In this document: positions 1-64,000 of the stretch, piece by piece | Position numbering within the stretch: the first letter of the stretch is position 1 | Layout of the letters: each line of letters opens with the position of its first letter | Virus record (IMG/VR): IMGVR_UViG_3300035703_000016 | Location: 64,001 to 128,000 of that record | Origin: a virus | Length of the DNA: 64,000 nucleotides | Strand: one strand, 5' to 3' | Position numbers and translations under genes: made by a program | Notes under the pieces: model-generated | Database searches by the model: none | What the model was told of the DNA's origin: nothing | What the model saw: the letters and a program-made list of their open reading frames with translations, nothing else

Positions 1-254
1 TTTTGCACTTCTGGCGGCATTTTAAATTTTGACATATCAGTGGATTCAGTAATAATATTCCGCTCTTCGTTTTTTTCAGCTTTAATTTTTTCTAAAAACT
101 CATTAATTTTTTTTAAGCTGTACTGTCTATAAGGAATTGGCATATTCCATACATCTTGCCAAGAAAATCCTCCATTTCCGTGATATACAAGTTCAAAAAC
201 CTCTTGCATGTAAACCGGTCTATATTCTACTCCCGGGAAAAAAGAAAGAGGCAT
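1..254 (-). CDS. T4 gp51-like / tail assembly chaperone second ORF (partial, runs off the window; may be reached by frameshift from the upstream ORF)
   Basis: Not in the ORF track. Manual translation gives (MPLSF)FPGVEYRPVYMQEVFELVYHGNGGFSWQDVWNMPIPYRQYSLKKINEFLEK..., with the F-S-W-x-D-V-W-N-M-P motif typical of gp51-like proteins. In-frame ATGs at 254 and 209. Confidence 0.7.
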   Translation of the reverse strand, partial: MPLSFFPGVEYRPVYMQEVFELVYHGNGGFSWQDVWNMPIPYRQYSLKKINEFLEKIKAEKNEERNIITESTDMSKFKMPPEVQ

Positions 255-984
255 TCATTGGCATATCTACCTCGGCCTCCTGTCCGTCTTTAAATACTAT
301 TTTAACTTTTGCTGTTATATCTGGAGAAATTTCGTATATGTAGTTTCTTAATTCTGATGCGTCTTTTGCCATAAAAGCTGTGTCTATGAAATTTCTCACA
401 GACTTTATATTATAGTCTCCATTTATTGACAATATTTGATGCTTCATTCTCAAACTCATCATCCCTGGATCGCTTCCTAGCGCTTTCTTGAGCCCCTTTG
501 CTTCTTCATCGATTTTCTTATCGTCTCCTACAGTAAGTAGCTTAAATGTAATCTTATTTTTTGAAAAAGGTAACTCAAATACAAATTCATTATCTCCAGT
601 AAAAATAGACTCATTTATTTCTTTATGACTCATTGTTTGAAGATCAGCTGTTACTACTTCCTCTTCTCCTGTTTCTGGATTTGGGTACTTAAACTGATAA
701 TCTTTTCCATAAGCAAGAATTCTAGCTGCTATTAAAAGACCATTTCTATCTCCAAGCAAAAGATCATCGTATTTTATTCCGCTTGGCAACAGAGATTTTA
801 ATGTTTTTTCTATAGCAGTTCCGTTCTTTAGATAATTGATATTAGTCAAAATGTCCTCTTCTTTTGCCGTCATATATTTCATCTCGACTTCTCCAGATGA
901 TAAAGGACTTTCTTTTGGATAAACTAAGCCTTTACTTGGCAATGTAACCATTTCTGTCGGTATTGTAAACTTTTGTTCTGTCAT
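220..984 (-). CDS. T4 gp26-like baseplate hub / tail assembly chaperone protein
   Basis: N-terminal LPSKG..YP and MTAKEEDIL motifs, internal LPFSK...FKLLT repeat; lies downstream of the tail tube gene. Confidence 0.75.
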   Translation of the reverse strand: MTEQKFTIPTEMVTLPSKGLVYPKESPLSSGEVEMKYMTAKEEDILTNINYLKNGTAIEKTLKSLLPSGIKYDDLLLGDRNGLLIAARILAYGKDYQFKYPNPETGEEEVVTADLQTMSHKEINESIFTGDNEFVFELPFSKNKITFKLLTVGDDKKIDEEAKGLKKALGSDPGMMSLRMKHQILSINGDYNIKSVRNFIDTAFMAKDASELRNYIYEISPDITAKVKIVFKDGQEAEVDMPMNASFFFPGSRI

Positions 985-999
985 TTTATTATTTTTTTA

Positions 1000-1389
1000 T
1001 TATGCAACATATCCGTAAATATACTCTTCTCCACCATTATATAAAGTTGAAATTCTTGAATATCCATCCATAACTTGTCCTTTGTATACGACTATCGGGT
1101 TATATAAATCTTTTGAATTTGGTTGATATTCACTATCAGACTCTTCTCCATATCTTTCATCTCCTGACTCAATATACTCTGCTAGGGATTCATCTGAGTC
1201 TATTAAATCTTGTATTTTTAATTTCTGTCTAGTAAAATTCTTATTTGAATCTTTTATTTTAGAAATAAAATAATCTGGTATATCTGATTCATCTGGAGTT
1301 ATTGATTCTATATAGTCTGCCACCTCTTCTCCGGTTAGAGAATATTCATTTTCTTTTATAAGTTGTTTATAAATCTCTATAAGTTTCAT
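1000..1389 (-). CDS. hypothetical protein with N-terminal MKLIEIY..LIKE tag and ParB/Srx-like C-terminal motif
   Basis: PIVV...VMDGYSR resembles the ParB-N DGxHR motif; has its own upstream ATATTTATA motif. Confidence 0.5.
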   Translation of the reverse strand: MKLIEIYKQLIKENEYSLTGEEVADYIESITPDESDIPDYFISKIKDSNKNFTRQKLKIQDLIDSDESLAEYIESGDERYGEESDSEYQPNSKDLYNPIVVYKGQVMDGYSRISTLYNGGEEYIYGYVA

Positions 1390-1402
1390 TTTTATAATTT
1401 AA

Positions 1403-1411
1403 TATAAATAT
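1403..1411 (-). promoter_or_regulatory. ATATTTATA late-promoter-like motif
   Basis: Recurrent intergenic motif, 13 nt upstream of the ATG at 1389. Confidence 0.6.
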
Positions 1412-1420
1412 TCGAAATAG

Positions 1421-1454
1421 AAAAAAGCTCGAACAAAGTCGAGCTTCTTTTTTT
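1421..1454 (-). terminator. intrinsic terminator after the tail tube gene (possibly bidirectional)
   Basis: Stem AAGCTCGA/TCGAGCTT flanked by an A6 tract and a T tract. Confidence 0.8.
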
Positions 1455-1480
1455 AAAATAATTACTTTAGTAATTAAATA

Positions 1481-1969
1481 CTAGTAGTTAAGTATACAAT
1501 AATTCATTCCAAGCGTAAGAGACAATTCTGTAGGATCTGATGTAGACCAGTCATAATTTCCGGCTGAAAATGATTTTATAAAAGCTCCTTTAATTATCCA
1601 TTCACTTACTATATCTCCAACAGGACCTATTACGGCTAAAGTAACGTCTTTTTGATAAAAATCTGAATAACCATCTCTACCTGTAACAGATTCGTGATGT
1701 AGACGGACCCACTCCATACATGCTTGTTGACCTGATGGTGAAATAGGGTTGTATAAAGAGAGTTCCATATCTTTCCACTCAGCTTTACCTTTTATTTTAA
1801 AGTAAGTATTTATGTGGTCTAATTTGATTTCTCCCATTTCTATACTAGGGGCTGATGCCTTTTTAATCATGTATGAGGGGATTCCGTCTATATACATTAT
1901 AAACCTATTACTAACGGTAGGTTCAAATGCTGTATAAAATATTTCATTAGGCGATAGTATTCCTGCCAT
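1481..1969 (-). CDS. gp19: tail tube protein (T4 gp19-like)
   Basis: FEP..SNRF, KGKAEW, GRDGYSDFY and EWIIKGAF motifs; 162 aa; follows the sheath gene. Confidence 0.9.
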   Translation of the reverse strand: MAGILSPNEIFYTAFEPTVSNRFIMYIDGIPSYMIKKASAPSIEMGEIKLDHINTYFKIKGKAEWKDMELSLYNPISPSGQQACMEWVRLHHESVTGRDGYSDFYQKDVTLAVIGPVGDIVSEWIIKGAFIKSFSAGNYDWSTSDPTELSLTLGMNYCILNY

Positions 1970-1989
1970 TGTATTATAAGTTTATGTTG

Positions 1990-2133
1990 TTATTTAATTT
2001 TCTTTTGATCTTTTTTGTCTGTAGACTTTTTATTATCAGTCGTTGACTTTTTAGATTCATTTAAAACTTTGCTTTTTACAGACTCGTATAAAGCTATTGG
2101 AATTTCTATTCTTATTACTGTATCTCTATTCAT
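1990..2133 (-). CDS. small basic hypothetical protein (47 aa)
   Basis: Manual translation MNRDTVIRIEIPIALYESVKSKVLNESKKSTTDNKKSTDKKDQKKIK*; fills the sheath-tube gap; ATATTTATA motif 3 nt upstream. Confidence 0.65.
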   Translation of the reverse strand: MNRDTVIRIEIPIALYESVKSKVLNESKKSTTDNKKSTDKKDQKKIK

Positions 2134-2136
2134 GAT

Positions 2137-2145
2137 TATAAATAT
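2137..2145 (-). promoter_or_regulatory. ATATTTATA late-promoter-like motif
   Basis: Motif lies between the sheath stop codon and the ATG at 2133. Confidence 0.55.
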
Positions 2146-2158
2146 CTATTTATTTGGA

Positions 2159-3904
2159 TTAAGAAAATGTAGCTCCAGTTTGAGTAATATTATAAGATAG
2201 ATATATAAATTCACTAGTTCTAGTTGGCTGTAGATATATGCTTCCTACTAATTCATTTCTATCTATTACAGATGGAGTATTATTTGTATCATCCATTACA
2301 ACAGAAAAACTATATAATCCTTGTCTTTGTTGAACACTTGCTAAGTATGGATTTACTTGATTTAAAAATTTGTTTCTGGTAACTTGAGTATTTGGATCGA
2401 ATACTATAGTTTCTGCTATTTGACCAATATAATCTTTAAGTGCTATTAGTAATCTTCTTACACTAACTCTATCTAAAGCAGACGCTTTTTGTTGTAATGT
2501 TTTTTGTCCATATATAACTGTTCCAACTCCAGGAAAAGTAGCTATTGGGTTTACTTTAGCTTGATACAATGTATTTCTATCAGTAACAGATAATTTTCTT
2601 TCTGGTTGTAGAACAGTACTCATTCCACCTCTTGTAAAACCAGCTGGCGCATACCACTCTGCACTAATTTTATCATTATACTCATATACAGCTGGAACCA
2701 TTGTAGAAGCTGGAACAAAGTTTAATTTTCCTGTTTCTGCTGATTTAACTTGAACCCAAGGCCAATATGCTGCGCCGTAAGAATTATCGTAAGATTGGGC
2801 TGCAGTAACTACTGTTCCTATATTTTGTCCGTATCCAACTAAATCTATTACAGCTATATTATCGCCTCTTGTTTGAGATAAATTTAAAAGAGCTGTTATT
2901 TGAGAACTAGCGTTTTGAGAATTTATTCCAGGAGCATATATTGTATTGAAATTATATGCGTCTTTATTTCCTAAAAGGTTGATAGCTATATCATAATTTC
3001 CTGGTACAAGTCCTTGAATATTATTAGTTTGATCTCCTGATACTGTCGGTATATTTTCAAACATTTTCAAAGCAGCTACTCCAAATCCTCCATAGATAGC
3101 GCCAGTTGCTCCAGAAAAAGCTCCATTTATGGACCCAGATCCAACTAAAGGAATTGAGCTAGTATATTGAGATTGAGGTTGTCCGTAAGAATTTAAGTAA
3201 TTAGGAGTCGTAAGAGAAACAGATTTAACTCTTACATAATTACTATTATTTGAATAAGAACCTGTAGTTTGTAAATAGTAATCTCCAGTAGTTGGATCAG
3301 CTACAGCATTTTGAGTTTGATTTCCTATAACATACTCTATATAGTTATTTTGATTTGGATCTAAAGACAAATTAGTCCACGTCTCTAATATAGTTTTATT
3401 ATTTTCATAGTCATCTCCTCTACGAATAATCAAGCTAAAATAACCAGATCCAGTATCAGCAGAAGTAATCTCCCATCTTATATTTGCAGATGATCCTGAT
3501 GACAATGCTCCACTAACTGCGCTTCCAGAATTATTCATTATTACTCCAGATGAAAGAGTCTCTAAAGTAAATGCAGTAGTGCTTCCTGATGCTACAATAT
3601 TTGCAGTCGCTCCTGTATAAGAACCTGAGGCCACTCTTGTAACTAACAATGATTCTCCTCCTTGTTGAAAATATCCCAAAGCTGCAGTGCTTGTTAAATA
3701 TTCATAAGAAGTCCCTCCAGATATGAAAGTAGCTCCAAATATAGCCTTATATTGAGAATACGATGTAATTACTGTAGGGATATTTACTGGTCCTACTACA
3801 GTCGGTCCTATGATAGCAGCTCCAGCAGCAATTGGTCCCTGTGTTATTTGACTCTGGTCGTTCTCTATTGAAAATACGCCAGGACTTAAAAGTGTTTCAG
3901 CCAT
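2159..3904 (-). CDS. gp18: tail sheath protein (T4 gp18-like)
   Basis: LSPGVFSIEND N-terminus; YWPW, WYAPAGFTRG, GQKTLQ..ASALDRVSVRRLL and LQPTRTSEFI sheath motifs. Confidence 0.95.
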   Translation of the reverse strand: MAETLLSPGVFSIENDQSQITQGPIAAGAAIIGPTVVGPVNIPTVITSYSQYKAIFGATFISGGTSYEYLTSTAALGYFQQGGESLLVTRVASGSYTGATANIVASGSTTAFTLETLSSGVIMNNSGSAVSGALSSGSSANIRWEITSADTGSGYFSLIIRRGDDYENNKTILETWTNLSLDPNQNNYIEYVIGNQTQNAVADPTTGDYYLQTTGSYSNNSNYVRVKSVSLTTPNYLNSYGQPQSQYTSSIPLVGSGSINGAFSGATGAIYGGFGVAALKMFENIPTVSGDQTNNIQGLVPGNYDIAINLLGNKDAYNFNTIYAPGINSQNASSQITALLNLSQTRGDNIAVIDLVGYGQNIGTVVTAAQSYDNSYGAAYWPWVQVKSAETGKLNFVPASTMVPAVYEYNDKISAEWYAPAGFTRGGMSTVLQPERKLSVTDRNTLYQAKVNPIATFPGVGTVIYGQKTLQQKASALDRVSVRRLLIALKDYIGQIAETIVFDPNTQVTRNKFLNQVNPYLASVQQRQGLYSFSVVMDDTNNTPSVIDRNELVGSIYLQPTRTSEFIYLSYNITQTGATFS

Positions 3905-3926
3905 TTATGTTTTTATTTTTCTACTA

Positions 3927-3934
3927 ATAAATAT
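3927..3934 (-). promoter_or_regulatory. ATATTTAT late-promoter-like motif
   Basis: Upstream of the sheath ATG at 3904. Confidence 0.55.
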
Positions 3935-3944
3935 CATTAATTTG

Positions 3945-4181
3945 TTATGAAATTTCTCCTGTTTCTATATTTATCGTAACATTTCCATATTTTGAAGTTA
4001 TTTCTTCAAAAAGAGACTCTTCTCTTAATTTTAAAGAAACTATTTCTTTTTTTTGTTGTTCTATTTTTAATTCCAAAGATATCTTTTGAAATTCTAATTC
4101 TCCTAATTTAGATGCTATTTCTAAAGCGTCTTGTTTTATTAAATTTACTTTACTTAGCTCCTCTTGCGTTAATTTTGTCAT
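3945..4181 (-). CDS. small coiled-coil protein (possible fibre assembly chaperone)
   Basis: 78 aa heptad-rich, C-terminal KYG...INIETGEI; ATATTTATA motif at 4195-4203. Confidence 0.55.
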   Translation of the reverse strand: MTKLTQEELSKVNLIKQDALEIASKLGELEFQKISLELKIEQQKKEIVSLKLREESLFEEITSKYGNVTINIETGEIS

Positions 4182-4204
4182 AACGTTTATTTACTATAAA
4201 TATC

Positions 4205-4360
4205 TTAATTATTTTCTAAGTCATTTTCTTCATTAATTATTTCTAATGGTAAATTACAAACTTCATAACAAATAAATTCCATAATTTCATTTCCTAATTC
4301 ATCTAAAATAGGAAGCCCAGTGTTATTATCTATTTTTTTTCTATATATTGGAATTTCCAT
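4205..4360 (-). CDS. small acidic hypothetical protein (51 aa)
   Basis: Manual translation MEIPIYRKKIDNNTGLPILDELGNEIMEFICYEVCNLPLEIINEENDLENN*; starts 4 nt after the previous stop. Confidence 0.6.
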   Translation of the reverse strand: MEIPIYRKKIDNNTGLPILDELGNEIMEFICYEVCNLPLEIINEENDLENN

Positions 4361-4364
4361 TATC

Positions 4365-5276
4365 TTAATATTGTATTTTTAAAGAAGGCATTTGAATATT
4401 ATATACAGACACAGGAACACTTGAGAAAACACTACCAGTGTTATACTGAGATAAATTCTGAGAACACGTTAATGGTAAGTCATAATTAGCTGTATTTAAA
4501 TTTGTAGAACCAGATCTTATTATTTGAAAACTTGCGCCATTAAACGATGATATCGTTAATCCCAAAGATGAAAAAAATCTCGAACCTAATACGGAATTAA
4601 ATCCATAATTTAAAGTCCCTTCTCCTCCACTATATGGAATAGTAGTTACAGTTCCTGATAATGACATAGCGACCCAATATACTTGATCTTTATATAAAGT
4701 TACTGCTGTAGATTGACTCATAAAATAATTATTATAAACTGTTGCGCTGGTACTTTTAGAAGTCTCTCCATGCATTATTCTATATTCTGGTAAGTTACTG
4801 CTTGTTCCATTTGTATATAATCCTATAAAACAACTAGAAGAATTAACTGTTCCTAAAAACATTACTGACATCGATGCGCATGTACATGTTTTCATTATTC
4901 TTATTGGAGAAAATAGAGCACCTCCAGTTAATACTCCAGTTCCAGTTGTCTTATTGGCTCCTGCTGTATATTGACCTAGATATATATTTGGATTTATTAA
5001 TCCAGTAGTCGAATTTATACCAACTCCTATATTTTGTAATACAGATGTTGAAATAGCTACACTAGAACTTATACTATTTATAGAATAAGAACTAGATATT
5101 GTCTGAGAAGTTGTAGTATATGAACTAGTTAAAGAATAATCTGAATATGATGATGTTAATGAAAAAGATGCAGTTCCTATTACAGTACTCTCTATTAAAC
5201 TCTCAGTCTGCAGAGACCCAGATATAGTAGAATTATCTTTTGATATAAATATAGTTTGTATAATTAATTTTTCCAT
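4365..5276 (-). CDS. tail fibre / receptor-binding-like virion protein, paralogue C
   Basis: Ser/Thr-rich TASF/TSSY stalk repeats plus a beta-rich C-terminal domain shared with 5280 and 6144. Confidence 0.6.
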   Translation of the reverse strand: MEKLIIQTIFISKDNSTISGSLQTESLIESTVIGTASFSLTSSYSDYSLTSSYTTTSQTISSSYSINSISSSVAISTSVLQNIGVGINSTTGLINPNIYLGQYTAGANKTTGTGVLTGGALFSPIRIMKTCTCASMSVMFLGTVNSSSCFIGLYTNGTSSNLPEYRIMHGETSKSTSATVYNNYFMSQSTAVTLYKDQVYWVAMSLSGTVTTIPYSGGEGTLNYGFNSVLGSRFFSSLGLTISSFNGASFQIIRSGSTNLNTANYDLPLTCSQNLSQYNTGSVFSSVPVSVYNIQMPSLKIQY

Positions 5277-5279
5277 AGT

Positions 5280-6143
5280 CTAGTTTACTATTAAATATGG
5301 TAAAACTGGAGTAGCTGTGCTTCTAGCTAAGAAAGAATAGTCTCCTGTATTTTGAGATAAAGTTTCAGGAGCGCTAGAATCGATATTTCCCGGGATAGGA
5401 TATACGTAATGAGTTATATTTTGTATATAAGAAGACGTATTTGGAACAGCAACTCCTAATATTGGATTATAAATTCTACCAGATGTATTAGCGACAACAT
5501 TACTAAAATATTTTGCGTAGATAGAACTTGCATTTTGTGAAGCAACTCCTATCCAATAAACCTCTCCTGCTTCTAATTGTATAGATGACGTAGGAGAAAA
5601 TGATCCAGTTACTGCTCCAAAAGTAGATCCGCTAATTGAAGTCTGATATATTTTATTTTCAGGAAGTAATTTTTCTGAATTTGTATAAACAAAAAAACTA
5701 GACGTGGCGTTTGCATTTGTATGTGAATATATAGAAATTAATCTATTTATAGTACAATTTTTATATATCTGAATAGGAGATAAAATAATACTCTGAGTTA
5801 TAACTCCAGCAGCAACTATCATTGAATTTCCATTTATAGGATACCAAACATTTGGATTAATTCCTATTGATCCTAAATCTGGATTTACCCATCCGTCATA
5901 ATTTGGATTTAGGACATAATCTGCTTCATAAGAATATGAACTTGTTTCAGATCTAAAAGAATAAGATGAGGAATCTATTAGAAATGTCAATGATGCCGTA
6001 GCTGAATTAATAGAATATGAAGATGTAACTGAAAAAGAAGCTGTTGTAGAACTTCCAGTTATTCCTGACGTAACTATTAATGATCCAGTTACTTCTAACA
6101 CGGATTTTGCAGTAAACCCTCTTTTTAATATGAAATCATTCAT
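5280..6143 (-). CDS. tail fibre / receptor-binding-like virion protein, paralogue B
   Basis: Same architecture as its neighbours: NPN, SP+.+.K.C, YTN...LPE, VYW, YNP+LG, SQN motifs. Confidence 0.6.
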   Translation of the reverse strand: MNDFILKRGFTAKSVLEVTGSLIVTSGITGSSTTASFSVTSSYSINSATASLTFLIDSSSYSFRSETSSYSYEADYVLNPNYDGWVNPDLGSIGINPNVWYPINGNSMIVAAGVITQSIILSPIQIYKNCTINRLISIYSHTNANATSSFFVYTNSEKLLPENKIYQTSISGSTFGAVTGSFSPTSSIQLEAGEVYWIGVASQNASSIYAKYFSNVVANTSGRIYNPILGVAVPNTSSYIQNITHYVYPIPGNIDSSAPETLSQNTGDYSFLARSTATPVLPYLIVN

Positions 6144-6986
6144 TTAATAACTTATTTGAACTAGTGGACCTAAATAGAGATTATCTATACTCCCGGTTTG
6201 TAAAGTGTATGTACTTATATTTTGAGAACATGTTAATGGAAGAGATAGATTACTTCCATTTGAAGCTGATGTTAATCCTGAAATATTATAAAAACCAGTT
6301 TGTGTAATTGTTCCAGCAACAGGAGTTACACCTAAAAACTGATTATAAAGTCCATTAGATAACCCACATATATTTAGTGTTAAATTATTATTTCCTACTA
6401 CAGCTGTCCAATATAATTTTCTTTTTTCTAAAATTATACTAGTAGAAGGTGTTATTCCAGAATATGCTAATGGAATAGTAGATGACGACATAAATCCAAG
6501 ATCTTGAATTAAAAATTGAGGACATGTTTGACCAGAATCTGAATATATCCCTAATCTGACTGTCGCCTCTACCCCAGTACTACCAAACATTATTCCCATT
6601 GTAGAGACTGCACATGTTTTTTCTACTGTAAATGGAGTAAAAAGTATTCTATCTAATCCTAAAGATCTGCTTATTGCTAGAGATCCAGTTGTTATAATTA
6701 TATTTGGAAATATATATCCTATTCCAACGGTCGGAGCATACGATGGATTTTTTAATATTGATGAAGTAATACTAATAGATGAGCTATCTGAAAAATTAGA
6801 TATAGATGATGTTACGGCATTTAATACAACAGAAGCTGTTAAGCTCGTTTGAGAAAAAGAAGAAGACATTACATAAGATGATGTTGTAATGTTTCCTATA
6901 ATATTATCTGTAGTAAATAATGATCCACATACTATAGAATTTCCTATTGATATAAACCCCTCTCTAGTTATAAATGAATTTGACAT
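6144..6986 (-). CDS. tail fibre / receptor-binding-like virion protein, paralogue A
   Basis: Same architecture; LPLTCSQN is identical to paralogue C. Confidence 0.6.
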   Translation of the reverse strand: MSNSFITREGFISIGNSIVCGSLFTTDNIIGNITTSSYVMSSSFSQTSLTASVVLNAVTSSISNFSDSSSISITSSILKNPSYAPTVGIGYIFPNIIITTGSLAISRSLGLDRILFTPFTVEKTCAVSTMGIMFGSTGVEATVRLGIYSDSGQTCPQFLIQDLGFMSSSTIPLAYSGITPSTSIILEKRKLYWTAVVGNNNLTLNICGLSNGLYNQFLGVTPVAGTITQTGFYNISGLTSASNGSNLSLPLTCSQNISTYTLQTGSIDNLYLGPLVQISY

Positions 6987-6997
6987 TGAAATCTATT

Positions 6998-9094
6998 TTA
7001 TATAAAAGTAGTTTGAGTTTTTATTATCCAACCAGACCCTGGGGATGTAGATAGTACTACGTTAGATGAACTTAAAGATCCAGTTAGGACTAGTGAATTT
7101 GTATTTCCTATATCAGAAGTAGAAAAGTCTGTAAATCTTATGTCTACTCCACTCCAAACAGTCATAAATTCGCCTGCTCTAGAATTACTTCCGCTTAAGA
7201 CTACATATTTTACAAACATTGATCCATATGATCCAGTTGATCGAGTGAGTATAGTCGTTGAACCTGCTCCAGTAGTTACCAAAGAAGATGTTGTTAATAT
7301 AGATCCTATTAATAAATTATCATTGAAATTTACAGATCCAGTAACAATTAAGCTCCCAGTAATTATAGCAGATCCAGTAAAAGGAAATCCGCTTCCTCCA
7401 CTTCCGCCTCCATTAAGAGCATATGAAGCTGTAAGTGCGTAAGAAGAAGATAAACTATAAGATGAGCTAAGAACTGACATGGATGAAGTTACCGAAGTTA
7501 ATACGTACGGATTTAGCATCGATGCTGTTACTGAATTTAATACATAATCTGGAGCTAATGACGCAGTACTAGCAAATGATGAACTCAATACTGTCATAGA
7601 ACTAGTTAAAGCACTAGTAACGTACGGCGCTAATAATGAAGATGTTGCAACTGCTCTAGGAATAGAACCAGAATCTCCAACCCATATTGATCCAGATACT
7701 ATATTCGGTAGATTATAAGGACCTGGATTTAAAACGTACCCGGCTCCGTTAACCCCTGTTCTACTTATTGTTCCTAAATATTGAACTGAAACGTCTGCGC
7801 CTGTTGGTCTTATAGAAGTCCATTGTCCGCTAGAACTCAAGAATACGTCTGTTCCGGCTGGAAGAGCTCCAACATTTATAGAGTCTATTAAACCTAGCAC
7901 TATCCCAAGTCCATTTCCATTTGGAGATATTTCAGAGGCGGCAACTAAAGTAGCTGGTCTTCTATTTGGATTATATGCATCCGCTAAATACGCATCTGCT
8001 CTGTTTCCAGTATTCCCTTCTACATAAAGTCCAGCGCCTTTAGGAATTGTTACTAATTCTCTATTTTTTACTTCTTCATAGATTGTTTTTACATACTGAA
8101 ATGTGAGAGATCCAGAACCATCTGTTTGAATAAATGACCCAATACCGTTATCAACAACTGGATAATGTAATCCGCTTGCTGTTAATTGATTTCTTACTAC
8201 AAAAGTGTCTGCTGAAGAAGCTGTTGCTGCATGAGAAGCACTTATTATTGAATTTATTCCATATGGACCATGTATATTAGATGCAGTTATATATGATGAA
8301 GTTACAGAATATTCTGACCATGATGATGTACCGTGTAAACTTCCAGTAAATCCATGAGTAGATATAGCAGATCCAGATATTACTAATTCCCCATTTATTA
8401 TTCCACCTGAAAGTGGAAGATATGAACTAGTAAAATCACTTAAAAAAGCCACTTCTCCAGATCCATCTTGAAAAATAATTTCATTATTTAGATTTGTAGA
8501 CTGGCTAAATATTAAAGTAGTTTTTGCTATTTCTATTGACTCAGAATTTACTAAACTAGACTCTATAGTAGAATATCCATATACTATGCTTGATGTAGTA
8601 TTAGAGTTTATTTCTTTTTTCGAGATAAATGCTCCTGGAGAGATTATTGATTTTTTATCTCCTACTGACATTACCCATTCATTAAATGACATGGATACGT
8701 TTTGAGAAAAATCTAAATCATTAACTATTACTTGAGTTCCAATAAAAGTGTTTGATCCAGTCGTAGCTAAACTAGCAGATTTTTCTACAAATATTGGATC
8801 TACTTCTTGATAATAAGATGCTGTTGAAGAATAAGAAGAAGAATTTATTAATCCGTAAAAAGAACCAGTAGCATAAAATACAGAAGCTGAATAAAATACA
8901 GTAGGAATTCCACCAAAAACTCCATTATTATTAAATTGAACTTGAGTATCTGATCCTCCAGGATTACTACCACCTCCTCCACTTCCATTAAGAGCATACG
9001 AAGCTGTTATAGCCCAAGATGAAGTTCCGTATAGACTTCCCGTAAATGATCCACTAATTGGGAATCTTAACTGTTTTCCTTTTATTTGAGCCAT
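6998..9094 (-). CDS. tail fibre / whisker-like structural protein
   Basis: GGSDTQVQFN motif, Gly hinges, repeated TASYALNG, FTGSL.GTSSW and YV.S..TSSM.VLSSS units. Confidence 0.7.
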   Translation of the reverse strand: MAQIKGKQLRFPISGSFTGSLYGTSSWAITASYALNGSGGGGSNPGGSDTQVQFNNNGVFGGIPTVFYSASVFYATGSFYGLINSSSYSSTASYYQEVDPIFVEKSASLATTGSNTFIGTQVIVNDLDFSQNVSMSFNEWVMSVGDKKSIISPGAFISKKEINSNTTSSIVYGYSTIESSLVNSESIEIAKTTLIFSQSTNLNNEIIFQDGSGEVAFLSDFTSSYLPLSGGIINGELVISGSAISTHGFTGSLHGTSSWSEYSVTSSYITASNIHGPYGINSIISASHAATASSADTFVVRNQLTASGLHYPVVDNGIGSFIQTDGSGSLTFQYVKTIYEEVKNRELVTIPKGAGLYVEGNTGNRADAYLADAYNPNRRPATLVAASEISPNGNGLGIVLGLIDSINVGALPAGTDVFLSSSGQWTSIRPTGADVSVQYLGTISRTGVNGAGYVLNPGPYNLPNIVSGSIWVGDSGSIPRAVATSSLLAPYVTSALTSSMTVLSSSFASTASLAPDYVLNSVTASMLNPYVLTSVTSSMSVLSSSYSLSSSYALTASYALNGGGSGGSGFPFTGSAIITGSLIVTGSVNFNDNLLIGSILTTSSLVTTGAGSTTILTRSTGSYGSMFVKYVVLSGSNSRAGEFMTVWSGVDIRFTDFSTSDIGNTNSLVLTGSLSSSNVVLSTSPGSGWIIKTQTTFI

Positions 9095-9096
9095 AT

Positions 9097-10353
9097 TTAA
9101 TCTTTAAATTTTCCTATTCCTAATACTATATCGCTAGATTCTAATTCATATCCTAGTGTAGAAGTATCTAAAGTTAAAGTAGAAGTAGTTCCATTATCAA
9201 CAAATGAGACAATTGACGTACTTTCTACAAAATTTCCATTTACAAAAAAACTAAAATTAGTTAAACTAGTTGGAGGTAATCCACTTGGAGCAGTCATCCA
9301 CCCATTTGGAAAAGTCGCAGTATTTGTAGTTTTACTTGATGCAATTACTTGTTTATTAGCTACTAAGTAACTTAATGTAGTCGTGTCTACTCCAGATATA
9401 ACATTATATGTAACATTCATTGAATCACTTATTTGAAGTGTATTTTTTATATTGCCTTTTAGTGGATTTTTATTGCTTATGCTTCCGGATACAGAATCTG
9501 TTGTTTCTATTCCAAAAGTTAATTTTGATACTCCAAATGACTTTGTATTCCCAGCTGCTTTAGTCATTTCTGTATTTGGAATTAGATATCCATTTAAAGT
9601 AAGCGTAAAACTCGTTCTTACCAGCCTATCGTCTCCAAGATCGTACGATATTGTATCGGTGAATGATTCTATATTACTGTAGAAAAGAAAGCGACTGGGG
9701 TCGCCCCAATAGCTTCTGGATGCAAAGTTAAGAGATTCTACTAAAGAATCCATCTGCTCAACGAAATAAGTCCAAACTATACATGTATATTCTACTGTAA
9801 CATAATCAGGAGTTATTGCAACTATATACTCTTTCTCTGGAGCTCTATTATTTAATACTGCAAAATTACTATATTGATTTCTTGGAGTGTATTTTTTTTC
9901 AAAAAATTGAAAATTATTTGCTTTATTTCCATCTATTTTATTTCCAAGAGATCTATTTTGAGAAACTGAATTTCTTTTAAACATTATTAGTGGAGCTAAT
10001 CCTTTTCCTTTTTGATCTCTATGGTATCCGTCTGCCTGTATGCTGCTCCAATTTTCTGGAGTTCCATACATTACTGGCACATTTACTCTTGTATTATTTT
10101 GAACTACAGATAATTTTAAAACTTCATTAAAATAATACATTACAGCATCATCTATGTCTTTTATCCCTACTGTAAATATTTTATCTTTATCATCCTTTAA
10201 AGAATATTCTAATGCTCTATTAAACTCAGGCTGTCCTAATTTCTGAGGTTCTGTAAATACTTGATCTGCTGACTGTTGTACATAAGGAGCCTCTAGAGAT
10301 TTCATAAACTCTATTCTCGATTTTGGTCTACTTACTTGAATTCCTCCAGCCAT
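9097..10353 (-). CDS. tail terminator / sheath stabiliser (T4 gp15-like) with C-terminal extension
   Basis: VPVMYG.PE.W and PDYVTVEY motifs; follows the neck genes. Confidence 0.6.
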   Translation of the reverse strand: MAGGIQVSRPKSRIEFMKSLEAPYVQQSADQVFTEPQKLGQPEFNRALEYSLKDDKDKIFTVGIKDIDDAVMYYFNEVLKLSVVQNNTRVNVPVMYGTPENWSSIQADGYHRDQKGKGLAPLIMFKRNSVSQNRSLGNKIDGNKANNFQFFEKKYTPRNQYSNFAVLNNRAPEKEYIVAITPDYVTVEYTCIVWTYFVEQMDSLVESLNFASRSYWGDPSRFLFYSNIESFTDTISYDLGDDRLVRTSFTLTLNGYLIPNTEMTKAAGNTKSFGVSKLTFGIETTDSVSGSISNKNPLKGNIKNTLQISDSMNVTYNVISGVDTTTLSYLVANKQVIASSKTTNTATFPNGWMTAPSGLPPTSLTNFSFFVNGNFVESTSIVSFVDNGTTSTLTLDTSTLGYELESSDIVLGIGKFKD

Positions 10354-10844
10354 TATAATCTAATTTGTTTTATTCCTAAAGAATCAGGAGAAGTATAATG
10401 AGTTTTTAGTATAATTGAATATGAAGCTCCAAATCCTTCTAATCCAGTTTCATAAGCATAATCATTGTCTTTTCCTAAAATTAATTGATTTTCATTTACT
10501 GAATCAACAGAAAAATATAATTCATTATACATTATCACGTCTCCAACTTCTGGAAAGACATTTGCTTCTACTAAGTGATCTTTAAAAAATCTAAATTCAA
10601 CTTGTCTAGTGTTGTCTGGTCCAAAATCAGTCTGAGTAAATTCAAAATCACCTCTTGAAATTAGACAATTTATTAGCACAGGCCCAATATATGTTTTATT
10701 TAAAGCCTCTCCATAAGTATTAACACTAGTAGAATCTAGTACTATTTTATAGTATCCACAAGAAGTAGATATAATATTTTGTAAAAGTTCTCTAGTAATA
10801 TGCTTAAATACTGAAATATCTCTTTTAGAGCCAAATAATGCCAT
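10353..10844 (-). CDS. head closure / neck protein (T4 gp14-like)
   Basis: N.YGEA..K.Y and PEVGDVI motifs; position in the neck module. Confidence 0.65.
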   Translation of the reverse strand: MALFGSKRDISVFKHITRELLQNIISTSCGYYKIVLDSTSVNTYGEALNKTYIGPVLINCLISRGDFEFTQTDFGPDNTRQVEFRFFKDHLVEANVFPEVGDVIMYNELYFSVDSVNENQLILGKDNDYAYETGLEGFGASYSIILKTHYTSPDSLGIKQIRL

Positions 10845-10856
10845 TTATTTTTTTAT

Positions 10857-12020
10857 TTATCCAGTGTATATGAGTAACGGCACTTTTGTTAAAGTATCGC
10901 TCTCAGATTGAGCCTCTGCAGCTTTTCTTTCTAATTGTGATTGTCTAGTCATTGACTCAAGCTCTTGTCTTAATCTTTCTTTTAACGCAATTTGCATATT
11001 CTGACCTTTAGAAATAAGATCCGTAGAATTTAAAGTTACTTGATCACCTGGCACTGGGACATTTGTATATTTTCCTCTTACAAGTCCTAATAGTTCAGAT
11101 GCTAGCGCCAATGTGTATTCATATATCCATTGTCTACCAGGTCTATTTATCTGAGAATAAATAATAGTTCCATACGGCACTTGAGAAGGATTAGCCACTA
11201 AGTTACTACTTCCAGAATACGGACTATTTATGCTTGGATCTCCCATTTCACTCTTCTTTGAATATTGAATCCAAAGATTTACTCCTTCTACTTCTGGTAT
11301 GGGGAATATCTTGAGCTTATTATTTATTAATTCAAAAGTAAATGCGCTTCTACGTACAGTATTAGACATTTCTATTTGTTGTATTCTTTGAATATCCCAA
11401 TAAACTGGAAATAGAGTAAAATTTAATCCTGGAGAATAAGATGACCAACCGAAATTTTCAGTAGCTCCTTGATAATTTATAGAACCTCCGATGTACGGAT
11501 CGTAATATTGATTTATTGCAGGAACTCCTTTATAATATACTTCTTGAACTACTATTCTATCTCCTGGTTGAATCCATCCACTAGAAGATCCAATCAATTG
11601 TAAATCATACGACTGTTGTCCTGGTATTAATGTTATTGAGCCTGAATACCAATTTACGTTTCCTCCTAAACCAGCAGGTGCTCCATAACTATCAGCTATT
11701 GTTATTATCGTATTAAGATTTGGAACTACTACTGTATTATTCAATAAAGACCCAGTTGGAGATCCTTCTAATCCTAAATAATTGTCTTTTATTTTAGATT
11801 GATATATTTCTAAAGCATATGTAGAGACAGCTTCCTCAAAGCATGCAAAAAATTGATCTTGTTGCAATTCAACCTCCATCATAGGATATCCTAGTTTTTT
11901 GGCACAATAATTTGCAACTTTTACAGACTCACTTACGAACTGAGAGTCATTATCATATAATCCAAAAGGAGTGTCTCCTGGAGAAAATGATGCGCTGCCT
12001 GGCCATGGAGAGTTATTCAT
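10857..12020 (-). CDS. head-tail adaptor / neck protein (T4 gp13-like)
   Basis: LGYP..EVEL, WI.EYTLALA.E.LG.VRGKY and C-terminal PL.IY.G motifs. Confidence 0.8.
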   Translation of the reverse strand: MNNSPWPGSASFSPGDTPFGLYDNDSQFVSESVKVANYCAKKLGYPMMEVELQQDQFFACFEEAVSTYALEIYQSKIKDNYLGLEGSPTGSLLNNTVVVPNLNTIITIADSYGAPAGLGGNVNWYSGSITLIPGQQSYDLQLIGSSSGWIQPGDRIVVQEVYYKGVPAINQYYDPYIGGSINYQGATENFGWSSYSPGLNFTLFPVYWDIQRIQQIEMSNTVRRSAFTFELINNKLKIFPIPEVEGVNLWIQYSKKSEMGDPSINSPYSGSSNLVANPSQVPYGTIIYSQINRPGRQWIYEYTLALASELLGLVRGKYTNVPVPGDQVTLNSTDLISKGQNMQIALKERLRQELESMTRQSQLERKAAEAQSESDTLTKVPLLIYTG

Positions 12021-12037
12021 AGTGATAGTAATTTATA

Positions 12038-12045
12038 ATAAATAT
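12038..12045 (-). promoter_or_regulatory. ATATTTAT late-promoter-like motif
   Basis: Upstream of the gp13-like ATG at 12020. Confidence 0.55.
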
Positions 12046-12051
12046 TTGAAA

Positions 12052-12720
12052 CTAATCTTCAAATTGTTTGTATACTTTTAAAATCTCTTCAACTATTGGG
12101 TCTCTATGATTTTGTTTAAGAGTAAATACAGAGAAATTTGGAACTTCAGTAAAGTTTTTACATATAAAGTCAAAACCAGAATCTTTTTTATTCTTTAAAT
12201 CTACTTGAGAAACATCTCCGCAAATAATCATCTTACTTCCATTACAAATACGACCAAGAAGTAATTCCATTTGTTTGTGAGTAATATTTTGACCTTCATC
12301 GACAACGATACAACATTTAGATAAGTTTCTGCCTCTCATAAAGCCCAAAGGGATAACTTCTATCTTGCCTTCTGATAATTCTTTATCTACTTTATCTTTA
12401 TTGTAAAGTCTATACATATTATCATATATAGCAGCAGTATAGGGCGCTAATTTTTCATCTTTATTTCCAGGAAGATAACCTATTTCTTCTCCAGAATTTA
12501 CAGCTGGTCTTGTTAAAATTATTTTTTCTACTTCTCTTCTAAATAACATATCTAATGCAACTTGAGCAGCTAACATTGATTTACCAGATCCAGCTTGACC
12601 TTTTAACACCGTTATAGTACTATCTAATATTACTTGTTTTGCATGTTTCTGTTCTTCATTTAATTGAATTTGAAACTTAATTGGATTTTTAAGTTTTTTT
12701 ACTTCTGGAGTTTGACTCAT
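12052..12720 (-). CDS. phoH: PhoH-family ATPase
   Basis: Walker A GQAGSGKS, LTRPAV..GE.IGYLPG, FMRGR, DEGQN, GDVSQVDL and HRDPIV motifs. Confidence 0.95.
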   Translation of the reverse strand: MSQTPEVKKLKNPIKFQIQLNEEQKHAKQVILDSTITVLKGQAGSGKSMLAAQVALDMLFRREVEKIILTRPAVNSGEEIGYLPGNKDEKLAPYTAAIYDNMYRLYNKDKVDKELSEGKIEVIPLGFMRGRNLSKCCIVVDEGQNITHKQMELLLGRICNGSKMIICGDVSQVDLKNKKDSGFDFICKNFTEVPNFSVFTLKQNHRDPIVEEILKVYKQFED

Positions 12721-12747
12721 TTTTTATTATTTATGATGAAAAATCTA

Positions 12748-13017
12748 TTAATAACCTGGGAAGTAAGATCCGCTATATAGTATTGAAAGACCTGCGGATT
12801 GAGTTACAGAAGTAATATTTCCGTAGATGCTCTGTCCTGCTCCAAATGTCGCTGTTATTTGACTTCCACTTAAATTTGAAAATTTTATTGTGGCTATTGT
12901 TCCAGAAGTAACAGAATAAAACCAATAAGAATCGCAAGCAGTACTTATTGATCCACTTAAAATTGAACCTCCTCCTAAACCATATGGATCTTTTAATCCG
13001 TCTACTATTTGTGGCAT
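12748..13017 (-). CDS. small beta-rich virion (decoration-like) protein
   Basis: 89 aa with three SGS motifs; ATATTTATA motif at 13034-13042. Confidence 0.45.
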   Translation of the reverse strand: MPQIVDGLKDPYGLGGGSILSGSISTACDSYWFYSVTSGTIATIKFSNLSGSQITATFGAGQSIYGNITSVTQSAGLSILYSGSYFPGY

Positions 13018-13053
13018 ATTATTTTTATTTTAGTATAAATATCTTTAGTTTGT

Positions 13054-14598
13054 TTAAAAATTCATTTCATATTTTATATTTCCGCAATCCCATATTCTAT
13101 CATATCCGAGCTCACTCATTATTTTAATTTCTGGTTTATTTTTATCTATATCGAATTTTTTAAGTATGTTAGATTTAGTAAAATTGAATCTATGTACTTT
13201 TTTTCTATAGTCTTTTGTATACCAATATCCAGGTTTTGTTGTTCCAATTTTTTTAAATCCTAATACATCATATAAATTATTATCTATAGTAGAAGTCCAC
13301 TTTCTGTCTGCGTATGTAATAATTCTACTAGGAGAATATTTTTTTATAAAATAAGAAAGACATTTAGATGCTCCTCCTACAACCCTAGTCTTAGTTGCGT
13401 ATCTACATAATTCAAAACTTCCAATTTGACTATTTTGACCTAAAGATTTTCTTAGCTTACAAAATGTCATTACAGCGACTAAGTCGTCTTCTTGAAACAA
13501 TCCTATATTTATTGGAGATCTATCTACTCCTTGAATATGATAAGAATTTAAAAAATTAGTCTTATCTTTTGATGTTATTTCTCTTAGTTGACATTTTCTT
13601 GCATAGACAGAATTTTTATTAAATCCTATAGCAGATTTTATTTTCTCTATAACTATGTGCTTTTTATCATGCCAGTCATCTTCAAATATTTGAATTAATT
13701 TTACGCCGATAGCTTCACACTTTTCTACCTTATTTAAATGATAATCTTTTGCTTTCTTTCCTCTTATTTCACTATGCCAATATAATCCATTCATTTCAAT
13801 AGCGATTTTATAATCTGGAAGATATAAATCAATTTCTAGAGGACGGATTACACTTCTATTATTTTTATTTACTTTTACACCAAGAGTTATTAATATTGAA
13901 TATAACTCTTCTTGCATTTTACTAGTTTTTATATTAATGTTTATAAGATCATAGTTTTTACTATATGTATCTTTCATTTTATTAATTATAGATTTACTGG
14001 ATAGGTTTTCTATATTCCATTTTTTTCTATAGTCATCTACAGATAATCCGTGTAATTTTAAATGAGTTATTGTTAATCTTTTATATTTTTTAGAGCATTC
14101 TTTACATTCTATATAATTAGATTCATCTTTGGACAATAAATAATCTCTAATTTCTTTATTTGGAGCATATATCCATAATTTTTCGTCTTCTTTAAATTTT
14201 TCTATATGCTCTGAAGGATTTATATCATGATATTTTTTTAAATGATTAGTTATACATCCAGACTTATTAGATAAATCTATTGTTTTCCAATCACAATATT
14301 TACATTGATATTTTTCTACTTCTTTTATATTTTTAATAGTATAATAATCAAAGACATTATTTACTTCATATCCTAGTTTTTTTAAATGACGAGTTAATAC
14401 TCCAGAATAATTTTTTATATCTGAAAAAGATTTTCCGTCTATGTTGCAGATAATCTCTAAACCAGAATCTTGTTTTTCTTTTTTATTATTTCTTTTCTCA
14501 ATACCTTCTCTATGAGTTAATTTACATAAATTAGAACAATAATACTTCTGTCTATTACCTAATTCTTTTTTACATTTTAAACAAAAAATCTCTTTCAT
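13054..14598 (-). CDS. free-standing Hef-like homing endonuclease (Zn fingers + Vsr/DUF559-type nuclease + GNAT-like C-terminal domain)
   Basis: CxxC..YCS and C2H2-like fingers; EIDLYLPDYKIAIEMNGLYWHS; ELCRYA..VVGGASK..YADR. Start moved to ATG 14598, downstream of the motif at 14605-14613 (track start 14619). Confidence 0.75.
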   Translation of the reverse strand: MKEIFCLKCKKELGNRQKYYCSNLCKLTHREGIEKRNNKKEKQDSGLEIICNIDGKSFSDIKNYSGVLTRHLKKLGYEVNNVFDYYTIKNIKEVEKYQCKYCDWKTIDLSNKSGCITNHLKKYHDINPSEHIEKFKEDEKLWIYAPNKEIRDYLLSKDESNYIECKECSKKYKRLTITHLKLHGLSVDDYRKKWNIENLSSKSIINKMKDTYSKNYDLININIKTSKMQEELYSILITLGVKVNKNNRSVIRPLEIDLYLPDYKIAIEMNGLYWHSEIRGKKAKDYHLNKVEKCEAIGVKLIQIFEDDWHDKKHIVIEKIKSAIGFNKNSVYARKCQLREITSKDKTNFLNSYHIQGVDRSPINIGLFQEDDLVAVMTFCKLRKSLGQNSQIGSFELCRYATKTRVVGGASKCLSYFIKKYSPSRIITYADRKWTSTIDNNLYDVLGFKKIGTTKPGYWYTKDYRKKVHRFNFTKSNILKKFDIDKNKPEIKIMSELGYDRIWDCGNIKYEMNF

Positions 14599-14662
14599 CT
14601 CTAATATAAATATATTCATTATTAAGAACTACACGTCTTTTATTTTTTAAGTTTATAAAAAT

Positions 14663-14694
14663 AAAAAAGCCCCGTAAAAACAGGGCTATCTTTT
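14663..14694 (-). terminator. intrinsic terminator after the major capsid gene
   Basis: AGCCC/GGGCT stem (14668-14687) followed by T6 on the minus strand. Confidence 0.7.
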
Positions 14695-14716
14695 GGTTTA
14701 TATTAGTAAAGTAAAA

Positions 14717-16360
14717 TTAGACTACGTTCAAATCTGATACGAACAAGTTCGCATAGTATTCAGGCCTAGTTAGTTTCATAGCGTACCTTGTCATTATCCC
14801 TTTTCTAGGAGTGAACGTATTTGGATCGTACACTAGAGGAGTCATAATCAATGGAACGTAAGGAGCGTATACGGCGCCAGTTTCAAGGAACTGATTTCCA
14901 CGGAAGCCCATTAATATTACATTCTGAGTCATGTATGGGTTTTTATACACCTTATAACGACTATTCAATGAACCAATTTTCTGTACACCAAATGCGTATT
15001 TCATTGTATCTGCTGCGCCATCAGTATCAGCTGCAAATCCAGGTATTGATTCTAGAATTGTTGCTACTGCAGGAGAAATTACCATAAAGTTTGCACCTCC
15101 ACGAAGTGTTCTTTGGTGTATGATATTAGACAATTTTTGTAGCTTAATACCTATAGTTTGGAACCATGTCATTTGGTTATAGAATACACCAGCAGTGTTT
15201 GAATTAAATCCATCAGCAGCTGCATTTATTTGATTACCAACTTTAGCAGACCAGTAGTCAACAGTTGGAGCTGCTTGTATCAACATATCAAGAACTTCAA
15301 GATCAATTTCAAGAGTTATATACTCAGATAGGATACCAGTCAATTCAGCTTCAGCATCTAGAGAGTGGTATGCGTTTAGATCTTGTGCAAATTCTGGAGT
15401 CCATTGCGCTTTCAATTTTCTAGTCTTAGCAGAGATAGTCTCACTTGACATTGCCACGTTTATCTCTGGTATAGATATAGATGATGGAGAATACGCATTT
15501 GGAACAGATACACCTTGAGTTGCTGTACGATCTTCAAAATCGCCCATTTTATTGAAGTCTGTAGCTTTGTTATATTCTATTACGTAAGTTCCACCTATAA
15601 TTGCAGCTGTAGAACCAGATACATAGAATACTATATTTCCACCACTTAAATTAGTAGCTTGCGCAATTGTATTTGAGACAGATACAGAAGATCCAGAAGT
15701 AACAGTAAATGACTTAATAGTCAATGGGTTAAAATTAGGAATAGATGATGTTGGAATAGCAACAGCTTTAATTTGTTGAGCTGCTATAGAAGCTGAATAA
15801 GTGCTATCAAATCCAAGAGCTGCCCAAGATCCAGATGTTACAGTACCTGTGTCTGATCCGCTAAATAGATTTAAAGAATATCCAAACTTACCAGTTCCAT
15901 AAAGACCACCAGCAGCAGCATTACCAAAATTAGCAGTTTGAGTACCATACAATGAAGCCCCTTGTGTAAAGTTATTGTTTCCTGAAGTACCATACTGGAA
16001 ATCGAGGAAGAATACTAGACCAGCTGGAAGATTCATCGGCTGAACGCTTACGAATTCTTTTGATGCTAATTGTCCGAATATCTTACGAACTAGAGGAAGT
16101 GCTACTCCTGCCCACTGTTCACCGCCACCTGGAGTAAATGTTGCTCCTGTAGAAGTTCCACCTGTAGAAGTAGATGATTCTACAACTAATTGTTTAGACT
16201 GATTTTCAAGCATTACTGCCATCGTCCTTGCGTCGTGCTCGTTAAGATTTTTAAGCAGGCCTGATTTACCCCACTTTTTAACGAGTCTTTGAGAAACTGA
16301 CAGCTGTGTATTATATGCATTCTGTGCAGATTCTTGTAAAAGGGAATTTACTAGATTCAT
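14717..16360 (-). CDS. gp23: major capsid protein (T4 gp23-like)
   Basis: VSVQPMNLPAGLVF, AKTRKLKAQWTPEFAQDL..YHSLDAEAEL, GAVYAPYVPL and GIMTRYA motifs. Confidence 0.97.
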   Translation of the reverse strand: MNLVNSLLQESAQNAYNTQLSVSQRLVKKWGKSGLLKNLNEHDARTMAVMLENQSKQLVVESSTSTGGTSTGATFTPGGGEQWAGVALPLVRKIFGQLASKEFVSVQPMNLPAGLVFFLDFQYGTSGNNNFTQGASLYGTQTANFGNAAAGGLYGTGKFGYSLNLFSGSDTGTVTSGSWAALGFDSTYSASIAAQQIKAVAIPTSSIPNFNPLTIKSFTVTSGSSVSVSNTIAQATNLSGGNIVFYVSGSTAAIIGGTYVIEYNKATDFNKMGDFEDRTATQGVSVPNAYSPSSISIPEINVAMSSETISAKTRKLKAQWTPEFAQDLNAYHSLDAEAELTGILSEYITLEIDLEVLDMLIQAAPTVDYWSAKVGNQINAAADGFNSNTAGVFYNQMTWFQTIGIKLQKLSNIIHQRTLRGGANFMVISPAVATILESIPGFAADTDGAADTMKYAFGVQKIGSLNSRYKVYKNPYMTQNVILMGFRGNQFLETGAVYAPYVPLIMTPLVYDPNTFTPRKGIMTRYAMKLTRPEYYANLFVSDLNVV

Positions 16361-16396
16361 CTTATTTGTTTTTATTTTTTTTAATTAATTTTTTTA

Positions 16397-17350
16397 TTAA
16401 AGTCCAGCTAATTTTTGCATTCTTGCTAGGAATGGATCTGATTCTACTGTATTGCCTTTAGGAGCTATTCCTGATGGTTTTGATGCAAATCCATAAGATT
16501 CTTTTATTACTTTTTTAGGAGCTGTTGAAATAGAGTCAATTAGGATGCTAAATGTATTTTTAGCTTCTTTAATTGATGTAGCTTTATCAAATGCATTTAG
16601 AACTTTTACTTTTTGAGCTTCAGTTAAAGATTTTGCTTTAAAGATTTTATTTACATAAAGCAATTTAGCATTCAATAGATTTATTTCATTTAATTCTGCT
16701 CTCATTGCTGCTATTGCTTTTTTAGCCTCTTTTAACTCTTTTGCATCTTCTTTTTTCTTAGCTTCGTCCATTGATTCAGATTCTTCACTATCGAGTTCTG
16801 CTAGTATTTCATCTAGAGATATATCATCTTCGGTAGTTTCAGTCTCAGTCTCTGTTGAAGCCGATGGAGTTTCTGAAGCCATTGCAGTTTTAATTGCATC
16901 TACTAAATCTCCCAATGTAATATCTACTACTTTTGTTTCCTCGGTTGATTCTTCTGTTTCTTCTTCAGTATCTTCTGATTCTTCATCATCCTCATCATCT
17001 TCTTTAGCTTCTTCTATTTCATAAGCTTCTTCTAATTCTTCTGTTGCTTCATCAACTTCGTCAAGTTCGCTTAATTCTGCTAAAATTTCATCTAGAGAAG
17101 TTTCATCGAGTTCATTAGGAGTAGCTTCTTCTGCAGGGCCTGCCATCTCAATTTCATCCATTTCTTCACTAGTTTCTTGCATTTCTTCGTATTCTTCATC
17201 TAATTCTTCTGATTCTACGATATGCTTTTTTAGCATTGCTTTGATTTTAGGCTCAAATGCCTCTTGGATTGATGCTTTTGCATTTGCCATTGCGCTTTCA
17301 CGAACTGCTTTTGCATCAGCAACAGCTTGCGTGTAAATGTTTTCTGTCAT
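16397..17350 (-). CDS. prohead scaffold protein (gp22-like)
   Basis: Very acidic and coiled-coil; LNEINLLNAKLLY; C-terminal RMQKLAGL; immediately upstream of the capsid gene. Confidence 0.85.
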   Translation of the reverse strand: MTENIYTQAVADAKAVRESAMANAKASIQEAFEPKIKAMLKKHIVESEELDEEYEEMQETSEEMDEIEMAGPAEEATPNELDETSLDEILAELSELDEVDEATEELEEAYEIEEAKEDDEDDEESEDTEEETEESTEETKVVDITLGDLVDAIKTAMASETPSASTETETETTEDDISLDEILAELDSEESESMDEAKKKEDAKELKEAKKAIAAMRAELNEINLLNAKLLYVNKIFKAKSLTEAQKVKVLNAFDKATSIKEAKNTFSILIDSISTAPKKVIKESYGFASKPSGIAPKGNTVESDPFLARMQKLAGL

Positions 17351-17376
17351 TTTTTGTTTTTTTTTGGAATCTTATA

Positions 17377-17461
17377 ATCGTTCATTAGAGGAGAAAGGGA
17401 ACGATATGCTTTTTTATTTCTTTAGCATCATATTTGGAGTGATGCATATATTCATAAATAT
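17377..17461 (-). promoter_or_regulatory. late-promoter-like motif plus structured 5' leader (two hairpins) of the scaffold-capsid operon
   Basis: Motif at 17454-17461; stems GCATCA/TGATGC (17425-17445) and ATCGTTC/GAACGAT (17377-17405). Confidence 0.5.
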
Positions 17462-17497
17462 ACTATTTTTTTCTAAAATTAGATTTTAGTAAAAATT

Positions 17498-19207
17498 TTA
17501 TTTTAAACAACAAACACCGCTCTGAAGACATATTATTTCAGAGATTAGTTTACTTGTTCTTGAATACTTATCGCTATATTCTATTGACTCTCTTAATCCA
17601 GGTTTTAATTCTGGTTTCATATAAGATCCAAAGTTACTTGGTGTACTTACAAAATCCCAACATATAATATCAAGATCATCTTCTACTTGTACAAGACCTT
17701 CACCTATTTGACTAACAGAGCCCATAGCTCTAGAAGATATGCCGATAGTTAATCCATTTTCAAATAATGTCTTTAATATATTTCCAGATGGAGTTGGAAG
17801 AATTTCTACTTTTCCATATAAATCTTTTCCATCCCACCAACATTCTACTATATTATGACTTACATTTTTTAAATTTATTGTTGAACAATTCCCAGATAAA
17901 AAAGATAATCCTTGATCTTTACAATAAAAGTTTCCGTTTTTGACTGTTACGCAATGAACAGTATCATCATAGTCGATTTCTTCTATTTTTAAAAATCTTT
18001 TATCTAAACATATTCCTTTTGTTTTTTTAGACCATAATCTATATAAAGTTTTTTTATTTTTTATTTCTATAGTATGTCCAGCATATTCATAATCTTTTTT
18101 GCTTATTTGTTCTTTTATATCCCCGAATTTTCCCGTTTTTATAAGAATTTCATTAAAATCTTCAATTAATTTATAGCTAACTGAAAATATAGAAGATCTT
18201 GTATTATTTGAAGTTGTAACATCTGACCCGTCTCCTAATTTAAACCAATCATACATTGCTAATAAAAGATCTGATGACGCATTCTTGTAATTATCTGGAA
18301 TATGTTTTGTATAAATATTTCCAAATTTTGATAAATATTGAGATAATCTTTTATCATTTGTTTGTACGACTGAGCATTTTTCAGTTTTTGAATATACTGC
18401 CCAATCTATGTCGTTACTCATTTTTCCTATCAGATCCATAAACTTATCTAGCTTATGTCCTTTATTTTGAGAAATTGTAACTACTCCAGTTTTACTAATT
18501 CCGCCTTCAGCTAAATAAAATCCTAAAAATGAAAACCAATCTATAGCTTTTATTACTAGAGGCTTACTATATTTTTCTCTATATATTTTAGGAACTCGAC
18601 TATTTTTTGAATATTCGAATGTTGGAATTGTTATAAAATCAAAATTTACTCCAGTCCACTTACCTATAGATTTTGGAATTTGATGATGAGAATAACTTTT
18701 TTTCTCATCATAAATATCTTGTATTGTTGCTTCTTCATACTTATCGTACCTATCTCTCAATATGAATCTATGATTAGGAGTTACTACTGTATCTATAGAT
18801 TTGCCTTTTAAAGAAAATGCTTTTCCTTTATATGGTTTATTTATTACTCTTTCTATAGGATTCCATTCATTTTGATTAGTCTCAGTATTTAAAGTCAATA
18901 CATTTTCTCCTACCGTAACGTCTTTGATATACTTCCATCCCGAATTTGTCAAAATCATAGCGCTCGGACGTAGGCACTCCGGATGATCTAGTTCTCCAAA
19001 TGCTCTTTTTTCACAAATTGGGCCATCTATATATTTTTGAACTTGAGATCTAAGTATATCAAATGGATATATTCTCCTATTAGCGTTAGGAACATCTGCA
19101 GATGACAATTTACCAATTACCATTAAATTGCCTCCACGAGATAATCCTTCTTTAAGATTACTAAGTGGTTTGAAAGTAGAATATTCTATTAATAATTGTT
19201 TACTCAT
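17498..19207 (-). CDS. gp21: prohead protease (T4 gp21-like) containing an intein
   Basis: N.N.RIYP, GELDHP, NLKNVSH, GISSRAMGS and WDFVSTPS motifs; about 206 aa after splicing. Confidence 0.93.
   Translation of the reverse strand: MSKQLLIEYSTFKPLSNLKEGLSRGGNLMVIGKLSSADVPNANRRIYPFDILRSQVQKYIDGPICEKRAFGELDHPECLRPSAMILTNSGWKYIKDVTVGENVLTLNTETNQNEWNPIERVINKPYKGKAFSLKGKSIDTVVTPNHRFILRDRYDKYEEATIQDIYDEKKSYSHHQIPKSIGKWTGVNFDFITIPTFEYSKNSRVPKIYREKYSKPLVIKAIDWFSFLGFYLAEGGISKTGVVTISQNKGHKLDKFMDLIGKMSNDIDWAVYSKTEKCSVVQTNDKRLSQYLSKFGNIYTKHIPDNYKNASSDLLLAMYDWFKLGDGSDVTTSNNTRSSIFSVSYKLIEDFNEILIKTGKFGDIKEQISKKDYEYAGHTIEIKNKKTLYRLWSKKTKGICLDKRFLKIEEIDYDDTVHCVTVKNGNFYCKDQGLSFLSGNCSTINLKNVSHNIVECWWDGKDLYGKVEILPTPSGNILKTLFENGLTIGISSRAMGSVSQIGEGLVQVEDDLDIICWDFVSTPSNFGSYMKPELKPGLRESIEYSDKYSRTSKLISEIICLQSGVCCLK
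17888..18976 (-). mobile_element. intein (363 aa) with LAGLIDADG homing endonuclease, in the prohead protease
   Basis: Begins CLRPSAMIL after ELDHPE; block B VTPNHRF; LGFYLAEG and WFKLGDG motifs; ends VHCVTV...LSGN followed by Cys. Confidence 0.9.
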
Positions 19208-20232
19208 ATCTCTATTGTTTTCCCAGAATCATAAGCCTTTTTTATATCAGTTCTTGCTTGTCCAGGAATTTTATTTATTCGATTATAAATATCTTGATTA
19301 TGAGATGAATCGTTTGTTTTTGCTGTAACAGCTTCTTTTTTTATTTTTTTCTTTTTATTTAAAAGTCCGACAATCTTTTTGATTATTGCGTCTTTTTTCT
19401 CATCTAGATTGGATTCTGGCACTTTTGTTTCTGGAGCGGGTAAATTTGACTGTTCTTTAAAATAATTTAAAGCGTTTATTTGATAGTCTTTTTCTTTTCC
19501 ATCTTCATATTCTAAAGTTACTGTACTACCTACAATGCTTTTTACAATTCCATGTCCTTCAGGAGTATTTACTCCCTGTCCTCTTCCATACTGATGATGT
19601 GTGTCCTCATTTAGTTTTTTTTTAAACATAAATGATAAAAGAGATTCTATTACTTTTTCTCGTGTTTCTGGCTGCTTCATCTGATCAAGACCTTTATGAC
19701 CTTTCGCAGTTGATGACATCTCCTTGACACCTTTTGGTTTTCCTTTTTTATTTTCTGATTTAGATGATTTTACATTTGATTTAATTTTTTCTAAACCCTT
19801 AGGAGATTTCATTTGATGATTTGGATCTTTTAATTCCTTTTTTACAAGAATCATTTTTCTTTTATCATCTATTTTTTTAATTTCTTTTGAATTAGCTATT
19901 AATATATCATCGTAACATCTTGGATCTTTTTGTAATTTTTTAACTACTTTTTCTGTTACTTTTTGATATGTATCTGGATCTATAGAAGAAAGTTTTGATA
20001 ATTCAAAATTAACAGCTTTTTTTACTAATATTGGATTAAGTCTGTCTATTTGAAGATGTAATTCTTGCTGTTCTTTTACTATGCCCTTCTGCTTTAGCAT
20101 TTTTATTGCATCATCATAAGAAGTCAAGTTTGATATAAATGGAAGTTGAGAATCTTTACGAACTTCATATAAAAATTTCTCTTTTGATATGCTCCCCTCT
20201 CTATGCTTCGCAAATAAGTTTGCTGCTGTCAT
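19204..20232 (-). CDS. lysine-rich hypothetical protein (possible prohead core / internal protein)
   Basis: Between portal and protease; motif at 20250-20257; several L/I/V-x-E sites. Confidence 0.5.
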   Translation of the reverse strand: MTAANLFAKHREGSISKEKFLYEVRKDSQLPFISNLTSYDDAIKMLKQKGIVKEQQELHLQIDRLNPILVKKAVNFELSKLSSIDPDTYQKVTEKVVKKLQKDPRCYDDILIANSKEIKKIDDKRKMILVKKELKDPNHQMKSPKGLEKIKSNVKSSKSENKKGKPKGVKEMSSTAKGHKGLDQMKQPETREKVIESLLSFMFKKKLNEDTHHQYGRGQGVNTPEGHGIVKSIVGSTVTLEYEDGKEKDYQINALNYFKEQSNLPAPETKVPESNLDEKKDAIIKKIVGLLNKKKKIKKEAVTAKTNDSSHNQDIYNRINKIPGQARTDIKKAYDSGKTIEI

Positions 20233-20264
20233 TTATTGTTATTTTGATAATAAATATTAGTGTT

Positions 20265-20789
20265 CTATCTTAATTTCTTTTGTTTGATGTAAATTTGTTT
20301 TATCATCTCTGTCATTTTATCCATTGACTTTTTTATATGAGATGTTTCATTTACCATTCCAGCAGTGGTTAGATCACTTTTTAAGGTAGCAAGATATTCC
20401 ATCATTTTATTTACTTCAGATAGTTTTTTTCTTACTATAGATACTCCAGCGTTTAATTGGCCAGCACTATTTCTTTCTCTAGCCGCTTTTTTAAATTTAG
20501 AGTAATTTTCTTTTAAATCTTCAAAATATCTTTCAGATTTATCTAATGCCTGAGCATATTGCATTCCGTGTCCAGAAGTAAAACTAGCGGGTCCTCCAGT
20601 AGTAGACATTTCTTCCATCGTATTAGGAGCATTTCTAATAATTTCTTTTGCTTGTTCTGCGGTTATTTGTCCTGATTCAACTGCAGATAGTAGCATATCA
20701 ATCAGCTTTTCTGCCATCTCTTGCTCTTCTGGAGTAGGTTGATTTTCATCTCCTCTCAGTCTATCTACCATTGATTGCATATCGCTCAT
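20265..20789 (-). CDS. hypothetical coiled-coil protein (possible prohead core)
   Basis: ORF track; head-module position. Confidence 0.5.
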   Translation of the reverse strand: MSDMQSMVDRLRGDENQPTPEEQEMAEKLIDMLLSAVESGQITAEQAKEIIRNAPNTMEEMSTTGGPASFTSGHGMQYAQALDKSERYFEDLKENYSKFKKAARERNSAGQLNAGVSIVRKKLSEVNKMMEYLATLKSDLTTAGMVNETSHIKKSMDKMTEMIKQIYIKQKKLR

Positions 20790-21634
20790 TTGTGTACTCT
20801 ATTTAGTTCTTCAATTAAATCAATATACTGTAAAAGTCCTGCGATTGTCTCGTCTTTTATTTTATTCACTGGTTGTACTAATTTTACTATCTCGTCTAAT
20901 TTTATCTTAACTACTTTATCTGTTACTTTTTTTGACAATAAAGTAATTTCAGATTTAATCTCATTTAATTGACTATTTACGTATTGATTTAATTTTGTAG
21001 TATCAGATATACTAACAATATAATTCTTTAGTACGTCTTTTTGTTTAGAAGATAGATTATCGTATTTTTGATTAAATTTTTCTACAAGTATTTTATACGT
21101 CAGTAATCTAATTTCTTTATCTTCTTGCATTAATTCTTCCATAATAGTCTTAGATACTGGCATATTGTCTAATTTTGTTTTAGTAACATGCTCCAATACT
21201 ACAACTTTATTTAAGAATACTTGTTTTATATCAACTTCTTTTGTATTTTGAGACTCTAAAGTATTATAAAGAGCAGCTATAGTCCTATAATTTTCTACTT
21301 TAGCTTTAAAAAATTCGTCTATGTCATAACTAGATTTAATCTCTTTTATAAGATTATACTTTAATTTTTGAATAGATTCCTTATTTAATTTTTTATATTG
21401 TTCTACTATAGTCTGTATCAGCATTTCAGCTTTTGATTCTGAAAGTTTAGGACTTGCTAATACACTATTATAAAGAGCATATTCTTTTCCAAGTTCTGTA
21501 TTTGTAAAATATTTTTTTAATATCTTTACAGCCTTAGATTCCTTATTCGCAATAAAATCCGCAGTAGTTTGTCTAACTAATAGTTCGAATAATATTCCAG
21601 GATTTCTATATTTTGAATGTCGCAATGATGCCAT
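20786..21634 (-). CDS. head-module hypothetical protein (HSKYRNPGILFELLVRQ type)
   Basis: Alpha-helical; directly after the portal; motif at 21654-21662. Confidence 0.55.
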   Translation of the reverse strand: MASLRHSKYRNPGILFELLVRQTTADFIANKESKAVKILKKYFTNTELGKEYALYNSVLASPKLSESKAEMLIQTIVEQYKKLNKESIQKLKYNLIKEIKSSYDIDEFFKAKVENYRTIAALYNTLESQNTKEVDIKQVFLNKVVVLEHVTKTKLDNMPVSKTIMEELMQEDKEIRLLTYKILVEKFNQKYDNLSSKQKDVLKNYIVSISDTTKLNQYVNSQLNEIKSEITLLSKKVTDKVVKIKLDEIVKLVQPVNKIKDETIAGLLQYIDLIEELNRVHK

Positions 21635-21674
21635 GAATTAATTCAGTTCTATCTATAAATATATTAATTTACTC

Positions 21675-24600
21675 TTAGACTATTTCTTCTTTAATATTTC
21701 TTTCGTCAAGTAAACCACCCTCTTGTGATTTTCCTTCAAATAAAGAAATTTTCTTTCCTTTAAACATTTTTTCAAGACCGTCTTTATTCTGCAAATACAC
21801 TGCCATAGTACTTTCAAAACTCAATGGTCCTCCTTTATACTCTACTTTATCTTCTCCTCTTTCAATACTTGATGACATTCCTTTTTTTCCAATAGGATCT
21901 CTTCCAAATATGCTTTTATCTGTTCCTATAATTGATTTATACTTCTCAGGTCTTCCTGGCATTTTGATTGGCTCATTTGGATTAGTTTCATTATATCCAG
22001 GCGGTACGTCTAAAGCAGGTTTTCCTCCATATAATCCAGCTATCTGAGATGGTGTTCCAAATGCAGTTCCAGACTCTAAAGGATCATTTCCTTCATTCTC
22101 TATTTGATCATATCTAAATTTAGTTTTCTTATCTTCTATTATCATATCTTCTAATTCTCCAAAAGAATCTGGAGATAGATGAAATACATTCTCCCACACA
22201 TACTCTTTTGGTAATATAGAAGCTTCCATTGCTTGAGCAGCTAAGTCAATTTTTTCTTTAAACATAGCTATTCTCTCTTGATCATATATTATAGAAGGAT
22301 TTGTTAGACTAAGACTAAAATTCGCCATTCCTTCATCTGTATATCCATTTGCATATAAATGTACTAAGGCTATTTTTTTTAATTCTGATACTACTATCCT
22401 CTGTAATCTTTCAACAGTTCTGGCGAACCTGATGTCTTCCGCAGCCAATGTCGAGTTTTTGATAACTATTTCATTATCAAGTAGATAGTTATGATTTTCA
22501 TTTTTATCATGAACTTCCATATTATAAGTATCAACTTTTTCAGAAAGCCACTCAACTTTAACCACTTTGTGATTATAACATACACCTATTTGTTTTTTAA
22601 AGTCTTCTATATCTAATCCATGCTTTTGTATTTGAGATTTTATAGATTTTCTTGTATATCCAGAAATACTAAAGAATTGATCTAAATCTTTACATCCATT
22701 AGCAATTTCTACTAATCTATTTATTCTTAGATTTTTAGGTCTTCCGTGTCTAAATCCTGTATACTGGTTTAAAAATTCTGTTACTGTATATCCGCAATGT
22801 TCTATAACTTCTTTTATAATTTGAATGCTATATCCAGATATTTTTCTAAAATCAACTATATTATCTATACTACCTTTTTCTCTTTGAGCAACCTCAATTA
22901 AATACTCTATAGTCGGTCTTTCAATCCACCTTACGCTATTTTCTTTATGCAAATCCGGTCTGCCATTTGGAAATTTATTTCTATATCCATCTAATAGAGC
23001 TTCATGAGAATTTCTCTGCCTATTGCTATTTATTATTTTTTGAGACCTTTCTTCACTATATCCAGATTTTATTATAGCTACTCTTTCATCATAAGTTTTA
23101 GATAGCCATGAATTTCTGAGTATATTTTTTAATTTTGGATTTTCATCCATTTGTTTTTTTCTTATTTCAGAATATTTTTTTCTATTTTCTGGTTTTCTTT
23201 TAGTATCTTTTGATTTTTGTATAGATTCAGGACTTTTGATAGTTTGTTCCATATTATTTGAATGTAATATAACATGGTCTCTCCAAGTCATTCTTTGAAG
23301 ATTGTCTGGATTATTGTTATATCTATTAAAGTCTTTATGATGAACAATTATTAATGAATTTCTATTAAATTTTCCATCTTCTGTTATTCCATTTGATGTT
23401 ATCTTTTCATTAAAATATTCGTCCACCATTTTGTGAGTATTTTGCCAAGTTTTTGAATATGGTTGATATATTCTCTCATACGTATTTGTATTTTTTCTTC
23501 CTATCTTGACAAAATCTTTTATTATGGTCCTTAAGCTATCTCCAGGTTTTAAATCTTGAGCTTCTACTCTAGTTCCATCTTCTAATAAAAATCCATGATC
23601 TGGTGTAGTAATGACGTAAGTGTCATTATCTATATATACTTTTACTAATTGAGCATTTAATCTTGTCTTTTGAGCCGTAACAATTTTTCCAGGAACTACA
23701 CTATTAGTTTTAAAATCAAAAGAATATGTCCATAGGTTTGATTGAGGATCTTTTTCGAAAATGTCAGATATTTCTTTTATTGTTTTTGTAGTTCCATTCA
23801 ACAAAGATATTTTTGTATCTGGATGGAGACATTTGCCCGTAAGGTCTTTTTCATATCCCATAAAAGCTTTAGGTATTTTTAAAGCCGCAAATAGTTTTTC
23901 TCTAAAATAAACTACGTCTTCTATGGCATTATACTCTAATCCCTTTGCTGTATCTATTCTAGTTGATGTATCGTTTCCTCTAACAGGCACAATAAAATCT
24001 TCTAGTAAATTTTGTTGATTATATTTTAAATTATATTGTCCAGTTTGAGGATCCATAAGAGGTGTTTTTTTCATCTTATTAATCATCCTCTGTACATAAT
24101 TTTCTACTTCATTTGGAGGTATTGCTCCAACGTTTGTATAAAAAATTCTTCTTTCTGGGGCTCTAGTTATTCTATGAATCAGCATAGCATCCTCTATCAA
24201 TGTATACTGCTTAAATAGCTTTCTTGCTGGTTCTAGATATGATCTACCATAGGGCAGATAATTAACGTCTCCAATTAGCCTAAAATGCGCCATTTCATAA
24301 TTATCAAACCATACTCCAGCATCTTGATTATTATAAGCTGATGTATAACCTGAAGTAGATGATAAAGCGGCATTTGGATCAAATTTAAATCTTACTTCAT
24401 TTGGGTTATTTGGATTAAATCCCTCTTGTCTAACTATATTGTATGCTGAAAATGGTATTACGTTATATACTCCAAATTTTTCTGAAATTTCAAGTTTAAG
24501 ATAAAAATCCCCGTACTTACACATATTTCTGATCCAAGACCATAGATTAAATTCTATATTTAAAACAGAATAAAATAGATTTTCAAGAATCTTTTGAATA

Positions 24601-24968
24601 TTTTCATCAGAAGATCTAATTGTTAAAACATGACCTTGATCATTTTTAAGTGTGGCCTCATCAGCTATAATATCCAAAGCTGACGCAATAATAGCGTCAG
24701 TATCCATTGCATCGTAATCTGCGTATATCTGAACTCTTGCTGATTGATAATTTTGAGCAAGATTCAAATTAACTCCGTATGCCGTAGATGTTGTATAAAC
24801 TTTATGAAATCTATCTATTAGACTATTCGTCTGAATTACTCCATTTCTTTGAGTTCCGTCAGTGTCCATAACCGACAATATATTCCCTCCGCCATTATTT
24901 CTTATTATAACATCAGTGCTAAATAGTCTACGTAGCGTAGAAAATATATTTTGTTGTATATCTGCCAT
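21675..24968 (-). CDS. gp20: portal protein (T4 gp20-like) containing an intein
   Basis: YGDFY, PYGRSYLE, EDAMLIHRITRAPERRIFY, LEDF and LAAEDIRFARTVERLQ motifs; about 638 aa after splicing. Confidence 0.95.
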   Translation of the reverse strand: MADIQQNIFSTLRRLFSTDVIIRNNGGGNILSVMDTDGTQRNGVIQTNSLIDRFHKVYTTSTAYGVNLNLAQNYQSARVQIYADYDAMDTDAIIASALDIIADEATLKNDQGHVLTIRSSDENIQKILENLFYSVLNIEFNLWSWIRNMCKYGDFYLKLEISEKFGVYNVIPFSAYNIVRQEGFNPNNPNEVRFKFDPNAALSSTSGYTSAYNNQDAGVWFDNYEMAHFRLIGDVNYLPYGRSYLEPARKLFKQYTLIEDAMLIHRITRAPERRIFYTNVGAIPPNEVENYVQRMINKMKKTPLMDPQTGQYNLKYNQQNLLEDFIVPVRGNDTSTRIDTAKGLEYNAIEDVVYFREKLFAALKIPKAFMGYEKDLTGKCLHPDTKISLLNGTTKTIKEISDIFEKDPQSNLWTYSFDFKTNSVVPGKIVTAQKTRLNAQLVKVYIDNDTYVITTPDHGFLLEDGTRVEAQDLKPGDSLRTIIKDFVKIGRKNTNTYERIYQPYSKTWQNTHKMVDEYFNEKITSNGITEDGKFNRNSLIIVHHKDFNRYNNNPDNLQRMTWRDHVILHSNNMEQTIKSPESIQKSKDTKRKPENRKKYSEIRKKQMDENPKLKNILRNSWLSKTYDERVAIIKSGYSEERSQKIINSNRQRNSHEALLDGYRNKFPNGRPDLHKENSVRWIERPTIEYLIEVAQREKGSIDNIVDFRKISGYSIQIIKEVIEHCGYTVTEFLNQYTGFRHGRPKNLRINRLVEIANGCKDLDQFFSISGYTRKSIKSQIQKHGLDIEDFKKQIGVCYNHKVVKVEWLSEKVDTYNMEVHDKNENHNYLLDNEIVIKNSTLAAEDIRFARTVERLQRIVVSELKKIALVHLYANGYTDEGMANFSLSLTNPSIIYDQERIAMFKEKIDLAAQAMEASILPKEYVWENVFHLSPDSFGELEDMIIEDKKTKFRYDQIENEGNDPLESGTAFGTPSQIAGLYGGKPALDVPPGYNETNPNEPIKMPGRPEKYKSIIGTDKSIFGRDPIGKKGMSSSIERGEDKVEYKGGPLSFESTMAVYLQNKDGLEKMFKGKKISLFEGKSQEGGLLDERNIKEEIV
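22455..23831 (-). mobile_element. intein (459 aa) with HNH endonuclease, in the portal
   Basis: Begins CLHPDTKI after DLTGK; block B TTPDHGF; HNH motif VHHKDFNRYNNNPDNL; ends TYNMEV...HNY...IVIKN followed by Ser. Confidence 0.9.
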
Positions 24969-24974
24969 ATTTTT

Positions 24975-26579
24975 TTATATTAACCAAGACAAATTTTCTA
25001 TAGAGCTTCCTCCTATAGTATTATTTATTTCCATTTGCCAAGGATTGCGATTCATAAAATTTGTTGTATTATAAACTTGAGTATCAGAAACTTTTTTCAT
25101 ACTGTCTAATGTTGCATATGTAAGACTTTCTGCTGTTCTTCTAAATCTAATTGAAGAATCTCTCATATACATTAGTATTGCAAATGACATTACTAAATCA
25201 TCATTGTATCCTTGTAGTGCTTGAGCTTTGCTATTTTTCCAAACAAAAACTCTTAATTCTTCTAATAGTCTAATTGATTTTATTTTAACTTGTTTTGTTT
25301 CTATAAAATCTCTCATTCTTTCAACTATTAGTGGTCTAGAAGCAGATGACATTGTAAATCCAGGAACTAAAGAATCTGTTGTTGCATATCTTTCTAATCT
25401 CTTTTCTTGATCTAGACTAAAATCTGTTCTATGCGAATAATGCAAATTTTGATATCCACTTTCTATTAAAGTCTGTAAAACGTCCCATCCTATATTCGCA
25501 TTTTCTACTGCCACAAGAGCATTATTATATTCGTAGGCAACTGCTAATATAGTTTTTGCATATTCTCTAGTATCGCATTGAGATTGATACTCTGCTACCT
25601 GAGTTAGTGTATCTACGTCTAAAACATGAAATGCTGAGTAATCTGCACCATCGCCTCTTGCCACGTCTGCGCATAGCAAATATGTTTTCATTGGACTTGG
25701 ATATTCCCATACCCATAAAGATTTATCTAATCCTCTTCTTTCTATTGGATCAGTAACTTGATTATCTTCATACCAAGTCAATACTTCTGGAATAATCACT
25801 GTATTACCAGAACTGGAAAAGTCTGTATCACACTCCTGTGCTGCCATTCTTATTCCTAAATCTTGATCTTGCTTGTCTCTCCAATTTTGATCTCTTTCAG
25901 GATGCACTGTCCATGGAAGAGAAACTGGAACGAAACTATTCTCTTTCTTTTGAGCTTTTACATATGTTTTATGGAACCAGTTACCGACACCATTTGGGGT
26001 TGATAGAGCAATACACTTTCCACCAGTAGCTAACGTTTGTTGAGCAGATCCAAATAATTCCTCTGCGTTATCGATAAACGCAGCTTCGTCCATTGCTAAT
26101 AAAGATACTGCTTCAGAACGAGCGGAATCACTTGCTCCAGAAACTGCTTTTATTTGAGATCCATTTGTTAATCTTAGACTTAATCTATTATCTTCTGTTG
26201 TTCCTATTTTTAACCAAGTGGGAAGATTATCATAAGCAAATCTAACTTTAGTAACCATGTTCTTAGCGGTCTCTTGCTTGGTAGCTATTACAAGTACATT
26301 TTTATCCTTATGAAATAACATTAGCCATAAAGCGTACGCTGATACTAGAGTTGATATTCCAAGTTGTCTCGATTTATTTATAATTACATTCTGATCTCCT
26401 GTAAATACTTTTAATACTAATTCCTGAAATGGGTATAAACTAAACAGCATTCTACCTTTTTGAGGATGCTGTATCATGTAATACTTCTTCATAAAATAAA
26501 TAGGATCAGTTGCACACTTCATGAACTCCTCTTTAATCTTATCTTTTATTGCTGTGCTCTTTAATACTACTTCAGACAT
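24975..26579 (-). CDS. terL: terminase large subunit (T4 gp17-like)
   Basis: Walker A KSRQLGIST, Walker B LLAMDEAAF, STPNG, nuclease ADVARG.G.DYS and NDDLVMS. Confidence 0.95.
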   Translation of the reverse strand: MSEVVLKSTAIKDKIKEEFMKCATDPIYFMKKYYMIQHPQKGRMLFSLYPFQELVLKVFTGDQNVIINKSRQLGISTLVSAYALWLMLFHKDKNVLVIATKQETAKNMVTKVRFAYDNLPTWLKIGTTEDNRLSLRLTNGSQIKAVSGASDSARSEAVSLLAMDEAAFIDNAEELFGSAQQTLATGGKCIALSTPNGVGNWFHKTYVKAQKKENSFVPVSLPWTVHPERDQNWRDKQDQDLGIRMAAQECDTDFSSSGNTVIIPEVLTWYEDNQVTDPIERRGLDKSLWVWEYPSPMKTYLLCADVARGDGADYSAFHVLDVDTLTQVAEYQSQCDTREYAKTILAVAYEYNNALVAVENANIGWDVLQTLIESGYQNLHYSHRTDFSLDQEKRLERYATTDSLVPGFTMSSASRPLIVERMRDFIETKQVKIKSIRLLEELRVFVWKNSKAQALQGYNDDLVMSFAILMYMRDSSIRFRRTAESLTYATLDSMKKVSDTQVYNTTNFMNRNPWQMEINNTIGGSSIENLSWLI

Positions 26580-26634
26580 ATTTACTCTTTTATTATAATC
26601 TATTTATTTGATCTTTTATAATTATTCTTTTTAG

Positions 26635-27090
26635 TTATGCTTCTTCTTGAGGAGTTTCTTCTTTTTCTGACTGTGACGGTATTTCTTCAGATCTAGATCC
26701 AGACTCTTCTTCTGGACCTTGAGATTGAGTTTTTTGTCCGTATCTCTGTAGTCTTGATATTGCCATCGTAGCCCTTTGAACTTCTCCTAAATTCATAAGA
26801 TAATATCTCTTACCCAATACAGTCGCTTCATATGCTTTTCCCATGAATGTCATGAAAAAATATTGACCATTTTTTAAAAGAATTTTGAATGTTGTTGGCT
26901 TTCCTGACATTATAAATATCCCAGAAATATACTCTTTAAAAGTATTTCCCATTATTATACTCAGATTATTATGAAGTCTTTTGTACTTCTTTAATATATA
27001 TTTCATAGGATCAGCTTCAAATTCTGGATTTGATGGAGCTTCATTTATTTCTCTTAATAAATTTTTTAGTATGTCTGTTAGCTTTATCAT
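26635..27090 (-). CDS. hypothetical protein with MIKL-tag (putative internal head protein)
   Basis: N-terminus MIKLTDILKNLLREINE. Confidence 0.55.
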   Translation of the reverse strand: MIKLTDILKNLLREINEAPSNPEFEADPMKYILKKYKRLHNNLSIIMGNTFKEYISGIFIMSGKPTTFKILLKNGQYFFMTFMGKAYEATVLGKRYYLMNLGEVQRATMAISRLQRYGQKTQSQGPEEESGSRSEEIPSQSEKEETPQEEA

Positions 27091-27446
27091 TAGCTCATCA
27101 TTTGATTGAAAGTCTTAAAATTGAATTTAGAGTGCATCATCAAATTGTCATTATCTTTGAATTGATATAAATTTGCTCCATCTTTAGTAAATTCAATTTC
27201 TATTTTTGTTCTATTTTTAGGATAATAAACCATTCCGCCAGTTGTTATTTTAGTTGGATATAGATTATAGTTGACTTTTGCATATTTCCAAATATCGTTA
27301 ATTATCTTAGGAAGTCCTTGATATTCAACAAATTGAGCTATTACTGAACCATCCATTAATTGATCTTTATCGACTATGTATGATTCTTGATACTCTGTAT
27401 TAGGCTTCCAACCAATCTCTTTTAATATGTCTGCTAATTTTATCAT
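27090..27446 (-). CDS. hypothetical protein with MIKL-tag (putative internal head protein)
   Basis: N-terminus MIKLADILKE. Confidence 0.55.
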   Translation of the reverse strand: MIKLADILKEIGWKPNTEYQESYIVDKDQLMDGSVIAQFVEYQGLPKIINDIWKYAKVNYNLYPTKITTGGMVYYPKNRTKIEIEFTKDGANLYQFKDNDNLMMHSKFNFKTFNQMMS

Positions 27447-27462
27447 TACTTTTTTATAATTA

Positions 27463-30102
27463 TTATCTTATTAGAGTTACGTCTCCTTTTTCTATGTGTT
27501 GTTCTCCTTCGCATTCATATATTATTACCCAATAATATACTCCAACTTCTTGAATGATTCCTTTATAAGTTCCATCCCATCCTTTTGAAGCTAGTAATTT
27601 AGATGTGTAAACTTCTTGACCCCAACGATTAAATATACTAAATTGATGAATTTTAAATCTATCTCCAATTGGTCTGAACAAATCATTTAATCCGTCACCA
27701 TTAGGAGTAAAAGCAAGAGGTACATTAAATTTACAACACGATTTTGGGTCTATTTTAACTGAGTCCATACTAACGCATCCATGAGAAGACATAGCGTATA
27801 AAATTGCAGTTCTACTAGCGTCTATATATCCTTGAATATATGTCTGACTTGTTAAATCCTGATTATAAAAATAGTATATAGGTAACCATCTATAAACAAT
27901 ATTCTGTTTTGGATTTAGAGGAGAAAAGTTAATTTTATCTCCTATACACACTTCTTCATTAAATTCTGATATTCTAGCATCTGGATAATCTTGTACTTCA
28001 ATTAATTTAGAAAAAGTATCAGAATAGCAATACGTGTTTTTTACAACTAATTTAATATTATATTTTCCTGTATCTGGGTAGTGAAATGTATAAATGCCTT
28101 GAGCATATTCTGGAATATCTGCTAATAATGTGCTATCAAAATTCCAATAATACTCGATAACATTATTTTTTTGATTAGTCGCTAAAATACTAACAGTGTC
28201 TCCTTTACATATCTTACTTTTAGGATACTCGTCTATTTGCACTTCTGGTATTTTAATTACTTTTAAATTTAATGTAGATACTGAATCACATCCGTATTGA
28301 TTTATAAATTTTCTAGAGTAAACTCCTTCTTTATTATAGGAAATTCCTGCAAAATGAATAGTATCTCCAGAACATATAGAGTCATTTATAGTAGTTGACT
28401 GAGTTGGCAATATGGTGACTATTATTCTTATTGTAGAATCGCATCCATTAGTTGTATAAAATTTTACAGGATATATGCCCTCCGTATTATAAGCTATTCC
28501 ATCAAAAATATACTCCTCTCCTGGACATATCGATATTGGTTTGTTTATTGTATAAGTGGGGTTTACTATAACATTTATAGGAAGTCTAAATGATTCGCAT
28601 CCTGCAATAGTTTGAGTTACCCACCAAGTATATAACCCAGGAGTAGTCGTATTTGGAATAGGGGAGATTGTTGAGCCCACGCCTCCAGTTAAGCTAGTAT
28701 ACCACTTTAAAATGCCAATTCCTGCTACTCCAGAGCTCAATGGGGCAGCTATTTCATTTTGGCAATACATTGTATCGCTAACTACTGGATTTGCTGCTAA
28801 AATGGGAATTACAGTTAAAAGAAATTTTTTATTTAGTTTTCTACATCTTGTAGTATCTACTCCTGTAATTGTATAAGTTGTAATTGCTGAAATAGAAGAT
28901 AGTGTCAAAATAGTGCTCACTCCAGTAGTAGAAGAGAGACCTATACCAGGAGACCATGTCCATTTGCTCCAACTCCAATTTTTATCTGACGCGTTTTTAA
29001 TTTCTAAATTTACTAATCCTGATGATGATATGCATGTTGTTATCGTATCTACTGAATCAACTTCACTTCCATTTACTATCATTGTAGGTTCTGGAAATGC
29101 TGTATCTAAGGCGCCTTGCATAGAAGTAGATCCATTATAGATATATGCATAAGAAAATGTTGTACTATCTCCAGGAAGAATATTACATAGATTATATACA
29201 AGTCCTATTGCTATATCCGACGTTGCTCCAGTATTTACTCCATAATAAGATGTTCCTATTCCTGTTGCTGTTCCAGACCACATTGACACATATGTTACAG
29301 TCGTCGCTAATGGCCATGAATTGTAAACCATACATTTTGCTCTGTCATCTTTTGTCCCAAGTGATATTGAAGCAGCAGGAGATCCAGTAGAAGACGTTCC
29401 TCCAGTAGCTGTTGAAGACACCATTACTCTATGATAAAAATCATTTTGAAATCTTACTGTATTAATTGTAGAAAAAGATCCTCCCCAAGGTACGCTTTGA
29501 TCAGGATCGCATGATCTCATATAATATACATTATTCAACGTAGTAGTGCCAGTATTATATAATCTAACACTAATTACTAAAGCAGACGAAAGCGTGTCTA
29601 CTCTATACTCTTTTCTTATTTGTAACTGCCCTCCTAAAAAAGATCCAGACCAATCTCCTGTTATTTTTCCACTAGAATTTAAATAAGAAATCCAATTACC
29701 TGTAGCTGGAACTAATCCTCCTGATAAATTACAATTTGAAGAATACGCCCATTCTCTAATTCCACTAATTTCTATTCCCCATCCTTCCCAAGGAGATCCT
29801 GGAAGAGTATAGTCTCCCATATAATTAGGAGTACCTATAGTCCATCCATCTAATCCAAAATCATATACAGATGCTAATAGACTAGAAGATGAACCTCCAC
29901 ATAAAAAAACTGGACCACCGGTTCTCGGATGATATCCAGCCGGAGCAGCTACTCCTGATCCTAAAGACGCATTTGCTTGTGCTCCGATTTCTAAATATTT
30001 TCCTTGAAGAAATAGATTACCAGACACGATCTGTGAATTTGATTTTAAAACGCTAAATATAAGCGTTAGCACTACTAGAATTGCAAATTTTAAATTTTTC
30101 AT
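27463..30102 (-). CDS. secreted adhesin-like protein with signal peptide, Ig/PKD-like domains and T9SS type-B (gliding motility-associated) C-terminal sorting domain
   Basis: Sec signal MKNLKFAILVVLTLIFSVLKSNS-Q; CTD VPLAFTPNGDGLND.F...IFNRWG..VY...GWDGT...GVYYW...KGDVTLIR; GCDS repeats. ATG 30102 preferred over TTG 30108. Confidence 0.9.
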   Translation of the reverse strand: MKNLKFAILVVLTLIFSVLKSNSQIVSGNLFLQGKYLEIGAQANASLGSGVAAPAGYHPRTGGPVFLCGGSSSSLLASVYDFGLDGWTIGTPNYMGDYTLPGSPWEGWGIEISGIREWAYSSNCNLSGGLVPATGNWISYLNSSGKITGDWSGSFLGGQLQIRKEYRVDTLSSALVISVRLYNTGTTTLNNVYYMRSCDPDQSVPWGGSFSTINTVRFQNDFYHRVMVSSTATGGTSSTGSPAASISLGTKDDRAKCMVYNSWPLATTVTYVSMWSGTATGIGTSYYGVNTGATSDIAIGLVYNLCNILPGDSTTFSYAYIYNGSTSMQGALDTAFPEPTMIVNGSEVDSVDTITTCISSSGLVNLEIKNASDKNWSWSKWTWSPGIGLSSTTGVSTILTLSSISAITTYTITGVDTTRCRKLNKKFLLTVIPILAANPVVSDTMYCQNEIAAPLSSGVAGIGILKWYTSLTGGVGSTISPIPNTTTPGLYTWWVTQTIAGCESFRLPINVIVNPTYTINKPISICPGEEYIFDGIAYNTEGIYPVKFYTTNGCDSTIRIIVTILPTQSTTINDSICSGDTIHFAGISYNKEGVYSRKFINQYGCDSVSTLNLKVIKIPEVQIDEYPKSKICKGDTVSILATNQKNNVIEYYWNFDSTLLADIPEYAQGIYTFHYPDTGKYNIKLVVKNTYCYSDTFSKLIEVQDYPDARISEFNEEVCIGDKINFSPLNPKQNIVYRWLPIYYFYNQDLTSQTYIQGYIDASRTAILYAMSSHGCVSMDSVKIDPKSCCKFNVPLAFTPNGDGLNDLFRPIGDRFKIHQFSIFNRWGQEVYTSKLLASKGWDGTYKGIIQEVGVYYWVIIYECEGEQHIEKGDVTLIR

Positions 30103-30113
30103 AATCAATTATT

Positions 30114-30446
30114 TTAATTAGATGATACTTCACTTACATACTGAGCGACACTGTTCATATAATCACTAGCTAATGTGATATAAGCAGATACCCATCCAGG
30201 TAACTCAGTTCCTTCTTCTATAATATTATAAATTTTTGAAGAATTAGATATTAAACTTTTGAGTTCTCCTTTTGCCATAGTGGCTTCATGATCTTGAGAA
30301 GGTTGTCCAAATACTTCTTCTGACACGTCCTGCATTTGTAAAGAAGGCAACATTGAAGTTATTCTTTTTTCATTTCCATAAGATATTTCTGGAGTTTCAT
30401 TTGAATTTGGAGTAAATTGCTCAACTAGAGACAGTAATTTTATCAT
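30114..30446 (-). CDS. hypothetical protein with MIKL-tag
   Basis: MIKLLSLVE; C-terminal DHE..MA..EL...LP.WV..IT.A.DY helical hairpin. Confidence 0.55.
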   Translation of the reverse strand: MIKLLSLVEQFTPNSNETPEISYGNEKRITSMLPSLQMQDVSEEVFGQPSQDHEATMAKGELKSLISNSSKIYNIIEEGTELPGWVSAYITLASDYMNSVAQYVSEVSSN

Positions 30447-30447
30447 T

Positions 30448-31407
30448 TTAGATCATTTTTGCATAATTAAATAACTGTGTAGGATAAATTCCAAATCTTG
30501 CATCTTTTACTCCTTGTTGATTTACAGATTTCCTATATGATACTCCTAAAATTGGTTTGTATTTATCTGGAGGAACTTCTGGATATGTCCAAACTATTTG
30601 CTTATTTGATTGAGCTTTTATCTCATATAAAGTATTGCTTACTTTTACAAGAGTCATTGCTCCAACCACAACTAATTGAACTTTATTTAATCCAAAATTC
30701 TCATCTTTACCGTAAACAGCTTTTACCATTAATTCTTCATCAGATATTTCAGATTTATAAGCAGTCTTTGGTTGCATTTGTCCTTGAGTAAGTTTATTTA
30801 CTTTTTTTATAAATTTACTTACATCCGCATAATCCAATAAAGATGCAACTCCACTATATTGCTGATACTTATCATAATCTTTGTGAGATATAAAAATTAC
30901 GTCTTCTCCTTTATCATTTTTAAGAATAAAGTCAGCCTTTGGATTAGCTGTTGGTTTCCCTCCAGAAACTATGTTTTTATAAATTTTTCCAGCTATTCTA
31001 ATATTTACACTTCCTCCAGCTTCTTTGATTTGATTTAAAAATTCTGATAATGTTCTATCTTCTATCCCCATCCCCCTAGCAATCTCTTGACCGCCAAAAT
31101 CAGAAGTTTTCTCTAATTTTCCAAGTAAATAAGATTCTCCATTTTTATCAAAAAACGGAATTTTTAATAAACTTTTATAGTCTTTATCCGTTAATTTTTG
31201 AATAAAATCTTTACTTTTTATTTTATCGACTACTATGTCATCTCCGCTAGTCAGTCTTAATGACTTATTTGAATTTATTAAACTTAGTAGAACTTCTCCT
31301 CTATCAGATAAATTTTTTACTTTTGTATCTTTTGCTAATGTCCTTGGAGTTAAATTTCCCTTTTCATTAAGCTGAATACTATTATATATTTCAATTAGCT
31401 TTATCAT
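30448..31407 (-). CDS. putative PD-(D/E)xK nuclease-fold protein with MIKL-tag
   Basis: MIKLIEIYNSIQLNE; E...PKADF...FISHKD...QQYSG pattern; motif at 31419-31427. Confidence 0.5.
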   Translation of the reverse strand: MIKLIEIYNSIQLNEKGNLTPRTLAKDTKVKNLSDRGEVLLSLINSNKSLRLTSGDDIVVDKIKSKDFIQKLTDKDYKSLLKIPFFDKNGESYLLGKLEKTSDFGGQEIARGMGIEDRTLSEFLNQIKEAGGSVNIRIAGKIYKNIVSGGKPTANPKADFILKNDKGEDVIFISHKDYDKYQQYSGVASLLDYADVSKFIKKVNKLTQGQMQPKTAYKSEISDEELMVKAVYGKDENFGLNKVQLVVVGAMTLVKVSNTLYEIKAQSNKQIVWTYPEVPPDKYKPILGVSYRKSVNQQGVKDARFGIYPTQLFNYAKMI

Positions 31408-31428
31408 TTTTATTTTTATATAAATATT

Positions 31429-32028
31429 TTATTTTAAAATAGAGTAATACTGATTAAAATGTTTTATTCTATCATTAATTCCAATTATTCCACCATTAAC
31501 TCTTTTAGTAATTTTTGTTATAGTATCTGTAGTAGATCCTTCATCAGCAATCTTATGAAGTCCATTTATTGTAAAAAACCACGCAGCGGATGCAAGAGGG
31601 TACTTAGTAGAAACCAGATCTGGATTGGACACACAGTCTTCATTGATGGATTCAGAAAATGCTCTATAATTGTTTTTACCTGTTAATTGGATAAAGCCCC
31701 TTCCTCTATATTTATATCCGTCTCCAGAATTTTCAGGACCATTTCCCATTCTACCTCCATAAACCAAATTTGCTATTTTTTCTGGTTTTCTTTCATACTG
31801 AATTGCCTTTTCTACTGTAGGAAAATATTTTTTAAAAGTCGTAAGTAGTCCTTTTGTATTATAGTTCAGATTTTCATTTAAAGATTTAAATCCTCCAGAT
31901 TCATGACCAGCTTGGGCTAAAAAATGAGAGAGTCTTAAAGGAGTATTTATCTCGAATTTTTCAATCACGTTTGGAAGCATTTTAATTACAGAGTCTGGAA
32001 TATGACCTTTTAATTTCTCTAAGTTCAT
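31429..32028 (-). CDS. glycoside hydrolase family 19 endolysin
   Basis: HFLAQ..HESGG, ENLNY, DGYKYRGRGFIQLTGKNNY, SAAWFF and TKRVNGG motifs. Confidence 0.92.
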   Translation of the reverse strand: MNLEKLKGHIPDSVIKMLPNVIEKFEINTPLRLSHFLAQAGHESGGFKSLNENLNYNTKGLLTTFKKYFPTVEKAIQYERKPEKIANLVYGGRMGNGPENSGDGYKYRGRGFIQLTGKNNYRAFSESINEDCVSNPDLVSTKYPLASAAWFFTINGLHKIADEGSTTDTITKITKRVNGGIIGINDRIKHFNQYYSILK

Positions 32029-32492
32029 GATTTTACTAATTTTGTTTTATCAGAAAAAATAACTTTTCTTACAGCAGTTACTTTCTTAACTTTTTCTTTT
32101 ATAGATTGAATAACACCATCGTTAAAAGTTTCAAATGGAGCTGGATCTATTTTTATACTAATGTCAACAACATACTTTTTTAATTTTTCAGCAGAAGGTT
32201 GTCTATTGTTTGTTACTCTAACTACAGTAATTCCAGCTATTGCTCTAATATCAGAAAGAATATCAGCTAAAGATCTCCTTGTAGTATCTGCTATAAGTTG
32301 CCCTTCAATTTGATATATTTTTGGATTGTTAGTCTCTTTTATTGAATTTATTTCTTTAGCAGATTTTACAGCTTTTTTATAGGCATCACTTCCTTTTCTT
32401 GCAGGTTTTTCTCCTCTTTCTCTTTTAGCTTGGATATTTGCCCAAAGACCTTTTCTTTTTATTTCTTGAAGTATGCTAATTAGCGATATCAT
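32025..32492 (-). CDS. hypothetical protein with MISL..ILQE tag
   Basis: MISLISILQE followed by a basic GLWANIQAKRERG module and a ferredoxin-like C-terminal region. Confidence 0.55.
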   Translation of the reverse strand: MISLISILQEIKRKGLWANIQAKRERGEKPARKGSDAYKKAVKSAKEINSIKETNNPKIYQIEGQLIADTTRRSLADILSDIRAIAGITVVRVTNNRQPSAEKLKKYVVDISIKIDPAPFETFNDGVIQSIKEKVKKVTAVRKVIFSDKTKLVKS

Positions 32493-32746
32493 TTTTTTAT
32501 TATTTTTACTTTTATAGAATCAGATCCTTTTATAAGTCTATGCCATACTCCTTTAGGAATAAATATAGCTTTATTCATGTCTTCTGGAAGTTTATTCTCT
32601 ATTTGAAATTTCCAATCTGTAGAATGCATAGACTCTATTAATCTATCTTCTCTATCTCTATGCCATTTTAATTCTTCTGGATCTACATTTTGATCAAATT
32701 CTCTTATAATATAATTAGAGTAGTTAATTTCTTTATATGGAATCAT
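32489..32746 (-). CDS. cupin-fold protein
   Basis: WHRD.EDR and IFIPKGVWHRLIKG cupin motifs. Confidence 0.7.
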   Translation of the reverse strand: MIPYKEINYSNYIIREFDQNVDPEELKWHRDREDRLIESMHSTDWKFQIENKLPEDMNKAIFIPKGVWHRLIKGSDSIKVKIIKK

Positions 32747-32755
32747 TTTTTATTT

Positions 32756-33343
32756 TTACCAATATCCTGAAAAATTTGATTTTAATCCAAGTAAACTCGC
32801 AAATCTAGGTAATCGGCACGCCCAATACCCAGCTTTAGTTTTATCTTTTTTCTGAGAACATTTATGTCTTGCAGCAAAACTTTTTCTTGCTTTTGGATCA
32901 TTTATTTTTGCTTTTAGACCAGTAGTATCTCCAAAACTTACTTTTTTGATTCCTCCAGTTTTTGGATTTCTAACGAATACATAAAATTTCTTAGAACCTC
33001 CTCTTTTAGGCTTATTTAATTCAGGAGTTTTTTTCTTTTTGACTTCTAATAAAAACTCTGTTGTCATTGGATAGTCAAGAGGAACTGTTATGCCCTTGTA
33101 TACTCCAGTTAGTCCTAAATCAGTTTCTTTTAAATACCAAATATCTTTATCGCTAAGAGTTAAAAGCTCCCTATTTAGCAACTGACGCGCTTCTATGAAA
33201 AGAGCTATAAAATTTATAGATTGAGGTCTATATATATTTTCATTCAAGTCTATGCAGTTCTCCAAATGATAAGAAAGCCCCTCTGAGATGAGGAGCTTAT
33301 TAACAGACTCATGTAGTGATATTTTAGATCTTGTACAACACAT
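32756..33343 (-). CDS. phage hypothetical protein with basic C-terminal domain
   Basis: KKFYVFVRNP...KKVSFGD...ARKSFAARHKC...AGYWAC. Confidence 0.6.
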   Translation of the reverse strand: MCCTRSKISLHESVNKLLISEGLSYHLENCIDLNENIYRPQSINFIALFIEARQLLNRELLTLSDKDIWYLKETDLGLTGVYKGITVPLDYPMTTEFLLEVKKKKTPELNKPKRGGSKKFYVFVRNPKTGGIKKVSFGDTTGLKAKINDPKARKSFAARHKCSQKKDKTKAGYWACRLPRFASLLGLKSNFSGYW

Positions 33344-33344
33344 T

Positions 33345-33719
33345 CTATTTTAAATATTCTAATTTATACAATGTAGTTTGAATCAATGTTACTATTTCAT
33401 CTATTTGATTTTGTAAATAAGACTCTTGAGATATCTTTGCTCTTATTAACTCAACATATCGATTTAGGGCTTTGAAATATATTATAGCGTTACTGTCTTC
33501 TCTAAATTGAGAATGAAAGCTATATCCTGTAATTATTCCAAATTTTCCTTGATATGATTCTACAAATGCGTCAACTAGAGGTATAATTTCCTCATAATAA
33601 GCGCCTAATGCTAAATGTTTTGCATTTGAATCTTCTCCTATAGATTGCCAATGGTATATTTGAGCTTGATTTCTAGAAGACAGCAGAATTGATATAAATT
33701 TTGCTATTAATTGATTCAT
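33345..33719 (-). CDS. ferritin/Dps-like four-helix bundle protein
   Basis: HWQ...H.ALG.YY..I..LVD.FVESYQG and LQNQIDEI motifs. Confidence 0.7.
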   Translation of the reverse strand: MNQLIAKFISILLSSRNQAQIYHWQSIGEDSNAKHLALGAYYEEIIPLVDAFVESYQGKFGIITGYSFHSQFREDSNAIIYFKALNRYVELIRAKISQESYLQNQIDEIVTLIQTTLYKLEYLK

Positions 33720-33720
33720 T

Positions 33721-34146
33721 CTATTTATTTTTTGATAATAGACATTTAATTATATTTTCAGATAAAATATCTTCACTATCTTTTTTTATTTTTGAATAGT
33801 CGTCAACTCCAGTTACAACTTTTCTAAATAAAGGCTTTTTATTTACAGCGTCTAAAACAATTATTTCACATCCATCTTTAACTTTCATCCATAATTTACC
33901 TTTATAAGAAGTATCAACGTCTTTTACAATGATCATATTTGTTTTGATCCCACCTTTTGCTTTAATAGCTTCAATCATCGTGGCATCAAAGTTTTTAGAT
34001 AATTGAAATTCGTCTGATCTATTTTGTCTAATAGCGTAGTGAATTGTGCCTTTCGGATCTTTTGCATTTTTAAATTCCAAAAATTTAATTTTGCCTTCTT
34101 TTGTGTCTACCCAAGACATTGGTATTTTAGTAGCATATACATTCAT
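33721..34146 (-). CDS. hypothetical protein
   Basis: ORF track; tight packing with neighbours. Confidence 0.55.
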   Translation of the reverse strand: MNVYATKIPMSWVDTKEGKIKFLEFKNAKDPKGTIHYAIRQNRSDEFQLSKNFDATMIEAIKAKGGIKTNMIIVKDVDTSYKGKLWMKVKDGCEIIVLDAVNKKPLFRKVVTGVDDYSKIKKDSEDILSENIIKCLLSKNK

Positions 34147-34147
34147 A

Positions 34148-35152
34148 CTATTTCATTTTATCTAAAATAGATTTTATACTATATAGTGCGTCGCTTATCT
34201 CATATCCATACATCTTTGCTACACTACTAACAAAAGATTTTACTTTTTTTACCAATTCTGGATTTATTCCTGATATTGTCTGATTAACGTCTTCACTTAC
34301 TTTTTGTTTTATTGTATAGTAGTAATATAGCCCTCTATCGTCTGATTCATCCTCATGCTCATATACTTCATATTTAGTTTCTAATTTTTCTATCTGTTTA
34401 GAACTCAATGGCTCGCCTCTTCCATATGTTAAAACTGAACTGTTTTTTCCTTGTCTGATATTAATATCTAATCCAGGTAAAGTTGATTTAATATCAGATT
34501 CTATATTTTCTTTAAGAGTCTCTTTATCTTCTTTTGATTCAATCTCTTTTTTACTATTCTCTACTCTTGAAAGTTTATCCATTAAATCTTCTATTTTTGA
34601 AGATATCTCAGAAACGTGTTTTTTATGTTCAGCCGCAGTTTTAGGATCTGATTTTGCCATATCCATATGCTCTTTTCTTTTCTTTTCAAGCTTTGATATA
34701 GCTGTTGTTAGTTTACTCGCCACTGTACCTTTTTTCTCTTCTAGTTTTTTCATAGAACCAATATGCTCATTATATAGTTTTTCAGCTATTTTTTGAGCTT
34801 CTTCTGGAGTAGGGTAAACTCCATGAATATTTTTACTATCAATGTTATGTTGTTGAATTCCAGTAATTGGATCTAATTCATATACCATACTAGACACATC
34901 ACATCCTTCATATGGTTTTTGGACCATGTGAAACGATCCTACTTTATTTTCATAATCCATATCTTCTTTTATAGATTTTTTTACTTTTTTTGGAAGTGTC
35001 TTTTTCTTTGTTGAAGCAAAGTCAGTAACAGATTTTTTTGACATATTTTTAGCTAGTTTTTTTATTTTTTCAGAAGGGGCTTTAGTTTTTCCAGATTGTA
35101 CGGCATGAACTATTCCCATTAGTGCTTGTTGAGATTTTGATTGAGACGGCAT
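34148..35152 (-). CDS. multi-module hypothetical protein with DUF3008-like N-terminus
   Basis: MPSQSKSQQ..MG...A...G N-terminus; modules separated by IKE/LKE/VSE; motif at 35157-35165. Confidence 0.55.
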   Translation of the reverse strand: MPSQSKSQQALMGIVHAVQSGKTKAPSEKIKKLAKNMSKKSVTDFASTKKKTLPKKVKKSIKEDMDYENKVGSFHMVQKPYEGCDVSSMVYELDPITGIQQHNIDSKNIHGVYPTPEEAQKIAEKLYNEHIGSMKKLEEKKGTVASKLTTAISKLEKKRKEHMDMAKSDPKTAAEHKKHVSEISSKIEDLMDKLSRVENSKKEIESKEDKETLKENIESDIKSTLPGLDINIRQGKNSSVLTYGRGEPLSSKQIEKLETKYEVYEHEDESDDRGLYYYYTIKQKVSEDVNQTISGINPELVKKVKSFVSSVAKMYGYEISDALYSIKSILDKMK

Positions 35153-35165
35153 TTGCTATAAATAT

Positions 35166-35741
35166 CTAAATTTCTAATGCTTTTATTTTTTCTAAATTTT
35201 GTTTTATTTGATTATATACTTGAGATTTATTTCCACCTTTCCAACTTTCGACTTCTCCATTTTCAGAAACAAATGATTCATCTTCCATATTAAACCAATA
35301 ATCAATTGCTTTTTCTACATCTTCAAGAGAGGCGTTCTTATTTTGATTTAATAAACCTTTCTCATATGCCTCCCACTTGCCTAATTGCTTTATTCTAGAT
35401 TCCATTTCTATTACACAATCAAGACACATCTTATGAATAGAGTACATTTTTTTATTTACTTCATGGGGTTTCATCGGATTTTTACAGTTTGGACAACATA
35501 AAGGAAAGCTAATTATTTTTTTTATTTCGTCTAATTTTGTAATTGTCTGTTTTATTCCATTTTTTATTGTCCATGTTTTTCCTCTTTCTTCCCAAATGTC
35601 ACCTTCTTTATAATACTGTTGCTCTTTATCATAACCAGACTGGATCTGTGTTCTTTCTCCAGAATTTCCAGATATAATATTTCTTAATCTAGACACATCT
35701 CTTTTTGAGAATTCTTTCTTTAAATTTGTCTCTTTTGACAT
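35166..35741 (-). CDS. hypothetical protein with Zn ribbon
   Basis: EGD.WEE.GKTWTIKNGIKQ; CPNC...CLDC. Confidence 0.6.
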   Translation of the reverse strand: MSKETNLKKEFSKRDVSRLRNIISGNSGERTQIQSGYDKEQQYYKEGDIWEERGKTWTIKNGIKQTITKLDEIKKIISFPLCCPNCKNPMKPHEVNKKMYSIHKMCLDCVIEMESRIKQLGKWEAYEKGLLNQNKNASLEDVEKAIDYWFNMEDESFVSENGEVESWKGGNKSQVYNQIKQNLEKIKALEI

Positions 35742-35754
35742 TTATCGTAACTTT

Positions 35755-36117
35755 TTATTCGTATATATTTTGATGTAATTCTCCAAATTTTCTCATTATT
35801 ATTCCAGCAATTTCATTTGCTTGATTTTCTATTTCTGAACCAGTTTGACCTGAATCTGGTTTTAATAAACCTAATTCATTTTGTTTATGATGAGTCATTT
35901 CATGAGCTAGAGTTCTCATACAATCTACTATATGTCTATCTCCAATATAAATCACTATAGAACATAATTCACTATTATATTGACCAAAAGATTTATTTTG
36001 TTGAGACCATTTATTGTCTTTTATAAATTGTATTTTTGGTAATTTTTGTATTCCAATTACAGATTTACAAAATTTTATAAATTCAAGAAGTGTTTTCGCT
36101 TTATTTTGTATGTCCAT
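35755..36117 (-). CDS. zincin-like metallopeptidase
   Basis: RTLAHEMTHHKQ (HExxH) with downstream E.EAN-like motif (ENQANE). Confidence 0.7.
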   Translation of the reverse strand: MDIQNKAKTLLEFIKFCKSVIGIQKLPKIQFIKDNKWSQQNKSFGQYNSELCSIVIYIGDRHIVDCMRTLAHEMTHHKQNELGLLKPDSGQTGSEIENQANEIAGIIMRKFGELHQNIYE

Positions 36118-36119
36118 TT

Positions 36120-38567
36120 CTATCTTTTTATAGCTCTATTTGCAGCAGTAAATCCTGCTCTATTTACTAATTTAATAGTACCTTTTGAATTAGAAATTAC
36201 ATAACCTTCTCCTCCTTTTATATCTCCAATATTAGCTTTTATGTCTGATTGTTGTGAATCTAATTGTTCTACTATTTGATTTTTTACATCCATTATTTTA
36301 GAGACTATATCAAATATTTTTAAAATTGATTCTCTATTCTGTTCTATATATTTCTCTAAATTTATTTTTTTAGATGAAGATATTGATTCTTTTTTTACAT
36401 AGTCTAAAAAATCTTTACCTAAATTTTTACTGTCTCCAGCTTTTGAATTATTGTATTTATACATTAAGTCTGGGAGATCCGATATTTTTTTAGATGATAA
36501 AATTGATTTATTTAGTGTTGAATCTATGTTGGATGCTTTTGATTTGATGTCTGACATTGCTGATTTAATAGCTCCTGTATTTATTTTTGGAGGAGTAGTA
36601 ACAGAAATAGGAGGTACTACTAATAAACCAAATTTGTCTGAAAATTCGTATTGATCTATATCTTTTATAGAAGATTCATTTCCTGAAAAATCCATAAATC
36701 TATGAATAACAACTCCAGTTTTACTTTTTTCAATTTGTTTACCAAGTTCGCTATTTTTAGAAATTGAGTAAGTTGTTATATTTGGCTTAAATACAAAATT
36801 TCCATCTACTACTTCAGGAGTCGTTTGATATAATAAATCCCCCTTAAAATATCCCTTTACAGATTTAGGAACTGATTTTTCAAAAATACTAAAAATAGAT
36901 CCCATACTTTTTGCAAATTTAGCATATGAACCATTCTTATCTTCTTTTCCTTTTAATCTACCTAAAAACATTTTTTCTAAATCTTCTCCTGATTTAGCTT
37001 TTCCATCGTATCCTTTTGCAGAAAATCCACCTTTATCAGTTAATATAAATTCACCATTTTCATTTCTTCCAAATATTATAGCTGGAGATCCATCCCACTT
37101 TATTGTTAAGTCTTTTGTATCTTTTCCTAATCCAGCTAAAATAGATAAAGCGTTTAATGCTCCTTTTGATCCTTCCCAAAATATTAAATCTTCTGGATGC
37201 TGAATTCTAGATTCTGCTGCTTCAGTCAAAATATTTTCATTTATCGTTTTAGGTAGATCTAAATTCTCTTTTGAAAAATCCTCTCTAGCTTGAGTAACTA
37301 ATTTTTCATAATCTGATCTGTTTTTTATTGCATTTATAACTGTTTCAACTGTAGCTATGTCATCTCTGGTTTTTCCTTTTCCTAGAAGTAATTCAGCTAT
37401 TTTATTTGGTTCTTTAGATATAACTTCTCCGCTTTCTCTATTTATTAATCCATTTTTATAAGACCATTTCATTCCCTGAGCTTTAGCTATACTAGCTAAT
37501 AAAAGATGCCTATGCACGCCTTTAAACTTAGAAAATTCTGATCCTCCAGCCATAGAAAATTTCATCCATTCTGGATCTCCAAACATAAAGTCTGTTTGAA
37601 CAAATCCATTTGATTCATCTCCTTTTATTGGAGTTTTAAAATGAACACTATCTCCAGACTTTGATATATAAGACTTGTCATATCCAGATTTTTCTAAAAT
37701 TTTTATTAAAGATTCTTTACTATATTTTTTTACATCTACAGCGAGATCTAAATCACCGCTTGTATCTTTTTTTCCAGTAGTACCAAGCATATTATCTTCT
37801 AAAGAAAGACCTGTGATTTTTTCCAACCATTTTACTGTAGGAATCACGTCTGCTCTATTTATTCTTTGAGTACCAGAATCTCCGTTACTTGATTTAAATA
37901 CGTTTCCTCCTTCAAAAATTAAAGTTTTTAATAATGTTTCAAAAAATAATCTATTTTCTTTTAAAACTTTTGGAGGATTTGTAAATTTACTCTTCAGCAT
38001 TTTTGCTATTTTTGGATCATACCAACCAAAGATAGACATAAAAAGTTTTTTATATTCTTCTTCTGATACATCAGCAGTAAGAGCTTTTCTTACATTAGTT
38101 CCACTCATTTCTCCTATGCCTGGAATATCTAAACTTATATGAGGTGCTACAATAAGATACCCATGTCTATCAAATCCTTCTAGATTTTTCTCATTACCTT
38201 TATAAGGTTTGAAATAAGGATCTGATCCGTCTTTTTTCTGTTTTAATGAGAATCTTGGATTTTCAGTCATGTCCTTTTCTCCAACCATAAAAACTAATGC
38301 AGTATCTTCAGGATTATATTTCTGAGTAATTTCAACTGCTTTATATGTATCTTTTACTTGAACTAGATTAGGACCATATCCAAATTTATCTATTATCATC
38401 CTCTTCTCTTCAAAATTAAGAGGACTTTTTTCACCATCTACTTTGTTAGTAGTAGCTATAAATGTATTATTTCCAAATTTAGATTTCAACCATTCAAATG
38501 ATAAAATATGATGACGAGACGGTGGTTGGAAACGTCCTGGATATATTGCGATGATATTTTTTGTCAT
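36120..38567 (-). CDS. three-domain protein: HIGH-superfamily nucleotidyltransferase + Pol-beta-like nucleotidyltransferase + KxDG ligase-like domain
   Basis: YPGRFQPPSRHH ... MSGTNVR; LGTTGKKDTSGDLDLAVD ... VQTDFM; HPED ... KWDGSPA ... GEGYV ... KLVNR. Confidence 0.65.
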   Translation of the reverse strand: MTKNIIAIYPGRFQPPSRHHILSFEWLKSKFGNNTFIATTNKVDGEKSPLNFEEKRMIIDKFGYGPNLVQVKDTYKAVEITQKYNPEDTALVFMVGEKDMTENPRFSLKQKKDGSDPYFKPYKGNEKNLEGFDRHGYLIVAPHISLDIPGIGEMSGTNVRKALTADVSEEEYKKLFMSIFGWYDPKIAKMLKSKFTNPPKVLKENRLFFETLLKTLIFEGGNVFKSSNGDSGTQRINRADVIPTVKWLEKITGLSLEDNMLGTTGKKDTSGDLDLAVDVKKYSKESLIKILEKSGYDKSYISKSGDSVHFKTPIKGDESNGFVQTDFMFGDPEWMKFSMAGGSEFSKFKGVHRHLLLASIAKAQGMKWSYKNGLINRESGEVISKEPNKIAELLLGKGKTRDDIATVETVINAIKNRSDYEKLVTQAREDFSKENLDLPKTINENILTEAAESRIQHPEDLIFWEGSKGALNALSILAGLGKDTKDLTIKWDGSPAIIFGRNENGEFILTDKGGFSAKGYDGKAKSGEDLEKMFLGRLKGKEDKNGSYAKFAKSMGSIFSIFEKSVPKSVKGYFKGDLLYQTTPEVVDGNFVFKPNITTYSISKNSELGKQIEKSKTGVVIHRFMDFSGNESSIKDIDQYEFSDKFGLLVVPPISVTTPPKINTGAIKSAMSDIKSKASNIDSTLNKSILSSKKISDLPDLMYKYNNSKAGDSKNLGKDFLDYVKKESISSSKKINLEKYIEQNRESILKIFDIVSKIMDVKNQIVEQLDSQQSDIKANIGDIKGGEGYVISNSKGTIKLVNRAGFTAANRAIKR

Positions 38568-38578
38568 TACTCTTTTGT

Positions 38579-38587
38579 TATAAATAT
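38579..38587 (-). promoter_or_regulatory. ATATTTATA late-promoter-like motif
   Basis: 11 nt upstream of the ATG at 38567. Confidence 0.55.
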
Positions 38588-38590
38588 TTA

Positions 38591-38741
38591 TTATTTTTTA
38601 TTAAGTATTTTAACTATTTTTTCTTATTTTAGTCATCTTAAAATAATCTTATAGCTAACTTTATGCTTAATTGAGCCTTCTTTTATTGACTCGAGTATTT
38701 CTACTGTTTCTATTATTTGTATAGATTTTTTGATAATTCAT
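38591..38741 (-). pseudogene. decayed homing endonuclease remnant
   Basis: MNYQKIY start, then after a frameshift IIETVEILESIKEGSIKHKVSYKIILR*LK* (NUMOD1-like) with stop codons. Confidence 0.4.
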
Positions 38742-38859
38742 AAAATTAAAAAAAGTATCAAAGAAGTAAACAATGTCACTACCATTGAATACTCAATGAG
38801 TCAATAATTTCATATTACAGTCAGTTAGTAGTGATAATTTCTTGTCTGTAATAAATATC

Positions 38860-41800
38860 TTAAGTATGATATACTTTAGAAAAACCAGAACTTTCTTTTG
38901 TAATTTCTATATGATTGTCAACTACATCTCTTATAGTATCAATATGAGAAATCATTATAATAAACTTAAATTGAGTTTTTAAATATTCTAATAATACAGA
39001 AATATTACTCATGTTACTTTGATCAAGAGCTCCAAATCCTTCATCTATTGCTAAAAAATTAGGTCTTGGTAGAGAAGTTATATTTATTAAAGAAGTTCTA
39101 ATTGCAAGAGTCAATATAAATTTTTCCATTCCAGAACTAAGTTCTATTGGCCATTTTCTAGATTCGTCATACTCAATATATGCATTTATATTTTTACCAT
39201 CTGATTCAATTGCTATTTTAAAATCAACTATTTGAGACAACACATTATTTACATCTTCTTGTATTCTTGGAATAATAGATGTAATTATATCATATGGTAA
39301 ACCATCTCTTCCAGTTGCTAAAAGATAATATTCATAATACTTATATTTTTCTTCTATTGATTTTAAATTACTAATACTCTTTTTTGAATTTTCAATTTCA
39401 ATTTCTAATAATTTAATATCTGTATTATATCTTATTATAGAATTTGACACGATAGATAATTTATTTTTCGATTCCTCTATCTCTTTTTGACATTCTAAAA
39501 CTTTATTTAAAATTTCTTGATTTGATTTTATTGCTGTTTCTTTCTTTTTATATTGATTTACTATATCTTCTATTGATTTTATAGATTCGGATGCCTGGTG
39601 TAGCTCCAGGGTTAGCCTATTGACGTTTGATTCTATTTTAAGAATGTCATTCTTTTTTCTAGACAAATTATTTTGTAAAATATCATAATTGTCAACGGTT
39701 TTTTTATATATTTCAATATTTTCTCTTATAAGTTTTAAATTGTCAACTACTGTTTTTGCTTCAATTTTATCATTTTCTATAGAGTCTCTTGTTTGTATTG
39801 CGTCTTTAACAAAAATATTATCCATGCAAAATTCACAATTTTCATCATACTTGAGATTTTCTAATTTTTTCATTTTCTCAAGTTTATTTTTTAAGTCTGC
39901 TTTTAGTTTTTCAACATATAAAGTCATTCTTTTTTCCTCTGCTTGTGTTTCTTGAAGTTGTTTTTTTAAATCTTCTATTTCTAAAAAATCATGTTTTAAA
40001 ATCTCAGATTGAATAGTTTCAGAATCTTTTTTAAGCTCTATTATTATATTTTTATCATTATTCAGATCTATATTTATTTTTTCTATTTTAGAAATGTATA
40101 GTTCTTTTTTTTCTTGTAATCCAGATATGTCTAATATTTTAGAATCTATTTGGAGTATTTTAGAATTTAATTTTATTAATTTATCATTCTGTTTTTCTAT
40201 TTTTGTCTCAATTTCCTTTTTTTCTTTTTCTAATTTTTTGTATTGAGAATGATAGACTTTTATTTTTTCTTCATTCTCTTGCAATTTAGTAAAATGATCA
40301 ACTTTTTTATACTCTTTTATTAATACAGAATATTCTTTTATTTCTTCGCTGGCGGTTAAATATAAATCTTCATATACTTTTATATCTAGAAATTGAGCAA
40401 GTAAATCTTTTCTATCAGATTGACCCATATCAATAAATCCAGTATTATTATTCTGCATCGACATACAAGTTAATATAAAATCCTCATAAGATCCTATTAT
40501 TTCTCTTATTTTTGCATTTGTACTAAATCTATCTTCTCCGTTTAAAGAAACTTTTACATCGTCTTCTCCTATATAGTAAAATTCTACATCTTGTTTTACA
40601 TTTTCTGATTTTGGTCTATAAGAAGCTTTTCTTTCAATTGTATAAGTTTTTCTATCTAATTCAAAATCTAATTTACAACTAAACTCTCTGGACTTATTAT
40701 TCATTACAAGTCCAGCTTTTGAAGTTTTTGAGCATTTATCAAAAAGACAATATACTAGAGCCTCTATACTAGAACTTTTTCCAGACGCATTTTGAGCAAA
40801 AATTCCATATATTCCTCCCATATTTGTAAAATCAATTACGTTTCCCTCTCCATAACTAAACATATTAGAAAATTCAAGTCTTTTTGGACTCCATTGAATA
40901 TTTCTAGTAACTTCTATTTTTGGAAGTTTATTGTTTATTGAAACATTTAATTCGCAAATTTTAGAAATGTCCTCTTTTTGTAAATTGTATTTACTTTTTA
41001 AATATTTTGCAAGTATATCATTCTGATAAGAAATATCTCTAACGTTTATAGCATTTGAATTAGAATGTGAAGTTATTCCAGAAACATCATTCATTATTTG
41101 ATGAGTAATTTCTATTATATTTCTTGTTTTTCTAATCTCAGACGCTATTTCTTTTATTTGAGAAGGAGGAGTATTTTTTGATCTTAATCTTAGATATAAA
41201 TTTTTTGGAAGATTGTCTGGAAGATCTAAATAAATTCCATTTTCTATATAGAGCGTGTAAAATGCTGTATCATTTTTAATTTGAATGTATTCTGCACTTC
41301 TTTTTTCTACATCCCACACAAATATTCCATGATCTAGACCCTCTGAATGACTTTGTTGAATCAATGAACCTGGATACCCAATTGTCTTTTTTTCATTTAA
41401 AAATTGAGTTTTATGAATATCTCCAAGAAGAGTCAAATCAAATCCATCAAAGTCATCTACACTTAAATTATAGCCAGATAAGAAAAACTCCCCCTCTGTA
41501 GATGAATTATTAACAGGACCATGAAAAAAACAAATTTTGTATCCTGATTCTACTTGATTTGCTTTTGTATAAGTTTTTACGTCATCAAATACAGACCAAT
41601 GAACAAAATTAATGTCTCCTATTTTGTAAACTCCACTATCTTTTAAATAAATAATGTTAGTATCCCCCATTGCATTTATAATAGGAGTTAAACTATCCAT
41701 TCTATGATTATTATTTAAATTTGCATCATGATTTCCTGGGATAATTATTGTAGGTAGTATAGATGACATCAACTTAAAAAAATGTTGAGTTTCTTCTACC

Positions 41801-41988
41801 AATTCTGGAGTAATATCTGTTTTAGAGTGCACAATATCTCCTGTGATACAAATTATGCTATCATCTGTTTTAGTCGACTTTATATAATTTGCTACTCTAT
41901 CAAAAACTCTTCTGTATTCTCCATGTCTTTTAAAGTTTCTAATATGAATATCAGATAAATGATATATTTTTTTAATAGCGCTTATCAT
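38860..41988 (-). CDS. fused SbcD/Mre11 nuclease - SbcC/Rad50 ATPase (T4 gp47-gp46-like)
   Basis: SDIH, TGD, PGNHD, LGDIH; Walker A QNASGKSS; CEFC hook; signature SSGME; Walker B IDEGFGALD; ISH. Confidence 0.92.
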   Translation of the reverse strand: MISAIKKIYHLSDIHIRNFKRHGEYRRVFDRVANYIKSTKTDDSIICITGDIVHSKTDITPELVEETQHFFKLMSSILPTIIIPGNHDANLNNNHRMDSLTPIINAMGDTNIIYLKDSGVYKIGDINFVHWSVFDDVKTYTKANQVESGYKICFFHGPVNNSSTEGEFFLSGYNLSVDDFDGFDLTLLGDIHKTQFLNEKKTIGYPGSLIQQSHSEGLDHGIFVWDVEKRSAEYIQIKNDTAFYTLYIENGIYLDLPDNLPKNLYLRLRSKNTPPSQIKEIASEIRKTRNIIEITHQIMNDVSGITSHSNSNAINVRDISYQNDILAKYLKSKYNLQKEDISKICELNVSINNKLPKIEVTRNIQWSPKRLEFSNMFSYGEGNVIDFTNMGGIYGIFAQNASGKSSSIEALVYCLFDKCSKTSKAGLVMNNKSREFSCKLDFELDRKTYTIERKASYRPKSENVKQDVEFYYIGEDDVKVSLNGEDRFSTNAKIREIIGSYEDFILTCMSMQNNNTGFIDMGQSDRKDLLAQFLDIKVYEDLYLTASEEIKEYSVLIKEYKKVDHFTKLQENEEKIKVYHSQYKKLEKEKKEIETKIEKQNDKLIKLNSKILQIDSKILDISGLQEKKELYISKIEKINIDLNNDKNIIIELKKDSETIQSEILKHDFLEIEDLKKQLQETQAEEKRMTLYVEKLKADLKNKLEKMKKLENLKYDENCEFCMDNIFVKDAIQTRDSIENDKIEAKTVVDNLKLIRENIEIYKKTVDNYDILQNNLSRKKNDILKIESNVNRLTLELHQASESIKSIEDIVNQYKKKETAIKSNQEILNKVLECQKEIEESKNKLSIVSNSIIRYNTDIKLLEIEIENSKKSISNLKSIEEKYKYYEYYLLATGRDGLPYDIITSIIPRIQEDVNNVLSQIVDFKIAIESDGKNINAYIEYDESRKWPIELSSGMEKFILTLAIRTSLINITSLPRPNFLAIDEGFGALDQSNMSNISVLLEYLKTQFKFIIMISHIDTIRDVVDNHIEITKESSGFSKVYHT

Positions 41989-42920
41989 AATGATTTTTCA
42001 ATTTTTAATTTTAATAATTTAGATACTGTAATTGGCTGTGAAAATTGCAATTTTTCAATCATTTTTTCAAATCCAATTTTTGAAGGATCTTTATCCTCTA
42101 GCTCAATTAAATAAACTTCTTTTCCGTAATCTAATAATTGTTGAGCATGATCAATTGATTCTTTTATTGCGTCTTCATCTAAAGCTAGATATATTGTTTT
42201 AACTTCTGGCTGTAGTAATTTTATCATTAGAGCTTTAGAAATAGTTTTTCCAAAAAGAGGAATAGCATTTCTTTTTATAGCCATTGCATCAAATATTCCT
42301 TCACATAATATTACTGGAACACTCCAATTTATAAAGTATTCAAATCCAATAATTTCTGATTTAGTACAAGAAGGAGCATCTATTTTTTGAATAGGATTTT
42401 TTTCAAAGGATCTAGCTATAAAATAATTTAATCTACCTCTACTATCATAAGAAGGAATAATTACTTTATTTTTATATCTTCCAGTTGAACAATATCCAAT
42501 ATTATATTTTTGAATATCTGACAATGTAATTTGTCTAGACTTTAAATAAGAAATAGCATGTCTTTTTTCTAAAGAATTGTCATTGTCTTTTGATAAACTT
42601 ATAAACTCCTTTGGAATAATTATAGAGATAATCTCTTTTTCCTCTTCTATTTTTGAAAAATTACTTGGAAAATAATTTCTCATTTCTATAATAGCTTCAT
42701 TTGGTACTTTAATTTTTTTAAATAAAGATACTGGAGATTTTCCACTTGTTTTTGGATGACAAGTAAAGCAATTATAGACTCCAGAAATAACATTTACCAT
42801 TAGTTTTTCATTCTTATGCTGGCATATAGGACAGAAATAAGCATAATCCCCCTTAGCTAATTTTTTACCTTTTCCTAAGTAAACTTCTAATAAACTTTGA
42901 ACAAATTCTGAATTATCCAT
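41985..42920 (-). CDS. DNA primase (Zn finger + TOPRIM)
   Basis: CPIC...CFTC; YFIARS; CEGIFDA; LALDEDA; DPS. ATG 42920 preferred over track start 42947. Confidence 0.85.
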   Translation of the reverse strand: MDNSEFVQSLLEVYLGKGKKLAKGDYAYFCPICQHKNEKLMVNVISGVYNCFTCHPKTSGKSPVSLFKKIKVPNEAIIEMRNYFPSNFSKIEEEKEIISIIIPKEFISLSKDNDNSLEKRHAISYLKSRQITLSDIQKYNIGYCSTGRYKNKVIIPSYDSRGRLNYFIARSFEKNPIQKIDAPSCTKSEIIGFEYFINWSVPVILCEGIFDAMAIKRNAIPLFGKTISKALMIKLLQPEVKTIYLALDEDAIKESIDHAQQLLDYGKEVYLIELEDKDPSKIGFEKMIEKLQFSQPITVSKLLKLKIEKSL

Positions 42921-43110
42921 ATAATTGAATATATTAAAAATCCTCAAAGAAAAAAATTTTAAAAAAAAAGTGTAAAAATATTTTTTTTATTCGGAAATTT
43001 GTTTATATTAGTTCTAGGGGGAGGGGGGAATAGAGATAGAATATTATAATATATAAATAAAATAAAGAAAAAATAAGAATATACTTAGAATATAAGAATA
43101 TTATAGTATT
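42921..43110. other. divergent AT-rich intergenic region at the strand switch, with G5-A-G6 tract (candidate divergent promoters / origin)
   Basis: Genes diverge here; A and T homopolymer runs; GGGGGAGGGGGG at 43017-43028. Confidence 0.4.
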
Positions 43111-43269
43111 ATGTTTAATATAGAAGAATATAAAAGAAGATATTTATCTAATATAGAGCTGGATTTATTATATTCATATTTAGATATTGAATTAGAAAAT
43201 ATGAATGATGAAGAAAAACAGATTTGGTTAAATATTTTAAATAAAATTGATCCAGATAATGAAATATAA
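43111..43269 (+). CDS. small hypothetical protein (52 aa)
   Basis: Manual translation MFNIEEYKRRYLSNIELDLLYSYLDIELENMNDEEKQIWLNILNKIDPDNEI*; overlaps the next ATG. Confidence 0.6.
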   Translation: MFNIEEYKRRYLSNIELDLLYSYLDIELENMNDEEKQIWLNILNKIDPDNEI

Positions 43270-43585
43270 AATAGTTTTAGCTACTCTAAAAGGTTGTAAA
43301 TCTTGTGAATCTTTAAAAAATATTCTATTCCAGAATAATATTAAATTTATTGATGTTCCATGTGAAAATGATCCTGGAATGTGTGATGAACTTGAAAAAT
43401 TAACTAAAAGTTCAAAATATCCAATAGCAATAATAAAAGATTTAACTAAGAACTTAGATTATGTATATTTCACTGGGATTAATTATAATGAATTAGGGAA
43501 AGAAGTAATAATAGATGAAAAATTAAGACTTGTTTCATATTTAACTCCAGATCAATTAGTTTATAAAATAAATTCAATAAAATGA
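43259..43585 (+). CDS. glutaredoxin/thioredoxin-like protein
   Basis: GCKSC (CxxC) near the N-terminus and KYP cis-Pro motif; ATG 43259. Confidence 0.75.
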   Translation: MKYKIVLATLKGCKSCESLKNILFQNNIKFIDVPCENDPGMCDELEKLTKSSKYPIAIIKDLTKNLDYVYFTGINYNELGKEVIIDEKLRLVSYLTPDQLVYKINSIK

Positions 43586-44226
43586 AACAATTAACAGAAC
43601 AAGAATTAATTAGCAATGTAGAAAAATTCTATGATCTAATTAAAAAATATCTTCCAGATAATGAAAGAACAAAAAAATTAATAAAATTCTTTAAAGGAAT
43701 AGAAGTAACGCTGTTAACATCTCCAGCTTCCACTAAAATAGATCATCATAATTGTTTTGTAGGTGGTTATGTTGAACATGTCAATAGAGTAGTCGAAGCT
43801 GCTTTAGTTTTAGATAAAGTATGGGATAGATTTGGTCAAGTAAAGACGCATACTACAGAAGAATTAGTATTTTCTGCTATAGTTCATGATTTAGGAAAAT
43901 TAGGAACAAATGATCAACCGTTTTATATTCCACAAACTTCAGAATGGCATCAAAAAAATCAAGGCAAGTATTTTACTTATAATCCAGAAATTCAACATAT
44001 GAGAATTGCAGATAGAAGTTTATTTTATTTGCAAAGAGCTGGGATAGAAGTTAGTGAAAATGAGTATATTGCTATAAAAACCCATGATGGATTATTCGAA
44101 TCTGGGAATGAAGCATACTTAATAACTCATACTCCAGAATCAAAAATAAAAGGTAATTTACCACATATTTTACATCAAGCAGATTTTATGGCTTCTAATA
44201 TAGAAAATCAAATAAATAGATCATGA
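43582..44226 (+). CDS. HD-domain phosphohydrolase (YhaM-like)
   Basis: PAS...HH....GGYVEH, VHDLGK, THDG and LHQAD motifs. Confidence 0.85.
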   Translation: MKQLTEQELISNVEKFYDLIKKYLPDNERTKKLIKFFKGIEVTLLTSPASTKIDHHNCFVGGYVEHVNRVVEAALVLDKVWDRFGQVKTHTTEELVFSAIVHDLGKLGTNDQPFYIPQTSEWHQKNQGKYFTYNPEIQHMRIADRSLFYLQRAGIEVSENEYIAIKTHDGLFESGNEAYLITHTPESKIKGNLPHILHQADFMASNIENQINRS

Positions 44227-44414
44227 TAGCTAACTGTCAGTGTTGCGGAAAATCATCAGATACACGCCTTGGATTTTGTTTTGATTGTGTAGAATGTGAG
44301 TCTGTTTTAGTTGAGGGACTTGATATGAATGACAATGAAATTGAAAAATATCCTGGCTTGACAAACTCAATGAATAAACTTAAGTATATTTTGAAAAAAT
44401 TTAAAGTTATATAA
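44223..44414 (+). CDS. small Cys-rich (Zn finger) hypothetical protein
   Basis: CQCC...CFDC; ATGA overlap with the upstream gene. Confidence 0.55.
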   Translation: MIANCQCCGKSSDTRLGFCFDCVECESVLVEGLDMNDNEIEKYPGLTNSMNKLKYILKKFKVI

Positions 44415-44415
44415 A

Positions 44416-44688
44416 ATGTTGACAACATTATCTATAATAATTTGGCCAATAGGTATAATATTCTATATCATTTGGAATTTATTTAGTAAAAATGTGAGAC
44501 TAGAAGAAATGCTAAATAAACAAGAGACTTTTGTAAGATCTATTTTAAATTTAGCAGATAATATAGATAAAACAGCTATGAAAATAGATTCCACATTATG
44601 GGTATCTTCTGATCCAGAATTAAAAATGATGTTTGATGATATAAAAGCAATGCAAGAGCATATAAAATCATTTACTAATAAAATATAA
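44416..44688 (+). CDS. single-pass membrane protein with coiled coil
   Basis: N-terminal hydrophobic helix followed by heptads. Confidence 0.55.
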   Translation: MLTTLSIIIWPIGIIFYIIWNLFSKNVRLEEMLNKQETFVRSILNLADNIDKTAMKIDSTLWVSSDPELKMMFDDIKAMQEHIKSFTNKI

Positions 44689-44691
44689 ATA

Positions 44692-45426
44692 ATGACAGAA
44701 GAATCACTATATACCAAAAAAGGGACATTAAGAAAAAGAAAACCAAAAGTCAAAGTAGAATATTTTACTTTAGAAAATCAAAATGCTATTTTAAAATATC
44801 GAACTTTAAAAAATACTTTAGAAAAAGATAAATTATATAATGAAAAAATACACGATGCTTTATATAAGTTAGTCGAAAATATTATACACTCTTTTGGATT
44901 TTACTATACAGAAGTTGATAACTTAGAAGACTTAAAATATGAAGTTATATCATTTCTTCTTCAAAAAATACATCTTTACGACGAATCTAAAGGAAAAGCA
45001 TTTTCTTATTTTGGAACAATAACAAAAAGATATTTAATTTCTTATTGTCAAAAGAACTACAAAAAGATAATAGAAAAACAAGCTCTTCATAGAGTAGATA
45101 ACAATATAAATACTGTAGATAGTCTCATATTAGAAATACCTTCACCAGAATTAGATAGAGCTTCTATAATAGATGAATTAATTGAAAATATAGAAAAAGA
45201 CTTTGTAAGTATTTTTGATAAAGAAGATGAATTAAAAGCAGCAGATGCTATATTAGAAATACTAAAAAGACACGAAAATATAGATATATCCAATAAAAAA
45301 GCTCTATTTGTTTACGTAAAAGAAATAGCGGATGTTAAATCAACCTCCATTTCATCAGCAATAAGTAAATTAAAAGTAATTTATAAGAATATTCTAAATA
45401 GAAGAATTGAAAAAGATGATTTTTAA
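44692..45426 (+). CDS. phage late sigma factor (gp55-like / sigma-70 region 2)
   Basis: KLVENII, DLKYEVI.FL...YD..KGKAFSYFGTITKRYLI, resembling region 2 of gp55-type sigma factors. Confidence 0.7.
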   Translation: MTEESLYTKKGTLRKRKPKVKVEYFTLENQNAILKYRTLKNTLEKDKLYNEKIHDALYKLVENIIHSFGFYYTEVDNLEDLKYEVISFLLQKIHLYDESKGKAFSYFGTITKRYLISYCQKNYKKIIEKQALHRVDNNINTVDSLILEIPSPELDRASIIDELIENIEKDFVSIFDKEDELKAADAILEILKRHENIDISNKKALFVYVKEIADVKSTSISSAISKLKVIYKNILNRRIEKDDF

Positions 45427-45434
45427 TATTTATA
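45426..45434 (+). promoter_or_regulatory. ATATTTATA late-promoter-like motif
   Basis: Upstream of the ATG at 45450, in the sense orientation. Confidence 0.55.
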
Positions 45435-45449
45435 AATAAATCGTATAAA

Positions 45450-45815
45450 ATGGCTATAGACTTAACTCAAGCTGTATTTGAGGGAAAAAATTTAGAAAGT
45501 TTAGTTAAAGAAGTTTATGATAATCATAAAGATCAAGACCAACTTCTAAAAACAGAAATAAAAAGACTTGCATCTATGATAACAAATCCAGGTGATGCGG
45601 TTGTTATAATTCCTATGCTAAAAGGCTTAATGGACAGCAGTTTAAAGAATGATGAAACTATACTAAAGCTAGTAAATATATTCCAGAAAGCAGCCGAAAA
45701 CGTCAAGAAAGATGATTCTGATGATCTGGGTATATTAACGGAAAAAGATGTAGAACAATTATTTGAAGAAATAAATGTGATAAAGACAAGTAAACAACTA
45801 GTAGATGTCAAATAG
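45450..45815 (+). CDS. hypothetical helical protein
   Basis: ORF track; GDA..IIP.LK..MD...KNDE pattern. Confidence 0.55.
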   Translation: MAIDLTQAVFEGKNLESLVKEVYDNHKDQDQLLKTEIKRLASMITNPGDAVVIIPMLKGLMDSSLKNDETILKLVNIFQKAAENVKKDDSDDLGILTEKDVEQLFEEINVIKTSKQLVDVK

Positions 45816-46719
45816 TCTAGGTCAATCAATAGGATCTTCAAAATATAAAAGCAATAACTCTCCTTTTTATATAGGGAGAGTAACTTCTATTGTATTAAAT
45901 CCATATTTAGATAATAGTAAAACACCAAATCCAGATTATAAATCAGCAGCAGATATAGGTAAAATAAGATTTGACAGAATTTATTCTAGTGTTACTAGCA
46001 CTAAAAATTCAAATGAAAATAATTTTGCTTATCCTATATATAGCTTTGTTAAACAATTTCCTTTAATAGGAGAAATAGTCCCTATTTTTTATGGTCCGTC
46101 GGATGGTCTAAATGACAATAAAGATAGTCAGAAATTATATTACATGCCCGCTTTTGCTTTATGGAATGCAATAAACCATAATGCAATGCCGAATATATTA
46201 GAATATAGTCAATTTTTATCAAATTATGCTAAACAACCTAATTACGGAGGTTCATCTGGTATTACTCCAGAGTTACCTAAAGGTTACACATTTTCTGAGA
46301 ATGAAAATGTTAAAAATCTTACCAATTTTGAGGGTGATTCTATATTAGAAGGAAGATTTGGACAATCTATAAGATTTGGTTCTACAGTAACTAAATTTAA
46401 AGGATTTAATCCATGGTCAGATATTGGAGAAAATGGATCTCCTATAGTTATAATAAGAAATGGACAGGGCAGAGTAACTAATCCAATAGATAAATTTTCA
46501 ACTACAGTAGAAGATATAAATTCAGATAATTCTTCAATATATATGACTTCTGGACAAAGAATAGTTATTGACGATTTAAGTAATTTTCCACTAAATTCTT
46601 ATAAAAAAGCAGTAGCTTCTACAGAAATATCTTCTTTGCCTATAGTATTTCAAAAACCATCATCTCAAGATTATTCTTCAGCAAATGATCAAGATAAATA
46701 TTCATTTAATCAAACATGA
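45805..46719 (+). CDS. baseplate hub/spike protein, gp5/VgrG N-terminal OB-fold-like
   Basis: GRVTSIVL, AYP...QFPLIGEIV, EGDSILEGRFGQSIRFGST and SSIYMTS motifs. Confidence 0.65.
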   Translation: MSNSLGQSIGSSKYKSNNSPFYIGRVTSIVLNPYLDNSKTPNPDYKSAADIGKIRFDRIYSSVTSTKNSNENNFAYPIYSFVKQFPLIGEIVPIFYGPSDGLNDNKDSQKLYYMPAFALWNAINHNAMPNILEYSQFLSNYAKQPNYGGSSGITPELPKGYTFSENENVKNLTNFEGDSILEGRFGQSIRFGSTVTKFKGFNPWSDIGENGSPIVIIRNGQGRVTNPIDKFSTTVEDINSDNSSIYMTSGQRIVIDDLSNFPLNSYKKAVASTEISSLPIVFQKPSSQDYSSANDQDKYSFNQT

Positions 46720-47150
46720 TAACTCCAGAATTTCCATATAAAGGCAATCAGATAATATTATCATCAGATAGAGTTACTCTCCATTCAAAAAAGGATGGAG
46801 TTTTTATATTTGGAAAAGCTACCATAGGACTATCATCTGTAGGAACTGTAAATATAGATTCAAAAGAGAAAGTGTTAATAGATTCTCCAAAAATAGAATT
46901 AGGAAGTAGAGCAGAGCAATTTGGTGAACCAGTTCCTTTGGGAAATTCTTTACAGTCAATTCTAATTGAAATGAATCAAGCCTTAAGTTTAATTGCTAAT
47001 TCTATGTCAAAAGCAAATGGAACAAATGATATTAGTACTGCCAGTTCTCTTTCGACTATACAAGTTGCTGGAAGCACTAGTTTAATATCCTTAAAAGATA
47101 TTGAACGTAGACTTCAAAATATTCTATCACAAACTACATTTACTACATAA
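46716..47150 (+). CDS. baseplate spike protein, gp5 C-terminal beta-helix-like
   Basis: GNQIILSSDRV...KIELG...EPVPLGN. Confidence 0.55.
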   Translation: MITPEFPYKGNQIILSSDRVTLHSKKDGVFIFGKATIGLSSVGTVNIDSKEKVLIDSPKIELGSRAEQFGEPVPLGNSLQSILIEMNQALSLIANSMSKANGTNDISTASSLSTIQVAGSTSLISLKDIERRLQNILSQTTFTT

Positions 47151-48973
47151 TGGCTCAAGAAAAACCTATAGCAAATCTATCAGAGCAATTAAATAAAATT
47201 AGAGAATCTTTTAGACAATTAAAAAATGTTTCAAGTTCTCTAGATGAAACTGTAGGAAATAGTAATGCAACTGGGATGGCTGCAGTGTCTAATAATATAT
47301 GGAAATCTATATTATCTTATTTTAGAAAATTTCCTGAAATTTTTTTTGGTAAAAGTTCTTCTAAAAATGGTCAAAAATCTTCAAACTGGGCTGATTATGG
47401 AATTGCGTATTTAACTGCATTATTGGCGTCATTAGACTTATGCTCTATAATAAATACAATAGGAAATTTAACTGAGAATTTAAATGGAGCAAAATTTAAT
47501 CCAAATGAAAATCCGCCTCCAAATGATTTTAAATGGAAGGTTCAAAAAACAGCTTATGAAATTCAAGTATCAATAGATTTATTTAATAGAGCGTATTCTC
47601 TATCAGCTAATCCAGGATTTACGATATCTACATTTATATCTTCAGTTTCTCCAAATATTCAAAGATTAACAAGTCAAGAGTATCTTGGATCTGAAGATAT
47701 GAGAAAAGCTTTCCCTCAAGTAGATCAAATGAATAATTGGATTATTGATACTTTGTCTGATTGGCAAAATAATAATACAATATCTAATACAGATAATAAA
47801 AAAATAAGTAAGAGATTAAAAGCTATATCTTTATTAAGAAGTACATGCATTCTTATTCAAGGATTATCAACCCCAGCAAATTTTTCAAGATATGCTTTAT
47901 CAGCAGTTGACTCATCTACGTATGATACTATTGATAAAATAGGAAAAGATAATTTAGATCCAAAAAAATTAGGAGATACAATAGGAAGCATACAAAGTCT
48001 ACTAATTCCTATAAATAAGAGTGCGTCTTTTATATTAAAATATATACAATATCTACAATTTATAGTTAAAGTTACACTCACTTTAGTAAAAATATTTAGA
48101 ATATTAATAAACTTTTTTATATTATTACCAATACCAAATATGGTTACGACCACTGGAGTAACTACTGGATTATCTAAGAGTGAAAGAAAACTAGATGAAT
48201 ACTTAAAAAACATGATTAAAATACTATCTGAGATAAATTTATTTATTTCAATGATAGTTAGTTTGTTGAGAGGATTAACAGCTGTTATAGATCAGATACT
48301 TTCAGATTTAGAAATTATATTACAAAAATTTAAAAATTGTACCAGAGTAAGCGATAATACAAATACAGCTGAAGCTGACACTATAAGAGGACTTGAAGTT
48401 ATTACTACAGATCTTAAGAATACGAATCAATCTTTAAAGAATTTTATTTCTAATTATGATTCAAAAAAAGACAATAATAATAAGACATACGAAGGATACA
48501 CGATAGAAATTAGAATAGAAGATGTATCAGATCAAAATGTTCTAAAAACAGCTCTTCCTAGAAGATATGGAATAGCTATAGATGGTTCTGGTATACAAGC
48601 TGTAAGGTCTGATTATACATTTGCATCAGACGATAGTGTAATAATAAATCAAGTAAAATTGCTGCTTACATCTAAAGGACTTATAAAACCTCAAGAGCAA
48701 TTATTTACAAATGAACAATTAAAAGTTTTAAATGAAGCTATGGCAGCTATAGAAGATAATTCTATTTCTATGGAAGATATACCTCAACCAGATTCTTTAA
48801 ATGAATATATAGATATGCCAGATAATGAAAACGAAAATGATGGATTAGGATTAAATGCTTTTGTAAATAAATTAAGTGGTGGAAAAAGATTGAGAAAAAG
48901 AATAAAAGAAAATTTAGCTAAAAGCAGAGAAAAATTAAATTCTGATTTAAATTCAGTAAAAAATAATAGATAA
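47150..48973 (+). CDS. large helical protein with hydrophobic segments (baseplate-associated)
   Basis: Between the spike genes and gp25; hydrophobic helices around residues 300-390. Confidence 0.5.
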   Translation: MAQEKPIANLSEQLNKIRESFRQLKNVSSSLDETVGNSNATGMAAVSNNIWKSILSYFRKFPEIFFGKSSSKNGQKSSNWADYGIAYLTALLASLDLCSIINTIGNLTENLNGAKFNPNENPPPNDFKWKVQKTAYEIQVSIDLFNRAYSLSANPGFTISTFISSVSPNIQRLTSQEYLGSEDMRKAFPQVDQMNNWIIDTLSDWQNNNTISNTDNKKISKRLKAISLLRSTCILIQGLSTPANFSRYALSAVDSSTYDTIDKIGKDNLDPKKLGDTIGSIQSLLIPINKSASFILKYIQYLQFIVKVTLTLVKIFRILINFFILLPIPNMVTTTGVTTGLSKSERKLDEYLKNMIKILSEINLFISMIVSLLRGLTAVIDQILSDLEIILQKFKNCTRVSDNTNTAEADTIRGLEVITTDLKNTNQSLKNFISNYDSKKDNNNKTYEGYTIEIRIEDVSDQNVLKTALPRRYGIAIDGSGIQAVRSDYTFASDDSVIINQVKLLLTSKGLIKPQEQLFTNEQLKVLNEAMAAIEDNSISMEDIPQPDSLNEYIDMPDNENENDGLGLNAFVNKLSGGKRLRKRIKENLAKSREKLNSDLNSVKNNR

Positions 48974-48976
48974 AAG

Positions 48977-48985
48977 ATATTTATA
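48977..48985 (+). promoter_or_regulatory. ATATTTATA late-promoter-like motif
   Basis: 4 nt upstream of the ATG at 48990. Confidence 0.55.
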
Positions 48986-48989
48986 GAAT

Positions 48990-49463
48990 ATGACAAAAAC
49001 AGATCTTTTTAGAAAAATTATTAGAGAAGAGGTTCAAAAAGCTCTAAGAGATGAGATGCCTAAAATACTAAAAGAAATAAAAATAAGTTCTAATAATAAA
49101 GAAAATTTAAAAGAAAGTACAAAAGACATATATGGAGTTCCATTAACTCTAAATGAACCAAGAAAACCTCAACCTATCAATAAAAAAGAACTTCCATCTT
49201 TTGCAAAAAATCAATCAATAAATAGTTTATTACAAGAGACTATGTTAAGCATGACAAGCGATGACGCAATGGGATTTGGAGTAAATACTGAAGAAGTGCA
49301 TCCAATGCAAGTTTTTCAACCTGTAGAAGATAAAGTAGGAGGAGTGGAAGATATGTTAAGATCAGCAAGACCTTCTGGTAATTTAGAAGCTGTTCAGGTA
49401 AATGTAGTTCCAGATTTTAGTGCATTAATGGATAGACTTATTCAATCAGGTGATATGAAATAA
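48990..49463 (+). CDS. hypothetical protein (FRKIIREEV N-terminus)
   Basis: ORF track; I/L-x-E sites (IIRE, ILKE, NLKE, LLQE). Confidence 0.55.
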   Translation: MTKTDLFRKIIREEVQKALRDEMPKILKEIKISSNNKENLKESTKDIYGVPLTLNEPRKPQPINKKELPSFAKNQSINSLLQETMLSMTSDDAMGFGVNTEEVHPMQVFQPVEDKVGGVEDMLRSARPSGNLEAVQVNVVPDFSALMDRLIQSGDMK

Positions 49464-49464
49464 T

Positions 49465-49875
49465 ATGGCATACGGACTTAAACAAATACCCATAGTTGAT
49501 TTAAAACCATCTACTGCACTAGGAGTTGCGCTTCCTTTTCAAGCAAAAAATGTTTTTACTTCTGTATATTCAACAGCAGAACAAACAAAATATAACATGA
49601 TAAATTTTATGTTAACTGATAGAAGAGAAAGACCATTTAATCCAAACTTTGGAGCAGGACTCAGATCTAGATTATTTGAACAAATTACTCAAGATGATTT
49701 AGATAATCTAAAACAAACTATAACAAATCAAATAGAGTCGTATTTTCCAAATGTTCAAGTAAATAAACTAGATGTAATTGGTAATCCTGACGATAATTCT
49801 ATATCAGTAACAATGTCTTATTCTTTAAAAAATATTAAAGTTTCAGACAACCTAGTCATAAAGATACAAAATTAA
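49465..49875 (+). CDS. gp25: baseplate wedge protein (T4 gp25-like)
   Basis: LT.R.ERPFNPNFGAGLR..LFE motif. Confidence 0.9.
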   Translation: MAYGLKQIPIVDLKPSTALGVALPFQAKNVFTSVYSTAEQTKYNMINFMLTDRRERPFNPNFGAGLRSRLFEQITQDDLDNLKQTITNQIESYFPNVQVNKLDVIGNPDDNSISVTMSYSLKNIKVSDNLVIKIQN

Positions 49876-49880
49876 ATGAA

Positions 49881-51719
49881 ATGTCGAATCAAATAAAAGA
49901 TATAAAGTACATAAATAAAAACTTTGATTCATTCAAAGGAGAACTTATAGAATATGCAAAAGCATATTTTCCTCAAAGTTATACAGACTTTAGTCAACCA
50001 GGTCCAGGTTCAATGTTTATTGAAATGGCATCTTATGTAGGAGACGTTTTATCTTTTTATCTTGATAATCAGATACAAGAGACTTTTATTCAATACGCAA
50101 AACAAGGAAATAATCTATATCCTCTAGCTTATATGTTAGGGTATAGACCAAAAGTCGTATCAACCGCTTTAGTTAATTTAGATGTATATCAACAAATACC
50201 ATCAAAACAAGTAGGACCTGATTATGTTCCAGACTGGGATTACGCATTGAATATAGAACAGGGAATGCAAGTAAAATCTAATGTAAATTCTAATGTTTAT
50301 TTTTATGTACCTCAAAGAATAAATTTTACATTGTCTTCTTCATTAGATCCAACTGAAATCTCAGTATATTCATTATCTGGAGCCAATCCAGCATCTTATT
50401 TATTGAAAAAAACAACACCTGCTATATCTGGTCAAATAAAAACTATTTCATTTACTTTTGGAGCAGCTGAAAGATTTAACACTGTAACTATTAATGACTC
50501 TAATATAGTATCTATTGTCTCTGCTGTTGATAGTTCAGGAAATAATTGGTATGAAGTTCCATATCTTGCTCAAGATTTTATACTTAGCGGTTCGGTAAAT
50601 AATGGATCTGATAAAAGCATGGTACCTTATATTATGCAAAAGGTAACGACTCCTAGAAGATTTACATCTAGATTTCAATCAAATGAAAGTCTAATGATAG
50701 AATTTGGAGCTGGGATAAATTCGAATAATGACACTTCTTATATACCTAATCCAAATTCTGTAAGCGTTGGATTAACTGGAGGAGGACTAAGTCAAATTAA
50801 TACTGCTTATGATCCTACAAACTTTGTAACTACTCAGACATATGGCCTTAGTCCTAAAAATACGACTATAACGATATCATATCTAGTTGCTGGAGGTTCT
50901 CAAGACAATGCATTAGCTAATCAATTAACTATTCCAGTGTCATTTGTTGCCACTGGCACTAATACTGCATATCAAAACACAATTGTTACTAATAACCCCA
51001 ATGCTGCTTCTGGAGGAGGAGACGGCGACACCGCTTTAGAATTAAGAATGAATTCAATGGCAGAGTTTCCTACTCAATATAGAGCCGTAACTGAACAAGA
51101 TTATCTTGCAAGAACTCTTAGTATGCCAGGACAATGGGGAAAAGTATCTAAAGCCTATGTTACGAAAGACGATATAACTTTTTCAAATTATAATTCAAGT
51201 GATCCTGCTGATAGAGATCCAATCTTAATGAGCTTATATGTACTTGGTCTAGACTTTAACGGAAAATTAGCCGTTCCATCAATAAATCTAGTTGAAAACA
51301 TAAAAACTTATCTTCAGAATTATAGAATGATGACAGATTCTATAAAAATAAAACCCGCATATATTATAAACATAGGCGTAAATTATGATATTGTATTAAG
51401 ACCTAATTATAATGGACAAGACGTATTAACAAGGACTCTAATTGCAGTACAGGGATTTTTTAATATAGATAATTGGCAAATAAATCAACCAATTGTTTTA
51501 TCAAATCTGTATACTATTATAGATTCTGTAGAGGGTGTTCAAACAGTAAAAAATATAGAAATAGTAAATCTATCAGGAGAAATTAATGGATATTCTAAGT
51601 ATAGTTATGACATAAAAGGGGCTACAAATAATAATGTAGTATATCCGTCTCTAGATCCATCAATATTTGAAGTAAAATATCCAAATATAGACATAAAAGG
51701 TAGAATTGTTCAATTATAA
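49881..51719 (+). CDS. gp6: baseplate wedge protein (T4 gp6 / baseplate J-like)
   Basis: YFP.SYTDFS, MASYVGDVLSFYLD, LAYMLGYRP, EFG.G, A.GG.D and RAVT..DY motifs. Confidence 0.9.
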   Translation: MSNQIKDIKYINKNFDSFKGELIEYAKAYFPQSYTDFSQPGPGSMFIEMASYVGDVLSFYLDNQIQETFIQYAKQGNNLYPLAYMLGYRPKVVSTALVNLDVYQQIPSKQVGPDYVPDWDYALNIEQGMQVKSNVNSNVYFYVPQRINFTLSSSLDPTEISVYSLSGANPASYLLKKTTPAISGQIKTISFTFGAAERFNTVTINDSNIVSIVSAVDSSGNNWYEVPYLAQDFILSGSVNNGSDKSMVPYIMQKVTTPRRFTSRFQSNESLMIEFGAGINSNNDTSYIPNPNSVSVGLTGGGLSQINTAYDPTNFVTTQTYGLSPKNTTITISYLVAGGSQDNALANQLTIPVSFVATGTNTAYQNTIVTNNPNAASGGGDGDTALELRMNSMAEFPTQYRAVTEQDYLARTLSMPGQWGKVSKAYVTKDDITFSNYNSSDPADRDPILMSLYVLGLDFNGKLAVPSINLVENIKTYLQNYRMMTDSIKIKPAYIINIGVNYDIVLRPNYNGQDVLTRTLIAVQGFFNIDNWQINQPIVLSNLYTIIDSVEGVQTVKNIEIVNLSGEINGYSKYSYDIKGATNNNVVYPSLDPSIFEVKYPNIDIKGRIVQL

Positions 51720-51729
51720 TTATTAAAAA

Positions 51730-52821
51730 ATGGCAGTATACAAAATATTCGCGTCTGCAGATTCTACTCTATACTCTGCATATCCTACCCAAAATAGCGG
51801 ATTAGACGAAATTTTAGAAGTTGGATGCAAAAACGGCCAACTTCCAGAAGTAGTATTACAATCTAATTCAGCAGATGATATTAGAAGATCTGTAGTTACT
51901 TTTTCTAATGAAGATATAGTAAAAGCTATAAATTTAGTTGAATCGACTGGATCCTATGAAGTAAATTTAAGACTTTATTTTGCTAATGCAGAAAATTTGA
52001 ACACAACATACACTCTGTATGTGCATCCACTATCTCAAAGTTGGGATATGGGGACTGGAAAGTTTTTAGACACTCCTGAAATAAAAAATGGAGTATCTTG
52101 GAAAAATAAAACTCAGACTTTACCTTGGATAGATCCTACAAGTTACTTTAATACTGTTGGAGGAGGTACATGGAATAATTCTATTTCTTTATCTCAATCA
52201 TTTAATTATAAAGATTCAAAAGATTTAAACATAGGAAATTTATCTTCAATTGTTAATAGTTGGCATGACGACTTAAGTACTAACTATGGACTTATAGTAA
52301 AAATGTCATCTTCTATTGAACAAAATACTGGAAGTTATATAAATTTAAATTTTTTTAGTGTAGATACTCATACTATATATCCTCCAACATTAGAATTTAA
52401 ATGGGACGATAGTTCTTATTCTACTGGAAGTTTATCAATTGTTTCTAATAATAATGCAATAATTACATTAGGAAATAATCCAAATGTATTTAAGGATGAC
52501 ACTTCTAAATATATTTTTACTGTAAACGCAAGAGATAAATACCCTGCTAGAGCTTTTACAACATCTTCAATCTATACAGTAAATAAAGCTCTCCCAAGTT
52601 CATCATATTGGGCACTTCAAGATGTAAAAACAGAAGAATTAGTCATAGATTTTGATACTAATTACACTAAAATAAGTTGTAATGAAAATGGATCATATTT
52701 TCCTATTTATATAAATGGATTAGAGCCAGAAAGGTATTATAAAGTACTAATAAGAGTAGATTTACCAACTGGAGAAAGCATAGACATCGATGGAAATAAT
52801 ACTTTTAAAATTATAAGATAA
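51730..52821 (+). CDS. baseplate/virion structural protein (DNRLRE-like beta-sandwich)
   Basis: DSTLYS..P..NSGLDEILE, SWDMGTG and FFS.DTHTIYPP.LE.KWDD motifs. Confidence 0.6.
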   Translation: MAVYKIFASADSTLYSAYPTQNSGLDEILEVGCKNGQLPEVVLQSNSADDIRRSVVTFSNEDIVKAINLVESTGSYEVNLRLYFANAENLNTTYTLYVHPLSQSWDMGTGKFLDTPEIKNGVSWKNKTQTLPWIDPTSYFNTVGGGTWNNSISLSQSFNYKDSKDLNIGNLSSIVNSWHDDLSTNYGLIVKMSSSIEQNTGSYINLNFFSVDTHTIYPPTLEFKWDDSSYSTGSLSIVSNNNAIITLGNNPNVFKDDTSKYIFTVNARDKYPARAFTTSSIYTVNKALPSSSYWALQDVKTEELVIDFDTNYTKISCNENGSYFPIYINGLEPERYYKVLIRVDLPTGESIDIDGNNTFKIIR

Positions 52822-52822
52822 A

Positions 52823-53164
52823 ATGTCTGAAAATATAACGCTAATAAAAGAAGTTAGAGGACTTAATACTTATAAAAAAGTAGTAGATACTAGCTTTACT
52901 GAACTAGTTACACCAGTTCAAGAAATTTCAGCCCCTATAGTTACTGTTAGCGATTTTTTTAACTACTATGATCAACTATTTTTTGATATTCCTGCTACTG
53001 GAGTAACAAATTCTCATACGTACTTAATAGAAAAAAGTCAACAGTACGTAGGAGATGGCATAATTGATCAAGAAAAACAGGCTCTAATAGAAGAAATAAA
53101 TTCATTAAGAGAGCAATTAAATGATTTAAGCTCAACTTATCTTAACATCTCACAATTAACATAA
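52823..53164 (+). CDS. hypothetical baseplate-module protein
   Basis: FF..YD.LFFDIP..G..NSH.YL; C-terminal coiled coil. Confidence 0.55.
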   Translation: MSENITLIKEVRGLNTYKKVVDTSFTELVTPVQEISAPIVTVSDFFNYYDQLFFDIPATGVTNSHTYLIEKSQQYVGDGIIDQEKQALIEEINSLREQLNDLSSTYLNISQLT

Positions 53165-56100
53165 TGACAGAGATAGTAAATATATCATATGTAGGGTCTG
53201 GAATAGAAACTCAGACTTATACAGAAAAAGACAATTCTCTCATAACAAATAGTTTTATCTATACGCAATTTGGAGATCCAAAGGATAGCATAGAGTATTT
53301 TATTTATGACGGAACGGGAAATTTAATAGATAAAGTTTATAATTCAACGAGTTATAAACCAAATTCTTCTGTAAATTCATCTACAGATCTGTATGGGTCT
53401 ATCATTTTAGACCCTAAATCGGATTTACTATCTAGAGGATTTAATAGAGGAACTTTAGACATTCAATATAATTTTCTTAGAAATCTTTTTAATTCTTCTT
53501 ACGGGAAGTTTTATTGGATTAAAGAAATATCTCCCAGTAGAACAGAAATTAGATTAGCTTCTCAGAATATAAGCAATATCGATATTTTATCTGGATTTAA
53601 TCAATATCAATCATATATAGCTAGTTTAAATTACTATAATGATTTTTATCTTAATTTTGGAGATAATAAACATATAATAGCTGTCAACGTAGCGTATACA
53701 GAAGACGAATCTGGCGCTTATTTATTAATTAAGCTATATGAACCATTACCAAGTGATTTCGATGTCAAGGATCAGCTCTGGATATCAGAAAAGATAGCTG
53801 AATCTAGTAGATATACAGTAGATATTCAAATAGAAGCCTCTAATATAGTAGAACAAAATGTATTAAGAGGACCAAATTATAATATTAATTTAAATCAACA
53901 AATATCTCAAACAACTCCTTATTACTCTTATTCTGGATTAACCTCTACTTCTGTATCAAGCTCATTTCAAAAAATGATGAGTTATTATCAAGACAGAGCA
54001 ATGGAAATAAATGTTGATTATTCTGACTTTTCAAATTTTATACATTTTTCTAGCGTAAATTCTAGAATACAAAACTTTTATTCTAAAGTTTCTAATATAG
54101 AAAATTATAATAATATAATTATAAGTCAAAGTAGTATATTAGATACATCTGGAGTAGTTAGTAGTTCTATAGTTGGGTTAAGAAATGATATTAATTCAAT
54201 TATAACTAATTTTGATCCGTATGAGTATTATTTATACTTTGGTTCAGGTTCATATACTTGGCCAAAAAGTAACGCTGTTCAGCCATATTCTCTATACTCT
54301 GTTACATCTTCTGTTGCGATAAATTGGATGAATTCATCTCTCCAATCAGCATCTCTATTTGATAATACAAATAAAGATTTATTAACTAATATTATACCTC
54401 AATATATTTTAGATGATGAATCTAATGCTCCATACGTTAGTTTTGTAAACATGATAGGGCAGCATTTTGATAATATTTGGATATATTATAAAGATGTTAC
54501 TAATAGATTTCAAGCTACTAATAATCCATCTACTGGAATTTCATTAGACTTAGTAGCTGACGCTCTTATAGGACTTGGAAGTACGTTATACACTAATTCT
54601 AATTTATCAGATAATCTATATTATAGTCTTTTTGGAATAAATGAAGACGGATCTTTATTACCTCCTACTGGGTCGGAAAAAAATATAACATATATAACTT
54701 CAAGTTTAGAAACTCTAAGTCCAAAAACTATTCAAAGTGAGATATATAAAAGAATTTATCATAATATTCCCTATTTATATAAAACAAAGGGGACTAGAAA
54801 TTGTATAGATGCCATAGTTAATATTTTTGGGATTCCTAAATCTATACTGACCATTGACGAATTTGGGGGATATGAAAGAGATTTATATACTGGTCTAGAT
54901 TCTGCATATAATACTAAAATAACAGGATCTACGGCTGTAGACGAAGTTAGTGGATCTACTCTAAATCCTAATGTGACTATTCAATATTACAATAATACAG
55001 ATAGAATTAATTCTAATAATTTAGAATTTGGATTTTCTCCTGCTAACTCTATAAATAATTTTATATCTTCATCTAGAGGATTTATAAATATTGATCAGTT
55101 AATAGGAGATCCATCATACCAATACTCATCTTCTTATTTAGGATTACAAGAGTACCAGAATTCGTTTTTTACTGGGTCTCAGGTTCATGACATATATGAA
55201 TACATTAGACTTTTAAAATACTTTGATAATTCTTTATTTAAAATGATAAAGGATTACGTTCCAGCAAGATCGAATTTATCAAATGGATTAATAGTAAAAT
55301 CTCACGTTTTAGAGAGAAATAGATATGAAAGACATGAGCCAATTGTAGAAAATGACTTTAATTATTCTCAATCTCTAGAGACTTCTGTAATTTCTGCTAC
55401 TGATGCTCCAGTCTTATTATTTCCTACATCTTATACGACTGAAACTCAATATACAGTAGTTAGTCCATACATAGCAACAGGATCAAATAATACATATGGA
55501 CCGGTTAGAATTAATAATAATTATTCTTGGGAAAAATACACCGGTGAATTTGGAGGATCTAAAATAGATGCGGCATACGGTGAATTTAGTCAATTAGAAA
55601 GATCGTCTATTACAAGTCCATGGACATCTTCTGTAGCGTCTACACAATCAATATTCACATTTTATAATAATGGAGCCTTTATTAATAATGTTATTAACTC
55701 TCAAGAATCATCTAAATTTATAAATGCGGAATATAGTTATGGAATTGATTCTCCAATAAACTTTGCTAGTATAGTTTCTCAATCATCTTGTGAAAATTGT
55801 CACAGAATAGATTGTTTAACATATCAATTATATAATGGAGATACTTCACCTTCTCTATATAGCTATATTGACTGTAACAACTTATATTATGATAGTTCTT
55901 CTATAAATCCAACTTCAAGTGTTTATATATGCGTTAAACCTGGAACTTTATTAACTTCATCATTTATTACGTCTAGTATTTTAGGAAATTGTGGAGCTCT
56001 AAGAGTAGATACTCCATATGGTTCTTGCTATAAAACAACGATAACTAATTTTAATACATCAGATAGTTTAGATATAAATTGGACTAATTGTAATGGATCT

Positions 56101-58395
56101 ACTGGATCAGCAACAATCCCAGCTGGAGCCGGAGTAGAGTCAGCTCAACAGTGCGTTAGAAGAGGGTCTATGCAAATATCAAGACTTGCAATATCTCCAA
56201 CATATAGCGTATCTGAGTATAATGAATGCGGAGTATTTTCAAACAGCCCTTCATGTTATTCTTTTACTGGTTCTTGGAGTGCAACTGGAGGTGGGGAAAC
56301 TGGGTCATATAAAGACTGTTATACGGGAGAGACTATATTTCAAATATTTCCTGACGGAGGTCCAACAACTGTTAGAGTATCATGTGCACAGACTGGGAGT
56401 TTTAGAGTATTTACAAATAACGGATCAACTATAGTGTCATCTCTATCAAATGTGATTTTATGTGCGAATCCTGGAGAAATTATCCCAGATCCTGAAAATT
56501 CAAGATGTATAAAACTAGATGCAGTTTCTGTTGGAGTTGGGTATTATACATTAGGATATGATAAATGTAATGGAGAATCGGTATTACTTTCTGGAAGTTC
56601 TATTGGAGAATCATTAGTATTAAATGATTGCGTAAGACTAAATTCTATAGTATCTTCTAATGTAGTTGCAATAATAACAGGGTCATATTGCGGATACTAT
56701 TCTAAAGAAAAAGAGTATACTGGGTCTTTAGACTATGCTGAAATTCAAGATTATAACTATAATAGAACAAGTGCTGTACATTCTAAATATGCTGGAGCAA
56801 AGTACTCAAATCAAGACACTAGTCAAGATTGGAAATTTGGAGCTTCTTACAATCCAAGAGATTACTACGTAGATTATACAGGACTATTCACTGAAATTCA
56901 ATCTAGTTCATACGATCCTTCTCAAATGATAGTTAAATTGCCATATCTTGCAAATATATCAGGAGGAATTCAAGAATTAAATTTACAAAATGAAAATTTA
57001 GTATACTTTCAGAGCATTTATAAGCCTGGAACAAACGTTACGTTAAAACAATTTAATTCGACTCAATACTCTAATCAAAAATATTTAGATAAATCATTTA
57101 AGATAGTAGAAAGCGGATTTTCTTATAGACCATATTTTTATAGAAAAATGGGACAACAGTATGAATGTTATGATTTATCTATAGGAGGAGATTCATTCTT
57201 GAGTGGATCAAAAGCTCTAAGAGAGACAAGTATAAAAAGCGGCGTTGAGAATGATATCGTCAATTCAATTTTTTATCCGGATCCTTTTGGTCTTGCACGA
57301 TCATTCTCAACTATTCCTTCAGGATCTTCATTATCTGGAAGTTGGAATTGGTATAATACTAGTTTAGATATTGGAGCTTCGACATCTAGTAGTTTAGCTA
57401 CAAATATAATAAGTGATCCTAATAATCTACTTACCGCATATTCTAGTGGAAGTGGAGATTTATCGGGATCATTTTATACTGTTCCATTTGACGGAGTTTA
57501 TAGTATTACTGCTGGGTTTCCATGGAATATGAGAATAGTGGAAGTCCCAACACTAACTGCAAATTTTAGAGTAAAAGTAGAAATATTAAGAAATGCTACT
57601 ACTTCTTCCGGATTTTTAGAAGGAGAAATATTGGCAACTAAGACAGATACTGTCTCAAGCGGAGATGCTGGGGTTGTATATGGCGGATTTACTACGGCCC
57701 AAATACTAAACACCCCATTACAATTTGGACAAACGATCTGGACTAAAGTATCTATACAGGCTGGGTTTAATGATGTTCAAGTTTTTGGAATGGGAGCTTA
57801 TTTTGAAGCAGAGAGTTCTAAGTTTAATGGCTCATATTGTATTAATCCAAGTTCTGCTATTAATAAATTATTTGATACTTCTAGTTTTTTACCTGGAAAT
57901 AATGTACTTACTATTAGTGAAAATATGAATCCATTTTTTTTAGAAAATGTAACATTCATTCCATCATATACATCCGGATCTATTACTGAGTCTCCGTTAT
58001 ATGAAACTTTTGGCGAAGTAGACTATGGAACTAAAATAGAAGAAGGAGACTATTTATATCTATATTACAGCGGAATTAGCGTAGGATATTCAGTAGGTGG
58101 AATGTCAACTCCTATATTAAGTAGAATAACTTCTATTACTACTGGAAGCGTAACTAGTAGTTTTACAGTATATCCAAATTTACCTAGTTATATAACTAAT
58201 GGAAATTTAAACTCGTATGATAAATTAGTATTTACAAAAAGAATTCCAGACGAAACTACAATTACTCTTAGAGGAAAAAAGAATGCTGGAAAAACATCTT
58301 ATGGATTTGCAATACCTCAAGATATAAATCCAGAGATTCTAAAAAATGCAAATACTCTTCAATCAACTATACAATCTCAAATATTAAACTATTAA
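53164..58395 (+). CDS. large baseplate wedge protein (gp7 / tail protein I-like core) with Cys-rich repeat insert
   Basis: MIGQHFD.IW, RIYHNIPYLYKTKGT...FGIP and FKMIKDYVPARS motifs; 1743 aa. Confidence 0.7.
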   Translation: MTEIVNISYVGSGIETQTYTEKDNSLITNSFIYTQFGDPKDSIEYFIYDGTGNLIDKVYNSTSYKPNSSVNSSTDLYGSIILDPKSDLLSRGFNRGTLDIQYNFLRNLFNSSYGKFYWIKEISPSRTEIRLASQNISNIDILSGFNQYQSYIASLNYYNDFYLNFGDNKHIIAVNVAYTEDESGAYLLIKLYEPLPSDFDVKDQLWISEKIAESSRYTVDIQIEASNIVEQNVLRGPNYNINLNQQISQTTPYYSYSGLTSTSVSSSFQKMMSYYQDRAMEINVDYSDFSNFIHFSSVNSRIQNFYSKVSNIENYNNIIISQSSILDTSGVVSSSIVGLRNDINSIITNFDPYEYYLYFGSGSYTWPKSNAVQPYSLYSVTSSVAINWMNSSLQSASLFDNTNKDLLTNIIPQYILDDESNAPYVSFVNMIGQHFDNIWIYYKDVTNRFQATNNPSTGISLDLVADALIGLGSTLYTNSNLSDNLYYSLFGINEDGSLLPPTGSEKNITYITSSLETLSPKTIQSEIYKRIYHNIPYLYKTKGTRNCIDAIVNIFGIPKSILTIDEFGGYERDLYTGLDSAYNTKITGSTAVDEVSGSTLNPNVTIQYYNNTDRINSNNLEFGFSPANSINNFISSSRGFINIDQLIGDPSYQYSSSYLGLQEYQNSFFTGSQVHDIYEYIRLLKYFDNSLFKMIKDYVPARSNLSNGLIVKSHVLERNRYERHEPIVENDFNYSQSLETSVISATDAPVLLFPTSYTTETQYTVVSPYIATGSNNTYGPVRINNNYSWEKYTGEFGGSKIDAAYGEFSQLERSSITSPWTSSVASTQSIFTFYNNGAFINNVINSQESSKFINAEYSYGIDSPINFASIVSQSSCENCHRIDCLTYQLYNGDTSPSLYSYIDCNNLYYDSSSINPTSSVYICVKPGTLLTSSFITSSILGNCGALRVDTPYGSCYKTTITNFNTSDSLDINWTNCNGSTGSATIPAGAGVESAQQCVRRGSMQISRLAISPTYSVSEYNECGVFSNSPSCYSFTGSWSATGGGETGSYKDCYTGETIFQIFPDGGPTTVRVSCAQTGSFRVFTNNGSTIVSSLSNVILCANPGEIIPDPENSRCIKLDAVSVGVGYYTLGYDKCNGESVLLSGSSIGESLVLNDCVRLNSIVSSNVVAIITGSYCGYYSKEKEYTGSLDYAEIQDYNYNRTSAVHSKYAGAKYSNQDTSQDWKFGASYNPRDYYVDYTGLFTEIQSSSYDPSQMIVKLPYLANISGGIQELNLQNENLVYFQSIYKPGTNVTLKQFNSTQYSNQKYLDKSFKIVESGFSYRPYFYRKMGQQYECYDLSIGGDSFLSGSKALRETSIKSGVENDIVNSIFYPDPFGLARSFSTIPSGSSLSGSWNWYNTSLDIGASTSSSLATNIISDPNNLLTAYSSGSGDLSGSFYTVPFDGVYSITAGFPWNMRIVEVPTLTANFRVKVEILRNATTSSGFLEGEILATKTDTVSSGDAGVVYGGFTTAQILNTPLQFGQTIWTKVSIQAGFNDVQVFGMGAYFEAESSKFNGSYCINPSSAINKLFDTSSFLPGNNVLTISENMNPFFLENVTFIPSYTSGSITESPLYETFGEVDYGTKIEEGDYLYLYYSGISVGYSVGGMSTPILSRITSITTGSVTSSFTVYPNLPSYITNGNLNSYDKLVFTKRIPDETTITLRGKKNAGKTSYGFAIPQDINPEILKNANTLQSTIQSQILNY
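55813..56694 (+). repeat. four degenerate Cys-rich protein modules (about 65-75 aa each)
   Basis: Pattern C-x~20-[YW]xxC-x~20-C-x3-[GN][ST]-x~15-C repeated four times. Confidence 0.6.
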
Positions 58396-58400
58396 TTTAG

Positions 58401-58409
58401 ATATTTATA
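58401..58409 (+). promoter_or_regulatory. ATATTTATA late-promoter-like motif
   Basis: Upstream of the ATG at 58433. Confidence 0.55.
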
Positions 58410-58432
58410 AACATAAACAAGATAATTAAAAA

Positions 58433-59092
58433 ATGGCTTATTTAAATGGCACATCGGTGGTAATTGACGCCATCTTAACAAAAAAAGGAAGAGAATTACT
58501 CGCTAGAAATGATGGTTCTTTTAGAATAACGCAGTTTAGTTTAGCTGATGATGAGATAGACTATAGTCTTTATAATCCCTATCATCCATCAGGAAGTGCA
58601 TTTTATGGAGAAGCAATTCAGTCAATGCCAATTATACAAGCATATCCTGAAGATCAAGAAATAATGAAATATAAATTGATTACTTTACCGAGAGGAACCG
58701 GAGCAATTCCAGTAATAAGTTCAATTCCAACAAGTATTTCTCTTGTAATAGGCTCTCCATTATCAATTTCTCCTTCTACAGCAAATTACAATGGATCTAG
58801 TACATTTTTTGAAACTTCCGGATATCAATTTACTATAGGGGACGTAAGAACAATGTCAAATTTTACAGCAATAGGTATAAATACTCAAGACGCAGTTGCT
58901 CTAAATACAAGTACTACAATAGGTACAAATGTATCTAAAACTGTAATAGGAACTACTCTTAATTTATCCGCAACAACTATTAGATCTCTATTTGGATCTA
59001 GTACATCTTCTACTCTATCCACAGTCTTAACTATTGTAGGAAGAGACTCAGGAGCAAGAATTACAATACCAGTTACAATTACTCAAAGCTAA
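58433..59092 (+). CDS. virion structural protein (fibre-attachment-like N-terminus)
   Basis: DAILTKKGRELLA...FRITQFSLADDEIDY; C-terminal Ig-like strands. Confidence 0.6.
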   Translation: MAYLNGTSVVIDAILTKKGRELLARNDGSFRITQFSLADDEIDYSLYNPYHPSGSAFYGEAIQSMPIIQAYPEDQEIMKYKLITLPRGTGAIPVISSIPTSISLVIGSPLSISPSTANYNGSSTFFETSGYQFTIGDVRTMSNFTAIGINTQDAVALNTSTTIGTNVSKTVIGTTLNLSATTIRSLFGSSTSSTLSTVLTIVGRDSGARITIPVTITQS

Positions 59093-59106
59093 TAAAAAAT
59101 ATATAA

Positions 59107-60165
59107 ATGTCATTTACAACACTAGACGCTTCAGATTTCGTAATAAGTTCAGATTCAGTCGTAGCTCCAGCTTGGAGTACTGGAAATCCTACTTTAACAG
59201 GAGCTAACATGATAACAGCCTCTACTATATCCCCGGCGCCTGAATTTTATATAAATGTTTATGATACAGCTCTAACTGGATCAACAGCCGAAATACAATT
59301 TTCTATCGCATATGGTAATGCTTTAGGATCTGGTTCATCTTTATATAATGATTTAGTTCCAGGACTTAGTCCTTCAAGAACTACATACGGACAGTATAGA
59401 AATCTTGTATACGCAGATGAAACAAAGCTATTTAATTTTGGAACAGGAAATACTTCTTCTCCAGATATTATAGCTATTAATATAGATAGAAATAGATACA
59501 AAGAGAGCTTATTTCCGGGGACATTAAAATTAGTTTTATCTTCTGGAAGTAATGCAATAACTATTACAGATGACAGTGTCTACACAACTAATAATAATCT
59601 TACTGTTAATTTTGGAGATTGCGGAAGAATATTTAATTTAATATCTGGATCTTACGGATTACCAACATCTACAACAATAGGATCTTCAGCCGCTGGATAT
59701 ACTCCATCAGGATCTTATGGATTTTTCTTACCTGATATAGGCACTATAATATTAAATCCAAGAGCGTTAGCTCTACCTGCTGCTTCAGGAGGAATAGGGA
59801 TGGTAATAGATACATCTTCATACGCTCAAGGCACTTTAGCTTCATCAACAAATAATAATGAAATATTTAAAGTTGTAAAAAATGGACAATGCTTTCAATT
59901 AAATTCTCAAGAGACTGTATCTGCTAATTATGTATTTGTAAGAGTAAAAAATGGAGACTATAATTACAGTAATAACCCTTCATTTTTATCTGGATCTAGC
60001 GGACAATTAATATATCCTAGTCTTGTAAATAATCCACAAACATTTCCAACAACAGTGGGACTTTATAATAATAATGGCGATTTACTAGCTGTTGCTAAGA
60101 TGAGTAGACCTATGTTAAAAGACTTCACTAGAGAATCTTTGCTAAGAATAAAAATTGATTGGTAA
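59107..60165 (+). CDS. virion structural protein (baseplate/fibre attachment)
   Basis: YGQYRNL, RYKE.L.PG and TTVGLYN..GDLLAVAK motifs. Confidence 0.6.
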   Translation: MSFTTLDASDFVISSDSVVAPAWSTGNPTLTGANMITASTISPAPEFYINVYDTALTGSTAEIQFSIAYGNALGSGSSLYNDLVPGLSPSRTTYGQYRNLVYADETKLFNFGTGNTSSPDIIAINIDRNRYKESLFPGTLKLVLSSGSNAITITDDSVYTTNNNLTVNFGDCGRIFNLISGSYGLPTSTTIGSSAAGYTPSGSYGFFLPDIGTIILNPRALALPAASGGIGMVIDTSSYAQGTLASSTNNNEIFKVVKNGQCFQLNSQETVSANYVFVRVKNGDYNYSNNPSFLSGSSGQLIYPSLVNNPQTFPTTVGLYNNNGDLLAVAKMSRPMLKDFTRESLLRIKIDW

Positions 60166-60180
60166 AAATAAAATATTTAC

Positions 60181-61776
60181 ATGGGTCGTTGCCTAAATAC
60201 TCTTAAAGGATCAGACGTTACTATTACACCTATAAAACTGAAGTATTCTAATCAAATAGAAAGTTCGTCTTTAAGTTCAAATAATATAACATTAACAGTG
60301 GCAAGTAATCAAAATTTTGATTACAATAATCCAAGTTATGACGATAATTTTCTTTTATATAGATCTATTCAAGGACTATATTATATGAATTTTATTTCAG
60401 GATCTTTAATAGGCTCTGCAAGTGCGTATCAGTGGAATCCTCAATCAACAGCGGCAAGTGGTACATTTGACGACGATTATAGATATTTTCCTACAGAATC
60501 AGGTTCAAAAATTTTAGTTATTTCTATTCCAAGAGCTAAATATGGAGAAAATATCGCAAGATCATCATTTAGTATATCTTCTTCTGGGTATAACATAGTC
60601 GATGACGGAAATGGAAACTTAGTTGATTTAAATTCTGGAAGTATTCATGTAGGAAATTTACTTTATAATCAAGGAATAGGAATAATAACAAATTCAGAGT
60701 ACATCTACTCTTTAGTTCCTATTCCAGTATGCGATGTTCCTATTATCATTGATCCAATACCCGTAGGATCAAATATTGCTACTCCTAGATGGGAAGTACC
60801 AAATCCGCCAACTATTTATCAATATGCATTATATACTTCTAGTATTAGTCCAATAGGATCAGGAACGGAAATTACTTCTATTTTAAACACTGGGTCTATA
60901 AATTTTACTGGACTATCTTCTAGTACAGAATACTATTTTTATCTAAGAACTAAATGTAGTTCTACTAGTTTTAGTAATTGGGTATCAAAGTCATTTACTA
61001 CTAGAGTTGGACTAGTTCCTCTTAGAGATGGACTGATCATGGAATTAGAATCATTTACTGGATCTATTTCATCAAGTGGATATATTACTCAATGGGACGA
61101 TATGTCTGGATTTGGAAATAATGTATATAGAGATTCATCTCAATACCAGCCGGTATATGTATCTTCTTATTTTAACAATCAACCTGGAATATTTTTTAGT
61201 GCATCTGGAGCGCCAAATCTGACAGGGTCTGTTCTTAGGACTAGTGGAAATCTTATAGGATTAAGCGGAAGTACAGGAGTAACAGCTTTTATAGTTTCTA
61301 GACCGTCTAGTAGTCTCACAAGCGGACCAGTAATTGAATACGCTAAATTAGGAACATCAACAGATTCTTATTTAAATAGCACAGGTAGTTTTCAATATTA
61401 TCAAGTATTTACTGGAGGAGGTATTGTAACAGCTGGAGCAGAAACACGAGGGAACGTTGGTATATCTGGAGTTGAAGATTCTACAGTTAGAACTCAATCT
61501 CAATTTTATATAGAATCAGTTATCATAGACTACACACTATCTAGTAAAGAGGTAACAGTTTATACAAATAATTCTACTGGAAGTTTAACTTGGTCTGAAG
61601 CAAATAATTCTGGATCATTTGAATCTTATCCTCTTGCTATAAGTTCTGGAGTTAATAATGGAAGATGGCAAGGTTGGCAAGGTTATATAGGAGCTGTTTT
61701 ATTGTATAATAGAGCATTAAATGAATCAGAAAGAACACAAGTTTATAACTATTTATCATCATCATATTTACAATAA
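60181..61776 (+). CDS. virion protein with FN3-like and LamG/concanavalin-like domains (receptor-binding candidate)
   Basis: FTGLSSSTEYYFYLRTKC (FN3); ITQWDDMSGFGN ... GYIGAVLLYNRAL...E..QVYNYL (LamG). Confidence 0.7.
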   Translation: MGRCLNTLKGSDVTITPIKLKYSNQIESSSLSSNNITLTVASNQNFDYNNPSYDDNFLLYRSIQGLYYMNFISGSLIGSASAYQWNPQSTAASGTFDDDYRYFPTESGSKILVISIPRAKYGENIARSSFSISSSGYNIVDDGNGNLVDLNSGSIHVGNLLYNQGIGIITNSEYIYSLVPIPVCDVPIIIDPIPVGSNIATPRWEVPNPPTIYQYALYTSSISPIGSGTEITSILNTGSINFTGLSSSTEYYFYLRTKCSSTSFSNWVSKSFTTRVGLVPLRDGLIMELESFTGSISSSGYITQWDDMSGFGNNVYRDSSQYQPVYVSSYFNNQPGIFFSASGAPNLTGSVLRTSGNLIGLSGSTGVTAFIVSRPSSSLTSGPVIEYAKLGTSTDSYLNSTGSFQYYQVFTGGGIVTAGAETRGNVGISGVEDSTVRTQSQFYIESVIIDYTLSSKEVTVYTNNSTGSLTWSEANNSGSFESYPLAISSGVNNGRWQGWQGYIGAVLLYNRALNESERTQVYNYLSSSYLQ

Positions 61777-61779
61777 ACT

Positions 61780-62088
61780 ATGCCTTCATATTCGCCATTT
61801 TCAATGTCATTCCAATCTGAAACAACGATTTATCAGAACGAGATAAGATGTCATGTAAATGAAAATGATTTTAATTATACAATAAACCCGTCAGCTATAA
61901 AATCAGGTTCTGGAATATTACCTGGAACTTTAAATGATAATGTATCAGGATCAGATTTTACTCCTTTTGCTACTTCAATAGGATTATATAATTCTCAAGG
62001 GGATCTTTTAGTAGTAGGAAAATTTGGAACTCCATATCCTATACCATCACACATAGACATAACCTTTGTTGTAAAATACGACACATAA
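61780..62088 (+). CDS. virion structural protein, paralogue of the C-terminal domain of 59107..60165
   Basis: NENDFNY..NPS...TSIGLYN..GDLLVVGK. Confidence 0.6.
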   Translation: MPSYSPFSMSFQSETTIYQNEIRCHVNENDFNYTINPSAIKSGSGILPGTLNDNVSGSDFTPFATSIGLYNSQGDLLVVGKFGTPYPIPSHIDITFVVKYDT

Positions 62089-62094
62089 TATAAA

Positions 62095-62541
62095 ATGAAT
62101 TGGACTTTAAATGGACAAGAAATAACAGAAATATCTCAATTTGGAGATAAAGCTGTAGGATTTATATATAAAATAACGAATACTAAAACTGGTAAATTTT
62201 ATATAGGGAAAAAAATACTAGAAAGTAGAACTAAAAAAACTCTTACAAAAAAAGAACAATCAGAATGGAGTAAACCTGGAAGAATTCCTAAGAAAAAAGT
62301 CATAATAAAAGAAAGTACTTGGTCTACATATTGGGGAAGTTGTAAACCTCTTTTAGAAGAATTAAAAATTAATAAATCTGACTTTAAAAGAGAAATTATA
62401 AAAATATGTTTTACAAAACGAGAACTTTCATATTATGAAGTTTATTATCAATTTGAATATAAAGTACTTCATGTAGATAGCTTCAATGAAAATGTTTTGG
62501 GCAAATTTTATAGAAGAGACGCTCAAGGCGCGAATTCTTAG
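62095..62541 (+). CDS. GIY-YIG nuclease
   Basis: GFIYKITN..TGKFYIGKK, YWGS, FKREII and YYE...Q...N motifs. Confidence 0.85.
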   Translation: MNWTLNGQEITEISQFGDKAVGFIYKITNTKTGKFYIGKKILESRTKKTLTKKEQSEWSKPGRIPKKKVIIKESTWSTYWGSCKPLLEELKINKSDFKREIIKICFTKRELSYYEVYYQFEYKVLHVDSFNENVLGKFYRRDAQGANS

Positions 62542-62599
62542 CTATTAGATCGCTCAGAATCGTTTAATATATAAATATCGATAAGAAATGTAGAAACAT

Positions 62600-62623
62600 A
62601 AAAAAGAGCCCAAAAAGAGCTCT
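62600..62623 (-). terminator. intrinsic terminator for the minus-strand genes
   Basis: AGAGC/GCTCT stem followed by a T tract on the minus strand. Confidence 0.6.
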
Positions 62624-62651
62624 AATTTAATATTATGAAATTATTTATTTA

Positions 62652-63287
62652 TTAAAAATCTTCATCATCATCAGTTCCGTAAAGAAGATCGCGAATATCT
62701 TTTTCAGGATTTAGACCTTTTACAGCTTTTGCTCCCTTTTTAGCCTGTTTCATAGCCATTGCTGCTATTTTTTCATCTTCATCTGGTTCTGGTTCATCAA
62801 CTGGAGTACTCATTACAACTCCTGAAATTTTTGTTTTTATTTCGTCTGGTACCATTGCCCAGCCCATATAAGCGTAATCAGCTAATCCCTCTTCTGTATC
62901 ATCTACTGAGTCTAGTATAGATTCTTTGTCTTCTATTGGAATAAGATCCCATTTTTGATGAATAGGCATTGAAGGTACTTTAGCCGATGGTCTTGCTTCA
63001 CCTAATTCATTTTCTTCTGGATATGAATTATAATAGTTATCCAAATCCTCTTTATCATTCATACCAGCTGCAAAATCATCATCTGTAAATTCATCATCTG
63101 TAAATTCTTCGCTTAAATGTCCCACTGGCTGAAGATCTATCAAACCCATAAGACCTTCATTCAAACCAGTCTTTGACTTAGGTTTTGAAGACTTTAATAT
63201 TGTTTTTTCTACGCCATTCGGACCTGCGTAAGGACCTTGTTTTTGCTCACGCATCCATCCTTGTAAATCAAAATTATCTGCTGCCAT
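62652..63287 (-). CDS. acidic hypothetical protein (MAADNFDL..W.RE N-terminus)
   Basis: ATG 63287 lies downstream of the motif at 63305-63313; LNE, LSE and LGE sites. Confidence 0.55.
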   Translation of the reverse strand: MAADNFDLQGWMREQKQGPYAGPNGVEKTILKSSKPKSKTGLNEGLMGLIDLQPVGHLSEEFTDDEFTDDDFAAGMNDKEDLDNYYNSYPEENELGEARPSAKVPSMPIHQKWDLIPIEDKESILDSVDDTEEGLADYAYMGWAMVPDEIKTKISGVVMSTPVDEPEPDEDEKIAAMAMKQAKKGAKAVKGLNPEKDIRDLLYGTDDDEDF

Positions 63288-63322
63288 TTTTGCTATCGTT
63301 TTGTTATAAATATACAAAATAA

Positions 63323-63568
63323 TTATTGAATTTGTAAAAGTTGTTCGTGATTTACCATTTCAAATTCAATTTCTTCTATTTTTTTACAAAAGAAAATTCT
63401 AGAATCATTTTTTAGAATAATATCATGATCTATTGATTCTCTATGTGAAGTGAATAAAGACTCATCATGATTATCAGATTCATCTAGAAAATAAGTAGAA
63501 GGAAAGCTATCTACTACTTCGTATAAATCTTCATTTTGACGTAACAATTGTTTGTGATAAGAAAGCAT
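63323..63568 (-). CDS. hypothetical protein
   Basis: ORF track. Confidence 0.5.
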   Translation of the reverse strand: MLSYHKQLLRQNEDLYEVVDSFPSTYFLDESDNHDESLFTSHRESIDHDIILKNDSRIFFCKKIEEIEFEMVNHEQLLQIQ

Positions 63569-63580
63569 AAACTATATTAT

Positions 63581-64000
63581 TTAAGAAAAATTTGGATTAT
63601 TAATTATAACATCATAATTTAAAAAACCATTAAAATCCAGTTCGTCAGCTAAAATCCGTCTTTCCACTGAATCAGCATCTGATCTAAGAGACAATCTATT
63701 TCTTCTTATATCTTCTGGAATATCAAAATATACAACGAAAGAATCTCTTCTATCAGCATATTTCATTTTAGATAATCCAGAAGGAGTCATAATAAAGACA
63801 ACATTCTCTCTTTCCATTTGATATTTAGAAGTTCCATAATACCAAGAATTAAAAACAGTCCATTCGTAAAAGAAATCTTGAGAAATTAAATTTTCAAAAT
63901 CAGATTGAGATAGAAAATTATAATCCATACCATCAATTTCTCCAATTCTAATCGGTCTAGTCGTATAAGCTACTTGATATGGATATTCAAATTTCTCTAA
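63581..64000 (-). CDS. gmk: guanylate kinase-like protein (5' partial)
   Basis: Frame open to the window edge: ...AYTTRPIRIGEIDGMDYNFLS...WYYGT, the guanylate kinase signature. Confidence 0.85.
   Translation of the reverse strand, partial: LEKFEYPYQVAYTTRPIRIGEIDGMDYNFLSQSDFENLISQDFFYEWTVFNSWYYGTSKYQMERENVVFIMTPSGLSKMKYADRRDSFVVYFDIPEDIRRNRLSLRSDADSVERRILADELDFNGFLNYDVIINNPNFS

Follow-up and report, generated by a model that had tools for sequence, protein, structure and literature searches.

Bacteriophages are, to our knowledge, generally regarded as non-glycosylated, the few exceptions being actinobacterial. Bacteroidota have a general O-glycosylation pathway, which is host-encoded, acts in the periplasm and uses the sequon D-[ST]-[AILVMT]. 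For the mycobacteriophage Che8, phage-encoded glycosyltransferases (GTs) are described as attaching O-linked glycans to the capsid protein in the host cytoplasm, producing a glycan shield (Freeman et al. 2023, as described in PMC13445384 and PMC11256854); for that system we found no mention of a short sequon shared across the virion. The adjacent GT-B proteins GtfA and GtfB form a complex that acts in the cytoplasm on Ser/Thr in an alternating-serine context, and in this system conserved priming genes are accompanied by variable elongating GTs, with GtfB serving as a non-catalytic chaperone; the substrates are serine-rich repeat proteins, whose long repeats are primed with O-GlcNAc and which leave the cell by accessory Sec (PMC6973325). 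Chloroviruses glycosylate their capsids in the cytoplasm with virus-encoded enzymes (PMC9614988).

We analysed a window of 64,000 nt, positions 64,001 to 128,000 of IMG/VR record IMGVR_UViG_3300035703_000016 (genome G000 below). Like Che8, this aquatic phage encodes GTs; unlike the temperate, actinobacterial Che8-type phages, it represents a large Far-T4-like myovirus lineage, and a candidate sequon spans head, neck, sheath, baseplate and fibres. A sequence-only reading had proposed that the tripeptide [ST]-G-S marks exterior virion proteins for modification. The proteins that carry it in the window are as follows.

2159 to 3904, minus strand: tail sheath protein, 581 aa (phrog_23, E 5e-70)
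4365 to 6986, minus strand: three Ser-rich, putatively fibre-associated, paralogue-like ORFs of 303, 287 and 280 aa, with 3, 4 and 2 [ST]GS
6998 to 9094, minus strand: fibre-like protein, 698 aa, 15 [ST]GS (3.9 expected)
10857 to 12020, minus strand: head-tail adaptor, gp13-like neck protein (phrog_211), 3 [ST]GS
12748 to 13017, minus strand: 89-aa protein, 3 SGS
14717 to 16360, minus strand: T4 gp23-like major capsid protein, 547 aa (52% identical to the capsid protein of Flavobacterium phage immuto; T4 gp23 in the PDB, E 1e-35)
51730 to 52821, plus strand: baseplate-region protein, 363 aa, 3 TGS, as in its immuto orthologue
53164 to 58395, plus strand: large baseplate-region protein, 1743 aa, 20 [ST]GS (3.8 expected)
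59107 to 60165, plus strand: baseplate-region protein, 352 aa, 6 [ST]GS (0.85 expected)
60181 to 61776, plus strand: virion structural protein, 531 aa (phrog_10356), 10 [ST]GS (2.0 expected)
61780 to 62088, plus strand: baseplate-region protein, 102 aa, 2 SGS

Hand counts made in the sequence-only reading for the 89-aa protein, the 6998 fibre and the proteins at 59107 and 60181 (3, 15, 6 and 10) agree with our recount; sites are also present in the neck protein at 10857 and, as it had noted, at 51730, 53164 and 61780. Position and composition suggest that the three Ser-rich ORFs, also rich in TAS, TSS and SSS, are fibre-associated. The 89-aa protein is probably a decoration protein; many relatives have small motif-rich ORFs close to the capsid gene. 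The 6998 protein has a 37% match to a putative tail fibre-like protein of immuto. The neighbouring proteins at 9097 and 10353 have one site and none, and the buried virion proteins (tube, tape measure, portal and gp6-like wedge) lack [ST]GS. The terminase, portal, 1042-aa SbcCD-like ORF and 815-aa enzyme each have zero sites, as first counted by hand.

In this phage, as in numerous relatives, exterior virion proteins (capsid, neck, sheath, baseplate and fibre) carry [ST]GS about four times more often than chance predicts. The proposed contrast between structural and non-structural proteins survives correction for composition, with 85 occurrences against 20.2±4.3 expected in 19 virion ORFs (z 15) and 12 against 22 in the remaining 205. 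As these 19 ORFs were picked with the counts already in view, the weight rests on unselected tests. Across all 224 ORFs, SGS (55 vs 25) and TGS (42 vs 17) both exceed the maximum of 200 shuffles and rank within the top five tripeptides, and the excess is unaltered under local shuffles of 12 or 30 residues. A dipeptide-conditioned, repeat-deduplicated null leaves 83 against 51 (z 4.4); the per-protein, local and dipeptide-conditioned nulls together rule out an artefact of composition or low complexity. The signal is directional, since [ST]GT (7 vs 13 expected) and [^ST]GS (51 vs 66 expected) show no such excess, and its fuller form is [ST]-[GAS]-S (174 vs 66), with G preferred over S and A in the middle. 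Serine codons of both the TCN and AGY types are used at the sites, so that [ST]GS is a protein-level motif, and a DNA-level motif is ruled out. Neither N-x-[ST] nor the host sequon D-[ST]-[AILVMT] (24 vs 26) is enriched in the virion proteins.

Within the capsid and sheath, the sites are confined to particular parts of each protein.

15551 to 15883, minus strand: capsid insertion, residues 160 to 270, at the T4 gp23 I-domain position, six [ST]-[GAS]-S sites
3131 to 3628, minus strand: N-terminal (outer) part of the sheath, residues 93 to 258, seven [ST]GS and one TSS

The capsid insertion falls between the blocks that align to T4 gp23*, and carries SGS at 167, 176, 222 and 248, SAS at 189 and TSS at 204; its four SGS all lie within the residues (167-250) to which they had been assigned. 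The seven sheath [ST]GS, at 93-256, likewise fit the earlier estimate of about 92-260, and the sheath Pfam core domains (316-574) have no sites. The insertion is modelled as a beta domain of its own (pLDDT 70-86), and the majority of its sites fall on or close to the ends of strands. Beyond the insertion the full-length capsid model is poor (mean pLDDT 58), so that a fold search merely re-found T4 gp23 and gave no solvent-exposure values. Mapping onto structure places the sites in outer insertion domains, their outward exposure being suggested by the I-domain position. Among 63 capsid homologues, [ST]GS occurs 135 times against 20 expected in the insertion and 5 against 25 in the rest of the protein. 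Site 248 varies among TGS (15), SGS (13), TAS (13) and SAS (5), and site 204 among TSS, TAS, TGS and SAS; these substitutions at fixed positions look sequon-like, and [ST][GAS]T is not enriched.

The window also supplies an internal control.

27463 to 30108, minus strand: secreted T9SS type-B cargo, a non-carrier, with a signal-peptide-like N-terminus and Ig_7, PKD and CHU_C domains

Though rich in S, T and G, this cargo has only two [ST]GS (1.4 expected), and it has 14 host D-[ST]-[AILVMT] sequons (3.1 expected). The candidate motif shares with Bacteroidota O-glycosylation a three-residue Ser/Thr sequon and the host phylum, but, as the earlier reading held, the two are distinct: the sequences differ, and the host sequon is enriched in the phage's own secreted protein rather than in the virion.

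The capsid, portal and sheath proteins (gp23-, gp20- and gp18-like) are nearer to those of immuto and RM378 than to those of the Tevenvirinae, and by these likenesses the phage belongs with the Far-T4/Immutovirus-like myoviruses. It shares the gene order of its head, tail and GT loci with immuto_2-6A and the Far-T4 phages, including RM378, but is a relative distinct from immuto, as judged by capsid identity (52%). Papers found on vB_FspM_immuto_2-6A (Immutovirus) and Far-T4 phages (PMC4360716, PMC7198788) mention neither the motif nor virion glycosylation, and a literature search with limited coverage of subscription journals found no description of the motif.

The motif was found again in about 150 relatives and in cultured immuto (99 vs 28 in S/T/G-rich proteins). 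Family totals reach 371 against 94 for the 6998 fibre and 123 against 17 for 51 head-tail adaptor homologues, and [ST]GS is depleted in the terminase (0 vs 14), portal (1 vs 13) and protease (3 vs 11). Proteins that are not S/T/G-rich have 0.35-0.55 times the expected number in five phages bearing the GT trio described below, and about 1.0-1.2 times in three trio-less genomes. On a composition-only null, trio-less phages reach 1.1-1.7 times the expected number, and the S/T/G-rich proteins of P-SSM2 (fibres, 30 vs 18) and G027 (77 vs 48) exceed the simple null. The dipeptide-conditioned ratio is 1.46-1.67 in the clade, against 0.98 in P-SSM2, 1.10 in G027, 0.92 in G029 and 0.25 in T4. In the exterior domains of unrelated virion proteins, the motif is a directional feature under selection at the level of the protein; the non-exterior proteins of these phages have it less often than expected.

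Three relatives depart from this pattern. LR756508 is motif-poor (Markov ratio 0.99, with a composition-only residual of 1.4-2-fold), and its capsid, neck and sheath orthologues lack the motif. RM378 has a T-x-S excess (208 vs 77), with S-x-T at 77 against 77, and few sites in capsid and sheath. In G021, a genome of 311 kb whose capsid is 42% identical, [ST]GS is not in excess (Markov ratio 1.09), and only T-x-T/TGT/TPT is; its [ST]-G-T signal (157 vs 91 on the simple null) is weak under the conditioned null (1.16; TGT 1.73 in a post hoc subset), and so is a lead only. In searches for further motif-less relatives, the LR756508 capsid found a single close motif-less fragment among viral contigs (L094, 19% complete) and metagenome matches no more than 58% identical, LR756508 GT4a had no matches, and the RM378 query found only distant capsids of about 380 aa.

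No GT was visible in the window, and the earlier reading had called for a search of the rest of the genome; that search found a locus at G000 22.3-31.7 kb, with two GT2 and two GT4 Pfam matches and methyltransferases. Three of its genes, all on the minus strand, form a GT4a-GT4b-GT2 trio: GT4a (G000 30300-31742), GT4b (28447-29745) and the GT2 named GT2-203 (27312-27923). All 10 of 10 near-complete relatives have the trio, as do immuto and Mel-JY01; in 77 of 80 loci GT4a is the upstream neighbour of GT4b, and GT2-203 is present in 70 of the 80. The trio is a core locus of the lineage. Behind it comes a cassette of varying content, with additional transferases, methyltransferases and, in the case of immuto, genes for sugar synthesis; the cassette of this phage differs from that of immuto. 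A 307-aa ORF (G000 37656-38579), which we had presumed to resemble T4 beta-glucosyltransferase, has no PDB or Pfam match and was rejected as such an enzyme.

GT4b is modelled confidently as a GT-B fold (pLDDT 92), a fold that alone names no acceptor. Its closest structure is chlorovirus B736L (Z 31.5, rmsd 3.0, 353 aligned residues), ahead of small-molecule GT4s (Z about 28) and, by a wide margin, of the protein-glycosylating GtfA (Z 19.7) and of T4 alpha-glucosyltransferase (Z 19.3); chlorovirus B736L/A546L (PDB 3OY2) is also the best PDB sequence match of both GT4a and GT4b. The parallel with virus-encoded cytoplasmic capsid glycosylation, here proposed only, is qualified by an identity of just 13% and by the N-linkage of chlorovirus glycans. 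B736L binds GDP-mannose. GT4a and GT4b are homologous (probability 97.7), and most copies of both retain the E-x7-E donor-binding motif. Their predicted complex scores 0.89 against 0.21 for the best control (contacts agreeing at least 96%, partner pLDDT at least 88), on a scale whose mark was attained by 58 of 80 solved pairs and 2 of 110 mismatched pairs; the prediction is thus of a GT4a:GT4b heterodimer, although part of the score may come from resemblance to GT-B oligomers of solved structure.

Adjacent genes, a predicted complex and a conserved trio followed by a variable cassette all recall GtfA/GtfB. Unlike in that system, both phage proteins keep E-x7-E, with no indication of a non-catalytic partner, and the targets are tripeptides dispersed in folded domains, not long repeats, with no accessory Sec system. 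The phage GTs have no Pfam match to a DUF1975-type domain, and GtfA aligns over 331 residues (Z 19.7, rmsd 3.7).

A single large clade has both the motif and the trio. Seventeen genes are reciprocal best hits among this phage, immuto and RM378; of these, motif-poor LR756508 is missing GT2-203 only, and it is without GT4b as well. In RM378 the T-x-S excess goes with an adjacent GT4b-like gene that has diverged. The check on co-occurrence proposed in the earlier reading gives an indirect association, which fits most relatives tested, LR756508 and RM378 included, and does not fit G021, which has the whole trio without an [ST]GS excess. The contrasting genomes, LR756508/L094 and RM378, branch off basally with a support of only 0.61, and so represent only one or two independent events.

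The motif could instead reflect a structural preference, as a small-residue turn or Ser/Thr-capped beta-hairpin of module-shuffled, beta-rich outer domains, with the trio an unrelated core locus. The strand-end position of most sites in the capsid model, the mild generic excess in S/T/G-rich proteins of P-SSM2 fibres and G027, and the GTs of motif-less G021 are in keeping with this. However, the generic excess disappears under the dipeptide-conditioned null and that of the clade does not. Moreover, folds that are unrelated share the motif, its direction is strict, and proteins that are not exterior have fewer copies than expected; the Ig/PKD cargo, although beta-rich, lacks it, and the LR756508 capsid, neck and sheath orthologues dispense with it. 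We regard a purely structural origin as quite improbable. Glycosylation of phage DNA (hydroxymethylcytosine) by the trio, with another cause for the motif, seems very improbable. The genome does encode a thymidylate-synthase-family protein, a likely hydroxymethyl-cytosine maker, and a preprint describes DNA-modifying phage enzymes of the GT-A and GT-B types (bioRxiv 10.1101/2023.12.21.572611). Yet, using this genome's enzyme as the only query, a close orthologue was found in 1 of 10 complete relatives, against 10 of 10 for the trio, and was absent from immuto, Mel-JY01 and RM378, all counted as trio carriers; immuto has 7-deazaguanine genes instead, and T4 alpha-glucosyltransferase ranks low among the structural matches to GT4b.

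A real modification site could also be served by a cytoplasmic enzyme of the Bacteroidota host, or carry a non-sugar adduct (phosphate, phosphoglycerol, methyl or acyl), the trio altering, for example, host LPS or capsule. Every host that is in culture or can be inferred (from immuto, RM378 and the CHU_C cargo) is related to Bacteroidota, which makes a shared host enzyme conceivable; G021 uncouples trio from motif, and host-dependent modification of phage tail proteins has been reported in the form of MepM methylation (PMC13445384). Against this, changes in the phage GT4b/GT2 genes are paralleled by the motif, which shifts to T-x-S in RM378 and fades in LR756508, and the known host O-glycosylation sequon differs and is not enriched in virion proteins. 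We consider this explanation rather unlikely.

Our data fit best with a model in which [ST]-[G/A/S]-S is probably the sequon read by a protein O-glycosylation machinery that the phage encodes, that works in the cytoplasm and that gives the virion its outer coat. For the sequon-coated virion as first proposed, the enrichment, the outer-domain location and the GTs in the genome speak in favour, and the G021 enzymes without an [ST]GS excess speak against, as do the small number of independent contrasts, the composition-only residual in LR756508, the lesser likeness of GT4b to GtfA than to B736L or small-molecule GT4s, and the few sites in the RM378 capsid and sheath. Mechanistically, GT4a and GT4b would act as a GtfA/GtfB-like heterodimer, and this pair, or GT2, would use a nucleotide sugar to prime a Ser/Thr hydroxyl of the tripeptide, in either its first or its last residue, ahead of assembly or in its course. 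Enzymes of the variable cassette would then lengthen and methylate the glycan. Given six sites per capsid subunit, the outcome would be several thousand glycans per particle, with a possible role in shielding, stability or receptor interaction.

More tentatively, and with the balance just short of even, a large and widespread lineage of Bacteroidota myoviruses may have its own sequon-directed code for cytoplasmic O-glycosylation, in which the GT4a/GT4b heterodimer reads a hydroxyl-x-hydroxyl tripeptide whose form has shifted from one lineage to another ([ST]-small-S in this phage, T-x-S in RM378 and possibly T-x-T in G021). Sites would be gained and lost as in the glycan shield of eukaryotic viruses, and a swappable cassette would set the glycan type. 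Our reading lends itself to direct test, since the system occurs in two phages available in culture, immuto and RM378, for which the expected sequons differ. If correct, it would add to glycoengineering a novel O-glycosyltransferase that acts in the cytoplasm on a tag of three residues. Phages that are abundant in fresh and marine waters would then make their own dense coat of glycans, its sites legible in the protein sequence, with a bearing on host range, particle stability, and grazing or decay in water.

The tripeptide [ST]GS (Ser/Thr-Gly-Ser), which a sequence-only reading had proposed from hand counts as a modification sequon of exterior virion regions, is real and selected in this phage. 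All of those counts were reproduced, and the enrichment persisted after correction for composition: 19 virion ORFs carry 85 copies against 20.2±4.3 expected, and the other 205 carry 12 against 22. Across the unselected proteome of 224 ORFs, SGS (55 versus 25 expected) and TGS (42 versus 17) both rank in the top five tripeptides by over-representation, and none of 200 shuffles reaches their counts, even with shuffling confined to 12- or 30-residue windows. The signal is the entire tripeptide, with direction ([ST]GT, 7 versus 13; [^ST]GS, 51 versus 66; [ST]G[^S], 106 versus 122), and only Gly, Ser and Ala are enriched at its middle position (174 versus 66 combined). The codons are mixed, so the motif is not a DNA repeat, and under a stricter, conditioned null, in which both dipeptides are preserved and repeated contexts dropped, the count is still 83 versus 51 (z 4.4). 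Other top enriched tripeptides in the proteome are MIK and TPE; several unrelated ORFs start with MIKL...E (window 1000-1389, 26635-27446 and 30114-32492 (-)).

All six capsid sites fall within residues 167-250. This stretch is flanked by two blocks alignable to T4 gp23* and corresponds in position to the T4 insertion (I) domain, a domain that protrudes from the capsid surface (PMC9546572). The capsid model, poor elsewhere, predicts the insertion as a beta domain of its own (pLDDT 70-86), in which most sites are at the ends of strands or close to them. In the sheath, the sites occupy residues 93-258, and none is in the Pfam core domains at 316-574; from T4 gp18, we take the N-terminal part of the sheath to face outward. 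Tube, tape measure, portal, protease, scaffold and gp6-like wedge have 0-1 sites. An exterior location is thus well supported at the level of whole domains.

The source record is complete (158,434 bp, with direct terminal repeats), the window being its bases 64001-128000. Its capsid protein is nearest to that of Flavobacterium phage immuto (52%). Next, at 46% each, come LR756508, an uncultured phage of 484 kb, and ‘Microcystis’ phage Mel-JY01, and then Rhodothermus phage RM378 at 34%, a ranking that places the phage with the Far-T4-like myoviruses (PMC4360716, PMC7198788). Across 80 related viral contigs, [ST]GS is in excess in capsid (166 versus 56), neck (123 versus 17), sheath (31 versus 5) and fibres (371 versus 94), and scarce in terminase (0 versus 14), portal (1 versus 13) and protease (3 versus 11); the sequences are related and not independent, so these totals describe spread, not significance. 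Among 63 aligned capsids, which carry 2-8 sites of the wider motif [ST]-[GAS]-S each, the insertion holds 135 [ST]GS against 20 expected and the remainder 5 against 25. At fixed positions residue swaps stay inside the motif rule (site 248: TGS 15, SGS 13, TAS 13, SAS 5; site 204: TSS 16, TAS 11, TGS 5, SAS 4), minor sites are gained and lost, and [ST][GAS]T shows no excess (75 versus 83). A second sample of 80 more distant contigs repeated the pattern, with two exceptions (L094 and L166).

One secreted protein in the window served as an internal control:
27463-30108 (-), type-B cargo of the type IX secretion system, with a signal-peptide-like N-terminus, Ig_7, PKD and CHU_C
Its CHU_C secretion signal points to a Bacteroidota host. 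The cargo is beta-rich and equals the sheath in S/T/G content (0.29), yet [ST]GS occurs in it only twice (1.4 expected), and host D-[ST]-[AILVMT] sequons, dispersed along it, number 14 (3.1 expected), a pattern opposite to that of the virion proteins. The proposal that the motif differs from the host D-[ST]-x sequon was thereby confirmed. The method thus picks up a known sequon where host machinery could act, and [ST]GS is confined to cytoplasm-assembled proteins.

The reading had seen no glycosyltransferase in the window; a search of the remaining genome located a cluster outside it (whole-genome coordinates):
22.3-31.7 kb, GT4a (480 aa) and GT4b (432 aa), both GT4-like, and two Pfam GT2 proteins (203 and 256 aa)
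22.3-31.7 kb, other members: a galactosyltransferase-like ORF, a TylF O-methyltransferase, a weak methyltransferase match and unknowns
GT4a, GT4b and the 203-aa GT2 (GT2-203) are a conserved core. GT4b lies downstream of GT4a in 77 of 80 loci and GT2-203 is present in 70 of 80; the full trio occurs in immuto, in Mel-JY01 and in all ten genomes at least 90% complete, four of which were found via GT4b itself, leaving six unbiased. Genes downstream of the trio vary, and in immuto include an aminotransferase, an epimerase and other GT genes. Mel-JY01 (PP395634.1; stretches L088 and L093), in which GT4a is split into two ORFs, is syntenic with the Bacteroidota-type lineage, and its labelling as a phage of a cyanobacterium may warrant a second look.

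GT4a and GT4b are homologous to each other, and most copies of each retain E-x7-E. The GT4b model has a confidently predicted GT-B fold (pLDDT 92), and its nearest structural match (Foldseek E 6e-16; Z 31.5, rmsd 3.0, 353 aligned) is chlorovirus B736L, a GDP-mannose binder whose acceptor is not known (PMC9614988); small-molecule GT4s (Z about 28), GtfA (19.7) and T4 alpha-glucosyltransferase (19.3) rank lower. Complex prediction supports a GT4a:GT4b heterodimer, with a score of 0.89 (best of three controls, 0.21) that resemblance to known GT-B oligomer structures may have helped to raise; of the reference pairs, 58 of 80 with solved structures and 2 of 110 that were mismatched attain the mark for this score. 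Contact agreement is at least 96%, partner pLDDT at least 88, and the closest predicted contacts join GT4a 461-466 with GT4b 265-270.

The distributions of enzymes and motif agree in LR756508, RM378, T4, P-SSM2 and two further phages (G027, G029), and disagree for [ST]GS in one (G021). In LR756508 the orthologous capsid, neck and two sheaths carry 0-1 sites each, and the conditioned ratio is 0.99, the simple null leaving a 1.4-2x residual. This phage keeps a distant GT4a (33%); GT4b and GT2-203 were looked for there and neither was found, and GT2-203 alone is missing from it among 17 reciprocal-best-hit genes common to our phage, immuto and RM378. A large glycan cluster follows its GT4a (L299:15433-35439, about 305-325 kb), with by-eye candidate ORFs that may be GDP-fucose synthase-, GDP-mannose dehydratase-, NeuA/NeuB-, GT25- and sulfotransferase-like. 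GT4b was likewise not found in T4, P-SSM2, G027 or G029, where [ST]GS shows no excess (conditioned ratios 0.25, 0.98, 1.10 and 0.92).

RM378 has GT4a (26%), next to it a gene that resembles GT4b but has diverged (20%, profile E 9e-7), and GT2-203; Rm378p014 is the likely diverged GT4b (NC_004735; L092, L298, L387). Its S/T/G-rich proteins have 36 [ST]GS versus 11, and a strong T-x-S excess that is directional and relaxed at the middle residue (208 versus 77; S-x-T, 77 versus 77; T-x-T, 65 versus 64; other proteins, 80 versus 79). About a dozen S/T-rich unannotated proteins carry this excess, and it may mark them out as proteins of the virion exterior. The counter-case G021 (311 kb; capsid 42%, terminase 26%) has the complete trio and a [ST]GS ratio of 1.09, its excess being instead in T-x-T, TPT and TGT; it may represent a third sequon variant or a true uncoupling of trio and motif. 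In this divergent phage (186368-210396 and 237555-256688; L401-L404) the tail-region proteins have TGT/TAT/TPT in excess, and one protein of 2703 aa contains a Thr-Pro repeat of mucin-like type. RM378, LR756508 and L094 are basal in the tree with weak support, so few independent events are represented.

Several other genome features were observed. A 598-aa thymidylate-synthase-family fusion (L001:15646-17442; whole-genome 34645-36441), with a dCMP deaminase, a dUTPase-like ORF, DUF6378 and an unknown ORF of 307 aa close by, probably represents a DNA-modification module; its distribution among relatives is patchy (1 of 10). Features in the window are:
13054-14619 (-), 521-aa zinc-finger/Vsr-like endonuclease ORF directly after the capsid gene; several homologues within the structural region of LR756508, in keeping with a mobile homing endonuclease
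17498-19207 and 21675-24968 (-), prohead protease and portal with one intein each (Pfam Intein_splicing), the one in the portal matching HNH weakly; short forms prevail among relatives
36120-38567 (-), 815-aa protein that combines a cytidylyltransferase-like domain with DUF6267 in one fusion; Mel-JY01 counterpart 41%

We consider it probable that the phage encodes a cytoplasmic O-glycosylation system which acts on the tripeptide. In non-exterior proteins the motif stands at 0.35-0.55x in five trio-bearing phages and at about 1.0-1.2x in LR756508, G027 and G029, a depletion expected if a cytoplasmic enzyme acts on any such site. Modification by a host enzyme, or a non-sugar adduct, would also make the motif a target, and we regard this as unlikely; a structural turn specific to the lineage, for which the sites near predicted strand ends might be considered, seems slightly less likely again. 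That the trio are DNA glycosyltransferases is very improbable, the fit being poor given that only one of ten complete relatives has a close orthologue of the genome's hydroxymethylase-like enzyme. For the motif as a sequon, enrichment, localisation, depletion and gene conservation stood as observations; from them we infer the modification itself, with its glycosylation chemistry, acceptor residue, priming enzyme and benefit.

No description of the motif was found in the literature searched. The O-glycosylation system, proposed here from sequences and models, would operate like Che8-type virion glycosylation as described in PMC13445384 and PMC11256854. Its architecture of priming plus variable elongation is like that of GtfA/GtfB (PMC6973325), although the phage system is not a member of that group. 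GT4a/GT4b and/or GT2-203 would prime the sites, and the variable cassette would then extend and methylate the glycan, so that each particle would bear thousands of glycans.

Follow-up and report, generated by a model that had tools for sequence, protein, structure and literature searches.

What does a phage gain from a gene that strings three nucleotidyl-transfer enzymes into one polypeptide, and does the chain stay whole? The question is raised by an open reading frame, P0001, in a 64,000-nucleotide stretch of DNA (the window) from a T4-like phage. A preliminary description had proposed that P0001 holds three nucleotide-transfer folds joined by protease-site-like linkers, and that it is a packaged polyprotein cut by the prohead protease into enzymes acting in RNA/tRNA repair or in NAD or signalling-nucleotide metabolism. 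The frame proved open and intact; it lies on the minus strand, which had not been given, and each of the quoted motifs was found at its residue, the codon positions being checked. All three folds are supported, H by Pfam and M and L by structure searches (see below). The proposed functions fared less well.

Three self-contained modules in one chain

In P0001 three self-contained enzymes, here called H, M and L, are fused like 'beads on a string', and their folds are mutually independent (Table 1). The same H-M-L architecture is present in homologues of 44–78% identity, and elsewhere the modules are found as separate adjacent genes and also fused in every order. M and L are the conserved core pair, arranged as adjacent overlapping genes or as the fusions M-L, L-M, H-M-L and M-L-H. 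Viromes from the sea and from fresh water commonly contain this pair, its clusters at 90% identity numbering in the thousands. In chains of this type the junction motif also joins Tad3 (anti-Thoeris), NT5C, an amidoligase and DUF5661, and the protein P0367 carries another KIDG module. The M homologue of the jumbo phage Atu_ph07 comes after a KxDG protein that is not L and that weakly matches Pfam RNA_ligase (E 0.0022). Gene 181 of P-TIM40, upstream of the cyanophage L gene, was tried as a diverged M and rejected (BLASTP E 2.0, hhalign probability 0.3%).

Table 1. Coordinates of P0001, its modules and linkers, and of the candidate protease and leader-bearing genes in the window.
Feature	Position	Strand	Description
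Whole ORF P0001	36120..38567	minus	815 aa; coordinates include stop codon
Module H, residues 1-200	37968..38567	minus	HIGH-motif nucleotidyltransferase; PGRFQP..HH at 10-20, EMSGTxxR at 153-160
Linker 1, residues 201-219	37911..37967	minus	ends L-I-F-E219 / G220-G221
Module M, residues 220-440	37248..37910	minus	miniature PolX-like palm and thumb (predicted); candidate catalytic D272, D274, D326
Linker 2, residues 441-449	37221..37247	minus	ends I-L-T-E449 / A450
Module L, residues 450-815	36123..37220	minus	DUF6267, ligase-type covalent nucleotidyltransferase domain (predicted) without OB domain; motifs I = K490-W-D-G (490-493), III = D577, IV = E787-G788, V = K799
Prohead protease, T4 gp21 family (Peptidase_S77), intein-interrupted	17498..19207	minus	PF03420 E 2.3e-21; Intein_splicing E 1.6e-8; phrog_207
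Leader block, five unrelated ORFs	26635..32492	minus	start MI[KS]L..(I/L)L.E, the phage's common N-terminal leader; ORFs 26635-27090, 27090-27446, 30114-30446, 30448-31407, 32025-32492

Residues 1–195 had been read as a HIGH-type nucleotidyltransferase, and this reading holds, since H matches Pfam PF01467 (CTP_transf_like) above the curated cut-off (E 8.6e-6, 26.4 bits against 21) and its motifs, YPGRFQPPSRHH (residues 9–20) and EMSGTNVR (residues 153–160), are in place. The module is assigned to phrog_395. In the alignment of same-architecture homologues H19, H20, S155, G156, T157 and R160 are invariant, as are the motifs PGRFQP..(R/K)HH and EMSGTxxR, the first of which reads H-H and not H-x-G-H. 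Stand-alone H proteins form viral clusters of 180–196 aa. Searches of PDB sequences with the single sequence and two profiles gave weak matches to PPAT and NMNAT and nothing stronger, while the NMN adenylyltransferase equivalog NCBIfam NF003787 was matched at 13 bits (E 0.037) against a cut-off of 449.

The Pol-beta-like domain claimed for the middle region fits the palm and thumb of family-X polymerases. M contains the Pol-beta-type palm signature G[ST]-x(8–12)-D-x-D with its third carboxylate (GTTGKKDTSGDLDL, residues 262–275; VQTD, residues 323–326); S270, G271, D272 and D274 do not vary, and D326 varies hardly or not at all. The AF2 model of M (pLDDT 87.7) gave 143 Foldseek matches at E≤1e-3, where every listed row is a family-X polymerase and the best rows are Pol lambda, mu, beta or PolX. 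The top nine VIA matches are likewise all family X (Z 9.3–7.4, 154–168 residues aligned). Model residues 10–194 superimpose on residues 140–335 of Pol beta (Z 9.3, rmsd 3.7, 164 aa), spanning palm and thumb, and in the predicted model the thumb subdomain directly follows the palm (compare Pol beta residues 262–335). Other Pol-beta-fold enzymes align with M over about 90 residues, on the palm alone and at Z≤7: CCA-adding enzymes and TUTases at Z 4.7–7.0, CD-NTases at Z 5–6. The 8-kDa lyase domain and the helix-hairpin-helix fingers are absent, M beginning at the palm (aligned to Pol beta from about residue 140). Predicted from fold alone, M is a stripped-down family-X-polymerase-like enzyme of palm and thumb.

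M belongs to no Pfam family. PF14792 (DNA_pol_B_palm) and PF14791 (DNA_pol_B_thumb) had zero matches genome-wide at E≤10, and 58 M homologues compared with Pfam at the same threshold matched no PolX family, these two included. PDB sequences searched with the single M sequence and two profiles returned nothing. The M profile, searched against 1.84 billion representatives, recovered 1,201 representative clusters (50% identity) at E≤1e-3, with no remote bridge to PolX among the 150 matches listed, which end at E 1e-37.

For the C-terminal region, described previously as a KxDG ligase-like domain, the motifs are in place and the predicted fold is of ligase type, but the structural scores are only modest. 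L matches Pfam PF19782 (DUF6267) at E 9e-34. Besides KWDG it contains EGYV (787–790) and KLV (799–801), motifs III, IV and V having been assigned by pattern. Across 60 diverse sequences K490, D492, G493, D577, E787, G788 and K799 are invariant, the first three also in a 61-sequence alignment, and the contexts FKGDLLY (around D577), GGEGYV (E787-G788) and IKLVxR (K799) are invariant and in canonical order. In the AF2 model (pLDDT 89.6) an insertion at approximately residues 665–775, between motifs IIIa and IV, forms a helical bundle of about 110 residues. Motif V is followed by neither an OB domain nor motif VI, and the chain ends 16 residues past K799 with one helix modelled. RNA and DNA ligases make up most of the Foldseek and VIA rows. 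The best Foldseek match is the Trl1 ligase domain at a modest E 0.022. In VIA the best Z of 7.0 is below the tool's safe level; about 25 of the top 30 matches are ligases or capping enzymes (Rnl5 Z 7.0, REL1 6.2, T4 Rnl1 6.1, LigIV 6.0), with DNA ligases lying within 1 Z unit of RNA ligases. At the sequence level, 61 L members compared with Pfam (E≤10) matched DUF6267 and no ligase family (RNA_ligase, DNA_ligase_A_M, PNKP_ligase and others), save for one PNKP_ligase match at E 0.011; PDB sequences (single sequence and two profiles) and a literature search on DUF6267 returned nothing. On these weak but consistent fold matches, L is predicted to be a divergent member of the lysine-nucleotidylating ligase superfamily, which would make DUF6267 a previously unrecognised ligase-type enzyme.

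Junction motifs, leaders and a candidate protease

Linker 1 reads ...LLKTLIFE(219)|GGNVF and linker 2 reads TINENILTE(449)|AAES. Both end in [LI]-x-E|[G/A], at which prohead proteases of the T4 gp21 type cut. The prohead protease that had been presumed is indeed encoded in the window, by an S77-type gene (Table 1), and its product is a candidate enzyme for cutting at [LI]xE. The bare [LI]xE tripeptide is common (9 in the protein, 8.6 expected). Sites of the form [LI]-x-E-[GAS] are found exactly twice in the 815 residues, as E219|G and E449|A, both at domain junctions; since 1.9 would occur by chance, what departs from chance is not their number but their exact position at the junctions and their conservation across the family. 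In 19 homologues of the same architecture E219, G220 and G221 never vary, and E449 is invariant in alignments A1, A3 and A4. Of 228 M-module starts, 224 have E at P1 and 217 have L or I at P3. Both junction glutamates lie in low-confidence, probably flexible stretches of the models, E449 at pLDDT<50.

Homologues encoded as separate genes and beginning just before E-GGN and E-(G/A)ARIQH were looked for and found. In diverse M homologues the domain starts as [LIVMF]xE|GG in 93 and as M|GG in 7, so that the mature end would be GG both ways. The cyanophage L begins M|AKNTH, without LxE, so that the [LI]xE motif belongs to the leader and not to the domain. The same motif stands ahead of unrelated modules, namely Tad3, a second KIDG domain, M and L. 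The likeness of linker 1 to the MIKL tag was not borne out, as a matrix built from 15 MIKL-type leaders singles out neither linker; any resemblance beyond [IL]xE was rejected, the matrix ranking residues 287–293 and 357–363, inside M, above the junctions.

The genome has six ORFs with the MI[KS]L leader, against 0.41 expected, and these leaders are conserved in relatives. Of 123 stand-alone L proteins, 121 carry a 14–21-aa leader of the form M-[RK]-[FYL]-x-[ED]-[FIL]...[LI]xE, a class shared by 114 of the 806 ORFs flanking M/L genes where 0.9 would be expected. For comparison with the T4 capsid-targeting sequence, MKTYQEFIAE (PMC8442874), cyanophage H proteins open with MRFLDFIKE|A and MRFRQFIIE|A. 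P0001 itself has no N-terminal leader (approximately 10–20 aa ending [LI]xE), starting with MTKNIIAIYPGRF and running straight into a Rossmann strand, and the leader is likewise absent in all 25 H-M-L homologues. The missing leader and the failure of the MIKL matrix count against packaging.

An H homologue (cytidylyltransferase) is contained in the published virion proteomes of the cyanophages S-SZBM1 (PMC9146016) and S-CREM2 (PMC10665884), in detections that rest on 2–3 peptides; the cyanophage L homologue is not among the virion proteins listed for S-SZBM1. Elsewhere, an M-L-H gene lies among capsid genes (locus L010) and an L-M gene beside terminase and portal (locus L033). The T4 late promoter TATAAATA was found within 60 nt of 7 of 211 ORFs, the H-M-L gene not being one of them, and a scan for sigma-70 promoters stayed at chance level (22 against 21.1 expected). 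Judged from sequence, the idea of a packaged polyprotein is plausible for H-M-L.

Proposed role of the chain and its alternatives

We propose, with slightly less than even confidence, that H-M-L is a three-enzyme chain that fills and seals nucleic acid, is cut in the prohead and is delivered with the DNA. Most likely, M would fill a short gap in nucleic acid and L would seal the remaining nick. The presence of [LI]xE|[G/A] before the modules, together with the phage's gp21-type protease, suggests that the chain is probably cut at these sites into three enzymes inside the prohead, and that these probably travel in the capsid with the DNA, ready to act on arrival. Since M fits the palm and thumb of PolX and always pairs with a ligase-type module, filling and sealing is better supported than the NAD or signalling roles suggested earlier, and the role in RNA/tRNA repair is not favoured over it. 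DNA is slightly favoured as the substrate from the predicted fold of M, with RNA a possibility because L, like RNA ligases, has no OB domain. Gap repair by PolX and ligase is known from phage YerA41 (10.1101/2025.03.26.645540) and, by a PolX-ligase fusion working as a single chain, from PgV-16T (PMC5537341).

Alternatively, P0001 may remain uncleaved in the cytoplasm as a multifunctional repair enzyme resembling PgVPolX or LigD, with [LI]xE-G/A simply being the conserved first residues of its domains. This would be in keeping with the gene's position next to SbcCD and primase genes (its cyanophage homologue adjoins gp43, UvsX and gp41), with the missing N-terminal leader, with the failure of the MIKL matrix to match the linkers, with the domain order of LigD, which varies likewise, and with PolX-ligase fusions that work as single chains (PMC5537341). 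We nevertheless regard it as unlikely, though by no means far-fetched, because modules as unrelated as Tad3, the second KIDG domain, M and L are preceded by the same junction motif, and because the motif is missing where a protein begins at the domain (M|GG, M|AKNTH), so that it is not part of the fold. The low model confidence around the junction glutamates, the common leaders of the stand-alone forms and the H homologue in virion proteomes also argue against it. A different proposal is that the set, packaged or not, repairs RNA or tRNA, L being an RNA ligase and M restoring missing nucleotides in response to RNA-cutting host defences such as anticodon nucleases. RNA ligases can lack an OB domain and end soon after motif V, and L ends in just this fashion; its best VIA and Foldseek rows are the RNA ligases Rnl5, REL1, T4 Rnl1 and Trl1. 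The Atu_ph07 partner of M has its RNA_ligase match, and 48% of the members of a neighbour cluster from the Atlas have RNA_ligase, a lead only (score 0.77). Canonical DNA ligases moreover coexist with M-L in other phages, suggesting that L does something else. However, M fits family-X DNA polymerases on palm and thumb and CCA-adding enzymes or TUTases on the palm alone, and DNA and RNA ligases are so close among the matches of L that its fold cannot decide between them. A kinase/phosphoesterase end-healing module is absent from P0001, and there are no tRNA genes in the window. We consider this proposal improbable.

Two further readings appear weaker. H could remake NAD+ in the manner of NMNAT, with small nucleotides or defence signals, and not polymers, as the substrates of M and L. 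The H motif GRFQP..HH is like that of archaeal NMNAT, weak matches to NMNAT/Nudix and PPAT were obtained, the anti-Thoeris protein Tad3 sits in a chain of the same type, and phages are known to rebuild NAD+ (review PMC13728456). Such a role is very unlikely given how far the NMNAT match falls below its cut-off, the restriction of the CD-NTase alignments to the M palm, and the strict M-ligase pairing, which points to polymer ends. Alternatively, L could serve as replicative DNA ligase in this phage and the cyanophages, which have no other; in line with this, PF01068 and PF01653 ligases were not found in this complete genome, P-TIM40 or S-SZBM1. As a general rule this was rejected, since canonical ligases coexist with M-L: an ATP-dependent one is present in three of four other M-L-bearing viral contigs, all incomplete (E about 1e-21 to 1e-23), and Atu_ph07 also carries an NAD-dependent one. 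A replicative ligase would, besides, need neither a leader tag nor an obligatory PolX partner, and we give this reading very little credence.

Beyond this phage, it is possible, though we say so tentatively, that the capsids of many T4-like phages from aquatic habitats carry 'polyproteins', unrelated enzyme modules strung together with prohead-protease sites between them, so that a ready-made kit for repair and anti-defence enters with the DNA. If this is true, the modules would comprise a mini-PolX, a new ligase family, a HIGH transferase, Tad3, a nucleotidase and an amidoligase, and DUF6267 and the M family (>1,200 clusters, no Pfam entry) would be two large unrecognised families of injected-cargo enzymes. 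Both Pfam DUF6267 and the M family, very large and unannotated, would thereby acquire a function, and a polymerase-ligase pair would join the short list of phage-injected enzymes. The T4 internal-protein paradigm, which covers small proteins trimmed once, would come to include polyproteins of several enzymes that are cut in the head. Biotechnology might also gain compact new enzymes in the form of a roughly 220-aa PolX and a ligase lacking the OB domain. What M-L does is relevant to how abundant phages, on entering the cell, survive damage to their DNA or the defences of the host.

Comparison with known systems

PgVPolX of Phaeocystis globosa virus 16T shares with H-M-L a Pol-beta-like core and a ligase module in one chain; there a PolX core fused to an NAD+-dependent DNA ligase was shown to fill gaps and seal nicks (PMC5537341). 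In PgVPolX, which works uncleaved, the PolX is recognisable and the ligase is of LigA type, whereas L is DUF6267 with no ligase-family sequence match, M lacks the 8-kDa and fingers parts, and the H-M-L family has a variable domain order and protease-type junctions. African swine fever virus (ASFV) likewise pairs its 174-aa Pol X, a minimal palm-plus-thumb enzyme, with a DNA ligase. M aligns on the whole of this Pol X (Z 8.4, 156 of 176 residues), the 8-kDa and fingers parts missing in both, but there is no detectable sequence similarity, M has about 50 extra C-terminal residues, and its partner L is without an OB domain.

In bacterial LigD the domain order varies between lineages. LigD, a multi-enzyme end-repair chain (polymerase, phosphoesterase, ligase), resembles the H-M-L family in this and in that its domains also occur as separate genes. 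The LigD polymerase is, however, primase-like (AEP) where M is Pol-beta-like, a canonical ligase with an OB domain takes the place of L, and LigD has neither protease-type junctions nor leader tags. The best structural matches of L, at Z 5.8–7.0, are Naegleria Rnl5, T4 Rnl1/Rnl2 and trypanosome REL1. L shares with OB-less RNA ligases the motif order I-III-IV-V, an EGYV-type motif IV and the missing OB domain, and differs from them in the inserted bundle (about 110 residues), in having a conserved RIQHxED helix at the N-terminus and in the lack of a sequence-level match.

For packaging, the closest parallel is offered by T4 IPI, IPII, IPIII and Alt, cargo that carries a capsid-targeting sequence and is trimmed by gp21. 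Shared features are the gp21-family (S77) protease of this phage, the cut-site-like [LI]xE|[A/G] motifs in H-M-L, the leaders of its relatives (MRFxEF..LxE, MRFRQFIIE|A), which resemble MKTYQEFIAE, and the H homologues found in cyanophage virions. Unlike these proteins H-M-L has no N-terminal leader, and whereas they are trimmed once, H-M-L would be a polyprotein cut internally into three. The T4 cargo consists of small basic proteins or an ADP-ribosyltransferase; the candidate cargo here is polymerase-like and ligase-like enzymes.

Folds of the three modules and gene setting

Every motif quoted in the preliminary description of the fusion protein is present at its assigned residue, and the codon coordinates were checked. 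The three enzyme folds, a HIGH-motif transferase (H), a family-X-polymerase-like module (M) and a ligase-type DUF6267 module (L), are very probably assigned correctly. H (residues 1 to ~200) passes the curated cut-off of Pfam CTP_transf_like (E 8.6e-6) and also matches a PHROG annotated as cytidyltransferase, with weak matches to PPAT and NMNAT (E about 0.04–0.1); PGRFQP, H19-H20 and EMSGTxxR are invariant in its alignment.

M (residues 220 to ~440) matched no Pfam family. Its AlphaFold model (pLDDT 87.7) gave 143 PDB matches in Foldseek at E<=1e-3, and among the matches listed all were family-X DNA polymerases, which also took the top nine places in a second, independent all-against-all structure aligner (VIA). 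With VIA, the predicted model aligned with the palm and thumb of Pol beta over 164 aa (Z 9.3) and with the entire 174-aa ASFV Pol X over 156 aa (Z 8.4); TUTases, CD-NTases, poly(A) polymerases and CCA-adding enzymes aligned through the palm alone (~90 aa, Z 4.7–7.0). The G[ST]..DxD..D carboxylates (D272, D274, D326) are conserved. M thus appears mini-PolX-like; its family membership would rest on the predicted fold, PolX sequence profiles giving no match.

L (residues 450–815) is Pfam DUF6267 (E 9e-34). Although its predicted model (pLDDT 89.6) scored modestly against known structures (Foldseek E at least 0.02, VIA Z at most 7.0), the match lists consist nearly entirely of RNA ligases, DNA ligases and capping enzymes. 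Its invariant residues (K490-x-D-G, D577, E787-G788, K799) correspond in sequence order to ligase motifs I, III, IV and V, with a helical bundle inserted ahead of motif IV.

The source genome is complete (158,434 bp, direct terminal repeats, ~29% G+C; window, its bases 64001–128000). Upstream of the fusion gene, on its own strand, lie the genes for a primase and for a nuclease that joins SbcD and SbcC in one protein; these subunits are two separate genes in locus L033. No promoter could be assigned in the intervening gap. Downstream are several small unknown ORFs, an endolysin, then head and tail genes. The adjacent HExxH ORF, faintly matching the putative metallopeptidase family DUF6782 (E 0.079), keeps its position in all close relatives (139–282 aa there); its product could be a small protease or could work together with the fusion protein.

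Coordinates of the fusion gene and associated features
Feature	Location	Strand	Remarks
H-M-L fusion ORF	window 36120-38567	-	single intact ORF, 815 codons
Non-coding gap, 292 bp	window 38568-38859		5' of fusion gene; largest in gene block, very A+T-rich
SbcD-like + SbcC-like nuclease subunits	window 38860-41988	-	single 1042-aa protein; phrog_100 and phrog_77
120-aa ORF, HExxH motif (LAHEMTHH)	window 35755-36117	-	immediately 3' of fusion gene
141-aa ORF	window 33721-34146	-	sub-threshold match, Tox-REase-3 (restriction-endonuclease-fold toxin domain), E 0.002
ORFs with leader MI[KS]L..(I/L)L.E	window 26635-32492; genome 44226-45173	- (window)	six unrelated ORFs
Portal ORF	window 21675-24968	-	HNH-endonuclease insert
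S77 prohead protease ORF	window 17498-19207	-	intein (Intein_splicing, LAGLIDADG-like)
K/S/G-rich protein genes	L001 7297-8664; L002 6307-7680 (cyanophages)		PTIM40_184; SSZBM1_139
340-aa KLDG protein, with M homologue	L003 (Atu_ph07) 1986-3831		overlaps M homologue start; weak Pfam RNA_ligase match, E 0.0022

Module borders and the prohead protease

T4 gp21-type proteases cut after Glu in [LI]xE, and the prohead protease of this phage belongs to that family (Peptidase_S77, E 2.3e-21). The tripeptide [LI]xE occurs nine times in the fusion protein, close to the chance expectation of 8.6, but there are only two [LI]xE[GAS] sites, E219↓G220 and E449↓A450, which are the exact module borders (↓). 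Both glutamates are invariant in homologues of the same architecture and lie in low-confidence ends of the structure models. Of 228 M starts, 224 have Glu at P1 and 217 have Leu or Ile at P3. In P0367, a 1002-aa metagenomic chain ordered H, DUF5661, Tad3 (E 8.6e-29), an unknown ligase-like module (KIDG/HEG) and M, three of four such sites lie ahead of Tad3, the second KIDG module and M, and the junctions read INE↓G, LTE↓G and LLE↓G.

Among diverse M proteins, seven start M↓GG and three others have neither this start nor the Glu-ending motif, while cyanophage L begins M↓AKNTH. The junction motif lies outside the fold, as the M↓GG and M↓AKNTH starts do without it. A cleaved junction and a direct M↓GG start would give the same mature end, as cleavage after Glu predicts.

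Leaders, virions and possible delivery

Six ORFs in the genome start with the MIKL-type leader (0.41 expected), and such leaders reappear in relatives L004–L012. The leader is a shared N-terminal tag, of the type represented by the T4 capsid-targeting sequence MKTYQEFIAE (PMC8442874). Stand-alone L proteins carry leaders of 14–21 residues, M-[RK]-[FYL]-x-[ED]-[FIL]. Among ORFs flanking M/L genes (loci L009–L083), 114 of 806 distinct ORFs have a start of this class, M-[KR]-[ILVFM]-x-[DE]-[ILVF] (0.9 expected), for example MKINELI, MRFAEIL and MKIKDIT; in many T4-like phages known from uncultured material, such leaders mark entire gene clusters.

We consider cutting at both junctions together with delivery in the head to be evenly balanced. 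The polyprotein idea of the preliminary description is partly sustained by the junction motif, the S77 protease and virion-borne H homologues, which were detected with low peptide counts by mass spectrometry of purified S-SZBM1 and S-CREM2 virions (PMC9146016, PMC10665884). Cyanophage H starts are MRFLDFIKE↓A and MRFRQFIIE↓A. A K/S/G-rich protein of ~455 aa, encoded 3' of the cyanophage cytidylyltransferase, is also in S-SZBM1 virions, from whose protein list the L homologue is absent (PMC9146016). An M-L-H gene sits among capsid genes in one 260-kb contig, and an L-M gene in another adjoins terminase and portal. Against packaging, the fusion protein has no N-terminal leader, H beginning at residue 5 as in 25/25 H-M-L relatives, and the likeness of the first linker to the MIKL tag stops at the [IL]xE ending, a matrix built from MIKL leaders singling out neither linker. 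We also count against packaging the replication/recombination genes adjoining the fusion gene here and its homologues in cyanophages, and the lack of a readable timing signal for the gene.

Pairing of M with a ligase

In a large protein database the whole chain has >2,100 relatives; stand-alone M (~241 aa, ~60% identity) accounts for 2,637 clusters, and proteins the size of L for 1,612. The 355 collected proteins include L (123), M (121), M-L (43), H-M-L (25), M-L-H (25) and L-M (13), and M and L genes are neighbours in viral contigs, often overlapping. An M profile search returned 1,201 representative clusters, some chains carrying NT5C, DUF5661, amidoligase or anti-Thoeris Tad3 (E 8.6e-29); the Tad3 inside P0367 therefore shows an established anti-defence protein carried in a chain of this type. 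Jumbo phage Atu_ph07 has its M homologue directly after the KLDG protein, next to the primase/helicase, and this KLDG protein probably gives M another, unrelated ligase as partner. The adjacency and fusion of M and L and this M-KxDG pair therefore make M-plus-ligase pairing the conserved functional core.

We lean slightly towards M and L being a fill-and-seal pair, on DNA or RNA. The RNA or NAD role offered earlier is not favoured, though RNA repair keeps some plausibility: L lacks an OB domain, because the chain ends 16 residues past motif V, and an adenylyltransferase without one is built in the manner of RNA ligases. For L, the scores of DNA ligases nevertheless come within one Z unit of those of RNA ligases. 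This genome and two cyanophages have no canonical DNA ligase, and L might then be merely the replicative ligase; an ATP-dependent ligase is present in three of four other M-L-bearing contigs, however, and Atu_ph07 encodes an NAD-dependent one in addition to its M homologue. Since canonical ligases coexist with M-L elsewhere, we rejected that reading as a general rule. For fill-and-seal repair by M and L there are known parallels: gap repair by PolX together with a ligase is proven for phage YerA41 (10.1101/2025.03.26.645540), and likewise for PgVPolX of a giant virus, there as one PolX-ligase fusion (PMC5537341).
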